From positions 19,753,923-19,817,922 of the forward strand of contig JBOZIK010000001.1 in NCBI GenBank assembly GCA_051453625.1: a stretch of DNA of 64,000 bases, read 5' to 3'. This document shows positions 1 to 64,000 of the stretch, piece after piece. The first letter of the stretch is position 1; each line of letters begins with the position of its first letter. This DNA comes from Welwitschia mirabilis (lineage: Eukaryota). Made by a program: the position numbers and the translations under genes. The notes under the pieces were generated by a model. It saw nothing but the letters and a program-made list of their open reading frames with translations, had not been told where the DNA came from and did not search any database.

Positions 1-536
1 AGGACCACCTTGGTGTTAGGCAGTGATCTTTCATTGAGGAGTTGTTATCGTAAGTGGATGTACTTTAATTTCATTAATAAAAGTATTGAGTGAATTGAAA
101 TATTTTCGAATGTCTTATTATTCTTCCTTATAGCTTACCTTAATTGCAATTTAAGTGACATAAATTTGTAATTGAAATAGGTTATAAGGACCAATCTAAG
201 TAATAGTAGATTGGAAGTTTAATTAATTCATTGCATTAGAATTGCATTCATGAATTACATTTCATTTCATTACATGGCATTGCATTCCATTTTCATCTTT
301 GCATTGTTTAATTTTATTTCCTTGAAAGCAAAAGTCCAAAATATTTATTCTTCTTTTTATGAAAGCAATTTTTCATATTCTCTTTCGAAAATCTTTTCTA
401 AGTGTACGACATTTGGGTTGATCCCACTATACAAATGTGTATTGTGTGCAATTAGGTTATTATCTTTTTTAGATGTTGTAAGTTGAATTCGATCTTTAAA
501 ATATTGGAATTAAAAGCATAAATACACATCGCAACA
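1..536 (+). mobile_element. Probable 3' part of an LTR (Ty3/gypsy, Athila-like), truncated by the window start
   Basis: TTGCAT/TTCAT-rich repeats at 225-306, ending ...ACACATCGCAACA. General resemblance to Athila-type U5 ends only; no partner LTR or PBS in the window. Confidence 0.35.
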
Positions 537-744
537 AATACATCTTAAAATAATTCTCATAATTTATGAACAAAACATAAAATTAAACATTAAAAAACTA
601 TCCTAAGCATACCATGGTAAAATAATGCAGCTAAATAAAAGAATTATATGCTTCTAGATATTGTCAGAATAACACCTCTTTATAAGAAACTTATTAATTA
701 TTTATAAAATAAGGTCCTAGATACTTTTTCAAGATATCATCACT

Positions 745-1500
745 GGCAGAATGGGCGCATTCTATTGCGGTCGCAAGAATGGCTGAACAACGCCCCTTGC
801 TTTGCGTTCGGTGGTGACGGCAACTGCGAAAGCATAGACGTGCCGCAACACACGTTGCGGAATTTGTCGTATGCGCCGATCAGCAGACGAACTCAAAGCT
901 CTTTTTACGTTTACTTCTGCATCTCAAGCTGGTCTTGCCGACAAGATCCCTGCGCTGAGAGGGAGAGCTACCGCGCATCTAATATTTGCCGCATCATCCC
1001 CAACCTCTGTTTTGTCTCTGCTATTATCCACTCTGTGCGTCTATCGCGCAGTGAATGGAGAGAACAAGCAGAGTACGTAGTTAAGGGACACAGAAGTGTC
1101 TGGCATCCCTTGCGTTTTCCGCAGCCTCTGTCGCTATAGCCTACCCCAAATCCATACCGAAGCTGCCCATTCTGGTGCACCCTTCGTCAATATCTATTTT
1201 ACACTGGCCAAACATTGCCCACTAAAGCCAAAACGCTGCTGCGAAAGCCGGAATTTCGCGTTCGTCTTTTGCGGCCCCAGCATCAACGTGGAGTGCATCT
1301 GCACGATATCTTTACTGTAGATAACACCTCTCGCAGTTTCAGCAAACCGCGCTGTCCTCCCTCCGCGCAGATAAAACTGACGTTTCGCCTGATTAAACCC
1401 CCGGCATCTTTTCTGAGCTGTTTGTTCCATCAAAATTTTAGCAGTCTTTATTAAGCTCGTGCATATGTTTTCTGCGCCGGCTCTTTCGCTTATTGCTGTG
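745..1500. promoter_or_regulatory. GC/CpG-rich island, possibly an unmethylated promoter/first exon or a recent insertion
   Basis: Abrupt switch to roughly balanced base composition with abundant CpG, whereas the rest of the window is CpG-depleted. The overlapping ORFs have no recognisable motif. Confidence 0.45.
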
Positions 1501-2616
1501 CACCCTTTCTAGCTAGTTGCCAGCTTTTAGCTCTTTCTTGCTCATATGCTTTTAGCTCTTTCTTGAATATCTGTAATTTTCTATTAAGCCTCTAGCTTAT
1601 GTTGGCGAGCATGCTATTTTTCGGCCATTTTTATGTATTTTGATGTTTTTAGTCATTTTAATTCATTGTAAGTCTAGTAAACTCGAATTTTCTTGCATCA
1701 AGCCAAGTTAGGATCTGAAGCAAGATCTAATTGATTTGAATTTCTTACTTAGATTCCATTTTCATTTATAATTTGGATAGGTCAAATTAAGCTGAGATGT
1801 TAAGCAAAATCCACTTAATTTAACTATACCAAGATCAAATTCTTTTTTTGGTTTTGGTCTTTACTTTGACTTCACATTTAAACATTTTTAATGTTAATTA
1901 AAGATTAAAATTGGAAATGACCCACTTAACCACATAATGTTTTTTTTTACTTGCAATATGTCTTGGTTGGTGGCGAGTAGGAAGAACCTTATGTAGACAT
2001 GGATTTGTGCTATACTACCCTTTAAGCTTGTTATGCAGTTTTTAACTACCATAACTATGTAGTTTAGGTCATATGGAAAGTTGTGTTCCTTTTAAATGGA
2101 AACATCCTGGGCATTCCAAGGTTCAGATTCCCATACACACCTTGGTAATCGAGCATCTATTTGATACAAATTTGAAGGCTTTGTGGTAAGGTCTACTTGG
2201 ATTTCATTACCAAGTTGATAGGGAGCCATAAGTGTAATAAATTTAAAATTTACTTATTTGATTCTGACATATAAGTAGATTGCCAACTTTGCATTGTACA
2301 CTTTCTTGGGGGTTATATAACTAAGGTAACTAAAGCTAGTGAATGAACTGAATCCCCCACTAACATGATTTAAACTTTGTCTTCTTACTCCTTTTAGAGA
2401 TAAAGGGAAATATCCTTAGGGAGGACGTGATGACTACCCAGATTAGAAGCAAAACCTAAAATCAATAAAGTTTTCACTTAATCATCTAATGATTTAGGCC
2501 CTTTATATTAAAATTCACTGCATTTATATAAGGATTTCCTAACAAAATTACTTTATTTTCCTTATGCACGAAATTGTTAGAGGGCTAGTTTTGTTAAATT
2601 TTGTCATACTTTTATG

Positions 2617-2890
2617 GATTAGATAGATCATTTAACTTGTGGATGTAAGCAAGATCCATTTCAAATTGACTATACCTCTCTATCGTGATTTCTTTCTGGC
2701 ATTTTTTATGTCATTGTGATTTAGATAGATCATTTAACATGTGGATATGAGAATGATTCTTTTCAAAGCTATTATACCATTTTGGCTTTTTCCTTATTAC
2801 CACTCTCTTCCTTAGTGAACAAGTGTTCTTATGTGAAGGATAGATTTATTATTTATTTATGGATGTAAGCAAGATTCCCCTAAAAATTAA
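2617..2890 (+). repeat. Three degenerate direct repeats spaced ~100-120 bp apart
   Basis: GATTAGATAGATCATTTAACTTGTGGATGTAAGCAAGAT-like unit at ~2617, ~2718 and ~2838. Confidence 0.75.
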
Positions 2891-4379
2891 GTATACCTTG
2901 TGACTTGTCATCTCTGCTTTCATTTGTATCAACTATGATAACCTTAAAAGATAATTTTTAAATGTTGTTATACTTCTTCACCCTCGTATTAACAACTAGA
3001 ATCGTAGTCAACATATGAATCACTCTTCAAGATGATCAAATTTGAAAAGATTAGAACAAAGTTTTTATATCTATTATGCACATTTATGGTTTTGACATTG
3101 GTTTTATTTTAGAAAGTACATGTACCTCTTCAAACTCTAGAAAAATAAAATGCTTGAAATTCTATCAATAGTAATTTGAGAGAAATTATAAGCAAATATA
3201 TGGCTTGACATCATAAGAAGTTGTTAGATTGTAGGAGTTGTTATACCAATTTTATCACATTGTGAAATATATTCTATTAAAAGAAGGATTTGAAGCTTAT
3301 TAATATCATCACAAGCATGAATGGTTTATAGTGTGAAAAAAATAAGACTTAATAATTGAGTACAAAAATGACTAATATTAAGGAAAACTTTTCTAAAATT
3401 AATCTATAGAACCAATTTTTCATCCGTTACATCAACTCGGTTAGATGTTGTTTGGAGGATCCATCTATACATAGCTACATTATGTTATTACATGATAATA
3501 GGAGACTANNNNNNNNNNNNNNNNNNNNNNNNNNNNNNNNNNNNNNNNNNNNNNNNNNNNNNNNNNNNNNNNNNNNNNNNNNNNNNNNNNNNNNNNNNNN
3601 NNNNNNNNNNNNNNNNNNNNNNNNNNNNNNNNNNNNNNNNNNNNNNNNNNNNNNNNNNNNNNNNNNNNNNNNNNNNNNNNNNNNNNNNNNNNNNNNNNNN
3701 NNNNNNNNNNNNNNNNNNNNNNNNNNNNNNNNNNNNNNNNNNNNNNNNNNNNNNNNNNNNNNNNNNNNNNNNNNNNNNNNNNNNNNNNNNNNNNNNNNNN
3801 NNNNNNNNNNNNNNNNNNNNNNNNNNNNNNNNNNNNNNNNNNNNNNNNNNNNNNNNNNNNNNNNNNNNNNNNNNNNNNNNNNNNNNNNNNNNNNNNNNNN
3901 NNNNNNNNNNNNNNNNNNNNNNNNNNNNNNNNNNNNNNNNNNNNNNNNNNNNNNNNNNNNNNNNNNNNNNNNNNNNNNNNNNNNNNNNNNNNNNNNNNNN
4001 NNNNNNNNNNNNNNNNNNNNNNNNNNNNNNNNNNNNNNNNNNNNNNNNNNNNNNNNNNNNNNNNNNNNNNNNNNNNNNNNNNNNNNNNNNNNNNNNNNNN
4101 NNNNNNNNNNNNNNNNATAGGAGACTATCACAAATGATCTTTGATACATTCAATGAGAATCTTATTGTGATCAAATCATAGCTTAAATTTCTTGGTACCT
4201 TACCTTCTGAAGTTGCATATAAAGCTTTACATCCTTGTAGTAAATAATGTTCCAACAAATATGTTTGAGAAAATGCCCTTCTAATATCAAACATGATAAA
4301 GGTAAAGCTCTTTACAAATAGTAAGCATCTTCACCCCCTCAACCCCATCAATTCAAACCAAAGAAGAAACCACGTCCCA

Positions 4380-7300
4380 ATAACGTTACTCTAAAGAAGA
4401 AAACATGTCAATGTTCATGATGAAAAAGAGATGGCCATGCTACTAATTATTGTCAAATACCTTGGCATAACATTATGTTTACTCCTAAGGCAAATGTAGT
4501 TACTGATGACTTTAGTTCTCTAGATAATACTGAATGCTATCAATTCAATGTCATGTTTTAAAGTCATGATTTTATGTGGATGAGTGAAAATATATCTTAT
4601 GATGAATCTTAGATTCTAGATACTAGTGTAACTAGGAATATGACATATACATGTGATAATTTTAATGATTTCATATCACAACCTAGTGAAGTCTACTTCA
4701 TGAATAGAACTCCAGTTCTTGTAAAAGATCATGGTATAGTTACCTTTTAGTTTTTTCTCTCTCACAGTTAACACTCTCTCATGTTTTGTATGTTCCATCT
4801 TTAAGGCCACATCTTCTCTTTCTTCTCATATGAATCATAGAAGATTATTTCATCTTCATGAAAAAGGATTTCATCGACACTTTTTATGATTTTTAGAACC
4901 TTATCATGAAAGACCAGATGAATGAAAAAATGATTAATCTTCAAGGATATTTTAGTGTATATGAAATTGCTTATTATATCTCTTAAGAAAAAAATTCTCT
5001 GTTACTTTCATGGGATGATTATTTTAATTATTTATTTCCTCATTCTTTGACTATGATATTTGAGAATGGGCATTAGCTTCTACCCTCTATTCCATGTGAT
5101 TTTATTTAATGCAAATCATGTAATATGGGTAAAGAAACATGAAAACACTTTTCTCCTAAGAAGTGGCACATTGATCGAAAGCTTACACTCATTTGTAATG
5201 ATTCATTTGGTTTTATGTTAATTCTTATACTCCCAAGGTTATTGCTACTTTATATCATTCATAGATATTTTTTCTCATATGAATTGGGTGTATCTTAGAG
5301 AATCAAGATCTCTTACTTTCAATATTTTTAAGGTTTTCAAAGAAAAAAGTGCAAATGGAAACTAGTAATGAGATTAAGAATTTCCACTCTGATGATGGTG
5401 GTAAATACACATCAATTAAATTTGAGAACTTTCTTGCTTTAGAAGACATTCATCATCTAAAAACATGCTCAAGAACATCTCAATAGAATGACATTGCTAA
5501 ATGGTTCAATCAAACGATTATGAATATGGCATGTTCAATTGTGTGCTTTAATGGATGCAAGTCTTACTTGTGGGGTAAATTTGTTAATATCACAATGTAC
5601 ATTAATAACCATATTAATCATGCTTCTAAAAAGGGTTTATTGACTACTAAAAAATGAAATGGATATATGCCTGTTATAAGGCATCTTCATGTATTTGAAT
5701 GTAAATGCTATGTCCATGTTCTTAAAAAACATTGTGACAAGCTTGGTGCATATGCTTATGTTGGAATTTCTGTGTGATATCCAACTAACCAGAAATTTCT
5801 GAGTATTGTAAGACCATAATATTTTGTGATGTCATGTCTAATACAACAGAGAAGAATTAAGCATTTTCATGTGCCTAATAGATATGAACATGGTTCTAGT
5901 AGCAACTTATTAGATTGTCCTCACAAGAATACTAATCTCTTCTAAAGATGAAAAATGAAATACTTAATCAAAGTTAACTCTACATGATGTTCATATCAAT
6001 CAAAAGAGAAAACTAAAGCTAAAACTAAGTAGAGGTCTTATGCATGTTTTGATGATGATGAGGAGCTTTATTTAATCTTTGATGATAAATCAACCTCTTT
6101 CAAAGATGTCATTCTATATGATAGATAGGTTTAAACCATGAAAGAAGAATATAAGCACTTGTGGAAAATGTTACAAAGAAGTTGGGTGATTTTTTATTAG
6201 ATCATACTACACTACATAACAAATGGATTTTCTACAATAAGTATAAAGTGAATAATACTCTAAAATAATACAAAGCTCAACTTGTTGTTTTATGCTTATA
6301 TCAAAAAAGGATTAGACTCTGATGAAGTATTTTCATCAAAAGATAAATGGGCTATCATTAGAAATGTGATTGTCTTAATAGCTTAAAAGGAATGAAAAGT
6401 ACATCCATCAGACATTAAGACTACCTTTCTTAATGGATATTTCAAAGAAGAACTATATATTATGGAACTTAAGGGTTTTGAAGTAAAATCTAAGAAACAA
6501 AAAGTGTTGACTAATTAATTTATTGTATGAGTTAAGACAATCTTTGAGATCATTGTATACAAAACTTACTAGTTATTTAAGAACTATTATATTTAAATCA
6601 TGTGAATATTAAGATGTAGATGCAATACTATTCATTAAATTTGATGGAAATAAATCTACATATACAATGATTTATGTAGATAGGATGTTGATAGCTAGTA
6701 GCAATGAAGTGGATGTAAACTACACAAAAATTACTTTAATTAAGGCATTTAAAATTTCTAATCTGGTATTAGCTATATTATACTTTGGTGTAGAAAATAA
6801 TCAAAGAAAGAATGAATTTTTTGAACTTAAAGAAAGTAGATTAGAGACTTAATTTAAAAATTTGGATTGAAAAATACCAAATAATTTGTTACACTTTTGA
6901 ATGTAAGAAAAAATTATTACTAATGAACACTTAAAAGCAATAAACAAAACTAAACATAGAAGAATAGTTAGTAGTCACAGTTACATTACCAATACTAGAT
7001 CCAATATCTCATAGGTGTTTCATGTTTTATCTAGATATCTTCATGCACTAAAGGTTAATTATCTAAATGCTACTATGAGGGTACTGAGATACTTAAAGAA
7101 GATAAAATAACTAGATCTTACATACAAAAGAAACTATTAACTTTTACTAAAGACATATTTTGACTCATACTTTGCTAGAAACTCATAAACTTCCTTATTA
7201 ACATCAAGATATGTCATATTTTTAGGAGCGTCACCTTTATCTTGGCTATCTAAGTATCAAAAAGTAATATTTTAATTCTTTATAAAAGAAATATATATAG

Positions 7301-7610
7301 TAACATTTAAAGTATATAGAAAAACATAATTAAGAAAAGTTTTAGAAGTAATGAACTTGAAGAAACAAAAGTAACTAAGCTCTTTATTGATAATTAATAT
7401 TCTATTTAAATAGTAAAAGATCTAGTGCACCATGATAGGAAAAAACACTTTTGTGTTAGGTTCCATAAAACTAGAAAACTTATATATTAATAAGTTATTT
7501 AACTAGTATATTTTCTAATCATAGAATAAACAATTGATATTCCAAATAAATCAATTAGTTAAGAAAGGTTTTAGTACATTTAATCCAAATTAGGATTGAT
7601 CATGAGTTAA
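4380..7610 (+). mobile_element. Degenerate Ty1/copia gag-pol (zinc knuckle, PR, INT, RT, RNase H)
   Basis: Decayed motifs in copia order: *ILDTSVTRNMT (~4610, protease); HSDDGGKYT (~5384) and SQ*NDIAKW (~5478, integrase); KWIF, YKAQLV, DIKTTFLNG (~6410), LYELRQS, IYVDRM (~6669), TRSNI (RT); DSYFAR and HDRKKHF (RNase H). Many stops and frameshifts. Confidence 0.9.
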
Positions 7611-7931
7611 TGAAACTAATCTTGTAGTAATATTGGCTTTACTTTACTTTTAGAGTTAGTGAAAAGAGCCTTTCTTAATCCTAGTACTATAATATGTGTA
7701 GTACAACTTTTCTATTAGTAGGAACTATACAATAAAATTTTTCCTAGCATCATAGGATGTGTAATGCATGAATCCTAGTGTTATAGGATATGGAGAAAGA
7801 TGTAGCTACTTCTCTATACAGTATCTATCTTACATGATAGCTTATTTTTAGGAGGTATTATTATAGGTTGAATTCCTAAGTTTTTCCTCTCGACACTCCA
7901 ATTTCCTTAGAAGGAAGTGTATTTTCATACT

Positions 7932-8278
7932 GAGGAGAAAACTGTTAGGGTACTAATAAGTCACATCATGGTACTGCAATTATGAAAAATGAAAACCCTA
8001 GTGGAAACCTAGTTGGATGTTCTTATTTATGAAGGTAAGCTCTATCACTTAAAATAGGGAGAAAAAAATAAGAGATCTATTTTTGAAATCCTATTTTAGG
8101 GTTTCTTGCTCTTTTTTAATCTTTTTTATCTTTGTAAAGAGTAATTTAATAAATACAATTTTCTGATAGGAAATCTAGGAATATATTCATAGTTATCTTT
8201 ATTAATTATTATTTAGTTATCTCAAGAAGAAGGACAATCTTTTAATTAATATTAAATCATGGAATTTAATCTCTTACA
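7932..8278 (+). mobile_element. Possible PPT plus 3' LTR of the preceding copia element
   Basis: Purine tract GAGGAGAAAA followed by TGTTAGG at 7942; candidate end ...CTCTTACA at 8278. No convincing 5' LTR partner found. Confidence 0.35.
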
Positions 8279-8819
8279 TGATAGTAACTTATTAAATAGT
8301 CAAAATATAATATGATGTAGTAGGGTCTTTTTAATACTAATTTTAACTTAAAATATTCTATTAAATACATCCTTAACCTAAGTGACAAGATCATAAGCAT
8401 TCATGCATGTAATCTCACAATCACAAACTTATAAATGACATCATTTGCATATCAACTGGATAAATCTAGCATTTTCAATTGAAGTTCTTTTCAATAAGTT
8501 AGGAAGGAAATTATGAGGATTATATTAAACTTTATCTTACTTATATTTTAGAATATGCTAGTTTTAAGAATGAGAGTAAACATCTAAAATAAAAATAAAT
8601 GGTGTGCATGAAGTATAAATTTTTGATTAATAGTAATACATGGAATTGGATAAAAGTATATGTGGAAAATAATAAATAGATTAATAGAAATAAGTATAGA
8701 TTAGATGGAATACCTCATAAGAATAAGAAAATATTACTATAAAAATGTTTTACACAAAATAAAGATTTCTTTGTATCTATAACCAAGTGATATACTATTT
8801 AGACACTAATTACTTTAGC

Positions 8820-9990
8820 AACTCAGAAAGAATAGAAAATACATGATCTTGATGTAAAAACTACATTCTTGTATGAGAATTTGATGGAGGTAATTTACAT
8901 GGCTCAATTAGAAGATTTTAAGTTGAAAGTACTTGAGCATAGATTGTGCATATTGCAGAAGGCTTGAAGCAAACACCATCCACTTGGTACACTAAGCTAA
9001 AGAAAATCTTAATAAAATTGGTATTTGAAGTGTGTAATTACTAGAATACAAATGGAACTTTATTTATCAAATATTCAAAGGTATGGGAATATATCTCATC
9101 ATATTCTTAGATAATATTTTAAAAAATAGAAATCATGGAAAAAATATTCTAAATGTAAAGAAATATCTAGCTAAACATTTTGATATTATTAATCTTAATT
9201 GATAAGATAATATTTAGATGTGAAAATAATTTAAGATAAGTGATAATTTTACAATTTTAGATTAATTATAATAATAATATATTAAAGAGATTTTAAATTA
9301 ATGATGCAAAAATAATTACAACTCAAATAGAGAAAAATATCAATATAGCTACATACAAAAACTCTTTAGATGATAATGAAACTATTTAGTAAAAATTAAT
9401 TACAAGTCTCATATGTATCACTAATAATTGATCCAAAATCTGATATATAATCAGAATATTAACAAAGCATGTGAAAAAATGCAAGCAAAACCATTATCAC
9501 TCAATAGTATAAGATTTCAGATAAGTAACGATACAAAAATCTATTTACAATACAAGCTTATTAACAAGTTAAAATATGAAGATACTATAAGATAAATAAT
9601 AGTATAACTAGAAGTTTTTGGATCTTCTTTGATTTTTTGGAAATCTAAGTAGTAAAGGATAATGATAGATCATTTAATAAAATTGGAATATATCATTAAT
9701 TCAAAAAAAAGAAAAACATTCTTATGGACATGAAAAATTATTAGAAACTTTGGATCTTAATTAGAAAGAATCACAAAGTTATATGTAAATAGTCAATTAG
9801 TTATCCAAATGATGAAAAATTCATGATAAAAACAACATTCAAATGAAACTTCACATGAGATGTGAACTTGTTCATAAGTAATTGAATTACTTTATGTTTC
9901 AACTATAGAACTAGTTGAAGAAATTTTAATAAATCCTCTTAAATGAGTAACATTTAAACATTTTAAAGACTAATAGAATTTGATTAGCAT
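8820..9990 (+). mobile_element. Second, more decayed copia RT-RNase H fragment
   Basis: HDLDVKTTFLYENL (~8843), IYMAQLEDF and GLKQTP..WY, followed by recognisable but eroded RT/RH sequence. Confidence 0.8.
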
Positions 9991-10449
9991 ATCCTATTGT
10001 ATAATTTTTTTTAGATAAGAGTAGCTACCTGGCAATTGTGTTTTCTTAAGAAATTTGATGTATTTTCTTCAAGAACTTTGTTTTCATTAATAATTATGTC
10101 TATGTATAGGTGTATACGCATATACGTTTCTATGATTTTTAATTAGATATTCTAAGCTTATAGAGGAAATAAAAACCTTAAATTTTATTACAATATGTAA
10201 GATCTCATCATAAACATGTACAAACATTAAGATCAATAATGTGATATTAAATTGAAAATGGTACCATAAATGTGTTATTATAATATGTCAATACCCTAGT
10301 TTAGGTCTTCATATATTGGAACCACCACTTATAATGAACATCTTTTGGTAATACATGCTTTTATGCTTTGAGGTCATTTTGTAAGACATCTTGAGTTATA
10401 TTTCTTATAATAGAGGTGATTTGCCTTTGTTAATAAAGATTTACAACTT

Positions 10450-12930
10450 ACATTTAATATTTTTAATATTACACAATTTCATACCACCTCTAAATAATAG
10501 GTACATGTTAAGATGTATGAATCTTATAAGAACAAAGATAACTAGAAGTATTAAAAGATTAAATAATAGAATAGAAATTTAATTTAAAGTATTGATTCTA
10601 TGAATAATCCATTATAAAAACATAAAATTAAAAATAAGAGAATAAGGCCTTTAAGAGACAAAGTAAAAAGTACTTTATAAAAGACATTCTGAAAAACCAA
10701 GCATGTTTAAAAGCATCTGTGGACATCTAGTCTTGGAAATACGGATTAGATTATTATGTTAGCTAATAAAAATGTCAAGTATGACTCTAAGGTATAATAT
10801 CTATAAGAGCATAATCAGAAGCTTTATAACAAATCAAAGGATATGACCAAATATCTTTTTATGCTTATAAGAATGAATTTAAGTTATAAAACTATTTTCA
10901 AGGCTTATCAAATATAATAAGATATGAAATAAAACAAATGAAGGTTTTAGAGGATTGAGAAATAATTAACTTAAGACAATCTCTTCATATAGTTTTTTAT
11001 CAAAGTCATTCTAGCACATAGACGCAATGATGAATTTCCTTAACAAAATAAGATATGATTTCATAAGACATTCAAGCTTAATTGATAGGTGAAATCCTTA
11101 TAGAGGTAATAGAAAATTTTTCTAATACTATCATAAATATATTAGGTAACTTGAATAAGACCCATGATGAATAAATTTTTATTATTCTTGTAAAAAACTT
11201 ATGTGTATTTTTATATTTTATGATGCATGAATATAATAAAAATATGATAGTATGATATTTCACTTTTATAAGATTTTCCTTATTTCTTAATAAGATTGAT
11301 AGTAAAACTGGGATTAATAACTAAATGATAAAATCTTAAAGAAAACTTAAATATATAACTAAGATTTAAAATAAGAAGGCTTCATCTATAAGAAGGACAG
11401 AATTGACTACATAATTCTTATGATTTGATATATAACAATTTTTTCAAAATGTTTGGCAGTAACGTTACATTATTTTCCAAAGGAAGATTTTGTATAGTAA
11501 TTTTATAATATTACTTATAATGCATATTTTGCATACAAGTAATCAAATAAGACTTTAATTATTATCTTAAAACAAAATTAACTAGTCCTCTCTATTTTTC
11601 TATAAGATTAAGTAAAATGAGAATAGATGAGGATTCTATGATATGCTATTACATTAGAGGGAATATATATAACAATAATAACTAAAAATTCAAAAAAATA
11701 TCTGTTTAAAATTATGATTTTTTTAGAATAAAAATTTTAAGATAAATACTAGAATTGAGACTACATAAAAACCTATGTGTATAGGAATTTTATCAATAAA
11801 AGAAAATACCAAACTACATTAATTTATAAAGTATGCTAACATATTAGATAGTAAATAAGAGACTTTAAGGTATGATAATGATTATAAATTTAATGATATA
11901 TTATAAGAGGATTGATAAAAGTAATGAAAATTCATCTTAACAATAAGGTTGAGATGAGGCACTAATGTTTTATAAGACTATATAGTGGATATCATTGTTT
12001 AGATAATGATGCTAAGAGAAAATCATAAAAATATTTTAAACCTTATTACTTAAAACATAACTACTTAATAAACTACATAGTAAATGAATTTCATGACTTT
12101 TTACTCAATAATATGCCTAAAAACATGATAAAATTGTTGTATTAAGAAAGATGAAAAATATAATATAAATCATGGAAGAAGACTCACATATGAGAAAAAG
12201 ACATCATTAGAAATTTTTATGATTGGATTGAGGGAGATGATCACATTCAAAGAAGAATTCCTTTTTTAAATTTAGTATAGTCATTGATAAATCTAAATCA
12301 TATAATTAGAAGAATAAGTTAAAAAATGATATGAAATAAACCAATTCAATAATATGGAACAAAAAATCCAAGTAAAATTTGGATAGTAAGGTGTTATTTA
12401 TATAATTAAATTAACAAAATTAATTAAATAAATATGAAATCAAAAGTATTCATCACATATGAAGAGTTAATTAGTAATGAACACAAAACAATGATAAAAT
12501 AAAAGAAATAAAGATTATGAAAAAAGAAAAAGACACTTTGGATCTTCTTATAATCACGTAGGTCTACAATCACATAAAATCATCAAGCTATAAATTAGTT
12601 CACATTATGCAGTTTACAACTTGTATTATAGTAATATGACATTATGTTGTTTGAAGAATGAGTTTATCATTTACTAAACTTTATCATAACTATTAATATT
12701 TTCTTAAACTATTTAACATATTATATTAGAGATTAGAGAAGGAATGCTCTAATACTATGTTGGAGTTTAGAGCATAAATGCTTCAACATTATACTTTAAT
12801 ACTGATCTTAGATTAGATGAAAAAGATTTTTATGATATGTTTAAGTCAAATGATAAAGCTTCAGGTTATTTCATAAGTAGTAGAAATAAGAAGTAAAATA
12901 AAAGAAAATTCAAACTTTATAGCAAATTAA
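10450..12930 (+). mobile_element. Tentative highly decayed endogenous caulimovirid (pararetrovirus) remnant: RT/RNase H-, movement protein- and capsid-like traces
   Basis: Weak motifs by eye: FYE*, FIKDIL (cf. YIDDIL, ~10675), KYGL, VIL..DA.DEF (cf. TDAS, ~11005), LTSPLYFSIRLSKMRIDEDSMIC..RGN (cf. 30K MP core, ~11578-11665), FLNL..VIDKSKSYN*KNKL (~12263) and AVYNL...NM (~12609, cf. capsid). Confidence 0.35.
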
Positions 12931-13439
12931 ATATTTAATATAAATAATTAATTTATTATTTCACATACTCTTGTTTTAAATAATGCTTTAAAATACAGTA
13001 TGAAATTGGGAGTGGTGTAGAGTGGTACAACTAGTATTTGCTTCTTTTTTTGAAGTACTCAATGACAAGTGAAGGGATGGTTCTTACCTAGACCTAACAT
13101 GTTTTTCATACACTAGAGATTTTGTTTACTTTTTTGCAACTTATTTGTGCAAGTACTTTATTGAAGGATTTATAGAGGCATCCTTTAGTTTTAGATTATT
13201 TCTCTTTATAAGGAGTGAAGTGGTGCAGTACATCTTCAATGCACCTTTTGCAAGCTCCTTGATAGCGTTAACTATTGTGAAACCTAAAAGAACATAATGG
13301 TAACACTTATACCTTATTCTAGGTTTTCTATCCCTAAAGGAAGGTTTTGTAATTAGTGACTCATAAACCTTGAAAACATAAAAGTGCAGGCTCAAATAAA
13401 TTTAAGGTATCTAATGTAGTAGAAGTGAGACTCTGATAT

Positions 13440-16400
13440 CCAATAGTGATGGAATTGTCAGGTACCAAATCTTATGTGGAATCAATGAAGGGAAGTAAGC
13501 CTCAAAGATTTTGTAACTTAGACTTTAGCTTCAAGCAAAAAGAAAATATTATCCATGCAAAGATGCCCATCAACTACTCTAGGCATTGGAGGCTTATTTT
13601 AAAAACAAAATCATTAGTAAGTTTCCATATTTAGGAGGGCTTCTATTCATTGAAAAAATGCATCTATAACGTAATTAAAAGTTCGTACAAGTTGTAAGGT
13701 AACCCCTTTTAGAAATGAGTTATTACATTTTATTTTTTTTATTTTGAATAAGAAATAAATTAGTTCTTAGTAGAAGGGACTTATTTCTTTGATTGTAGTG
13801 ATTTAGCCCTAACTAAATGATCTCCTTTCATTCTTAACAAATCCACTATTTTTGAAAAGATCACAATGTGTTTCTATGTGAAAATCATATCTAAAAATAT
13901 GACATCTATAAGCAACTAGGTCATATGTTAAGAGAGTTTGTTAAGCTTAACAGGAATACAGATTTAATGGCAAAATTGGTAATAGTCAGAATATGTCTCT
14001 ATGTGAAATCAGATAGCTTCAAAACAAAAAAATTAATACTGAATACTATGTGGGAAAAATTAGTTTTTAACTTAGAGATTAAAAACATTTCATTGCAATG
14101 TTCAAAGTGCAATAAAAATTGGCATATGATGAAGGAATGTAATAAAAATGAGAAAGTCCAAAAACAAGGACTAGTAAGAAGTCAAGAAAAAAGATTGTAA
14201 AAATAGATTAACTTTAACTCTAAATAATAATTTAATTAAGTAAGAAAATAAATACGATATTCTATCAGAAGAAGAGCTAAAATAGATGTAAAAAAGGAAA
14301 TAAGAAATGAATGAAAAATAGGTGAAGATGAAAAATAGTAGACAAAGAACATTTACAATGTGCGAGAACACTCTTTGAAAATACAACATCGTCAGAAGTG
14401 GAAATGGATTAGGATTAAAGATAAAATAATAACACTATGAAGGAGTATGTTTTTGATGTGCTAGAAGCAAGAAAAAGTGGAAAACATGGGTAGGTAAACA
14501 AAAGAATTAGAATGAAAACCCGCAAATTTAAAATTGAGAAGGAGACAAAGGAGGTTATTTAAGATGGTAAGCAATCTCAATTCTCTTTTTAATGATTATT
14601 TTTTAGAATTGTAAAGGCCTTGGAAATGGTTAGAAAATTTTGCATCTTTGGAGTTTTTTGAAGAACTCACTAGTATCTATGTTTCTTCATTAAGAAACAA
14701 AATTAGATTTTATAGTAATTAGTCCTTTTTATACAAAGTTCTCTTGATCCTTTATTTTGGTTTTAAGTATGTGCATAAAAGAAGGATAATTAATCCTTTG
14801 GATGCATGATAGAATTACTACTACTAGTAAAAGTAATAATTATTTTATAGTTAATTGATTTTTAATGATAACAAAAGAAGAATTACAAATTTCTGTGGAC
14901 ATTGGGATGTAGACCAAATACTACAATGCCTATGTCACATTATCTTAGATTCCATGTACATTATCATGGAAGATTTTAATTAGATCTTCAGTCCTCACGA
15001 GAAATTCAATAATGTTTATATCCTTTCTATTATTAATATTTTTACTAGGTGTTTTAATAAATATGATTATAAAAATCATTTTTTACATAAAGCAACCTAT
15101 AGTTGGAGTAATCGTAGTGAAGGGTAAAATCTTATTATGTCTAGAATTGAAAGATGCCTGGTTAAAAATTTGAATGATCATTATTTTCTCAAAGAAAAAG
15201 TAAGATTCTTTTCTAATCATAGATCTTCAGCCCTAACTATGAATTCTCTCAAGAATAAATTGCTTTTGAGATTTAAGCACACCTAGCTAAAAGATCCAAA
15301 CTTCATTGATTTCGTTAAGACTACTGGAAATGCTATGGTGGAAGGTTCTTTTACTTGCATATTATTTAAAAAGATTAAAATGTTAAGACATAAGTTAATC
15401 ATATAGAAGAGAGAGTTAATGAATCCTTTAGAAATGTTAAAAATCAATTACTGGAAGAGCTTACTATTATCCAAAATACCAATGAGATCACTATCTTAGA
15501 TATAGGTTATGAAAATTACCTCATCTTGTAAAATTCATGGCATATCCTTAAAGGAAGAAATCTATAGAAATAAAGATCTAAAATTCAATGCTTAAAGGAA
15601 GGTGATCATAATACAAAGTTATTTTTCCATATTTCTAACAAACACAGACAAAAAAATCACATACGTAGAGGATGTCTATAATGTGCTAAAAAAACCAATA
15701 AAGGTTTCTTAATGTTTGCAAGTAGACTTCCTTAATGCTTATATTAGGTTTTCTTTTAATTTTAATTAGACTATTAAAAATATTTAGCCTCCCTTAGTAA
15801 GAAAAATTACAACTCAATTGACCAGATGGAACAAAAAATTTCTTTCAAATGTAGGAAAAATCCTTTTAGCAAAATCTTGTCTGGCAAGCATGACTATATA
15901 TCCTACTAGTTACTTTCTTATTTCCAAAAACTTTTCTAGCTTGATTGATAACATTATTAGATATTTTATTTGATTAGATGGCAAGTTTCATAAGAGGCTT
16001 TATCTTATAAATTTTGAACAAATAGCTATGCCAAACAAAGTAGGTGGTCTTGGAGTTAGAAAGACCTTGGATATAAATAAATGCATTATCATTAAGCATT
16101 ATTGTAAATTTTATTTAAATAATAGTATTCCTTAGCTAAATTTTTTTAAAAAGCATTATAGAAACGAATAAAGACATTCCATTTTCTAGAGGTAAATGAT
16201 TCACTCTACAAGAGAGGTTTGACCATAGGTTTTTGAAAATCAAACTCTTTCCATTTAAAATGGTAAAATAAGCATTAGCCATAGCTAGAATAAATTATAA
16301 AAGTTTGATATTCCTAATAAAATTAAGATGTTGTGGTGGTATATATTGAAAGGTTACATTTCAATAGCGGATAAGATCATCCAAAGAAATTTAAAAGTTA

Positions 16401-17840
16401 ACCAAGGCTATCCCATATGTTATGAAGATAATAAGTCTTAATATCACTTATTCATTTAATTTTCATTTGTAAAAGATCTTTAGAGAGCCTTGAATATATA
16501 TATTTCATATCTTGTTAGATTGGATGCTTTTTATTCTTTTATAAAAAAATAACTTCATAATCATTGGGGCTTGGATTTTATGAAAACATAGATGCAATAT
16601 TATTTTTTAATAAGAAAAAATCTCTCTCTCAAAAATAAAATATAAAAATTATTTAGCATATTAGAGAATTGAATTAGATCCATGTCTAATAAAAAAAGAG
16701 CTTGCTAAAATCTTGCAAACAAAATTGAGTTTAATTTATAGATTATTTATAGCAGAGAGTTTCTCAACCACATTAGGAAGAAGCATTAGAACCATGCTAG
16801 AGCACTTACAATAGTCATAATGAACTAGAAGAAATGGGGAAGACCTTTAGGACTAAACTAGCTAGGCATGTTATGTTGTTAAACCATGTTCAAACTTGGG
16901 AAGTCTTCCTAGTAGTAAAATGGAATTCCTATGTTCTGAGCTTTAAAATCCATGATTTAGATCTTTCAAAGGAGTTATTCAGAAACTAGAATGGTAGATC
17001 TACCAACATAAGTAGCACTATCATTTTCATTGATATTTCTGCTATTAGTGATTTCATCCGCACATGTTCTCAGGATATTAAGCTCAAAAGGAATGCTTCT
17101 AAAGCATTCATAGTTCCACAGTTTTAAAGATTAATATGGAAAACTTTATGCAAGAGAGGAGGAAGCTACATAAGAAAATATCTTCCAAGGCCTTTTGGTT
17201 CTTGAACTACTCTAATCATAAAATACTTCACCTTGGAAGGCTGCTTTTATAAAATAAATAATCTTTACTTTCACTTCCTATCTGTCATGATAGGGGAATG
17301 TTTAATAGATCTCCTCTTCTTTCGTTCAAATTCTCTCCATCATTCTCTCTAAAGTTGCAAGGTAATACATGAAGAAGTATGGCTTCTTTACTAAAGAAAA
17401 ATGTATATAGCTGTTGGAATTTCAGGTCAGCAAGACATCCCAAGGAAGCCTATCTAATAATCATTGTTGTAAAATCTTCCCAAATATAGCTAGAGTGATA
17501 AAGAGAACAACCTTTCCATGCTTTTTGAATACACTGATGATGCATCAAAAGAGCAAAAATATCAGTCTAATATGTAGGAAATCAAATACCTTAGAAGATA
17601 AAAGAAGTAAAATAAAAGAAAACTAAACCCATTATTGTCAATCGGCTTATATGCTAATTTACTGCCTATATCTAATTAGAATTAGGAACTAGGGTTGACT
17701 ATATTAAATGATTATGTTTGAGGCTTTGATTACCAACACGATTTATATAGATCTTGGAAAAATAGCTTTTAAGCTATGTTGTATCTCCTCTTCTATTAGA
17801 TTATAATATAATATGTATTTACCATTTCTTTAAAAAAATT
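13440..17840 (+). mobile_element. Degenerate L1-clade LINE (ORF1, endonuclease, C-terminal zinc finger region) with RT core deleted
   Basis: ORF1: VRICLYV and zinc knuckle CSKCNKNWHMMKEC (ORF 13925-14200). ORF2: F*NCKGLGN (~14602), WSN..SRIERC, KEGDHNTK..FH (~15595), KYL-LPL (~15778), GGLGVRK (~16043), KIKMLWW. Short A-run at ~17832. Confidence 0.85.
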
Positions 17841-19418
17841 TAATTTATTAATAACAAATTATTAATCATTATTAAAGTAATATTGTTGGCATGAGATTAG
17901 GAAGGTAATTTATGAATGAATGAATTGTCTACATCTTTGACTTAAACTTATGTGATTTTAAAAGTTTTGTTATACTTATTCTTCTATAATTGATTTTCCT
18001 TTTACTGTTATGTATATTATATCAATAAATGTTTTTGTCTTTATATCATGTTTTATCAATAGAAAAGGCTACATCTTCCAAACGAAAAAAAAAAACATTT
18101 TTTGTATCTCATTGATCAAGTTAATAATAACTATACCAATTATGTTAACTTATTAATAGGTTAATCTCAATAATTTCACATTTACATCAACTATGTTTGA
18201 AACTATTATTTAAGAAATATTAATTTAAATTATAAATTATTAATTTTAATCTTTTTTTCTTTGTTATATTATAAAATTATGATCTATAATGCAAACTGAA
18301 TATAAGAGTAAAAATATTAGAAGACTTAAGACTAATTCATTAAGTTAGCCTAATACTAGAATATGCATTTTATACATTTTTATCTCTTAATTATGATTAT
18401 TTAAAATTAGGATATTCTTATATATGATACTATAACATATTTTCATACTATTTTATAAGTTAATTTTATACTATCTATAAGTAAAAGTAGAAATCATAAA
18501 GCCCATTTCAGATTTTCTTAAGAAGCATAGTGTGATGCTATAATGACCTAACATATTAGCATAATGGTAAGTCAAAAATTTATCATATAATTTCATAATT
18601 TTTAGTTAATTTATCTTTAATTAATGCTTTCTCTCAGGATTAATAAACTTTATTATGTAAATAAATTTTTATTTAAAACATTTTTTGAGCCATAAGTTTT
18701 TAATATATAAAACTAAAAAAAGTTAATTTACATGGTTGAAATCTAAAAACCTTTTGTTATTCAGGTGTAATTTGTATTATTTGCTCTTTAATGATATTTT
18801 GCGATTATAATACCTTTATCTTTACTTCATAGGATTATTTGTAGTAACATGTAATATTATAGTTATAGTGAGTTATAACCTCAATTCTTGTTGACATGTG
18901 TTCAAAAGGAGTATAACTATAATGATGAAAATTTAAAGAAGTTATAAGAAAATCATGGAACTGTGTACTATCTATTAGTTAGTTAACAGAATTTACTTAG
19001 ACATTTTAACTTAATAGTAGAACATGAAATGATATGATTCATTTTACATTCAAAAGATGCATTCTTTCTAAATTTGTGAAATACTGTAAAATGAAGGTCA
19101 TCTATTTTCAAAATCATATCTCACAACATCAAGATTCATCTAAGAGGAGAATAAGAATAAGTTTGATAAAATACTTAAAGCTACATAGGCCTAAGATTAA
19201 AAACTTAGGCAAGTGATTCATCCATGAACCACCTATCTATCAACTTATCAAAATATCATTTATAATAATGTTTCATTAGTAAATTATTAATTTTTTAATA
19301 AATTATTAATACATTTAGTTTACATTAAAATATTACTTTACCTCTACCTATTATTTCTACAGTTGATAAAGTAACCTAAAATTTCAACATTTAGTTCTAA
19401 AATCATAAATTTCCCACA

Positions 19419-20330
19419 TGGTATCAAATATCTTTCACTTTATTTGAAATATAAGATTACATCATTTTTACTTTAGAAAATTTTAATAATGTATTAGAGT
19501 TAAAGGTTGTAGCTCCAAGATGTTAAAAACAAATTTGAAAAATCACTAGGTTCAAAGTGAAAGATTATACATCTAGAATATTTAGAATAAACATAATAAA
19601 ATAGCAAATTCATGACTAAAGGTTCTAGTGCTAAAGACAAGCCTAATAAAACCTTAAATTCAAAAGATAATGATTATATGCTAAAATAAAAATGATAATA
19701 GAAAAGAACTTTATTAATGAAAAATTCAAAAATTACACTAAGTGGTTGTAATAATTAATGAAATGAAATAAATTAATTTCTTTTAGTAACCAATGTGATA
19801 GTAAATTTTAAGTTATAATTGTAGTTATAGTTTAAACTAATATCATAATGATGTATCTTAATTAAAAAAGTATAGGAGGAAGGAAATGAAATTATTTTCA
19901 TCTAGTGCTAAGGCATTAAAGTGTAAACATTAAAGTACTTAATTTTAGGAGAAGATAGTTCTTATAAGTGTTTTACATTCATGTCTCGTTAGAAATAGAA
20001 GATGTTATTATTAATGATTAGTGTGACATAATACTAGTTGATGAAAAGAAAGGTACAAACTAGAAGAATTAAGACTAAGATCTCCATAAGGTTAGAAGTA
20101 ACTGCCAATTTTCTAGTTAAAGAACTATGATTTAATATTTTAGACGTGTGAACTAATCAATCAAGCTTAATAGGATATATGAAGTAGGAATGTTAGAGAT
20201 GTTCTATAAAATGTCTATGGAAATATTTAGTTATGAAGCTATAAACTAAGAAGTTAATAGCATAGTTGATGTCATGTTATTATTTTTTAATGAAAATAAA
20301 GTTTTTCAACTGTTAAAGTATTAAGAATAA
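19419..20330 (+). mobile_element. Possible LTR-retrotransposon remnant (PBS plus eroded gag/protease, CRM-like gypsy?)
   Basis: ...CCCACA followed by TGGTATCAAA (Met-i PBS-like) at 19419; DVIIND*CDIILV at ~20001 resembles chromovirus protease VIIDxGSCxN. Confidence 0.3.
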
Positions 20331-22099
20331 AGGCCAAAATATACTAATAAGCCATAATTTTCTCTTCTATAGAACATGATGATTTTGTTTCTCCTCTTTG
20401 CTTCTTAAAATACTATTAAATAATCCTCCTTGTATTTTCTTTAATGAATAATATAAAAATGTTTTAAAAACATAGATTTTCCAAATCAATAATTTATAAT
20501 TTCCCAAATTTAGTAATAAATAGTTTTATTAGATTAAAAAAAGAAAAATTTCATGAAATATCTAAATTATTTTGAATTCGCATGGTCAAATCTATTTATG
20601 ATGTCTATAATAATATTAATAGTATACATGTTTTACCTTTTTCTATTATAAAGATAAGCCATATAAATTTGAAGTGTCATGATTCCTATTAAATAATTAG
20701 AAAGTAAAAAATATTAAACAAAGAAAGTTAAATATAAAAAAAAGCATTATCTCATGAATTTCACAATGTAACCTACCCTATTGATCATGCAATAAACTCT
20801 TGGTCCATTGATTGTGAGCTATTATAGGTCAATCACACATGATAGCTAGAGTAATTAATAACTAAAGTGTTTTTCATCTATATCATGTTGTGTATTTGTA
20901 ATAGCTACAACTTCAATTACCATTAGAGCCCTATTACTCATCCATCATAGTGTGATAGCATTAAAAAGTTGAAAAACAATATAAAAAATAATGAAAGATA
21001 AAAGCTCCTAATTTCTTTTCGTTTATTACCTATGTAAACTGCATCCTCTATTATGATATAAAATTACTACTTTTTCATCTTATAATAAATCCTCTCACTA
21101 GATTTAACATGTTCTAATATTTCATCCTATTAGTAAAGTTCTATTTTGTATCTTTTTCATACTTTATTGTATTTTGAATTCTCAAATTCTCTTTTTTTAT
21201 ACTAAAGTAGGGTTTTATTAAAGATTTATTTTAAAACTTATTTTAAACTAGCTAATAAGAGAATTTTAATCCTATCCCCACCAATTTGAATTTTCTATTT
21301 CTAAAATATGCATTATTGTAAAGTTAAATCTATAGAAAATAAGAGAGAAATAAAATTCTAGGGTCTGGTCTTTAGAACAAAGCCATCTTTCAAATCACTT
21401 CATCTCTTTCTTCTTTTATTTTATTTTTTTAGGTCTTTTTCTATTAAATTTTAACACATAAATATATTTATTGGGATTTTTGTACTAACATGAAGGATGT
21501 TGATGATAATTTCATGTTTTTATAGGATAAATAAGCCACCTATAGTAGATGAGTTAGAGGAAGCACCACTATGTATTCTAGTTTGAGCCCCTTAGTAAGG
21601 TTTTTACATCTTCTCCTATTACACAGATGCCATTAGTGTGCTATTTTATAAAAAATAGATAATAAAAGAAGAATATATTAAGAGGAATCAGTTATCATAA
21701 AAAAATATCATTTAGTTTTATTAAAAAGCATTAGAGAAGACTCAATGAAAAACATGATTCATTGTATCTTAGCATGATTTGTGTGATCTTGTCATAGAGA
21801 AAATCATCTAGACCTTGTCATAGAAAAAAAATTATCTAATATAGGTAATAGAATTATACAACAGAACAAACATTAATATGCTATACTATTAATAAAGATC
21901 CAAACTAATCAAAGAGAAAAATAATTATTAAATCATAAGTTAGGCACATAGAAATAGAGGTTATAGATAAGTTCCTTTAGATGTAGTTTAGTAATCCTAA
22001 TTAAGAAATAAGAATATATATAAATAGTGGTACTAGACCAAAAAAAAAAAAAAATAATTATTAAAATCAAAAATTGAAGATGAGGAGTCTTTTAAGGCT

Positions 22100-22479
22100 T
22101 GATATCTATCATTTAAGAAGGGCCTCTCTGTTCAAGCTCTAAATCCTTTGGATCATGTTTTGTTCAAGCTAGTAGTCCTTAATGTCCACCCCATAACCTA
22201 CATTAGTAATCTAGTGATATTTCATACTAGGATGATCTTAGCTTTATAAAATAAAAAGCCTTTTAACTTTGTGTATATCATTTTAAATTTATGAAATATG
22301 CATTTTAGCACCATATCATTTTCTTTTCTACTTGATGTTATTTTGAAAACAAAAAATGTGTCTGAGCACACACATGAGTCTTCAATGAAAATAATAATCT
22401 TAACTAAAAAGGATCTCATCAAAATTCATCTTACATAAAGGAGGGGAATAAAACCTCTAGATCCATCATATCCATAAAT
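22100..22479 (-). mobile_element. Possible LINE RNase H-like fragment interrupted by element A1; may continue at ~30850-31050
   Basis: The minus strand reads PPLCKMNFDE (cf. PP..W.K.NFDG of plant LINE RNase H-like domains) at ~22445-22416. Confidence 0.35.
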
Positions 22480-22484
22480 AGATA

Positions 22485-23931
22485 CATTGGTAAATCTAGT
22501 TTTTATAATTTCACTTGTCAAATATTTTATGTTAATGTGTAGATATGTCAATAAACATTGATTGACCTTAGACTATAATGGATCTTCAAAGACAACATCA
22601 CATGAAAAGGATTAGTTGACAAGATATAAAATCAATTGCTTAAAGACATCTATGAAATTAAAGATGTCTTGAGTAAAAATGTCTATGAAATTGAAGAGTC
22701 TCTATGTATTATAAATCAAGTCACAGGATAAAATACAACTACCATATTTAAGATAATTAAGCTAAAAGTTAAACTTGACATAGATGAAGATGTCTACATA
22801 TTTTAAGACATCTATATTGAGTCAAAACAAGTAATAGAGTTAATTTGGTTTTTAACTAATATCTTACATTTTAGATGAACTGTGAACTTGTATCTTTCAA
22901 ATTCACGGTTATAGAGATCCAAAAATACTATAGACCAAAACTCATCAAAATTAGGATAAGTTAACAGAAGACATCTACAAAAGTTAAGAAATCTCGGACA
23001 AAATTTCATATCAGTAAAAAATAAAGTTACGTGTCTAATTCCTAGACATTTCCTATTTGTTACACAATGGTTACAAAATCAAACAACTACCTTTCAAGAT
23101 TAAACAACTAGATCTTCTTTGATTATATAAAGGCTTAACATGATGAAAACGAAGAAGCCTTTTTTTAAAACTACAGTGTATACTCAGCTTTTAAATCTTG
23201 GTACATAATAATCAAATCAAAATCAAAGGATACATAAGTGTAAGAAACTTTTCACGGAGAATAAAAGGCATCATTTATAAATAGCTTACATTACTTTTAC
23301 CATTTAATCTTGGATGGACATTGATGTTATCTTCATGCATACTCATAACTATAATGACAATATCAAGAAGCTTAAATCTTCATCAAAGCAATATCTTTAG
23401 GCTTTTTGTTGTATTATACTTTTAATTTTACATTGTGAACTATGTTATTATTGAATATTATTGTAAGTCCATTCTTAAATATCAAATACTTTGTAAGGTC
23501 ACCCTTAGAGGGGTGTGCATTAGATATTATACTTTAAGGCACTTGTTTTATGTAAGATTATTGGTGAGCCAGAAAACCATTATTTCCTTGTGAGAAAGAG
23601 AGTGATGCCTTTTGAGAAGACTTTCACTATTCTAAAGGTTGATGATGTGCTTATGAAAACCACTATTCCCTTAAGAAGGAGAGAGTTCTATCTTACAAGG
23701 AGACTTTCATTTTTTATTTAGTTGGTAGAGCACTAAAATACCACTATTTTCTTACAAGTTAAGAATATTCAGAGGTGTGAGTAGAAGCTATCCTTTATGT
23801 ATGAATGTACCCAGGTTATAAGCCCACATTATTTGATAAGATGTTTTTATGGTACATTTTCTTTTTTTTATTAGTTTATCTTTACTTGGTGAAACTAATT
23901 CACCCCTCTTCTCTAAGTTTAATTATTTTCA
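22485..23931 (+). repeat. 5' LTR of A1
   Basis: Starts CATTGGTAAATCTAG (decayed TGTTGG), ends TTTTCA just before the PBS; collinear with the other five LTR copies. Confidence 0.92.
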
Positions 23932-23982
23932 AGTGGCATCAGATTGGGTACTTATGAAAAGGAGTAACTTCCTTAAGTGAAC

Positions 23983-26000
23983 AATGGAAGGGATGTCATC
24001 ATTAAACATCTGCTCTTTGATGGGGAAAACTTTGCCTATTAGAAGATAAGGATGTGAGTGTACTTATAGTATTTTGAGTTTTAGATATGGTAGAGCATAG
24101 AAGAAGGCTACACAAATCCTATGAAGAATTTTATAAATGTTGCAAGTAATACCATTACTCAGATCAAGAAAAGGAAAGACCTGATAGATGAAAAAAGATA
24201 CTTTATGTATGACTCTAAATCTAAGAATGCACTTTATTCTACTTTATCTCTAAATCTAAGAATGCACTTTATTCTACTTTATCTATAAGAGAGTTTAATA
24301 GAATAGCAAGCCACAAGATAAAACAATAAATATGAAATGTTCNNNNNNNNNNATGAAGGCACTTCTATCATGAAACAATCTAAGCTTCTAGTTTAGATAA
24401 ATTAATTCAAGAATCTCAAGATGAACCATGGAGAAAGGGTTCATGAGTGCTTTATTAGAGCTTCAAACATTGTGAAAGCAATACATGGCATTAGAGAATA
24501 TCTTTCAAAAGCAAAGATAATATAAAAAGTTATTAGGTCACTAACCTTTGAATATAGATCAAAGACTACAACTATGGAAGAATCTAGAGATTTCAATTAA
24601 TGAATATAGAAGAGATACACAGTGCTCTTACATCATACAAAATGAATCTCATACAAGATGAAGCTTTGAAAGAAAAACCTATTGCACTTTAAGGTAAGCC
24701 AAACCATAAATTAGAGATCAAATCAAAAGATGAATGAAGAATAGAAAGAATAAGACTTTAATAATGAAAATGAGAAACTCATGTTCATTATAAAAAGAAT
24801 AAAGAGACTTCTTGCATGAAAATACAATAAAATGGAAGACTTCAATAAATAATCAAGTTTTCTAGCTAATGCTAAGTCAAAATATAAGTCTTCTATTAAT
24901 GCTTCTTTTCCTAATATTTTAAAAGTGGAATGTTGGGTATGTGGAGGACAAGAACATATAGCCTTGAAATACCTTAGTACTAACAGATTATAGGATAAGA
25001 AATAAAAGAAAGAGTCAAAGAAGAAGAAATCATCTTTATAAGATGGAATGATGATGAAGATATAATAGAAGAAGAAACATTTGATAATGAGAAAGTACAT
25101 CCTTCATAGATGTCCATTACACACTTTCAAAAATAAGATAATGAGACANNNNNNNNNNNNNNNNNNNNNNNNNNNNNNNNNNNNNNNNNNNNNNNNNNNN
25201 NNNNNNNNNNNNNNNNNNNNNNNNNNNNNNNNNNNNNNNNNNNNNNNNGAAAGAGTCAAAGAAGAAGAAATCATCTTTATAAGATGGAATGATGATGAAG
25301 ATATAATAGAAGAAGAAACATTTAATAATGAGAAAGTACATCCTTCATAGATGTCCATTACACACTTTCAAAAATAAGATAATGAGACAAAAGGAGAGTA
25401 TGATTTAGAAAGTGAAGATGATTTAGGTATGAGAATTTAAGAAAAGTACATTATAATTTCTAAAAAATTTATTAATATACAAAAATTATGCACTAAAATG
25501 AAAAATCTACTTCATACTCATAAAAAGCATATGAATAATAAAAGGATGCTTGCAAAAATTTATCCTCTGAAAACTCAGATCTTAAAGCCAAGGTTGGTAG
25601 TGTAACATATGAATTGGAGAATGTTAGTTAAGAACTTTCAAATTCAAAGAAAATCATTAAAATATTTACCCAAGGAAAAGAAACTTTGAATGTCACATAG
25701 TCCCACTTGTAAAGAAAAAATTCAAGTGGCAAGAGTGGCTTGGAATATGATGAATCCAAATTAGCATTTTAGTCTCTCTATATGAAAAGTGGAACTACAT
25801 GACAAAGTATGAACATTTGACATTTACCAATAATATTATTTACTATTATTATCTTAATAAAGGTCATCGTTAGAATAGATGTTCAATGAAAGTTAAAGAC
25901 AAGTATTATATTAACAATGCTAAAAGGCCCAATAGAATTATGTGTAGGTTAAACAAAGAAATGTTTAGATACCAAAAGCAAAATCAGCACTTCTAACACA
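23983..26000 (+). pseudogene. gag: Decayed Sirevirus-type gag (UBN2-like capsid, zinc knuckle, coiled-coil tail)
   Basis: MEGMS..LFDGENFAY*KIRM, KVIRSL....SKTTTMEESRD, and knuckle ECWVCGGQEHIALKY (~24928). Confidence 0.85.
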
Positions 26001-26929
26001 AACCGCTTCATAAGAAAAATCAAAGAAGTAAAGTATAGGCATGAAAATAAGAAGAAATCAATAAAGAACAAGAAATATAACAAAGGCATGTCAATACAAG
26101 ATACTATTAATCTTCTTGATTCTAAGGTCTTAAAATCTCAAGGTAATGAAAGATATATTAAATCATATAGGAACTTGAAGATTAAACATTATCTAATTAG
26201 GTAAGTAAATAGGTAATATCCTTTAATCTCTTAACTTTATACTGCATTTATCTTATGAGTTGAGATTGCAATTAGATGTAGTTGGTATAGTTAAACTTAA
26301 ATTATGTGTGTGATATTTATCTTTTTTAAAGTATTATTATGTTTGTATTAGTCATAGATCTTTTAAAAAAATCTATAACTTTCATTATAGACATCTTCAG
26401 TTTTATAGAAGTCTCTGGTGGACACGTCTTAAGATTTGTAGACATCTTGAAAGTAAATGTCTTGAATTTGATATATGTCTTAAAAGGATAGGTATGTTAT
26501 TGTATCTTTCTAAATTAGATGTCTTGCATTTTGTAGATGTCATAGCAGGAAGAAAATGTATTGAAAAGTTTTTAATAAGAGATGTCTTTGAGTTTTTAAA
26601 CACCTACTTTTTGCATTTTAGATGTCTTACAGATTGTAGATTCTTAATTATGCTATTACAAAAATTAAAAATGGACTAAAAATAGGGTTTTAACCCTTTT
26701 AATTTGCAAAAGAAACCACAAAATATTATTTTTAAGTCCTTAGTTAATAGCAATCTCTCTCAAAATATTTTTTAGAATTTATTTTCTTAGATTTCTCTAC
26801 CAAAACATCTTGGATCTCTAAGACATCTTAACATCACATAAGAATAGGGTTTTCTCTTAAACATGTGTATATTTTTCATATTTTCTTATATTCTAGTTGA
26901 TCTTTTACCAGTTTTTCATATTATCTTAT

Positions 26930-28610
26930 AAAAGATTAGAAGATAGATAGCAGGAACTTCTAAAGAAAAGGAACAAGCCTTAAAATAACAAAGATCTCAA
27001 GATGAGCCTTAGTTCTATCATGAGGCACCTGCAAGAAGATTTAAAACTTGGTCTATAAAATTAGTCATTATAGAAAAACCCTTGAATTCTAGAAAAAACA
27101 TAGAGATTAGCTTATGGATTACTTTACTTAGCTAGGATGAAAAATGATCCTTTAACTAGATCACCCTATTCCGGATCTAGTAGTAATAATATTTTGTGTC
27201 AGTATTCATGAAATAGATGATAACATGGGTGCCTTTCAAACATATGTTAGAAGTACCTCTTTGTACATTATTTCTAGTTTTGTTAATTCATTTATTAGCA
27301 TAGATGATATAGATATCCCTCAGATTTATATTTATTCAGTCAAAGGAATATTCAATTTTAGAGTTATTAGTATGGCTCGGCATAGTATGAGTAATGCTTT
27401 ATTTGGGATTAGTAGAATGTACTTTATTGAGAACATTGAAATAAAAGATATACTAGATGTCTTAATTCTTAGTTTAATAACATTCTATAATATTTTGGTT
27501 AGTGGAGGTAACTATAGTTATTACAAATCCATGCATATATTGATTGTATATTGTTTACTCCCTAGATTATAGGTAGATTTGGATTTTGTTTTATGCATGG
27601 ATATCATCTTATTATTTTGCAAGGGACAAACTTTTAGTCACCCTTGTCTTATTAGCTTGATTATTAGTAGTGCAGATATTTTAGTGTCATAAATTAATCT
27701 CATTCGTTAGAAGAAACCATTCACAAAATTCAATATGAAAAATGGAGCCTATCACTACCACTAGGTAAGGGCACAAGAAGGAGGACATTATAGTATCGGT
27801 GTTCATTTTCTACTACTACTCATATCTCTTCATCAATGAAAAAGGGATTAAAGGCCATCACAAAAATGGTGGGTAAAATTGGAAGAAATCTAGAATAAGT
27901 AAAGATGAGGCACTAGTGGAGAGTTTAGAATCCATGAGAATGCCTACATGACTAGACTTAGAGGATGAATCAGATGTTAAAGAATAAATAGAACTTTTAG
28001 CTCCATTTAGCATAAGATATGGCTCAAGTAGGGCAACAGACAATGAATCCTGAGAGGAGTCTTCTAGAAATGAGGCACAAGCTTAGGGGGAGCACTAGAC
28101 TTCCATAGAGGTACATGTGCAAGGGGGAAATAGGCCTTTGATTCTTTAAAGTAGAGGAAAGCATAGGAGGAGATAGAGTCTGAAAGCTTAAATGCACCAC
28201 CTCTTGTCTTTCATCATCCACAGAGTAATATTTCATTTCACTATCCTACTTAGCCATCTTTACCTCACTCCATAATCCAATCACCACTACAATGTGTACC
28301 TTCACCACCTCCATTACATCCACCATTACCCTAGCCATCTCATGTAGAACCTACTCAGGTAAAACCACTTTTCTCTATGCATTTATCTTCATCCTTTGCA
28401 AAGAATACCATTACCATTTTTTTTAGGATGTCTATCACTCCTCAAATGTATCAATGTATGAGGATATATGCCTTTGATGGCCTTAGTAAAACATCTCATT
28501 GTCCTTCTTGAAAGAGGCACACTTCACCTTCCACTTCCTTATCATCTTATATCCAACCAACCTTCACCACCCATGATAGTGATGATAGTGATGAAGAAGG
28601 CCAAGGCATG
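26930..28610 (+). pseudogene. Decayed extra ('env-like') ORF of A1
   Basis: Lies between the RNase H tail and the PPT. Reads ..PDLV..FCVSIHEIDDNMGAFQTYVRSTSLYIISSFVNSF (ORF 27225-27572), resembling the extra-ORF family of Sire/Athila elements, followed by a Pro/Ser-rich tail. Confidence 0.6.
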
Positions 28611-29382
28611 TATTACATAAGTGATTTAGGTCTTAGTAATTAGAGACTTTTATGATGTTTAAAAAGTGGAATAAGTATTACCAAATCATTGGCATATTAG
28701 TGACTTACCAGTTGGGAATCATAGTTTTTTTTTAAGGATACTCTATTGGGCTTGGAGTTCTTGATCATAAGATATTAGATTGAATCCATGAGTTTTATTA
28801 CTATTATTGATGATTTCTCTTATTTTTTTAGCACACATTATTATTACATCATATTTTTCTACCATTACTGCTTATGAGCACATGTTTTTATGATTAGCAT
28901 ACTTTTTGTTTTTAATATGATGCTTTTGTTGGAATACTCTTAATTTTGTTATGCTCTAATGTCTATTTATTATCATTTCCATGAGTGCACTCTTTATGAT
29001 GTATTATTGGCACATAATTCAATTCCATGCTCTAATATATGGAACATTATTATTAGCATATTTCATTTGAAAAATTGTCAAACATTTTTATGCTTTACTT
29101 TTTACATACATATTTGAATGGCAAATATCATGGTTTACTAATTATTTTTGCATCTTTAGCTAATTTCTCAAATAGATCTATAACATGTCTTAATCTATTT
29201 TCCAAGTAATATATATGTGTATTTTCATATAATTTCAAGTGGTTTATATCATAAGTTTTTCAATATTATTGAATACTTTGATTATGTGTATTTCTCTAGA
29301 ACATAAATGTCTAATTTTAAATTATTTAGATGAGCTTACACAAGATTTGCCAAGTTCTCAATGTCATCAAAAAGGTGGAGAT

Positions 29383-30844
29383 TATTGGTAAATCTAGTTT
29401 TGGTAATTCCATTTGTCAAATATTTTATGTCAATGTATAGACAAGCCAATATCAAAAGCATTATACATTGATTGATCTTAGACCATGATGGATCTTTAAA
29501 GATAACATCTCATGAAAGGATTAGTTGATAAAAGAAAAACTCAATTTTTTAAATACGTTTGAAAAATTAAATACATTCTAAGTGAAGATGTTTAGGAAAT
29601 TGAAGATTTCTTTGATGTACTAGAAATCAAGTCATAGGTTAAAATATGACTACCATATCCAAAACAACTAAGCTAAAACTTGAACCTAACATAGATGAAG
29701 ATGTTTACATATTTAAAGACATCTATACTAAGCTAAAACAGGTAATAGAGTTAATTTGGTTTTTTCCTAATATCTTGTATTTTATATGAGCTATGAACTT
29801 ATAAATCATGGATTCATGATTATAGAGGTCCAAGTATACTACAGAGAGAAATTCATCGAAATTAGGATAAATTGACTAAAGATATCTAAAAAATAAAGAC
29901 GTCTAACTGTTAGTAAACATTTACAAAAGTGAAGACATCTCAGATTGAAATTTGTATTGATAAAAACTAAAGTTATGCACCTAATACTTAGATGTTTTCT
30001 ATTTATTACATGATGATTACAAAGTAAAACAACTATCTTTCAAGCTCAAATGACTTAATATTTTTCAATCATATAAAGGATTGACATAAAAAATAAAGAA
30101 GTTATTCCTTTAGATCTTAGCACACAATAGACAAATCAAAAACAAATAACACACAAGTGTAAGGAATTTCTCATAAAGAATCATAGGCATCATTAGCTTG
30201 TATTTCTTTCATCATTTGATCTTAGACCTATGTTATTGTTATCTTCATTCATACTCATCACTATAACAACTACATCAAGAAGCTCAAATCTTCATTAAAG
30301 CAATATCTTCAAGCTTGTTACTATATTATACTTTTAGTTTTACATTTTGAACTATTTTATTATTAATATTATTGTAATTTCATTCTTGAATATCAAATAC
30401 TTTGTTAAGGTAACTCTTATAAGGGTGTGTATTTAAGATTGTTCTTTTAAGTACTTCTTTGATGTAACTTTATTGGTGAGCCAAAAAACCATTATTCCCT
30501 TACAAGGAAGAAAGTAATGTCTTATGAGGAGATACTTACTATTGTAAATATTTGTGGTGCACTTATGAAAACCACTATTCTCTTGAGGGGAAGAGAGTGC
30601 TACCTTGCAAGGAGACTCTCATTTATTATTAGGTTGATGATGCACTAAAAAACCATTATTTTCTTGAAAGTGAAAAATATCTAGAGGTGTGAATAAGAGC
30701 TACCCTCTATGTGTAGACGTACCTAAGTTAGGAAACCACATTATTTGAAAAGGTGTTTTTATTATGAATTTTCATTCTATTATTGGTTTTATTTTCATTT
30801 GGTGGAACTCATTCATCCCTCCCCTTTGAGTTCAATGATTCCCA
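29383..30844 (+). repeat. 3' LTR of A1
   Basis: Starts TATTGGTAAATCTAG directly after the PPT; ends GATTCCCA followed by the TSD. Confidence 0.92.
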
Positions 30845-31519
30845 AGATACCACACTTATTTCCTTTCTGATGAAGTAATTCACTTTGTTATGGTGGAATA
30901 TCTAGAGAATGTAGTATCAGCTTTAATCCTTGAATTCCATGATTACTCATTTTATAAGAAAAGTAAAAGAAATAAAGTTTTACCTTGAACTTAATATTAA
31001 GCATATAGTTAGTCATTTACCTCCTATAGGAAGATAGGACTCTTAGGAAATGGATATGTAAATCATTTTGTAATGAAATTTATGTATGTAATACATTTTT
31101 AGAAATGTAATAAATTTTTTTCATATAATTATTTTCTAAGCTTATTATTAATCTTTTTTATATTAATGATAATTTAATAATTAATTAAGTGATAAAGGAA
31201 TCGTCACAAAATGAAAAGAGGTTTATGATCACATAATTAATTTCATAAATTAACCATGCATCACATTATCTGATTAAGCATTAAATGATCATACTTCTTT
31301 TGGAAATGCAACAAAAAAATTAAATTTAATTGTTAATATAGTGAGGCTAAAAATTGAATTTTTAGAAGTTAAAATGTTTCATTTTCTTAATTTTTTGATA
31401 TAATTATAAATTGTAAATAATTATACAATAAGGACTAATGATTTAGCTAGTTGCATGGGCTTATTATAATATGAATATCAAGCAATGTACACTTATTCAC
31501 TATTGATAAAAATACAAAT

Positions 31520-33800
31520 AGATTAGTTCAAACGTGTCAAGACTAGGTTATAAATAAGAACAGGCTATTAATAGATAACTAACCATTAATAGCTATCAAC
31601 AGCTTGATGATGAGACATCTATATAATGGCTTCATGATAAGGAAAAATCTAAAGTTAAGGATGCATAAACCCATCCTAGTGTAATATTCATGTAATTGAA
31701 CTTATTAACAATCAATAACTTCACAACAGACTTCAATTAAAAATGTTAAGACACTACAAAAAGAGATCATAACTTATTGATAACCTATTGATTTTTTAAA
31801 AAACTTGTAATAGGATGAATAATTAGTTTTTAACAAGCCTTAAAATAGATATTACTTTTAGTTTTCTTGTAATGATAAGTATGAATCCCTAATCAATAGC
31901 AATAATCATGAAGATATGAATAATCGAGAGGATTTTTAACCATTTTTGATAGGCAGGTGATAAGTATTCAAGATTTTGCATGTCCTATCAATAATTAATC
32001 CAACATGCAAGAGGAAATTACAAGAAAAGTATAAGCAATTGAAAGAATCAACTTAGTGTTAATTATTTTATACTCCAAATCCTTTATTTTCATATCTAAG
32101 TTGATGTAAATGCCATTGTAGTATTCTTTAAAATTCCATTAGAAGTTAAGTATAAATGCATATTCTTTTAAATTATCTTATAAAGATTACTTTTAGAGAT
32201 TCTTTTAGTGCATATTCAATTTGATCCATAATGTGTAATCAATTTGAGACTTCTTATTAAAATGTTATTAGAATATTTTTGAATTAGGTTATTTTATTTA
32301 ACTTCTTTTAATTTCTACTTTTGATTTTAATTTTTTTCCTTCATTATAGTAATTCATAATGTAAAATTTTTAGTTGATATTCCAAGTTTATTTTATAATC
32401 AATGTCATAGCTTTTTTTTAATATTTTGCAGTCTCAAATTAGCATCCTATGCATATAACTAGTTTAATGCATGATATAATTTATAGTACAAATTAATATT
32501 TTCATTTATTATGTGATATGGAATCCATTCATATATTCATTAAAGACCAATTTGTAAGTCATGTTATTTTACTTTCATGCATTATTAATAGGGTAACAGA
32601 CTATGAATATTGTAAAATCGATATAATTCATCTTTCCTTTAATGTGCATAATTAAGTTGAAAGCGAGTAGTTTCTTTTGGCTTTTTTTTTTATATGAAAT
32701 TTGTTTGTAATTTGCATTATTTTATTTTTACTTAAAAAATAAATTAGATCTACTTAATTACTCAAATCTAGTTTCTATTATCTTAAATCTACATTTGAAA
32801 TCTTCCTAGCATATGATAAGCTACGACATGAGAGCTTAGCTAGCTCTCACTACTTGTTACATTTTAGTGCCATTTCTATAAAATCATTAGTGATTAAATA
32901 TTTCGAAATAGGTTTCATTAATTATTTTATTTAAAATTTTTAAAATTTATTATTGAATTTTAGAAAAACATGATAAGTGGTCAGAACTAGGCATACTATC
33001 ATAACCTATCTTATCAAATCCTAGAACATATCCTAAGAAACCTTCAAATGTGGATTTAAGATAATAAGAACTAGCTTAACTAATTAACTATGTTTAATTT
33101 CTTTTCATAACCAATAAATCAAGTAATTTAAACTTTAAATAAATGTAACTATGAAAAATAAAAGTAAAAAAAACTACTTATACTTAATTTTATAGTGAAT
33201 TTTAGATGAGATTACAATGGACTATATGATAAGTCAGATGTGGGAATAAAGGAGTTTGAGTACATATTAATTTAACACCAATTTGGGCCTTTAACTCCTT
33301 GTCCTTTCCTTTTATTTGTTTATCTCATATTGGGTTGATTATTAATAAAACATGCTAAATCCTTAATCCTTATTGGATGCCTCTCACAAATGGCTAAAAA
33401 TCCTCTCAATTATTGATATGGTTATGATTTTCATCATTGATTATGAATTTCCCTTATTACATTTGAGAAAATTATAACTATTTACATTTTAAGATTGTCA
33501 ATAATTATTAGTTATTCCTATTACAAGTATTTTAATCAATCTGTAGCTTACCGATAAGTCTCCCTTCCTTTTTGTAACATGTTATCATTTTTAACTGATT
33601 TCGTTATGAAGCCATCAATTGTTAATTCTATTCTTAGATTTCATAGTACAATGTGTCCATCAATTCTTAACCTTATATATTCCTTATTATCAAGCTATTA
33701 TATAGTTATCTTATTACATGCTATCAATAGCTATAAATGGTCAATTATTTGTGAATATATTTTTCCTCTTTATCATACTATATTAGCAAGTTTGAACTAA
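31520..33800. repeat. Long degenerate inverted repeat: arms ~31520-32158 and ~33178-33800 around a ~1 kb spacer
   Basis: The reverse complement of 33800-33178 aligns by eye along the left arm (TTAGTTCAAAC; ACCATT(A/T)ATAGCTAT; CCTTTATT...CCATTGTA...TTAAGTATAA). Confidence 0.8.
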
Positions 33801-33813
33801 CCCCCCCTTTTTT

Positions 33814-35498
33814 TGTTTGGTAAATCTAGTTTTGATGATTCCACATGTCAAATATTTTATATGATTATGTAGATAGGTCAACACTAAGAGCATAAAACAT
33901 TGGTAGGCCTTAAACTATGATAGATCTTCAAAGACATCATTTCACAAAAAGGATTAATTAATAAAATAAAAAATCAATTGTTTAAAGATGTCTAGGATAT
34001 TTAAGACATCTTGAGTAAAGACATCTAGGAAATTAAAGACATCTTAGATGTACTAGAATTCAAGTCATAGGCTATAATTTAACTACCATATTCAATATAA
34101 CTGAGCTAAAAGTTGAATCTAAGATAAATAAAGATGTATACATTCTTGAAAACATCTATAATAAGCTGAAACAGATAAAAGAGTTAATTTATTTTTTGAA
34201 TAATATCTTACATTTCAGGTGGGATATGAACTTGTACATCACAGATTTTGATAAATTTCTTATAGACATCTTTAATTAACTTATCTATATTTTGATGTCT
34301 ACAAAGTAAAATTTCATCTTAATAAAACCCAAAGTTAGTGTGTGATGCCTAGACATTACCTATTCATTGTGTAGCAGTTACAAAGTTAAATGGCTATCTT
34401 TTAAGCTCAAACATCTAGATTTTCCTTGATCATATAAAGCCTCAACATCATGAAATAAAGAAAAGTTTTTAGAACTTTAATGAATATATAGCCAAATAAC
34501 TCTTACCACTTCATTGATTAAATAGAATACAAAATAACAAATGCATGAGTGAAAGGAACCTCTCATGAAGAATCAAAGGCATCATTTGCAAGGAGCTTAA
34601 ATCTTCATCAAATCTAAATCTTTAGGCTTATTGTTGTACTATAGTTTTAGTTATAGATTGTTAACTATCTTATTATTGAATTTTGCTATAAGTATATTCT
34701 TGAATATCAAATACTTTATGAGGCAATCCTTGTAGGGGTGTGAATTTGAGATTATACTTATAAGAACTTATTTAATTTAAGGTTATTAGTGAGTCAGAAG
34801 ATGATTATTCCATTATGAAGAAGAGAGTGTTGTATTTCAAGGAGAATCTCACTTATGTAAAGATCTATGATTTGCCTATGAAATCCATTATTCCCTTGAG
34901 GAGGGGAAAGAACTGCCTTTTGTAAAATTTGTAATGCACTAGAAAATCGCTATTTTCTTATAGGTCAAGAATACCGGAGGTATGAGTAGAAGCTATCCTC
35001 TATAGGCAGATGTACCTATGTTGGGAAATTAAGTTATATTAATAAGGTATTTCTATTATGCATTTCCATTCTATTGTTGATTTAAAATTTATCTAATGTA
35101 ATTCATTCACCCTTTCCCTCTGAGTTAAATAATCCTCGAGTGGTATTAGAGTGAGTACTTATGAAAATAAGTAACTTAAGTAAACATTGGAAGGGATGTC
35201 ATCCATTAGACCTATGCTCTTCAACAGGATAAACTATGCCTATTAGAAGATGAGGATGTGGGTGCACTTATATTATTTTAAGTTTTAGATATGGTAAAGC
35301 ATAGAAGAAGACTATACAAATCCTATGGAAATCATTATAAATACTACATGCAATACTACGGCTCAGATCAAAAAAAGGAAATGTTGAAAAGACAAAGAAA
35401 ATGTTGCATTCTTGTATCACTTTAAAGTTAAAAATGCAGTTTATTCTACTTTATCTATAAAAACGATCAATAGAATAGCAGGTTGCAAGATGGCATAA
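33814..35498 (+). mobile_element. Element A2, left part: 5' LTR (33814-35138), PBS and start of gag
   Basis: LTR homologous to A1; PBS TGGTATTAGAG at 35141; gag EGMSSIRPMLFNRINYAY*KMRM stops abruptly at 35498. Confidence 0.9.
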
Positions 35499-35686
35499 TG
35501 AGGATCATTGAAATTAGAGGATAAGTTTGAATGAGTTTATCAAATAAAAATTAAACTAATAGCAGAATGGAAATGCACAATAAAAACACCTTACCAAATA
35601 ATATGGTTTTTCAACCTAAGTATGTCAATACATAGAGGGTAGCTTCTACTCATATCTCTGGATATTTACTATTAGAAACATAGACT

Positions 35687-36025
35687 TTTAAGGAATTTCT
35701 TAAAAACCTTAAGAAATGCCTTAAAATGCCTTAACAAATGCCTTAAATTCTTTTAAGACATTTTATCAGAAAACCCATTAAAAAACCTTGCTTTAAAAGC
35801 CTACATGCTTTTAAGGCATTTCAAAGGCATCATATTTGAGGCATTTGTATTTCCTTTTAAGGCATTTCTTAACAAAAACATATTAAAAGGATTTTAAGAC
35901 ATTTATATTAAAACATGTCTTAAAAACCTTTTAAGGCATTTAAAATACCTTAGAAGGCTTTTAAGATGTTTTTTGATATAAATGCCTTAAAAGGCTTTCA
36001 ACATGTTTTAAAAATAAATGTTTCA
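35687..36025. repeat. CACTA left subterminal repeats
   Basis: Many direct and inverted copies of AATGCCTTAAAA / TTTTAAGGCATT. Confidence 0.9.
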
Positions 36026-36803
36026 AACTATTTTTTTTTTACATGAATACATCAAAATGTTTTGAGTTATCCTAGTAAATAAACTCCTTAAAATACATAA
36101 CTTTGAAGGAAAAAGAAAAAAATAATGGTGCTAATATTGAAGGAACACCCAAAATTAGGCAACAGTCAAATCTGATAGAGAAAAAGGGTACAGATAAAAA
36201 GAATTTTAAAAATGTTTATTAGATTGATACATTGAACTTTCATAACCATGTGCCCTTCTTTTCATTATCTAATGGATTTCCTCTTATAATCCTCTTATAA
36301 GGGTGGTGGCTTGTTTCACTTGTATAATTCTTATAAGCCTATGATTTAAGTTCCTCCTCCGTGTGTCCTTTTTTCTAGTTTCTAATGAATTTTTAAAATC
36401 ATTACAAGTCATTTTATTCATTTATTATTGCTTTTTTTCTTATGATACCATTTCTTAAAGTGTCTAAATTTTAAGTTAATTATCATTTTACCTTATACAT
36501 TATTACTACTTTCCATAAAGCCTAAAGGTTTTATCTTATTCCACATAAATCATGTGACTAATATTAAAAACCTCATAAAACTAAGGGATAATAACACAAA
36601 GTTCCCTTGAATTTCATACACATTAAAAACAATAAATAATATTGGATATTATAGTTGAAGTTTTCAGTTTTCAATGTCTCATTAAAAATACAATCCTGCT
36701 ACCACCTTTAAAGTGAAATATTTTAACAGAAGAAGATAATATGTGCATGAAATTAAAGAATAAAAAAGTGAGTCAATGACTACGATCCATTAAAATTGTG
36801 TAC

Positions 36804-37085
36804 CTCAGATGGTTCTCTAAGTGAAAATGTAGCATTAGTTTCCTTTAGAACAGTTCTCACAAAAGTTCCACATCCTTGACCTCTATTCATTAATACTTGT
36901 TAATAAAAAATTTAATGATTCAAAGGATATAAAATTTATCTCATAACATGTAAATTTATTTTAAATATCACATGATCATCTATAATAGCATTAGACTTGG
37001 TTAGATAAATAACAAACCTTAAATGCATCTTCATCCATACGATCAACTCCTATGATTATACAGTCCTCAAATCATGTGTTATCAT
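36804..37085 (-). pseudogene. TPP: Trehalose-6-phosphate phosphatase fragment, C-terminal exons (~37085-37018 and 36896-36804)
   Basis: IGVDRMDEDAFK|gt (cf. IGDDRTDEDAFK) and VLMNRGQGCGTFVRTVLKETNATFSLREPSE|gt (cf. VLR.RGQGFGILVSK.PKET.A.YSL.EPSE). Confidence 0.85.
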
Positions 37086-39509
37086 TAATGTTTTATGCCT
37101 TCTCTACACAAACAATATTAAAAAGCAGAAGCACCTTTAAAATATTGTAGATAGTATTTAACAGAACGTATGTAGCATAAGACCATGGACAATTGCATTG
37201 ATTTCAATAAAATAGAGCATGAAAGAAAAACAAGAATATTAGGTACTTATGTTTTACATGGAAAAAATTAAAATGATTTAAAACTAGACAAGAATTGAGT
37301 AGATTATAGTAAAAATAACTTGAACAAATCAGAAAACATATGGGTAACTATAAAGTAATAGAAAACTAAGTTTGATTTCCTAACTAGCAAAAATTTAAGC
37401 TCACATTTTAACATTAGATGTAGAACTTAAATGGTGGACTTTCTTAAAGAATAGAATGGCTAGTATGATTAAATCANNNNNNNNNNNNNNNNNNNNNNNN
37501 NNNNNNNNNNNNNNNNNNNNNNNNNNNNNNNNNNNNNNNNNNNNNNNNNNNNNNNNNNNNNNNNNNNNNNNNNNNNNNNNNNNNNNNNNNNNNNNNNNNN
37601 NNNNNNNNNNNNNNNNNNNNNNNNNNNNNNNNNNNNNNNNNNNNNNNNNNNNNNNNNNNNNNNNNNNNNNNNNNNNNNNNNNNNNNNNNNNNNNNNNNNN
37701 NNNNNNNNNNNNNNNNNNNNNNNNNNNNNNNNNNNNNNNNNNNNNNNNNNNNNNNNNNNNNNNNNNNNNNNNNNNNNNNNNNNNNNNNNNNNNNNNNNNN
37801 NNNNNNNNNNNNNNNNNNNNNNNNNNNNNNNNNNNNNNNNNNNNNNNNNNNNNNNNNNNNNNNNNNNNNNNNNNNNNNNNNNNNNNNNNNNNNNNNNNNN
37901 NNNNNNNNNNNNNNNNNNNNNNNNNNNNNNNNNNNNNNNNNNNNNNNNNNNNNNNNNNNNNNNNNNNNNNNNNNNNNNNAATAAAAGATACTTTTACTTT
38001 GGCCTTAGATATTAATTGACCTTTATAAAGTCTTACTTTTTTATTTCTAAACTTAAAAGGATTACAAGATGATGATAAGAAGGATCAAAAGGGAATGATG
38101 AGATTCATGAAAAAATCACCCTTGACACTTTGGATGTCATTTCCTTAAAGTAAATTAAGAGGAGTACTAAGGGATTTTGAGTTAAAGCCACTTACATTGA
38201 AAAAGAGGAACTAGTGATTTTAGTTCTTAACTGTCTTTTTTGGAGTGATGGACATGATCCAAGCCTTTAAGATGATAAGTAATTGACACAAGAAGCTTTA
38301 GAAAAGCTAGAAAATGTTGTAAAGATTGTAACAAAGTTGTGAGTTTCTTTGTGCCATCTTCATCCTTTATCATGATTTTGTCTAGTGATATATATAGACA
38401 GTTTCTTTTATTTTTTTTTTTTTATAATTTCCATGTTTCTCTCAATGAGCTATTATAATGTAGTGATTTTTTCCTTTATTTTGGAGGGGTTTTTAGTAAA
38501 GAAAAATAAGGGAAAAGATCATGTGAAAGGTCCATTCAGCTATCACCCACCAACCATCAAGAAGAAAAATGTTAAAGGTAATTTTTATAATTTTGACTTC
38601 CTTCTTTTCAATTTTATTATCTTACTATTCTTATGCATTCCAGAGGTTAATTTTGAGTTATTTTTATTTTTGTGTATTATAGGGATGGACCTTAACTCTT
38701 GATTATTGTTGGATAATGAGAATGAATCATTTCTATGTTTGAATCTAGCTAAAAGAAAGTTAGAATAGGGATAATGAAGAATACATATACATGAATTTAT
38801 GGAGATTAAGAATTGCAATGAGATTTATAGGATGTTCAAGAGGTAAAACATGGATATGATTAATTTATTTGAAGGATTTATGTAGTGGCTACTGTTTAAA
38901 CCATGTTGATCATTAACAACTAGTATTCTAGGTCATTGTAAATACACATGACAACATTTTATGTAACATACACATAATTCATCAAATCTAGTAGTTTTCT
39001 AGTATTCATAAGTATATTTTGACAACCATTGCCAGGAATTTAGGGTAAGACATACATGTAATAGCTCTTTCTTTGAATGATACCCTCATAATGCAGGATC
39101 CATAATTTTCGTAACCTTTTTTATGTCTGAGAGATAGGGAAGGGCCTATAAATAGAGTATAGAATTTGAAATTGGTAAAATGAAGTAAATAGTAGGTGCA
39201 AAATGTGTTGAAATATAGGGATGCTTTGATCTTAAAATAAGTATCTAAGCTAAAAACCTGGTCATTAAGCATTAGGTGATTTCATTAGCATTTTCACATA
39301 AATAAATGCTAGTTGATGGGAATTATGTCATGATTCATTGATGGCAGCCAATTTAATGTTTGAAATATAAAATGAATGCTTGTATTAAAGTTTTTAGCAC
39401 TTCTCACTGAGTATAGCATGACATTACAAACCATATGTGCATAAGCTAGGTTTCTAATTACACTTGTTGATATATGAGAATGATATGTGATGCCTCCCCT
39501 TTGCTTATG

Positions 39510-39571
39510 TTCATTAAATAAGTACAACTAATTGGTTGAAAGAAGGTAACCACTTTTTCTTAAGACTTATC
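39510..39571 (-). pseudogene. TPP: Probable TPP middle exon
   Basis: cag|DKS*EKVVTFFQPIS (cf. ..V.LFQPA.EFLPMI.E), in the expected order between the other TPP exons. Confidence 0.5.
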
Positions 39572-40610
39572 CTGTTAAAATATAAAAAAGTAATGTATAT
39601 TTATTTTACATTTGTACTTAATTAAATAAATATGTTTGATTAAAATTATATTAGCCAATATTGAAATATATAGGTAAGCTAATACATCACCCAATTATAA
39701 ATAGATGTCCCACCTCATTGTTAAGTAGTTACTATAGATACCATATGAAGTAGCTGAGAAGTACTATGACTTTGTGATAGGTAGCTCACCATAATAGGAT
39801 GGATCAAGCCCTAAGGAAAGAGGGGTAGGTAGGGTTGAAATTTAATGTTTAGTTGGTAAAAGAGGTTTAGATGTAAAAACTTGAGGTTTAATAAGCCTGT
39901 TTCTCAACTGACATTGTCAAATTTCCCCATGTAAATGGTATCAAGAATTATTCTTATTGGACAAAAAATAAAGAGTATAAAATCTTTGTTTACATCTTAA
40001 GTATTGGTTCTGAATTAATTATTGCTTTGTTTTAGAAATGAAGGACTAGCAAGTGATGGAAATGGGGGCATCTGCTATGTTAACTAACTTACATTACATA
40101 ATCATATAAATTGGTAAATAGATGGGAGTTTAATAAGTGGGATACTTAAGATCACAGTTTTGACATTTTGATGTATATTTTTACATATTTTGAAGTCTTG
40201 ACATAACAAACTTAAAAAATACGATTACATTATTTATTTAGACACTCATAATAATTATATCTCTAAGAAAAATATAGTTATTAAAAGTTTTAATTTTGAG
40301 ATCTATATTAACATAAATTAATCAAAAATTAATATAAAATATTTTACACTAAAAGAGCTAACATTACTTTGTTTTATAAAAAACATTTTCTAAATTATCT
40401 AATTAATCATACCTAAAGTTATCTTACTTAATTTCTTAAATATCAAGTCATAAAATTAAGCTAGCTTTATACTAATCAAAATAGTTATTATCCAAAGTTA
40501 CATGCTTCCACATGGTTCCCACTCCCATCTGTTTTGTGACCCTTGAGATTTAATCTTCCTAAGCCATTAATAAGTTTAACTATGAATCATGGTAGATAAT
40601 AAAGACTTAC

Positions 40611-41077
40611 CCAAGAAACTGAAATTCCTTCTCCATGAGGTCTCTTCATATCGATTGATACCCTGCCTATTACTAGTTCCAATAGAACTATCCCAAAGCT
40701 ATAAACATCAAAATTATAGTTAATTGTCCTATAAGTGCATACCTGCATTAAAGCTTCATGTTGTTATTCTTAGTGAATTAATATTACTAAACAAGAAAAT
40801 TACTTTGTTAAAATCTTTAAAAAATGTACTCAGGTGCAATGTAACCTATGGTTCCTAAAACTTAAGTCGAGACAACTTTTCAGAGCCAAGCTTTACAAGG
40901 CCAAAATAAAATATCTTAGCCTTGTAATTTTCATCAAGTAGGATATTTTTCATCTTGAAATCTCTATGCATAATTGGGGATTAATGTCCTCATAAAGGAA
41001 TTCAAGACCTTTGGCAGCATCAATGGCTATCCTCAATTGAATTGGCCAGTCTAAAATTGGAGAAGTGCCAAACGAAC
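40611..41077 (-). pseudogene. Receptor-like kinase fragment, subdomains VI-IX/X, two exons (41077-40830 and 40742-40611); extensin-like RLK family
   Basis: LDWPIQLRIAIDAAKGLEFLYED..IMHRDFKMKNILLDENYKAKIFYFGLVKLGSE..VST*VLGTIGYIAPE|YALIGQLT...YSFGIVLLELVIGRVSIDMKRPHGEGISVSW|gtaagt. Canonical GT-AG intron splits the E codon of APE. Confidence 0.92.
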
Positions 41078-41685
41078 CTGTAGTAATTATTTTAATAATT
41101 TATAGCCCTAAGAAACTATTGTACAATAAAAGTATCCAAGATAAGAAGAAATAATTAAAATAAGCATAAAAATCATGTACAGAATTTTTATCTAGTTATC
41201 AAAGCTAAAAATCTCTAAGCAAGAAGGATACAAAGATAAAAAAAAATTGTAGCAAAAAAGAAGGACAACAATTTAATTCTTAAGCTCTAATTGATGATGC
41301 ACAAAAAGTAATTTAGGTGGTTAGTTTGGTATTAATTAGGTAAATTTATCACCTAACCTCATGTTATAGCATGCTTAACATAGAATAGAAGGTACTTAAA
41401 TACCTATTTCATTGTAATTTATTTTAGATATGTATCATCCTATTCAAAAATTTAAGCTCAAGCTTTTATATTATGTTGTTTTCTTTAAAATTAATATTGT
41501 GTGTTTTTAATTTTAGATACCAATATTTCCAATGAAAATAGTATAGTCATTAAGAAACAGGATTCCAATTGAAAATGCATCTTACTTGGAAAGATTGGAT
41601 TTATTAGATCATTTAAGTAGTCAAAAGTTAAAAAATTAAACTTTAATTAAAAAAAAGAACTTCAATTATAAAAGAAATGGATTAC

Positions 41686-41821
41686 TTATTTATACATGTA
41701 AGCCCGATCAGAATCATCCACAATAGGTGAGAGAGTGCCATTATAATCAAAGAAAACAACAACTTCTTTGCCTTTTAAGATATTGGATCCTAGAAAATGG
41801 ATAAGGTAGATGGATGTTCAT
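41686..41821 (-). pseudogene. TPP: TPP exon containing HAD motif I
   Basis: HPSTLSIF...[27 protein letters not shown]|gtaat (cf. HPSAL..F....[26 protein letters not shown]). Confidence 0.9.
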
Positions 41822-43643
41822 CTTAAAATTCCATTCAATGTAATACCCATAAGTAAAACAGACATCTAGAAGAAGCTTCATAATGCTATTAAAAAATACC
41901 CTAGTTTAAAATTATGCTACTGAATAATACCCATAAGCCACTATAGATAAAACTAAATTATGCTATTGAACAAAACCCTAGTTCAAAACCCTATACCCTG
42001 ATAGTGCCTAACATTTAATAATTATAACTAGTACATTTAGAAAATGAAATTAAAAATATCATTTAAAACACCATGTTTCACCATTTCAACCATTTCTTTT
42101 GCATGTTGTATGCCTTCAATTTTTATAGATGCTTGTATCATACTTCATCATAATAATAAGAATTTGCACATATATAAGAATAAACATATATAAAAATATC
42201 TTGCAAATATCCCATATAGTACAAAAATTCAAAAGAAGTTAAGAACTAAAGATGTAATAAAACCACTAGGGTTTTGAATGGTCAATTATGTTTCAACATT
42301 TCTTGGAGTTTGTTAGAAGATGTAATTCCTACCAACATCATCAAGGATCGAATAGGAAAATAGATAGGGCCCTCCAACCTATTATAGAATGTGAAAACAC
42401 TTATTGTTAGTATGTACTCTTCATGTAAGCTTTTCAATTAACTCTGTAAGTAAACTAATATGTTCTAGTAACAATTGATTAGATAACTAAGTGGGTGGAG
42501 ATAGTTTTAAATTTCACTAGTGATACAAGAATGGTGTGCAAATTCATAAAATATCACATTTTCCTTTAGGAAGATCTCCTAATATTTCAACTGAATTTCC
42601 TTAAATGATATTATTGATCTATTTATAATCTTAATTTAACATGCTATTTAGGATAAAGTATTTATCTATTTATTAAATTCATCCTTTTCATCTAACTGGT
42701 TAATTTGATAGTTGTTTTTCATTCTCATTTTTTAATCTGTAGGATTTTGCATACAACCATAACTCCTAAAAACAAAACTCCTTATTACCTAAATATTATC
42801 TAATTATCATCAAATCTCTCTTTGCTAGTAAATATTTATTCTTAAATAATTATTAGCTAATATATGAAGATCATCTTGATTGATATAAACTAATGTCAAA
42901 TTCATTATTTGAAAGTGACTTTACCTTTTATAAATTTGCTTTATTATTTTGATTCCATCTTTGTTCTATCTATCTTGCATGGATTGTATTGTGAATTTAT
43001 GGAGAGAAACGATGTTTTATGTAAATCTATACATTCTAGTTATCTAAATTCTATGATTGATCATTTAAAATCCTCCTAATGCAAAGATCAAAGATAAACC
43101 TATGCAACCTTAAATCTACATAAATATTAATTTGGTAGTAAGATCCAGATAAGACAGACTACTCAAGTTTGGCTATGAAGTAGGATTGATTTGTTACATA
43201 AATGGCTAAACTAGTATAAAATTTATTGTGTTCTATCTTGTACTTTTCTGTTTTATTTTTTAGCTTTATTTTTCAGTTGATGATAAGTGTATCTTTCTCT
43301 TAGTTACATGAACATTTTGTTAGAGCATCCTTATGATCAGGGCTTCACATCATGAAATTCATCTTATTGAGGTATTAGTGTGGTGTCAAGACTTCTATGT
43401 ATTATATTATCTAATCATAAGAAGAACAATTTAATATAGAATTTCTTTTTGTATCATCTAAGTGTGCTAAAAAATTATAATCAAAATTTATCTTAGTAAC
43501 CTTATTTGCCTACTAGCATTCTCATCTTCCTATCTTAGGGTCTTATACTATTTTTAGTATTAATACATTAAGTCTTTTCTTAATGAGAAAAACAAAAATG
43601 ATATATACCCATTTATGATAGTATAGGAATCACAGGATTATAC

Positions 43644-45381
43644 CATGGCAAGATTATATATAAATGAACCATGTTCTATAATATATTTCTCAAATGTTTT
43701 TCTTTAAAGTGCCCTCCTTATTATTAATTCGATTCTATGTTCTGCAGCTTCTATCAATCTCATATAGTGATGTAAACAACCTGGGCCTAGAATATCCTGA
43801 AACAAAAGTAAAATCACATTCAAAGAAAACTATGAATTCTTTTCAAAAGAATTTAAATTTCTATTTAACTCAAATCGAGATTTCTTAAATAAATGTATGC
43901 ATTAAAAAACTTGTGTAGGAATCACATAAAATAATAAAATAATTAAAACATGGGGATTGCAATAATTACTAAACAAAGACATGATAATTTGTAAAATACT
44001 TATGCAATTTAAAAACCACGTTCTTCACCCAAAGGATGTTTTTTATGGAAATGCACACATTTCTAAACTCTCTTTCNNNNNNNNNNNNNNNNNNNNNNNN
44101 NNNNNNNNNNNNNNNNNNNNNNNNNNNNNNNNNNNNNNNNNNNNNNNNNNNNNNNNNNNNNNNNNNNNNNNNNNNNTATGCAATTTAAAAACCACGTTCT
44201 TCTCCCAAAGGATGTTTTTTATGGAAATGCAAACATTTCTAAACTCTCTTTCTATGTTACCATAAGAAGCATCATTAAAATTAAAAACATTTAAATCTCT
44301 TTTTATGTGGATCTCAAGGGTTTCAACAAGCACTAAGAATGTTGATTGCTGCTTATGCTTTGGAGCAGTAGGATCCATTTTCCCCTACATATTAAATGTT
44401 AACTAAATGAAATAATACACACAACATTGTGATGTTTATAATATCTAGTAAAAGAAATAAGATGTAGAAAAGGCACATTAGGATTATCATTATTTAAATC
44501 TTATGTTTAAATCCTTCAATAATAATAAGCAAGAAAACATATTAAAATTCATCTGTTTCAAATTATCTTATAAAAGCATTATATTTTTACACATTAATTT
44601 ATGAAAACAATATTCTATGAAATGCACATAGTTTGCAATAGCATTATATTAATAAAGAGTGATTCAAATAGTAAATAACATGAATTTTATAACTACATAT
44701 CTAGTATTAAGTTTCTTTAATGTCAGTAATGAAAACTTTACTCAAGTTGAGAGAAAAAATTACTTGATGAAAACATTACTCAAGTCCTCATTTTTTTCAA
44801 GAATCCACTACATAATAAATTTTATTATCAAAAGTAACATAAAAACAAGAATCATAACAATGAACTAGACAATTGTAAATATGCAAGATTGCCACTAATA
44901 TCTGAAATGTACTAGTTATGAAGGAACTACATTACTAGTTGTCAACATGTGGGTTCTCTTCCATAGTACTATCTTTATACTTGAGTGTAAAATGCAAAAG
45001 TGAAGGCCTAAATGAAGCAAATACACATGATGTCATACACCATACTAAAATAACTAAACTAGAAATATTAAAAGTTTTACATCAAAAAACCATTATTGTG
45101 TTTACATGGAAATAAAGCATATTATATTTTATTATTAATTTATATATGGACCTTATATATGGTCGGTTCTACCATGAGACAATCAATTAGATTGAAATTA
45201 AAAATTAAATAAGTAATGCTACAAACTTAGAAGCCTCTGATGATTATAAAAGACTAAGTTTTTATCATGTAAAGGGAATATATGTTTCATAGATACCATG
45301 GTAATTAGAATTTTACATCTTGGATCCATTTCTTCACTGGTCCATCAATTTTTACCATTAATGACGTAATGTTCTTCATTC
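43644..45381 (-). pseudogene. IBR3: IBR3/ACAD10-11-like acyl-CoA dehydrogenase fragment, three consecutive exons (45381-45297, 44384-~44000 across the gap, 43796-43644)
   Basis: HYVINGKN*WTSEEMDPRCKILITM | GKMDPTAPKHKQQSTFLV..HIKRDLNVFNFNDASYG..NVCISIKNIL | DILGPGCLHHYMRLIEAAE..RAL*RKTFEK.I.EHGSF..LA, with AG/GT boundaries. Confidence 0.9.
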
Positions 45382-45565
45382 CTATTAGAAACATAAACAA
45401 TAGTTAGCAGAGATTAAAGAGAAAAGTATCATTGTATAGCACACTAGTAGTGCATGAAAGTTCATTTCTGAAATAATCACATATCCTCAAAAAATCATGT
45501 GATAGGCATGTCTTATTTTATATCTCATAAGACATAATTATTGATAATTCTAATCCTAGAATAAG

Positions 45566-45588
45566 ATATATATATATATATATATATA
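45566..45588. repeat. (TA)n microsatellite
   Basis: Directly visible run. Confidence 0.95.
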
Positions 45589-45964
45589 AATGCAAATCCA
45601 ATCATGCTTTTTATAGATGTGATTAAATAATAAGAAGTTAACAACCATATAGGCATTACAATAATACATATATATTGATATACCTTTTATACTAGAGATG
45701 CACAAATCAAGAGTCATGACTACTAATCAAGTGACATGCTACTAATCCTTACATAAATGCTTATAAGGATACTTAAATAAAATATATTCAGTCTAATATT
45801 AAAAATGACTAGTCTTTTTAGTTAATTAAAACTTAAAAAATGCAACAAAGAAAAAAACCCACTCAACAAAGGAAAAAAATTCAAAATAGATGATAATTTT
45901 AATATGAAATACATTCAACAAAGGAAAAAAATCACATATCACTAAAACTCAAGTAATATTCTTC

Positions 45965-46506
45965 TTTTTTAACTTATGGCTCAGACGACTTAGTAAGAAT
46001 TCACTAGGAAGACTAAGCACTTCCATCTCACCTTTCAAGATTTGAATGATATCAAAGATACTTGGCCTTAAATCTAGATTTCTCTACAAATACACAATTG
46101 TCGATGTTATAGAGAGCTTTGCCTCTTTCCTATTAAAATCTTCATAGAGACTGTTACTCATAAGCTAAAGCATGTTCCTAGTTTATGCAAGTTGTTTCAT
46201 CCATAAAACTAAATTCATCTTTTCAAAGCTTTTCATGGGAGAATTTTGGAATTATAGTGGTTTTCTGCCAAATATGATAACCAAACTTAGAACCCTAAAA
46301 CTCTAAATGTCATTATTTTTTGATGCTAATCCACATCCTCTATATTTTAGTAGAATGTAATAGATAGTTCCTTTGGTGGTTATTATGTTTCTCATGTCTC
46401 TACTCATGTCTTTACTCATCAAATCATTGCTCCATGTATTAGTTTCTCTCATGCTTTTACAACTAAGACTTTCTTCTGTCATGTATCTACACAGATGTTT
46501 GTCCAT
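45965..46506 (-). pseudogene. C-terminal fragment of an RLCK-XI-type kinase (At1g80870-like)
   Basis: WSNDLMS..TTKGTIYYILLKYRGCG...DI*SFRVL..SPMK..EKMNL..WMKQLA..DFNRKEA..LRPSIFDIIQILKGEME (cf. WSGDLFSRELSSTTSMRGTLCYVAPEYGGCG..SPMKLEKANL.SW.RQLA..LRP....V.IL.GEM). Confidence 0.8.
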
Positions 46507-46849
46507 GTTCTAGAATCCTCATAGGATTTCTAACTATTCATTAGTTTAAAATTCTTTGGTAGATTTTTTCCCTCACATATTTTCTTCTGCTTTTATTTAA
46601 AAAATAAAAATAAAAGAAGAATCTAGAAAAGGGTTTTTAAACTAATGCTAGTAAAATCAAATAAAAATAATAGATTTTCCACTTCTATAAAAGAACATTT
46701 ACCTAAGAAAAATAATTTTCTAATAATTCTTATAGCTTACATTATAATTCCATATCCTTAGTTTGGCCATGCGCATCCTTTGCCCACATGCTTCGACAAA
46801 ATGAAAAGAGTCTATTGAATGCACGCCTTGATGAAATAACATTATTTTA

Positions 46850-47165
46850 AATCATTTAGCTAAGTCTTTTAAGATGTTTCTGAATAAATGATCTATTTAA
46901 GTCTAAATTATTTAAGGCACTTAGTTTGATAAACGCCTTAAAAACTAGTGATTTTTTAAACTATTATTTGTAATATATGCCTTATTATTAAGGTGTTCTT
47001 ATTATAAACACCTTAAAAATAATTCAAAAGGGCTTTTAAGTCATTTTTTTAAAGAAAGCACCTTAAAAAGATTTTCATTTTCTTCATTTAAGACATTTAT
47101 TAAAATAAATGCCTTGAAAATATTAATAATTAAGGTGTTTATTAAATTAAATGTGTTAAAAGCCT
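46850..47165. repeat. CACTA right subterminal repeats
   Basis: Same GCCTTAAAA / TTTAAGGCA motif family as the left end. Confidence 0.88.
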
Positions 47166-49279
47166 ATATTTCTAGTAGTAATTCTTGATCGACAAGAAAA
47201 TAATGGTATTTTGACATACCACTAACCTAATAACATATAAGAGTCTCCTTGTGAGGTAGCACTCTCTTCTTCTTAAGGGAATAGTAGTTTTCACATGCAT
47301 ACCATGAACCTTTATAATAGTGAGACTCTTCTCACAAGACAACACTCTTTCCATTGTAAGATAATAATGGTTTTCTAGCTCACCAATAACCTGACATCAA
47401 ATAAGTTCCTAAAAGCATAATCTCAAATGCACACCCCTATAAGAGTTTTCTTGAAAATTATTTAATATTTAAGAATGAACTTACATCAATATTTAATAAT
47501 AAGATAATCCACAATGTAAAAAAAAAGTACAACATAATAACAAGCTTGAAGATATTTGACGAAGATTTAAACTCCTTGATATTGTTGTTATAGTCATGAG
47601 TATGAATGAATATAACAACAATATAGATGTAAGATAAAATGAGAAAAGCAATGTAAGCTTTTCAGAAATGATGCCTTTAATTTTTCATGAGAAGATCCTT
47701 ACACTCATGCATTTATTTTTCTTAATCTAATCATTATTTATTGTGATTCAAAAGTTTAGTATTCATTTTTGTTTCAATAACCCCTTTTTATTTTATGACA
47801 TCAAGTATTTATGCTATTAAAGAAGAACTAGACATTTGAACTTGAAAGGCAGCATTTTTATTTTTAACCACCATGTAATAGATAGGAAATGTTTAAGCAT
47901 CAAGTGCATGATTTTGGTTGTTATTGATGTGAACTTTGATTTAAGACATCTTAACTTTTATAGAGATCTACTAACAATCAAATGTTTTCACCTTATGGAC
48001 AACTTTAGTTAACTGGCCTCTATTTTAATGAATTTTTCTCTATAGTATTCTTGGACCTTCATAATCATGAATTTGTAATAAGGTATTAGTTAATAATCAA
48101 ATTGACATTATTACCTATTTTGGCTCAGTATTGATATCTTCAAATATGTAGATATCTTCATCTATATTAGGTTCAACTTTTAGCTTAGTTATCTTAAATA
48201 TGATAGTCATCTTTTAGCCTATGACTCGATTTTTAGTAAATCAGAGAAATATTTAATTTTCTTGACATCTTCACTTAAGACATCTTTAATTTTCTAGACA
48301 TCTTCAAATAATTGATTCTATATATAACGAACTAATCCTTTTCATAAGATGTTATCTTTTAAGATCCATCCTGGTCTAAGGGTTATCAATGTCTAATTCT
48401 TTAGATATTGATTTATCTACACACTAACATAAAATATTTGACAAGTAAAATCATCAAAACTAGATTTACCAACAATATCCTCTTTTTTAATGATGTACAA
48501 AACTTGATAAATCTCATTATAAAAATCTCATCTAATTAATTAAAATAAAAAATTATACTTCAAAGAAAATCACATAATCACTGTATCCAATGATACTGAA
48601 AAACCATAATATAAGACACTTGAAATTAAATAAAAATACATAGATACATATCACTTGAAAATAATATATTAAGACATGTTAGAGATCCATTTGAGTAAGT
48701 TAGCTAAAAACACAAGAATAATTGATACTTCATCAAGTAAAATACATCATAGCAACTAATAAATAAGAATTAAAGCATGTTAGAAATGAATTTGAGTTAG
48801 TAATTTAAAAAAACTAAAGCATTAATCATTGTAGAAATGTATCTAAATGAATACTATTGATATTAGTAATTTACCAAAACTTCTTCCCCTTTTTGAATAG
48901 TAAAGAAAAGAAATATAGATTCAAGAATTTAATGCTGCCCTAACACATGTACCTCCTTGGGAGTCTAGTACTCTGCCTAAGTTTAGCCTTTAGAGGTATT
49001 CTGCTAACTAATTTTTTGGTAATAGTATAAATAGAGATATTTATAATTTTTTAAGATGTCTATCTTAGAGATGCTTATAAATATGAATACATATATAATA
49101 AAAGTTCTAGAGTTTTTTTGAAAAATCTATGACTCCCACAAGCATAACAATGATATTTCAAAAAAGATAAATATCACACATATAATTTAACTATACCAAC
49201 TACATCTAATTGTAATCTCAACTTATAAGATAAATACAATGTAAAGTTGAGAATTTAAGGATATTATGTATTTACTTAC

Positions 49280-52200
49280 TTGATTAAAAAAGGTCCAATT
49301 TCCAAGTTCCTACACAACTTTACATGTATTTTAGTACTTAGATGTTTCGTAAACACATCTACAAGTTGATCATTTGTATTGATGTATTACATTGTAATAT
49401 CTTTATTGGAAACATGTTCTCTAAGAAAGTGATGTTAGATCTTAATGTGCTTAGTTGAATGTTGTATAGGATTTTTGAATACATTAATGAAACTCTTATT
49501 ATTAGAGTAAATAGAAATTTTACTTATGAAGAGATCAAACTTTTTGCAGGTTTGTTTCATCCATAACAGTTGTGGACAACAACATCTAGTAGTACTATAC
49601 TTAGTTTTAGTTGTTAATAGAGTAATTAAGTTTTGTTTTTTACTATTCCAAGAAATTAGGCATTGTTTAAGTAAAAAAAAAAATATTCCACTTGTGATTC
49701 TTTTGTCATCTTTACATCCTATCCAATCTACATCACAATATCCTACTAGATCAAGAGAGGAGTCCTTTGAGAACTAAATACCCCAATTACTAGTATTCTT
49801 TAAGTAATAAAAAAATTCTTTTGACAGCTATGAGCTGTGATTTCCTAGGATCACTTTGATAATGTGCATAAATTCATACACTTAATATAACATCAAGTAA
49901 ACTAGTTGTAAGATATAATAGTCTACTAATCATACCTCTATATAGCTTTTGATCCACCTTCTTATCATTTTCATCTTTGTTTAGTTTGTTGTTTTGATTC
50001 ATGAAAGTGTCTTTTCATTTGTAATCCTATAAATCATATTTGAATAGAAAATTTTTAATATATTTAACCTATGAAATAAATGTACCTTACTTATGTTACA
50101 CAACTTAAAGTCTTAAGAAGTTACTCATTTCTCTTATAAGACTCATTTCAAACTCATCCTACATAATATTAGTAAATTTTTTGTATAAGGATTCACTAGT
50201 AGCACTAAAAATAACATCATCTATATAAATTTAAACAATAATAAAATCTTTACCATATTTTCTAATGAATAATGCCACATTTAAATAACCTATTTTACAA
50301 TCATGTTTAATTAATTGACCAGAGAGCTTTTCATATCAAGCACTTGGAGATTGTTTAAAACCATAGAGAGCTTTATGTAATTTGAAGATGTTATCAAATT
50401 TTGAGAGTTAATGAACCCATTTGGTTGTTTAATATATACTTGTTCTTAAATATTTTCATTTATAAAATCACTTTTGACATCTATTTGATAAAATTTGAAC
50501 CTTTTCATACAAGCAAAAGAAAGAAGCATTCTTATTGATTTCATATGAGCCAGAAGAGCAAAGGTTTCTTTAAATTTAATTCCTTCTTAGTGATTATAAC
50601 CTTTTGTCATTAATCTTGCTTTATTTCTAATAACACTATCATGTTCATCTATTTTGTTTTTGAAAACCCACTTCGTGCCAATGACTAGTTACTAGAAGGT
50701 CTTGAAGTAAGTTTCTAAACATTACATCTTTCAAATTAATAAAGCTCTTATTGCATAGAAACCATCCAATGTTTGTCAATTTTAACTTCTTTAAAAGTTT
50801 TAGGTTCCCATTGAGAGATATAAGTTGCATAACCATAAAATTCTCTAGTATTACTTCTAGTTTGAATGCCTCCATAAGGACTTCTTATAATATTGCTTGT
50901 GGAGTAACTCTTCTTTAGTAGCCTTATTATGCTGATGAATTTTCCTTTTCTAATTCTTCTTATTTTTCTTCCTCACTATTAAATTGAACTTGAGATTGTC
51001 TAGAGGGTTTTACAATTTGCATAGAGTATAATAATCTTATACATTTATAGGATTTGATTTAATATCATTTATTTTGGCATTTATCATTTTCTCAACTACA
51101 TGAATCCTATTATTATACACCCTGTAAGCTTTACTAACCATAGAATATTCTACAAATATTTCTTCATCAACTTTTAAATCAAATTTTCTTAAATGGTTTC
51201 TTTCATTTAAAATAAAAACTTTTAAATCAAATATATAAAAGTAACTAACAAAAGGTTTTTGTCTTAACCATAACTTATAAGAAGTTCTATAAATGAATAT
51301 TTTTACTAGAACTCTATTGGAAACATAACAAGCTATATTGCTTATTTTTGTCCAAAAATGATATGGTACATTTTTGTCATACATCATTATCCTTATCATA
51401 TCATTAATAACTTTATTCTTTATTTCAAATAATCCATTTTTTTGGGGATTTGTTGGAGTAAGAAACTAGAATAGAATGTTAAATTGTTCATAGAATTTTA
51501 TGAACTTTGCATTTTTTAATTTGGTGCCATTATCACTTCCTATCATTTTGATCCTATATCCCTTTTGATTTTGCAACCTGATGCACAAATTAGAAAAAGA
51601 ATTAGAAGACTCATCCTTATGTGAAAAGAAAGCTACCCATGTAAAATGAGAAAAATCATCTATAATTATTAAATAATAACTTTTCTTATTTACGCTTTTT
51701 TTAGATGAATGACTAATAATGTCTAAATGTAAGAGATGTAATGGATGTTTAGTAGAGATAATATTTTTCTTATCAAATTTTAGCTTTGTCTACTTTCCTT
51801 TTTGATAAGCTTCATAGATTTGATTATTAATGTTTTTAAATTTGGAAATTTCTCTTATCAATTCCTTTATAGCCAAGATTTTAAGAAGATCTTTCTTCAT
51901 CTGATCAAGCTTTGTGCCATAGCTCTACTTCATCTATTTTACTATGAAACACTTGGTTCCAACATTAGATATATCTTACAAGATGGTAATGTAAATGTTT
52001 GATTTTATTACTTTAGAAAATAAGATTTTGATAGTATTTATTCTTTTATAACATAATATTTTTTTGTAAATGTAACAAAAACATTTTCATCATAGAGTTN
52101 NNNNNNNNNNNNNNNNNNNNNNNNNNNNNNNNNNNNNNNNNNNNNNNNNNNNNNNNNNNNNNNNNNNNNNNNNNNNNNNNNNNNNNNNNNNNNNNNNNNT

Positions 52201-53760
52201 CTTTAAAAGTTTTAGGTTCCCATTGAGAGATATAAGTTGCATAACCATAAAATTCTCTAGTATGACTTCTAGTTTGAATGCCTCCATAAGGACTTCTTAT
52301 AATGTTGCTAATAGAGTAACATTTTTTTCAGTTTGATCATGGTTGATGGAATTTCCTTTTTTGTTTTTTCTTCTTTTTCTTCCTCATTGTCAAATTTAAT
52401 TTAAGAATGTTTAAAGGATTAAAAAATTTACATAAGAACATAATCATCTTCCACATTCACAGGAGTTAACTTAGTATCATTTATTTTAACATTTATAATT
52501 TCCTCAACTAGTGACATCTATTATTGTATACTTTATAAGCCTTACTAATCAAAAGATATCCTTGAAAAATTCCTTTATCAACTTTTAAATTAAACTTCCT
52601 CAAATTGTTATTTTCATTTAAAATAAATAATTTTGATCTAAAGATATGAAAGTAATTAATAAAAGGTTTTCTACCTAATCATAACTCACATGAAATATTA
52701 GAAGTGAATCTTCTTATCAAAACTCTATTGGAAACGATGCACTCAATATTAATACTTATGTCCAAAAAGGATATGATATCTTTTTGTCATGCATCATTGT
52801 CCTAGCTACTTCATTGATAACTCTATTCTTTTTTTTGGCCACTCCATTTTGTTGAGGTATTTCTGGAATAAATAATTGATGAAAAATTCCAAGTTATTTA
52901 TACAATCCTCTAAACTTTACATTTTTGAATTTGATACCATTATCACTTCTTATCATTTTGATTTTGTATCCCTTTGAGTCTTGTAACCTAATGCACAACT
53001 TAAAAAAGGCATTAAAAGCTTCATCCTTGTGAACAAGGAAGGCTACCCATGTGAAATAAGAAAAATCATCTAAAATTATCAAATAATATGTTTTCTTACC
53101 TAAGATTTCTATATATGAAGGATCAACAATGTCTAAATTTAAGAAATCTAATGGAAGTTCAGTAGAGATAATATTTTTCTTACAAAAGTCTATCTTATCT
53201 ACTTTATTTTTTGATAAGCTTTATAAATCTAATTATTAATGCTTTTAAACTTTGAAAGTTATCTTACTATTTCCTTTATAGACTAGATTTTGAAAAGATC
53301 TTTATGCACCTAAGCAAGCTTCTTATGCCATATTTCTACTTCATCTATTTTGCTAAGAAAACACTTGGTTTCACTGTTAGATATATCTTGTAAGGTGGTG
53401 ATATAAACATTTGATTTATTCACACTATTAAAATAAGGCTTTGACAATATTTTGTTCTCTTATAATATAATCATTTTCTTAAACAAACAAAAAAATTTAC
53501 ATTACAATGTTGACGTACACTTAAAATATTATGTTACAAGCCTTTTATAAATAATACATCTTTTACCTCTAGTAAATTAACTCCTTTAATGGTACTAATG
53601 CCTTTGATTGGTGCTTCTTTGTTGTCTCCAAATGTTACGACTCCTTTATCTTATTCCACTAAGGTGATGAAGCTAGATTTATCTATAGTCATGTATCTAG
53701 AGCATCCACTGTTAACATACAATATGTGCTTCTTAATTATTCTGAGTGCTATTTAAGCTA
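49280..53760 (-). pseudogene. pol: Decayed copia pol of unit B1 (PR-INT-RT-RH); INT/linker region present twice around the N gap at 52100-52199
   Basis: YVNSGCSRYMT (~53720), DDFSYFTWVAFL..IRSDNG (ORF 52894-53082), LRKFDLKVDEEIFVEYS..SKAYRVYN (ORF 51037-51399), IYIDDVIF (~50225), KHIKI*HHFLREH (~49450). Confidence 0.92.
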
Positions 53761-56629
53761 TAATAGCTAGCTTTAATGTTTTTATTAAAAATTTTCTTTG
53801 TTTTTCCTATAAGACATTATACCAATCTACTGGTCCTTTTGGCATTGTTAGTATAAGAACTAGGTTTTCTGAAGATAAGTAATTGTTTAAATTCTTTTCT
53901 TGTTTATAAGATTCTTCATGAGTATAGAGTAAATTTTTCATCTTAATACATATCCTTTTTAGTCTAATAAACTCTTTTGAAATTAGTTCATACCTTTCTT
54001 AAATATCCAAATTTGTGTCATCTTTACTATCTAATTCATCTTCTTCTCTTATCTCATCTTTTTCTTCTTAAGAAAGTGTAATGGCCATGAGAGTAGGATA
54101 AGTTTCTTCATTTGATATTTTTATCCCTATTTTAGTCTTTGCATGTTCTTCATCTTTATTTCTCTAAATATGAAACTCATAATATATTAAAAACATCTAT
54201 ATCCTCATCTTCTAATAGGCGTAGTTTATCCATTTAAAGAGAAAAGATTTAACAAATGGCATTTCTTTCATTGTTCACTCAATAAAATTACTCCTTTTTA
54301 TGAGTACCCATTTTGATACCACTTCAAAATCATTAAACTCAAATGGAAGGGGTGAATGAGTTCCACCAAATAAAAATTAAACTAATAACAAAATAATAAT
54401 CCATAATAAAAGCACCTTACCAAATAATGTGATTCCCCAACCTGGGTATGTCCACTCATAGAGGGTAGCTTATACTCTCACCTCTAGATATTCTTAACCT
54501 ACAAGAAAATAGTGCTTTTCTAGCACATTACTAATATAATAACAAATGAGAATATTCTTATAAGATAACACTATCTTCCCCTTAAGGGAATAGTGATCTT
54601 CATAGGCGCATCACAAATATTTACAATAGTGAAATTCTCCTCACAATAAAGTACTCTCTTTCTCATAAGGGAATAATGGTTTTATGACTTACTAATAACC
54701 TTACACTAAAAAAGTTCCTAAAAGCACAATCTCAAATGCACACCCCTACAAAGATTACCTTATAAAGCATTTGATATTCAAGAATGGACTTATCACAATG
54801 GACTTATAACAATATTTAATAATAAGATAGCCCACGATGTAAAATCAAAAGTACAATATAACAACAAGCCTAAAGGATATTTCTTTGATAAATATTTGAG
54901 CTCCTTGGTGTAATTGTTATATTCATGAGTATGAATGAAGATAATAGCAATGTAGATCCAAGATCAAATGATAAATAAAAGCTCTTTGCAAATGATGCCT
55001 TTGCTTCTTCATGAGAAGCTCCTTACACTAATGTGTTCTTTGTTCTTGATTTGATCATTATGTGATAAGATTCAAAAGCTGAGTCTTTGTTGTTATTCCA
55101 AGAATTCCTTTTTATTTTGTGACATTGAGTCTTTATACTAGCAAAAAATATCTAGTCATTTGAGCTTGAAAGATAGAATTTAATTTTGTAATCATCATGA
55201 AATGGATACAAAATATCTAGGCATTAGGTGCATAACTTTGGTTTTTATTGATTTAAACTTTAATTTAAGAAGTCTTTACTTTTGTAGATGTTTATTAACA
55301 GTTAGATGTCTTTACCTTGGTAGATGTATTCAATTAACTTATCTAATTTTAATGAATTTTACTCTATAGTATGCTCAGACCTTCTTAATCACAAATCCAT
55401 GATGTACAAGTTCATAGCTCAACTAAAATACAATATGTTCAAATATCAAATTGACTTTATTACCTATTTTAGCTTAGTATAGATATCTTCAAATATAAAT
55501 GGATTCATCTATGTTAGGTTAAACTTTTAGCTCAGTCTTCTTAAATACGATAGTCATCTTTTACTTAGTCTTCGTAAATATGATAGTCATCTTTAACCTA
55601 TGACTTGAGTTCTAGCATATTAGAGGCGTATTCAATTTACTAGATGTCTTCATTCGATATGTCTCCAATTTTTCATATGTCTCCAAAAAATTGATTCTAT
55701 ATTTGACTAATTGATCATTTTCATGAAATGTTATCTTTTGAAATACATCATGGTTTAAGGCCTATCAATGTTTGATGCTTTTGGCATTAACTTGTTTACA
55801 CATTAACATAAAATATTTGACAAGTGAAATCATCAAAACTAGATTTACCAACAATCTCTCCATTTTTGATGATCTCCAAGACTTGGCAAGTCTCATTAGA
55901 ACAATCTCATCTAATCAATTAAAATCAAACATTTATACTCTTATTAAATGCACTTAATCACTGTGTCTAATGATATTGGAAAATCATGATGTAATCCACT
56001 TGAAATTATATAAAAATACATAGTTATATGTCACTTGAAAAAAATATATTAATACATGTTAGAGACCTATTTAATCAATTTATCTAATAAGAATCAAAGC
56101 ATGTCAAAAATAAAATTGAATTAGCAATATATTCATGAAAAATAGAGTATTAAACATTGTAGAAATGTGACCTACTGAATATGATTGATAGTATGAATTT
56201 GCTAAAACTTCTTCCCCTTTTCAGATAACAGAGAAAATGAAATATAGATTTAAGAATCTGATGCACCCCCTACACATGTGCCTCCCAGAGAGTCTAGCAC
56301 GATCCCTAAGTTTGTGCCTTTATATGTATTAGCTAATGTCTTTCTAACCATTTTCCAATACTAGTATAGAAAAAGATGTCTATAATTCCTTAATAAAACT
56401 ATCTTAAAGATGTCTACAAACATGCATACATCTGTAATGAAAGTTCTATATTTTTTGAAAAGATCTATAACTACTATAAGCAAAATAATGCTATTTCGAA
56501 AAAAGATAAATATCACACACATAATTTAACTTTACTAACTACACCTAATTGCAATCTCCACTTATAAGATAAATACAATGTGGAGTTAAGAATTTAAGCA
56601 TACTACCTATTTACTTACCTAATTGGGTA

Positions 56630-59600
56630 AGGCCCAATTCCCAAGTTCCTACATAATTTTACATATCTTTTAGTACTTAGATATTTTGTAAATGCATCTA
56701 CAAGTGAATCATATATACTGATCTATTGCATTATACTATCTCTACTCTAAATATGTTCTCTAAGAAAGTGATATTAGATCTTAGTATGCTTAGTTCTTAA
56801 GTGTTGTATAAAATTTTTGGATATATTAATGGTAACATTGTTATTATAATAAATAGGAATGCTATCCATATAGAGATCAAAATCTTTCAACATCTATTTC
56901 ATCCATAGAAATTATGCCCAGGAACTTCCAACAGTAATATACTCAACTCAACTATTAATAGAATGGTTGAGTTTTATTTTTTACTACTCCAAGAAATTAG
57001 GTGTTATCCAAGCAAAAAGTATGTTCCACTTGTAATTATTCTCTCATATTTGCATCCTATCCAATCTATATCAAAATACTATACTAGATCAAGGGATGAG
57101 TCCTTTGAGTACCAAAGATTCCAATTAATAGTACCCTTTAAGTCGTAAAAAATTCTTTTAATAGCTATGAGGTGTGATTCACTAAGATCACTTTGATTAT
57201 ACACATAAATTATATACTTTACATAATGTCATGTCGACTAGTTATAAGATATAATAGACTACTAATCTTACCTCTATATAGCTTTTGATCCACATTCTTA
57301 CCATGTTCATCTTTGTCTAGTTTGGTGTTTTGATCCATGAGATTGTCTTTTCCTTGGTAATCTTATAAATCATATTTAACTAGGAAAATTTTGATATATT
57401 TAGGTATGAAATAAATGCATCTTCCTTATGTTGCATAATTCAAAGTCCCAGGAAGTTGCTTATTTTTTTCATAAGACTCATTTCAATTCATCCTGCATAA
57501 TCTTAGCAAATTTCTTTCACAAGGATTTATCAGTACTAAAATTTTTATCATATATATAAATTTAAATAATAATAAAATCTTTACAATCTTTTATAATGAG
57601 TAATGTGATATCTGAAGTATATACTTGAAAATCATTTTCAATTAAATGATAAAGATTTTTTTCATATCAAGCTATTAGGACTTCTTTAAGATAACAAAAA
57701 GCCTTCTTTAATTTATAGTTATGATCAAATTTTTGAGATTTAGTGAATCCATCTGGTTGTTTAACATATACTTATTCTTAAAGATTTTCATTGATAAAAA
57801 CACTTTTGACATCCATTTTATAAAGTTTGAATCCTTTCTTATAAGTAAAGGCTAAAAGAATTCTTATTGATTTCATACATGCCACAGAAGGAAAGGTCTC
57901 TTCAAAGTCAATTTCTTATTGTTGCTTGTAACCTTTTACCACTAATATTACCTTGTTTCTAATAACACTATCATATTTATCTATTTTTTCCCTAAAACCT
58001 CACTTAGTGCTAATGACTAATCTATTAGAAGGTCTTGGAGTAAGTTCTTAAATATTACACCTTTCAAACTAATTAAGCTCTTCTTGCATATCAAACATTC
58101 AATGTTCATATTTTTAGCTTCTTTGAAAGTTTTAGGTTTAACTTGAGAGGTATAAGCTATATAACAATAACATTCTTGAGTATGACTTCCAGTTTAAATG
58201 TTTGCATAAGGAATTTCTATAATGTTGCTAATAAAGTAACTCATTTTTAGTCTAATCATGGTTGATGGATTTTCCTTTTCTATTTCTTCTTCCTTTTTCC
58301 CTCACAGTCAGATTAAATTTAAGGATGTCTATAAGATTAAATAATTTGAACAAGAATATAATCATCTTTCTCATCTATATAATCTGACTCAATATCATTG
58401 ATTTTAACATTTATAGATTTCTCAACTAGATGGGTTTTATTATTTTACACCTGTAAGCCTTAATAACCATAGAATACCCTAGAAAAATTCCTTCATCAAC
58501 TTTTGAATCAAACTTCCTCAAATTATCCTTTTCATTTAAAATAAATAATTTTGATCCAAATGAATAAAAGTAATTAATAAAAGCTTTTCTACCTGGTCAT
58601 AACTTATATGAAGTCTTAGAAGTGAAATTACTTACTAGAACTCTTTTGGAAACATAGACTACTGTATTGATTACTTTTACCCAAAAATGATATGGTACCT
58701 TTTTATCATGCATCATTGTCTTGGCCATTTCATTAAGAACTCTATTATTTCTTTCAACTAATCCATTTTGTTGGGGTGTTTTTAAAGTAGAGAATTAATG
58801 TAGAATATCAAGTTGTTCATAGAATTCCCTAAATTATGAATTTTTAAATTTAGTGCTATTATCACTTTTATAATTTTGATCTCATATCCATTTTGGTTTT
58901 GTAACTTGATGCACAACCTAGAAAAGGCATTAAAAGCCTCATCCTTATGAAAAATGAAGAATATCCATGTTGAAATGAGAAAAATCATTTATAATTATTA
59001 AATAATAACTATTTTCACTTAAGCATTTTATAGATGAAGAAAGAATAATGTCTAAATGTAAGAGATCTAATGCGCATTTAGTAGAGATAATATTTTTCTT
59101 ACTAAATTTTACCTTTATCTACTTTCCTTTTTAACAAGCTTCATAGATCTAATTAAGAATGCTTTTAAACTTAGAAAGTTATCTTACCATTTTTGTTATG
59201 GACAAGATTTTGAGAAGATCTTTATTTACATAATCAAACTACCTATGCCATAGCTATTCTTCATCTATTTGGCTAAAAAACACTTGGTTTGATTATTAGA
59301 TATATCTTGTAAGGTGATGATATAAAAATTTGATATTCTTACACCAACAAATAAGAATTTAACAATATTTTATTCTCTTATAGTACAATCATTTTTTATA
59401 AACATAATAAAAAAATTTACATTAGAGAGCTGACTTCTACATAAATATTATGTTGTAAACCTTTTGTAAAGAATACGTCTTTTACCTCTAGTAAATTATC
59501 TTCTTTAATGGTATTAATGCCTTTAATTAGTGATTCTATGTTGTCTCTAATCGTTATAATCCTTTATCTTATTCCACNNNNNNNNNNNNNNNNNNNNNNN

Positions 59601-59760
59601 NNNNNNNNNNNNNNNNNNNNNNNNNNNNNNNNNNNNNNNNNNNNNNNNNNNNNNNNNNNNNNNNNNNNNNNNNNNNNTATTCCACCAAGGTGATGAAGCT
59701 AGATTGGTATTTAGTCATGTGTCGAAAGCATCCATTATTAATATATCATGCATGCTTCTT
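56630..59760 (-). pseudogene. pol: Decayed copia pol of unit B2 (PR-INT-RT-RH)
   Basis: *YINNGCFRHMT (~59745), TPQQNGLVERNNR (~58780), KFDSKVDEGIFLGYS (~58510), YKMDVKSVFIN (~57820), RTKHTKI*YHFLREH (~56800). Confidence 0.92.
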
Positions 59761-59769
59761 CACTTCTCT

Positions 59770-60615
59770 AAGTGCTATTTGAGCTAAAAGAGCTAGTTTT
59801 GATTTTGGTACCAAAATTTTTCTTGACTTGTCCTATATAAAACATTGTACCAATCTACTTAGCCTTTTGGCATTATCAGTATAACACCTAATTTTAATTT
59901 TTGTTAGACATTTGTACTAATAATGACCTCTATTATAACAATAATAATAGATAATATTATTTCTATATACAAGGTGTTGGTACCTAAGCTAATAGTTTCA
60001 TTTGTTAAGTAAGAAGGTTGATGTGCTTATTATAGCTTCATTATGTCCCAAGCTACTTTTGTCATTTGATTGTTTACATTGCCCAATCATAATATTCAAT
60101 GTCTTCTTTCCTTGGGTGAATTTTTCATTGATCTTCTTTGAATCAGATAGTTTCTGTCTTATAAACTTTAATTCAATGTTAGTTTATAACCTCAATTGTA
60201 AGAGCTAAGTTTTTTAAAGATAATTTATTGCTAATACTCGTCTCTTGATAATAGTCTTCTTCATGAGTATAAAGTAACTTTTTTACCTTAATACAGTATT
60301 TTATAGTTTAATAAACTTTTTAGAAATTATTTCATACCTTTCTTAAACATCCAAACCTATGTCGTCTTTACTATCTGATTTATCTTCTTTTCTTATCTCA
60401 TAATTTTCTTCTTTAGAAAGTGCAATGGTTATGAGAGTGGGATAAGTTTCTTCATATGACATTTTTATCCCTACTATAGTCTCTATGTATCCTTCATCTT
60501 TATTTTTTCAAATCTAAAACTCATAAGATTGTGAGAGCATCTATATCCTCGTCTTTCAATTGGTGCATTTTATCCATTTGAAGAGTGGAGGTCTAACTGA
60601 TGGCACTTCTTCCAT
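59770..60615 (-). pseudogene. gag: Internally deleted mini-gag leader of B2 (equivalent in B1 at ~53770-54272)
   Basis: ATG at 60615: MEEVPSVRPPLFK..*KTRI..EGYIET joins in frame to EETYPTLITIAL, skipping the capsid and knuckle segment present in A1 at ~24120-25085. Confidence 0.8.
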
Positions 60616-62153
60616 TATTTACTTAATAAAGTTACTTCTTTTCATGAGTATCCACTCTGATATCACTTGAGGATCATTAAACTTAGAGGAGATGGATGAA
60701 TGAATTCCACCAAATAAAAATTAAACCAATATCAGAATGGAAATGTATAATAAAAACACCTTACCAATAATATGGTTCCCCATCCTGGGTACATTCACAC
60801 ATAAAGAGTAGCTTCTGCTCACACCTTTGGATATTCTTGACCTATAAGAAAATAGTGATTTTATAGTGTAACACTAACCTAGTAACAAATGAGCTTCTCC
60901 TTGCAAGATAGCACTTTCTCCTCCTCAAGGAAATAGTGGTTTTCATAGGCGCACCATGAATCTTTTATAATAGTGAGAGTCTTCTTGCAAGACAACACTC
61001 TCTTCCTAACTAGGGAATAATGGTTTTCTAGATCACCATTAATCTTACATCAAACAAGTTCCTAAAAACACAATTATAAATGCACACTCCTAAAAAAGTT
61101 ACCTTACAAAGTATTTGATATTAAAAAATGGACTTATAATAATATTCAACAATAAGATAGTTCATAATGTAAAACCAAAAGTACAATAAAACAATAAGCT
61201 TGAAGATATTTCTTTGATGAAGATTTAAGCTCATTAACATTATTATTATATTCATGAGTATGAATTAATATAATAGCAATGTAGATTCAAGAATACATGA
61301 TAAAAGCAATGCAAGCTCTTTACAAATGATGCCTTTGATTCTTCATGAGATATTTCTTACACTTATGCATTCTTTGTTCCTGATTGGATCATTGTATACC
61401 AATATTCAAAAGCTAAATATTCACTTTTAATCTAATAATCCCTCTTTGTTTCATGAGTTAATCCTTCATACTGTTAAAGAAGATCTAGTTGTTTGAACTT
61501 GAAAGACAGTCATTTGAGCTTGAAAGATAGCCATTTGATTTTATAACTATCATTTAATGAATAAAAAACATCTAGGCATCAAGCACATAACTTTGGTTTT
61601 GATTGATACAAACTTTTCACTTTTCTAGACATCTACTAATAATTAGATGTGTTTACCTTATAGTTGTCTTTAGTTAACTTGTCTTAATTTTAATGCATTT
61701 TGCTCTATAGTATTCTTTGACCTCTTTAATCATAAATTCATGATGTATAAGTTCATAGTTCATCTGAAGTGCAAGATATTAGGCAAAGACCAAATTAACT
61801 TTATTACCTATTTTGACTCAGTATAAACATCTTCATCTGTATAAAGTTTGACTTTTAGCTTACTTGTCTTGAATATGGTAATCATCTTTTAGCTTTTGAT
61901 TTAATTTCCAATACACTAGAGATTTATTCAATTTATTAGTCCTCTTTATTTAAGATGTTTTCAATTTCCTAGATATCTTTAAACAATTAATTTTATATTT
62001 GACCAACTAATCTTTTTCGAAGATGTTGTCTTTTAAAATTCATTATGATCTAAGGCCTATCAATGTCTGATGCTTTTAGTATTGACCCATCTACATGCTA
62101 ATATAAAATATTTAACAAGTGGAATCATCAAGATTAGATTTACTAACATATAA

Positions 62154-64000
62154 TAAATTTTTAATGTTCATGTTGGAACTTATGAAGTCACTTCTATTGC
62201 AAAATACTAAAAGCTTCTATATGAATAAATCAATTTAAGAATCTCAAGATGAGCCATAGAGAAAGGGTTCATTAATACTTTTCTAGAGTTTTAAATGTTA
62301 TAAAAACAATACATGACATTTTTCTAAAAGCAAAGGTAATATAAAAAGTTGTTAAATCACTAATGTCTAATTATAGAATCAAAACAACAACTATGAAAGA
62401 GTTTAGAGATCTCAATACAATGAAGATGAAAGAGCTATAAAGTTCTCTTATAACATATCAAAAGAATGTCATACAAGACAGAGCATTGAAAGAAAAACAT
62501 ATTGCACTTAAGCAAGTTAAAGCATGAACTAAAGATCAAAAGGAAAGGTGAATAAAAAAATAGGAATAAGATGACTTTGATGATGGAAATGCATAACTGA
62601 CTTTCATTACAAAAAGAGTAAAGATAATTCTTGCATGTAAATACAACAAAAATAATAACTTTAAAAAACCATATCATTTTCTAACCAAAGATAAATCTAA
62701 ATGTAATTCTTCTAATAATACTTCTTTTTCAGATATTTCAAAAGTAGAATATTAGACACATGAAGAACAAGAACATATAACCTCTGAATACCCTAGTATT
62801 GACATGTTATAGGATAAGGAATAAAAAAAAGAGCCAAAGAAGAAGAAATATTTATTTATTAAATAGGATGATGAGAAAGAGGTAATAAAAAAAAAACATC
62901 TAATAATAAGAAAGCACATCCTTCATAGATGGCCATTGCACACCTTCAAGAATAAGATGATGAATTAGAAGAAGAGTGTAATTCAAAAAATAAAGATGAT
63001 ATAAGTATGAGTATCCAAGAAAAGTACATTATAATATCTAAAGAATTTATTAATCTACAAAAATTATATACTAATATGATAAAGCTACTTTACACTTGTG
63101 AAGAAGCTTATAAATAAGAAAAGAATACTTACAAAAAATTACCCTCTAAAACTTAGCTCTTAAAGCTAAGGTTAGTAGTCTAATGTGTTTTTTAGAGAAT
63201 GTAAGATGATAACTTTCATACTAAAAGAAAATCATTGAAATATTTACATAAGGCAAAGAGATCTTAAATATCATACATGGGCAAAACAAAAATCCAAACA
63301 ATAGCAATGGCTTAAAACATAATAAATCACAACTGGCACTTCAGCTTTTCTATATGAAAAATGAAACTACAAGCTAAGGTATGAATATTTAGGATTTACA
63401 AACAATATTATTTACTAATATTTTCATAGCAGAGTTCATTATCAGGATAGATGTCAAATGAAATTTAAAAGCAGGTATTATACTAACAATACCAAGAGGC
63501 ATAATACAGTGGTATATTATTTTGTACAGGATAAATCAAGAAAAGTTTGAATACCAAAAGAAAAATAAACACTTCTAGCATAAAATACCTTATAAAGTGC
63601 TTTTAATGAATTCAAATGTTTATTAAAAAAAACTAGAGAAGTAAAGAATAGGATGAATATTAGAAGGAATCAATAAAACATAAGAGATAAAACAAAGGCA
63701 TTGTAATACAAGATACTATTGATCTACTTGGCAATGTGGTCTTAAAATCTGAAGGTAATGAAAGATATATTAATTCATATAGGAACTTAGAGATTGAACA
63801 TTATCCAATCAAGTAAGCAAATAGGTAATATCCTTTAACATCTCAACTCCATTACATTTATTTTATGAGTTGATATTATGATTAAATGTAGTTAATGTAG
63901 CTAAAGTTAAATTATGTGTGTGATATTTATCTTTTTGAAATATTATTATTATGCTTGTATTAAATCCTTTTTTCAAAAATGTAGATCTTTTGTTGCAGAC
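62154..64000 (+). mobile_element. Element A2, right part: remainder of gag with the same pol deletion as A1; runs off the window
   Basis: Collinear with A1 ~24327-26400, resuming exactly where gag stopped at 35498. Confidence 0.9.

Follow-up and report, generated by a model that had tools for sequence, protein, structure and literature searches.

The analysed region is a nest of Ty1/copia copies of a single family with Sirevirus-type junction motifs, lying in an AT-rich plant genome (the window, i.e. the whole stretch of DNA analysed, is 64 kb). The comparison of the copies supports their being reciprocal deletion forms of this family: form A (A1 and A2) has gag and almost no pol, form B (B1 and B2) has pol and no capsid, and together the deletions leave no functional gap. 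We consider it likely that these are long-dead copies of a high-copy family and belong to known kinds of trans-mobilised deletion derivatives. The features are listed in Table 1.

Table 1. Position, strand and content of the elements in the window
Feature	Position	Strand	Remarks
A1 TSD, left	22480–22484	.	AGATA; identical pentamer at 30845–30849
A1 5' LTR	22485–23931	+	1,447 bp
A1 spacer AGTGG and PBS	23932–23948	+	TATCAGAG type; the A1 copy has decayed to CATCAGAT
gag start and first ~45–50 codons	23984–24139	+	common to A and B
Segment confined to A: copia capsid domain, CCHC knuckle 1	24140–25280	+	knuckle ~24931–24972
A1 acidic/coiled pre-protease region, second degenerate CCHC knuckle	25281–26030	+	homologous to B2 60500–59778
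A1 A-type deletion junction	26030–26069	+	protease start joined to pol 3' end
A1 pol remnant, last ~105–125 codons (RNase H C-terminus)	26069–26448	+	homologous to B1 49408–49035, B2 56687–56373
A1 linker	26449–29382	+	2.9 kb; terminal PPT octamer and AT at end
A1 3' LTR	29383–30844	+	followed by TSD AGATA
A2 5' part	33814–35498	+	LTR 33814–35138, PBS, gag start to equivalent of A1 ~24320
End of B block 3' LTR	35499–35666	-	168 bp; 76–78% to A1 LTR ends; severed by nested DNA transposon
Nested CACTA-like DNA transposon	35667–47180	.	outside the copia family
B block 3' LTR, main part	47181–48474	-	
B1 internal	48475–54323	-	gag start fused to pre-protease (junction 54133–54156), PR, INT, RT, RH, short linker
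Middle LTR	54324–55853	-	common to B1 and B2
B2 internal	55854–60667	-	gag Met ~60615, B-type junction 60476–60500, INT, RT, RH to ~56373, 0.5-kb linker
B block 5' LTR	60668–62148	-	
A2 continued	62149–64000	+	TSD TATAA, capsid, first knuckle, coil, A junction 63599/63603, pol 3' remnant; continues past the window end

Family identity and nesting

PR, INT, RT and RH of B1 and B2 gave collinear matches to plant copia polyproteins, and collinear tblastn matches to residues 119–1044 of P0002 were obtained. The Ty1/copia order PR-INT-RT-RH with a copia-type RT was recovered with Pfam in B2, where RVT_2 (E = 1.3e-26, 94.1 bits, cut-off 31.6), SH3_retrovirus (6.2e-10) and gag_pre-integrs (8.1e-5) follow in order in one frame; B1 gave Pol_BBD (1.7e-12). 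No close intact pol relative was present among 35 matches, 34 of which had 24–42% identity and one 58% over 6% of the query.

The LTRs end in TG..CA and are flanked by a 5-bp TSD, with a PBS adjoining the 5' LTR and a PPT adjoining the 3' LTR; the A1 5' LTR begins CATTGG (TGTTGG in the other copies) and ends CA. The assignment of all six LTRs (A1 5', A1 3' and A2 5' on the + strand; B 5', B middle and B 3' on the - strand), the PBS and the PPT to one family by the initial annotation is borne out by a shared PBS region, CA/AGTGG/TATCAGAG, and a shared PPT formed by an A-rich run, a AGGTGGAG-type octamer and AT/TG.

Sirevirus junction motifs (PMC2829016) comprise a PPT, a 5' junction and, ~21 bp from the end of the LTR, a C-rich signal for the integrase. 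Comparison by eye gave agreement with the terminal PPT AGGGGGAG followed by AT/TG at 9–10 of 12 positions in three 3'-type junctions (A1 3', B middle and B 3'), the mismatches being ascribed to decay by assumption only, and with the 5' junction CA/A[T or G]TGG + TATCAGAGC at 12–14 of 16 positions in four 5'-type junctions. A CACCCCT-type C-rich stretch lies ~22 nt from the A1 LTR end, and similar stretches are present in the other LTRs. Where multiple identical PPTs might stand in the linker, B1 and B2 have one upstream purine run (GAAAAGGGGAAGAAG type), and the last 600 nt of A1 contain no such run of 9 nt or more.

Fungal RIP was rejected as a cause of the AT-richness: the TpA/ApT (0.87–0.97) and (CpA+TpG)/(ApC+GpT) (1.19–1.40) ratios do not fit the RIP index thresholds, and all protein relatives are from plants.

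The B block is a tandem array (LTR-int-LTR-int-LTR) with one TSD pair, nested in A2 gag and itself interrupted by the CACTA-like transposon, which has imperfect ~25-nt terminal inverted repeats starting TACTA and a 3-bp TSD, ATT. Together they form an insert (35499–62148) that splits A2 into 33814–35498 and 62149–64000+. As had been claimed, A1 and the B block each have a TSD, matching at 5/5 positions in A1 (AGATA/AGATA) and at 4/5 in the B block (CATAA, 35494–35498, the last 5 nt of the A2 5' part; TATAA, 62149–62153). The absence of an autonomous copy from the window also holds, no copy within the 64 kb joining capsid to pol.

Form A

A1 (22485–30844) is 8,360 bp long, and A1 and A2 are separate insertions at different sites. 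The deletion they share begins ahead of the protease active site and reaches as far as the final ~105–150 pol codons. A1 25250–26392 and A2 62828–64000 are colinear across the gag-to-pol-tail junction (75%), the A2 junction at 63599/63603 being equivalent to B2 59761 joined to 56829. The jump from gag tail to RNase H reported for both copies is thus shared, with the amendment that A2 is split by the B block and that the gag frames are broken. Since three diverged contigs (about 80–83% alike) of run X5, from a related organism, also bridge the junction (63599–63603), form A spread as a pol-less derivative; the two window copies show that it integrated already deleted at least twice. An origin of the deletion from spliced RNA (GT..AG ends) was also considered, but the alignment is too decayed for the breakpoints to be placed.

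The gag start motif M..FDG.N..Y[W]K.RM..EGY is present in A and B. The capsid domain was found only in A (Pfam Retrotran_gag_2, E = 3e-5, 24 bits, under the 27-bit cut-off). After knuckle 1, A1 and A2 both meet a stop (~24991 in A1) and shift frame by -1.

The env-like ORF previously proposed for A1 proved to be a stop-poor + frame (27156–28790) with about 29 stops in 545 codons (manual count), similar to the pol frame. A Pfam scan of the three + frames of the linker gave no match, and none of the 4,424 candidates from a homologue search with this frame had an E of 0.01 or less. The linker, earlier put at ~3.2 kb in A1 and ~0.8 kb in B, measures 2.9 and 0.5 kb, respectively. It is ancestral, because B retains a 47–54 nt island of it (A1 28073–28126).

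Form B

Form B keeps the first ~45 gag codons, in frame with the pre-protease region and PR-INT-RT-RH. Missing from it are the capsid together with zinc knuckle 1, and ~2.4 kb of the linker. B1 and B2 have in common the loss of A1 ~24140–25280 and an equally short linker, and in both the reading frame from the gag Met to PR is preserved across the capsid deletion. B2 has a second degenerate CCHC knuckle (~59908–59949) and a protease motif (~59713–59745), with an N gap at 59578–59677. In B1 a private extra deletion has removed the coil and second knuckle, and INT is present in two copies (52200–53502 and 50788–52090) around the N gap 52100–52199, forming a 1.3-kb internal repeat.

The loss of ~1 kb of capsid and knuckle at the same junction in B1 and B2, as first described, was confirmed, except that the gag start is kept and B2 retains the second knuckle. 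Moreover, B is one integration because B1 and B2 share the middle LTR under one TSD, and their shared junction is therefore not independent evidence. The PR-INT-RT-RH region, initially called complete, is not: 85 of the 1,360 codons in the B2 pol frame are stops, and of the ten ORFs of 120 aa or more in 20000–64000, six lie on the N run at 37.4–38.1 kb and the rest are 121–142 aa, with no ORF above 142 aa. Searched as a profile, the B-type junction region of both units (X at stops) gave no hit among 1.84 billion representatives at E up to 0.001, the query being too decayed to inform on other B-type copies.

Divergence and timing

K2P distances were 0.271 between the LTRs of A1, 0.265–0.276 among the B LTRs and 0.25–0.31 between A1 and B LTRs; the six-LTR tree is star-like and weakly supported. 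Internal K2P across segments was 0.33–0.47 (A-B), 0.16–0.29 (A-A) and 0.22–0.33 (B-B). At insertion the LTRs of the two forms scarcely differed, although the interiors had by then diverged, which points to close partnership and to LTR exchange between the A and B lineages.

The internal divergence of B1 and B2 (0.254 +/- 0.011) about equals that between B LTRs, which would place the tandem duplication within roughly 0–20% of the total age after integration. Almost no time would then be left for three separate deletions, and, if rates in LTRs and interior were equal, B very probably integrated already deleted. The proposal that both forms integrated as such thus stands for A, from two window copies and three contigs, and very probably for B, as a single integration. 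A capsid-less pol-encoding RNA would, with B probably integrated in deleted form, have been mobilised at least once, as a bipartite retrotransposon requires.

Alternatively, B was a full gag-pol autonomous copy at integration, in which illegitimate recombination deleted capsid and linker in place before the duplication, and would represent the remains of A's helper. Every deletion is common to both units under one TSD, so that a single local history suffices, and local deletions do occur (the private deletion and 1.3-kb repeat of B1). The near equality of B1-B2 and LTR-LTR distances, however, sets the duplication soon after integration, and at least three deletions would have had to fall in that interval as opposed to about one per two units since, if rates were equal; we regard this course as unlikely.

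Decay and codon positions

The A1 gag frame has 13 stops before knuckle 1, and A1 and A2 have 4–5 in-frame capsid stops in common (both counted by eye). Shared stops do not serve to show that A gag was dead, since all four copies have a stop in place of the W in the conserved WK motif and C-to-T change amounts to about 0.27 per ancestral C/G per copy. Parallel stops are likely because this change is saturated. Differences between A and B number 39/22/43 by codon position (n=104; hand chi-square ~7.2, 2 d.f.), in copies too decayed for selection to be read, and 19/12/21 (n=52) where B1 confirms B2, so that the signal fades. Private changes are spread roughly evenly over codon positions.

Abundance and assembly

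Reads matching an 8.3-kb stretch at 80% or more numbered 37,936 of 12,955,460 sampled (X14) and 40,053 (X15), about 0.3%. Summed read depth was 154–485 over pol and 115–138 over capsid; capsid-like and pol-like sequences are both abundant genome-wide, co-residence in one copy not being readable from depth. Among the best-supported read joints and loose ends listed, none bears on the B junction.

The window has seven N runs, of which four lie inside elements (24343–52, 25149–248, 52100–199 and 59578–677) and two have duplicated flanks; those of the 25149 gap differ by one mismatch. With the B1 repeat straddling a gap, this raises the question of whether the junctions or the tandem array are mis-joined contigs of different copies. 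No deletion junction falls at an N gap, however, and the A junction recurs in A1, A2 and the three contigs noted above. The B2 junction is bridged by contigs of two runs with two organism labels (1 difference in ~450 nt; one run may be the source of the assembly), and the 59578–59677 gap by a contig with 26 other letters. An assembly artefact is accordingly the most improbable of the explanations considered.

Proposed explanation

The ancestor would have been an element of ~11 kb with the order LTR, gag (capsid and knuckle 1), pre-protease region with knuckle 2, PR-INT-RT-RH, ~2.9-kb linker and LTR. Form A would have lost nearly all of pol and retained the LTRs, PBS, PPT, 5' leader with gag start, gag and linker; pol-encoding relatives sharing its LTR ends would have provided, in trans, the enzymes that packaged, reverse-transcribed and integrated its RNA. 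The losses of form B would have been the capsid and knuckle 1 and the greater part of the linker; it would have integrated once, into A2 gag, and needed Gag in trans. Its array may have arisen by unequal LTR recombination or have been present at integration. The helpers would lie elsewhere, as autonomous or other defective copies. A helper with both capsid and pol is assumed here; none was seen in the window.

A bipartite retrotransposon would dispense with such helpers: Gag, perhaps together with a protein encoded in the linker, would have come from A and PR-INT-RT-RH from B, the RNAs being co-packaged and no autonomous copy active. During the burst, a lineage with gag(+linker) alone would have coexisted with a capsid-less lineage translating pol from the gag start; the two would have swapped LTRs through template switching and relied on each other, with no autonomous master. 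We give this split genome a slim chance. The reciprocal deletions, the preserved frame in B, its probable integration in deleted form, LTRs nearly identical despite diverged interiors, the lower number of A-B differences at second codon positions and the lack of a gag+pol copy in the window would all be expected. Against this, B-type mobility amounts to a single integration, B also lost the linker and so resembles a generally eroded copy, and the codon-position signal fades in the B1-confirmed subset. The capsid stops and the stop and frame change after knuckle 1 common to A1 and A2 would, if ancestral, mean that A gag was already broken, though parallel stops are likely. Given how numerous the family and its relatives are, it is simpler to assume autonomous helpers, and we judge the bipartite scheme very unlikely. 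Trans-mobilised derivatives remain our preferred explanation.

Comparison with known systems

In one 2010 Plant Cell study the LTRs of partner lineages were reportedly more alike than the interiors; here, too, LTRs are closer than interiors by pairwise distance, and the tree of the six LTRs has weak support. Both kinds of defective element are already known, and on its own evidence the case is ordinary. Pol-less gag or gag+env lineages (PMC2410132, PMC4350172) and gag-less pol lineages (per PMC4350172) are described, and it is speculated that gag-only elements may serve gag-less ones (PMC4350172). A literature search for a mutually defective LTR retrotransposon pair found none described. Mutual dependence, if true, would make this the first documented LTR retrotransposon family sustained by two mutually defective partners, and a split genome would be the retrotransposon counterpart of a segmented virus. 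The region provides a clear, datable example of a spread pol-less gag-bearing derivative and a capsid-less pol-bearing one integrated at least once, with LTRs alike and interiors diverged; its value is as a lead for a genome-wide census.

The family resembles Sirevirus (PMC2829016) in its PR-INT-RT-RH order, PPT octamer with AT/TG and CA/AGTGG + TATCAGAG 5' junction, as well as in the C-rich stretch near the LTR end, the long post-pol linker and a large inferred size of ~11 kb. The likeness is by junction motifs, which here are decayed, and the linker ORF has no detectable homologue.

Form A shares with TR-GAG elements (Chaparro et al., 2015; PMC4350172) the LTRs, PBS, PPT, 5-bp TSD, retained gag, lost pol and multi-copy state. 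TR-GAGs, however, are shorter than 4 kb and consist of one GAG ORF without any remnant of pol, whereas A1 is 8.4 kb with a 2.9-kb linker, ~105–150 pol 3' codons and a gag that is not open today. Like form A, pol-less Athila of Arabidopsis (Marco & Marin, 2008; PMC2410132) keeps gag and a post-pol ORF region; these lineages replicated for long and recombined with pol-bearing lineages, and possible cooperation has been discussed (PMC2410132). Athila is Ty3/gypsy with ORFs intact under purifying selection, in contrast to the decay of all copies here.

In wheat, RLG_Quinta is likewise a non-autonomous GAG contributor sharing LTR, PBS and PPT motifs with its pol partner RLG_Cereba (Heuberger et al., 2024; PMC11302176); RLG_Cereba is fully autonomous, whereas the only pol-bearing copy here lacks the capsid. 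Form B resembles BARE-2 of barley, which is pol-bearing, cannot produce its own GAG and uses that of its partner BARE-1 (per PMC4350172). BARE-2 is proven to be multi-copy and has a known autonomous partner, whereas B integrated once and has physically lost the capsid through an in-frame deletion.

Repeat map and assembly

Comparison of the window with itself gave one repeat family, with copies 66–81% alike in BLAST alignments. The A-form copies (A1 and A2) keep gag and have lost most of pol; the B block is a tandem of two units (B1 and B2) that keep pol and have lost the capsid.

Repeats mapped in the window (window coordinates)
Feature	Position	Strand	Description
A1	22485–30844	+	Complete LTR–interior–LTR; perfect 5 bp duplication AGATA at both flanks
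A2, 5' piece	33814–35498	+	5' LTR, PBS, gag start
A2, continued piece	from 62149	+	Resumes beyond the B block
B block 5' LTR	60668–62148	-	
B2 interior	between B 5' LTR and middle LTR	-	
B block middle LTR	54324–55853	-	Common to B1 and B2
B1 interior	between middle LTR and B 3' LTR	-	
B block 3' LTR	47181–48474 + 35499–35666	-	Two pieces, parted by an 11.5 kb insertion
DNA transposon in B 3' LTR	35667–47180		11.5 kb; imperfect ~25 nt TIRs from TACTA; 3 bp duplication ATT
Remnant of another, more distant Ty1/copia element	5110–9026	+	tblastn, INT and RT-RH of plant polyproteins, 22–41% identity

A2 is an A-type copy, as the initial annotation had it, but not a contiguous one, being split by the B block. 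The target-site duplications (TSDs) claimed for A1 and for the B block were both recovered, the latter as CATAA/TATAA (4/5 matching); the flanks of the B block carry on the gag of A2 at the point where A1 has ..ACAATAA... Since the middle LTR serves both B1 and B2 and a single TSD pair encloses the array, B is one integration. From the positions of the A2 halves, the B block and the 11.5 kb insertion, the order is therefore A2 first, B second and the DNA transposon last.

The TACTA termini of the transposon are read as CACTA-like after C-to-T decay, and the element is presumably akin to En/Spm. It contains two N runs and gave no match to the copia, gypsy and LINE proteins used as queries. At DNA level the Ty1/copia remnant shows no likeness to the A/B family. 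Just upstream of the 5' LTR of A2 lies an inverted repeat of ~635 nt (31523–32155 versus 33800–33178, 70% alike) that does not belong to the family either, and 15803–16096 (+) gave one weak tblastn match to one of 35 plant retroelement proteins.

Of seven N runs in the window, four lie inside A/B elements. The B2 junction is bridged by contigs of both organism labels (one difference in 452 nt) and the gap 59578–59677 is spanned by a contig with 26 other letters; the local assembly is thus sound, though one bridging run may be its own source. At the 100-N scaffold gaps 25149–25248 and 44077–44176 the two flanks repeat each other (~100 nt with one mismatch and 76 nt at 97%, respectively), and these gaps are probably unmerged contig overlaps rather than missing sequence.

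Family assignment

Pfam searches of B2 gave gag_pre-integrs (8.1e-5, below the Pfam cut-off), SH3_retrovirus (6.2e-10) and RVT_2 (1.3e-26; 94.1 bits, the cut-off being 31.6), which follow one another in order within a single frame, and B1 matched the protease beta-barrel Pol_BBD at 1.7e-12. Both units are collinear with plant copia polyproteins from protease through the end of RNase H. The A-only segment carries a CCHC knuckle and matched Retrotran_gag_2 (E = 3e-5; 24 bits, under the 27-bit cut-off). The protein relatives found were all from flowering plants.

Three junction motifs are given as Sirevirus signatures by Bousios et al. (PMC2829016). Each survives here in a degraded state: the terminal PPT twelvemer (9–10/12 positions) and the 5' junction (12–14/16), both counted by eye, and a C-rich stretch ~22 nt from the LTR end. 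Domains and motifs together point to a Ty1/copia family, probably a Sirevirus.

Structures of the two forms

Compared with B, the A form has a deletion that starts shortly ahead of the protease active-site motif and extends as far as the last ~105–150 codons of pol. In A2, 63599 joins 63603, equivalent to B2 59761 joined to 56829. The junction had been described as common to A1 and A2, and direct alignment bears this out: A1 25250–26392 aligns with A2 62828–64000 straight through it.

Compared with A, B lacks A1 ~24140–25280, containing the capsid and knuckle 1. The reported loss of ~1 kb of capsid and zinc knuckle stands, the knuckle lost being knuckle 1; a second, degenerate knuckle is kept in B2 and has gone from B1 through an additional private deletion. 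B retains the start of gag, and the frame continues from the gag Met across the junction into protease in B1 and B2. In B1 the integrase region is present twice (50788–52090 and 52200–53502; 1.3 kb, 78% alike) across the gap 52100–52199; the array may have more units than were assembled, or B1 may hold an old internal duplication.

The linker after pol is longer in A1 than in B, as noted initially, but measures 2.9 versus 0.5 kb, not ~3.2 versus ~0.8 kb. A 47–54 nt island of the A1 linker (28073–28126) survives in B, which makes the long linker the ancestral state and that of B the result of deletion. The env-like ORF attributed to A1 proved to be a frame (27156–28790, +) with ~29 stops in 545 codons (our own count), a density close to that of the bona fide pol frame (85 stops in 1,360 codons). 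Profile and homologue searches gave no Pfam match and no homologue for it, so the label 'env-like' is unproven.

In the gag of A1 a ~36 nt tandem duplication (24213–24284) is single in A2 (35425–35470). A1 and A2 have in common a stop ~9 codons past the first zinc knuckle (24985–25010 and 62805–62830) and, where an A-rich run precedes the acidic pre-protease region, a -1 frame offset. These may be a feature of the A lineage that ends Gag, or a shared defect.

Decay, age and mobility

Ten ORFs of at least 120 aa were listed for 20000–64000, six of them on an N run and the rest of 121–142 aa; with the stops in the pol frame, this overturns the description of gag as full and pol as complete. GC in 2 kb steps was 0.20–0.37 over the window and 0.20–0.30 over the A/B region. 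Fungal RIP was rejected as the source of this AT-richness, the dinucleotide indices being unlike RIP when set against RIP index thresholds. Transitions outnumbered transversions ~2.2:1 in the LTR comparison, and a column-count fit gave ~0.27 C-to-T changes per ancestral C/G per copy, which accounts for the low GC and for stops recurring at the same codons: in a conserved WK motif the W has turned to a stop in all four copies. Because stops recur in this way, neither the 4–5 capsid stops common to A1 and A2 (by eye) nor the stop and -1 change after knuckle 1 can prove that the gag of A was dead before insertion.

K2P distances were 0.271 for the LTR pair of A1, 0.265–0.276 among the three B LTRs, 0.25–0.31 between A1 and B LTRs and 0.33–0.38 between the LTR of A2 and every other, in a star-like tree. 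The greater distances of A2 fit its position as the oldest copy by nesting. At a substitution rate of 1.3e-8 per site per year, 0.27 corresponds to the order of 10 million years.

A is a mobile lineage, since it made two insertions at different sites within the window and three contigs (237–400 nt, 45–70 differences) from X5, a sequencing run of the second organism label, bridge 63599–63603. B1 and B2 interiors diverge by 0.254 ± 0.011 over 3,038 sites, nearly the divergence among B LTRs; assuming equal LTR and interior rates, the array would thus have formed at integration or soon afterwards. This argues that B was already deleted on arrival, as at least three separate deletions would otherwise be needed in that short interval.

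Abundance in sequencing reads

About 1 in 100 reads of each of two runs, X14 and X15, were sampled and compared with 55700–64000. At a likeness of at least 80%, 37,936 (X14) and 40,053 (X15) of 12,955,460 reads matched; only 66 and 86, respectively, were at least 99% alike. With both read directions summed, X14 depth was 154–485 over pol, 200–346 over the pre-protease region, 115–138 over the capsid, 775–946 at the LTR ends and only 30–49 over the short linker and 3' UTR of B. Sequences of capsid type and of pol type are thus both plentiful, depth being blind to whether they lie in the same copies, and the majority of the matching reads derive from relatives without the 3' end of B. Among the read joints and loose ends listed, none touched the B junction.

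Relation between the forms and comparison with known systems

Interior divergence between A and B (0.33–0.47; 0.45–0.47 in the coil region) exceeds that within A (0.16–0.29) and within B (0.22–0.33), and the LTRs have no between-form excess. Two interior lineages therefore had one LTR type in common when they inserted. The title of a 2010 paper by Du et al. names such a pattern. Shared LTRs with diverged interiors are what template switching should produce when RNAs are co-packaged (reviewed in PMC6894440). The pattern fits a history in which A had long been the partner of the pol lineage that gave rise to B. Differences between A and B fell 39/22/43 on codon positions 1/2/3 (n = 104), and 19/12/21 in a stricter subset (n = 52), with private changes about even; the skew hints no more than weakly at constraint in the past.

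The A/B observation is real in its structures, junctions and TSDs, but only once A2 is split, B is taken as one integration and the linker sizes are amended. The proposal that A and B were mutually dependent, complementing each other like a segmented virus, appears very improbable to us, and no such pair was found described in the literature searched, supplements apart. We consider it likely that the region is a nest of trans-mobilised deletion derivatives, of known kinds, of an extinct Sirevirus-like family. Derivatives that carry gag without pol have been described before, among them TR-GAGs (PMC4350172) and RLG_Quinta (PMC11302176); Athila includes families without pol that have gag or gag and env (PMC2410132), and in sugar beet GAG/PROT alone is retained in 28 of 115 non-autonomous families (PMC13570524). 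BARE-2, as told in PMC4350172, is a gag-less, pol-bearing element, and the Discussion of that paper already suggests that TR-GAG proteins might drive gag-less elements.
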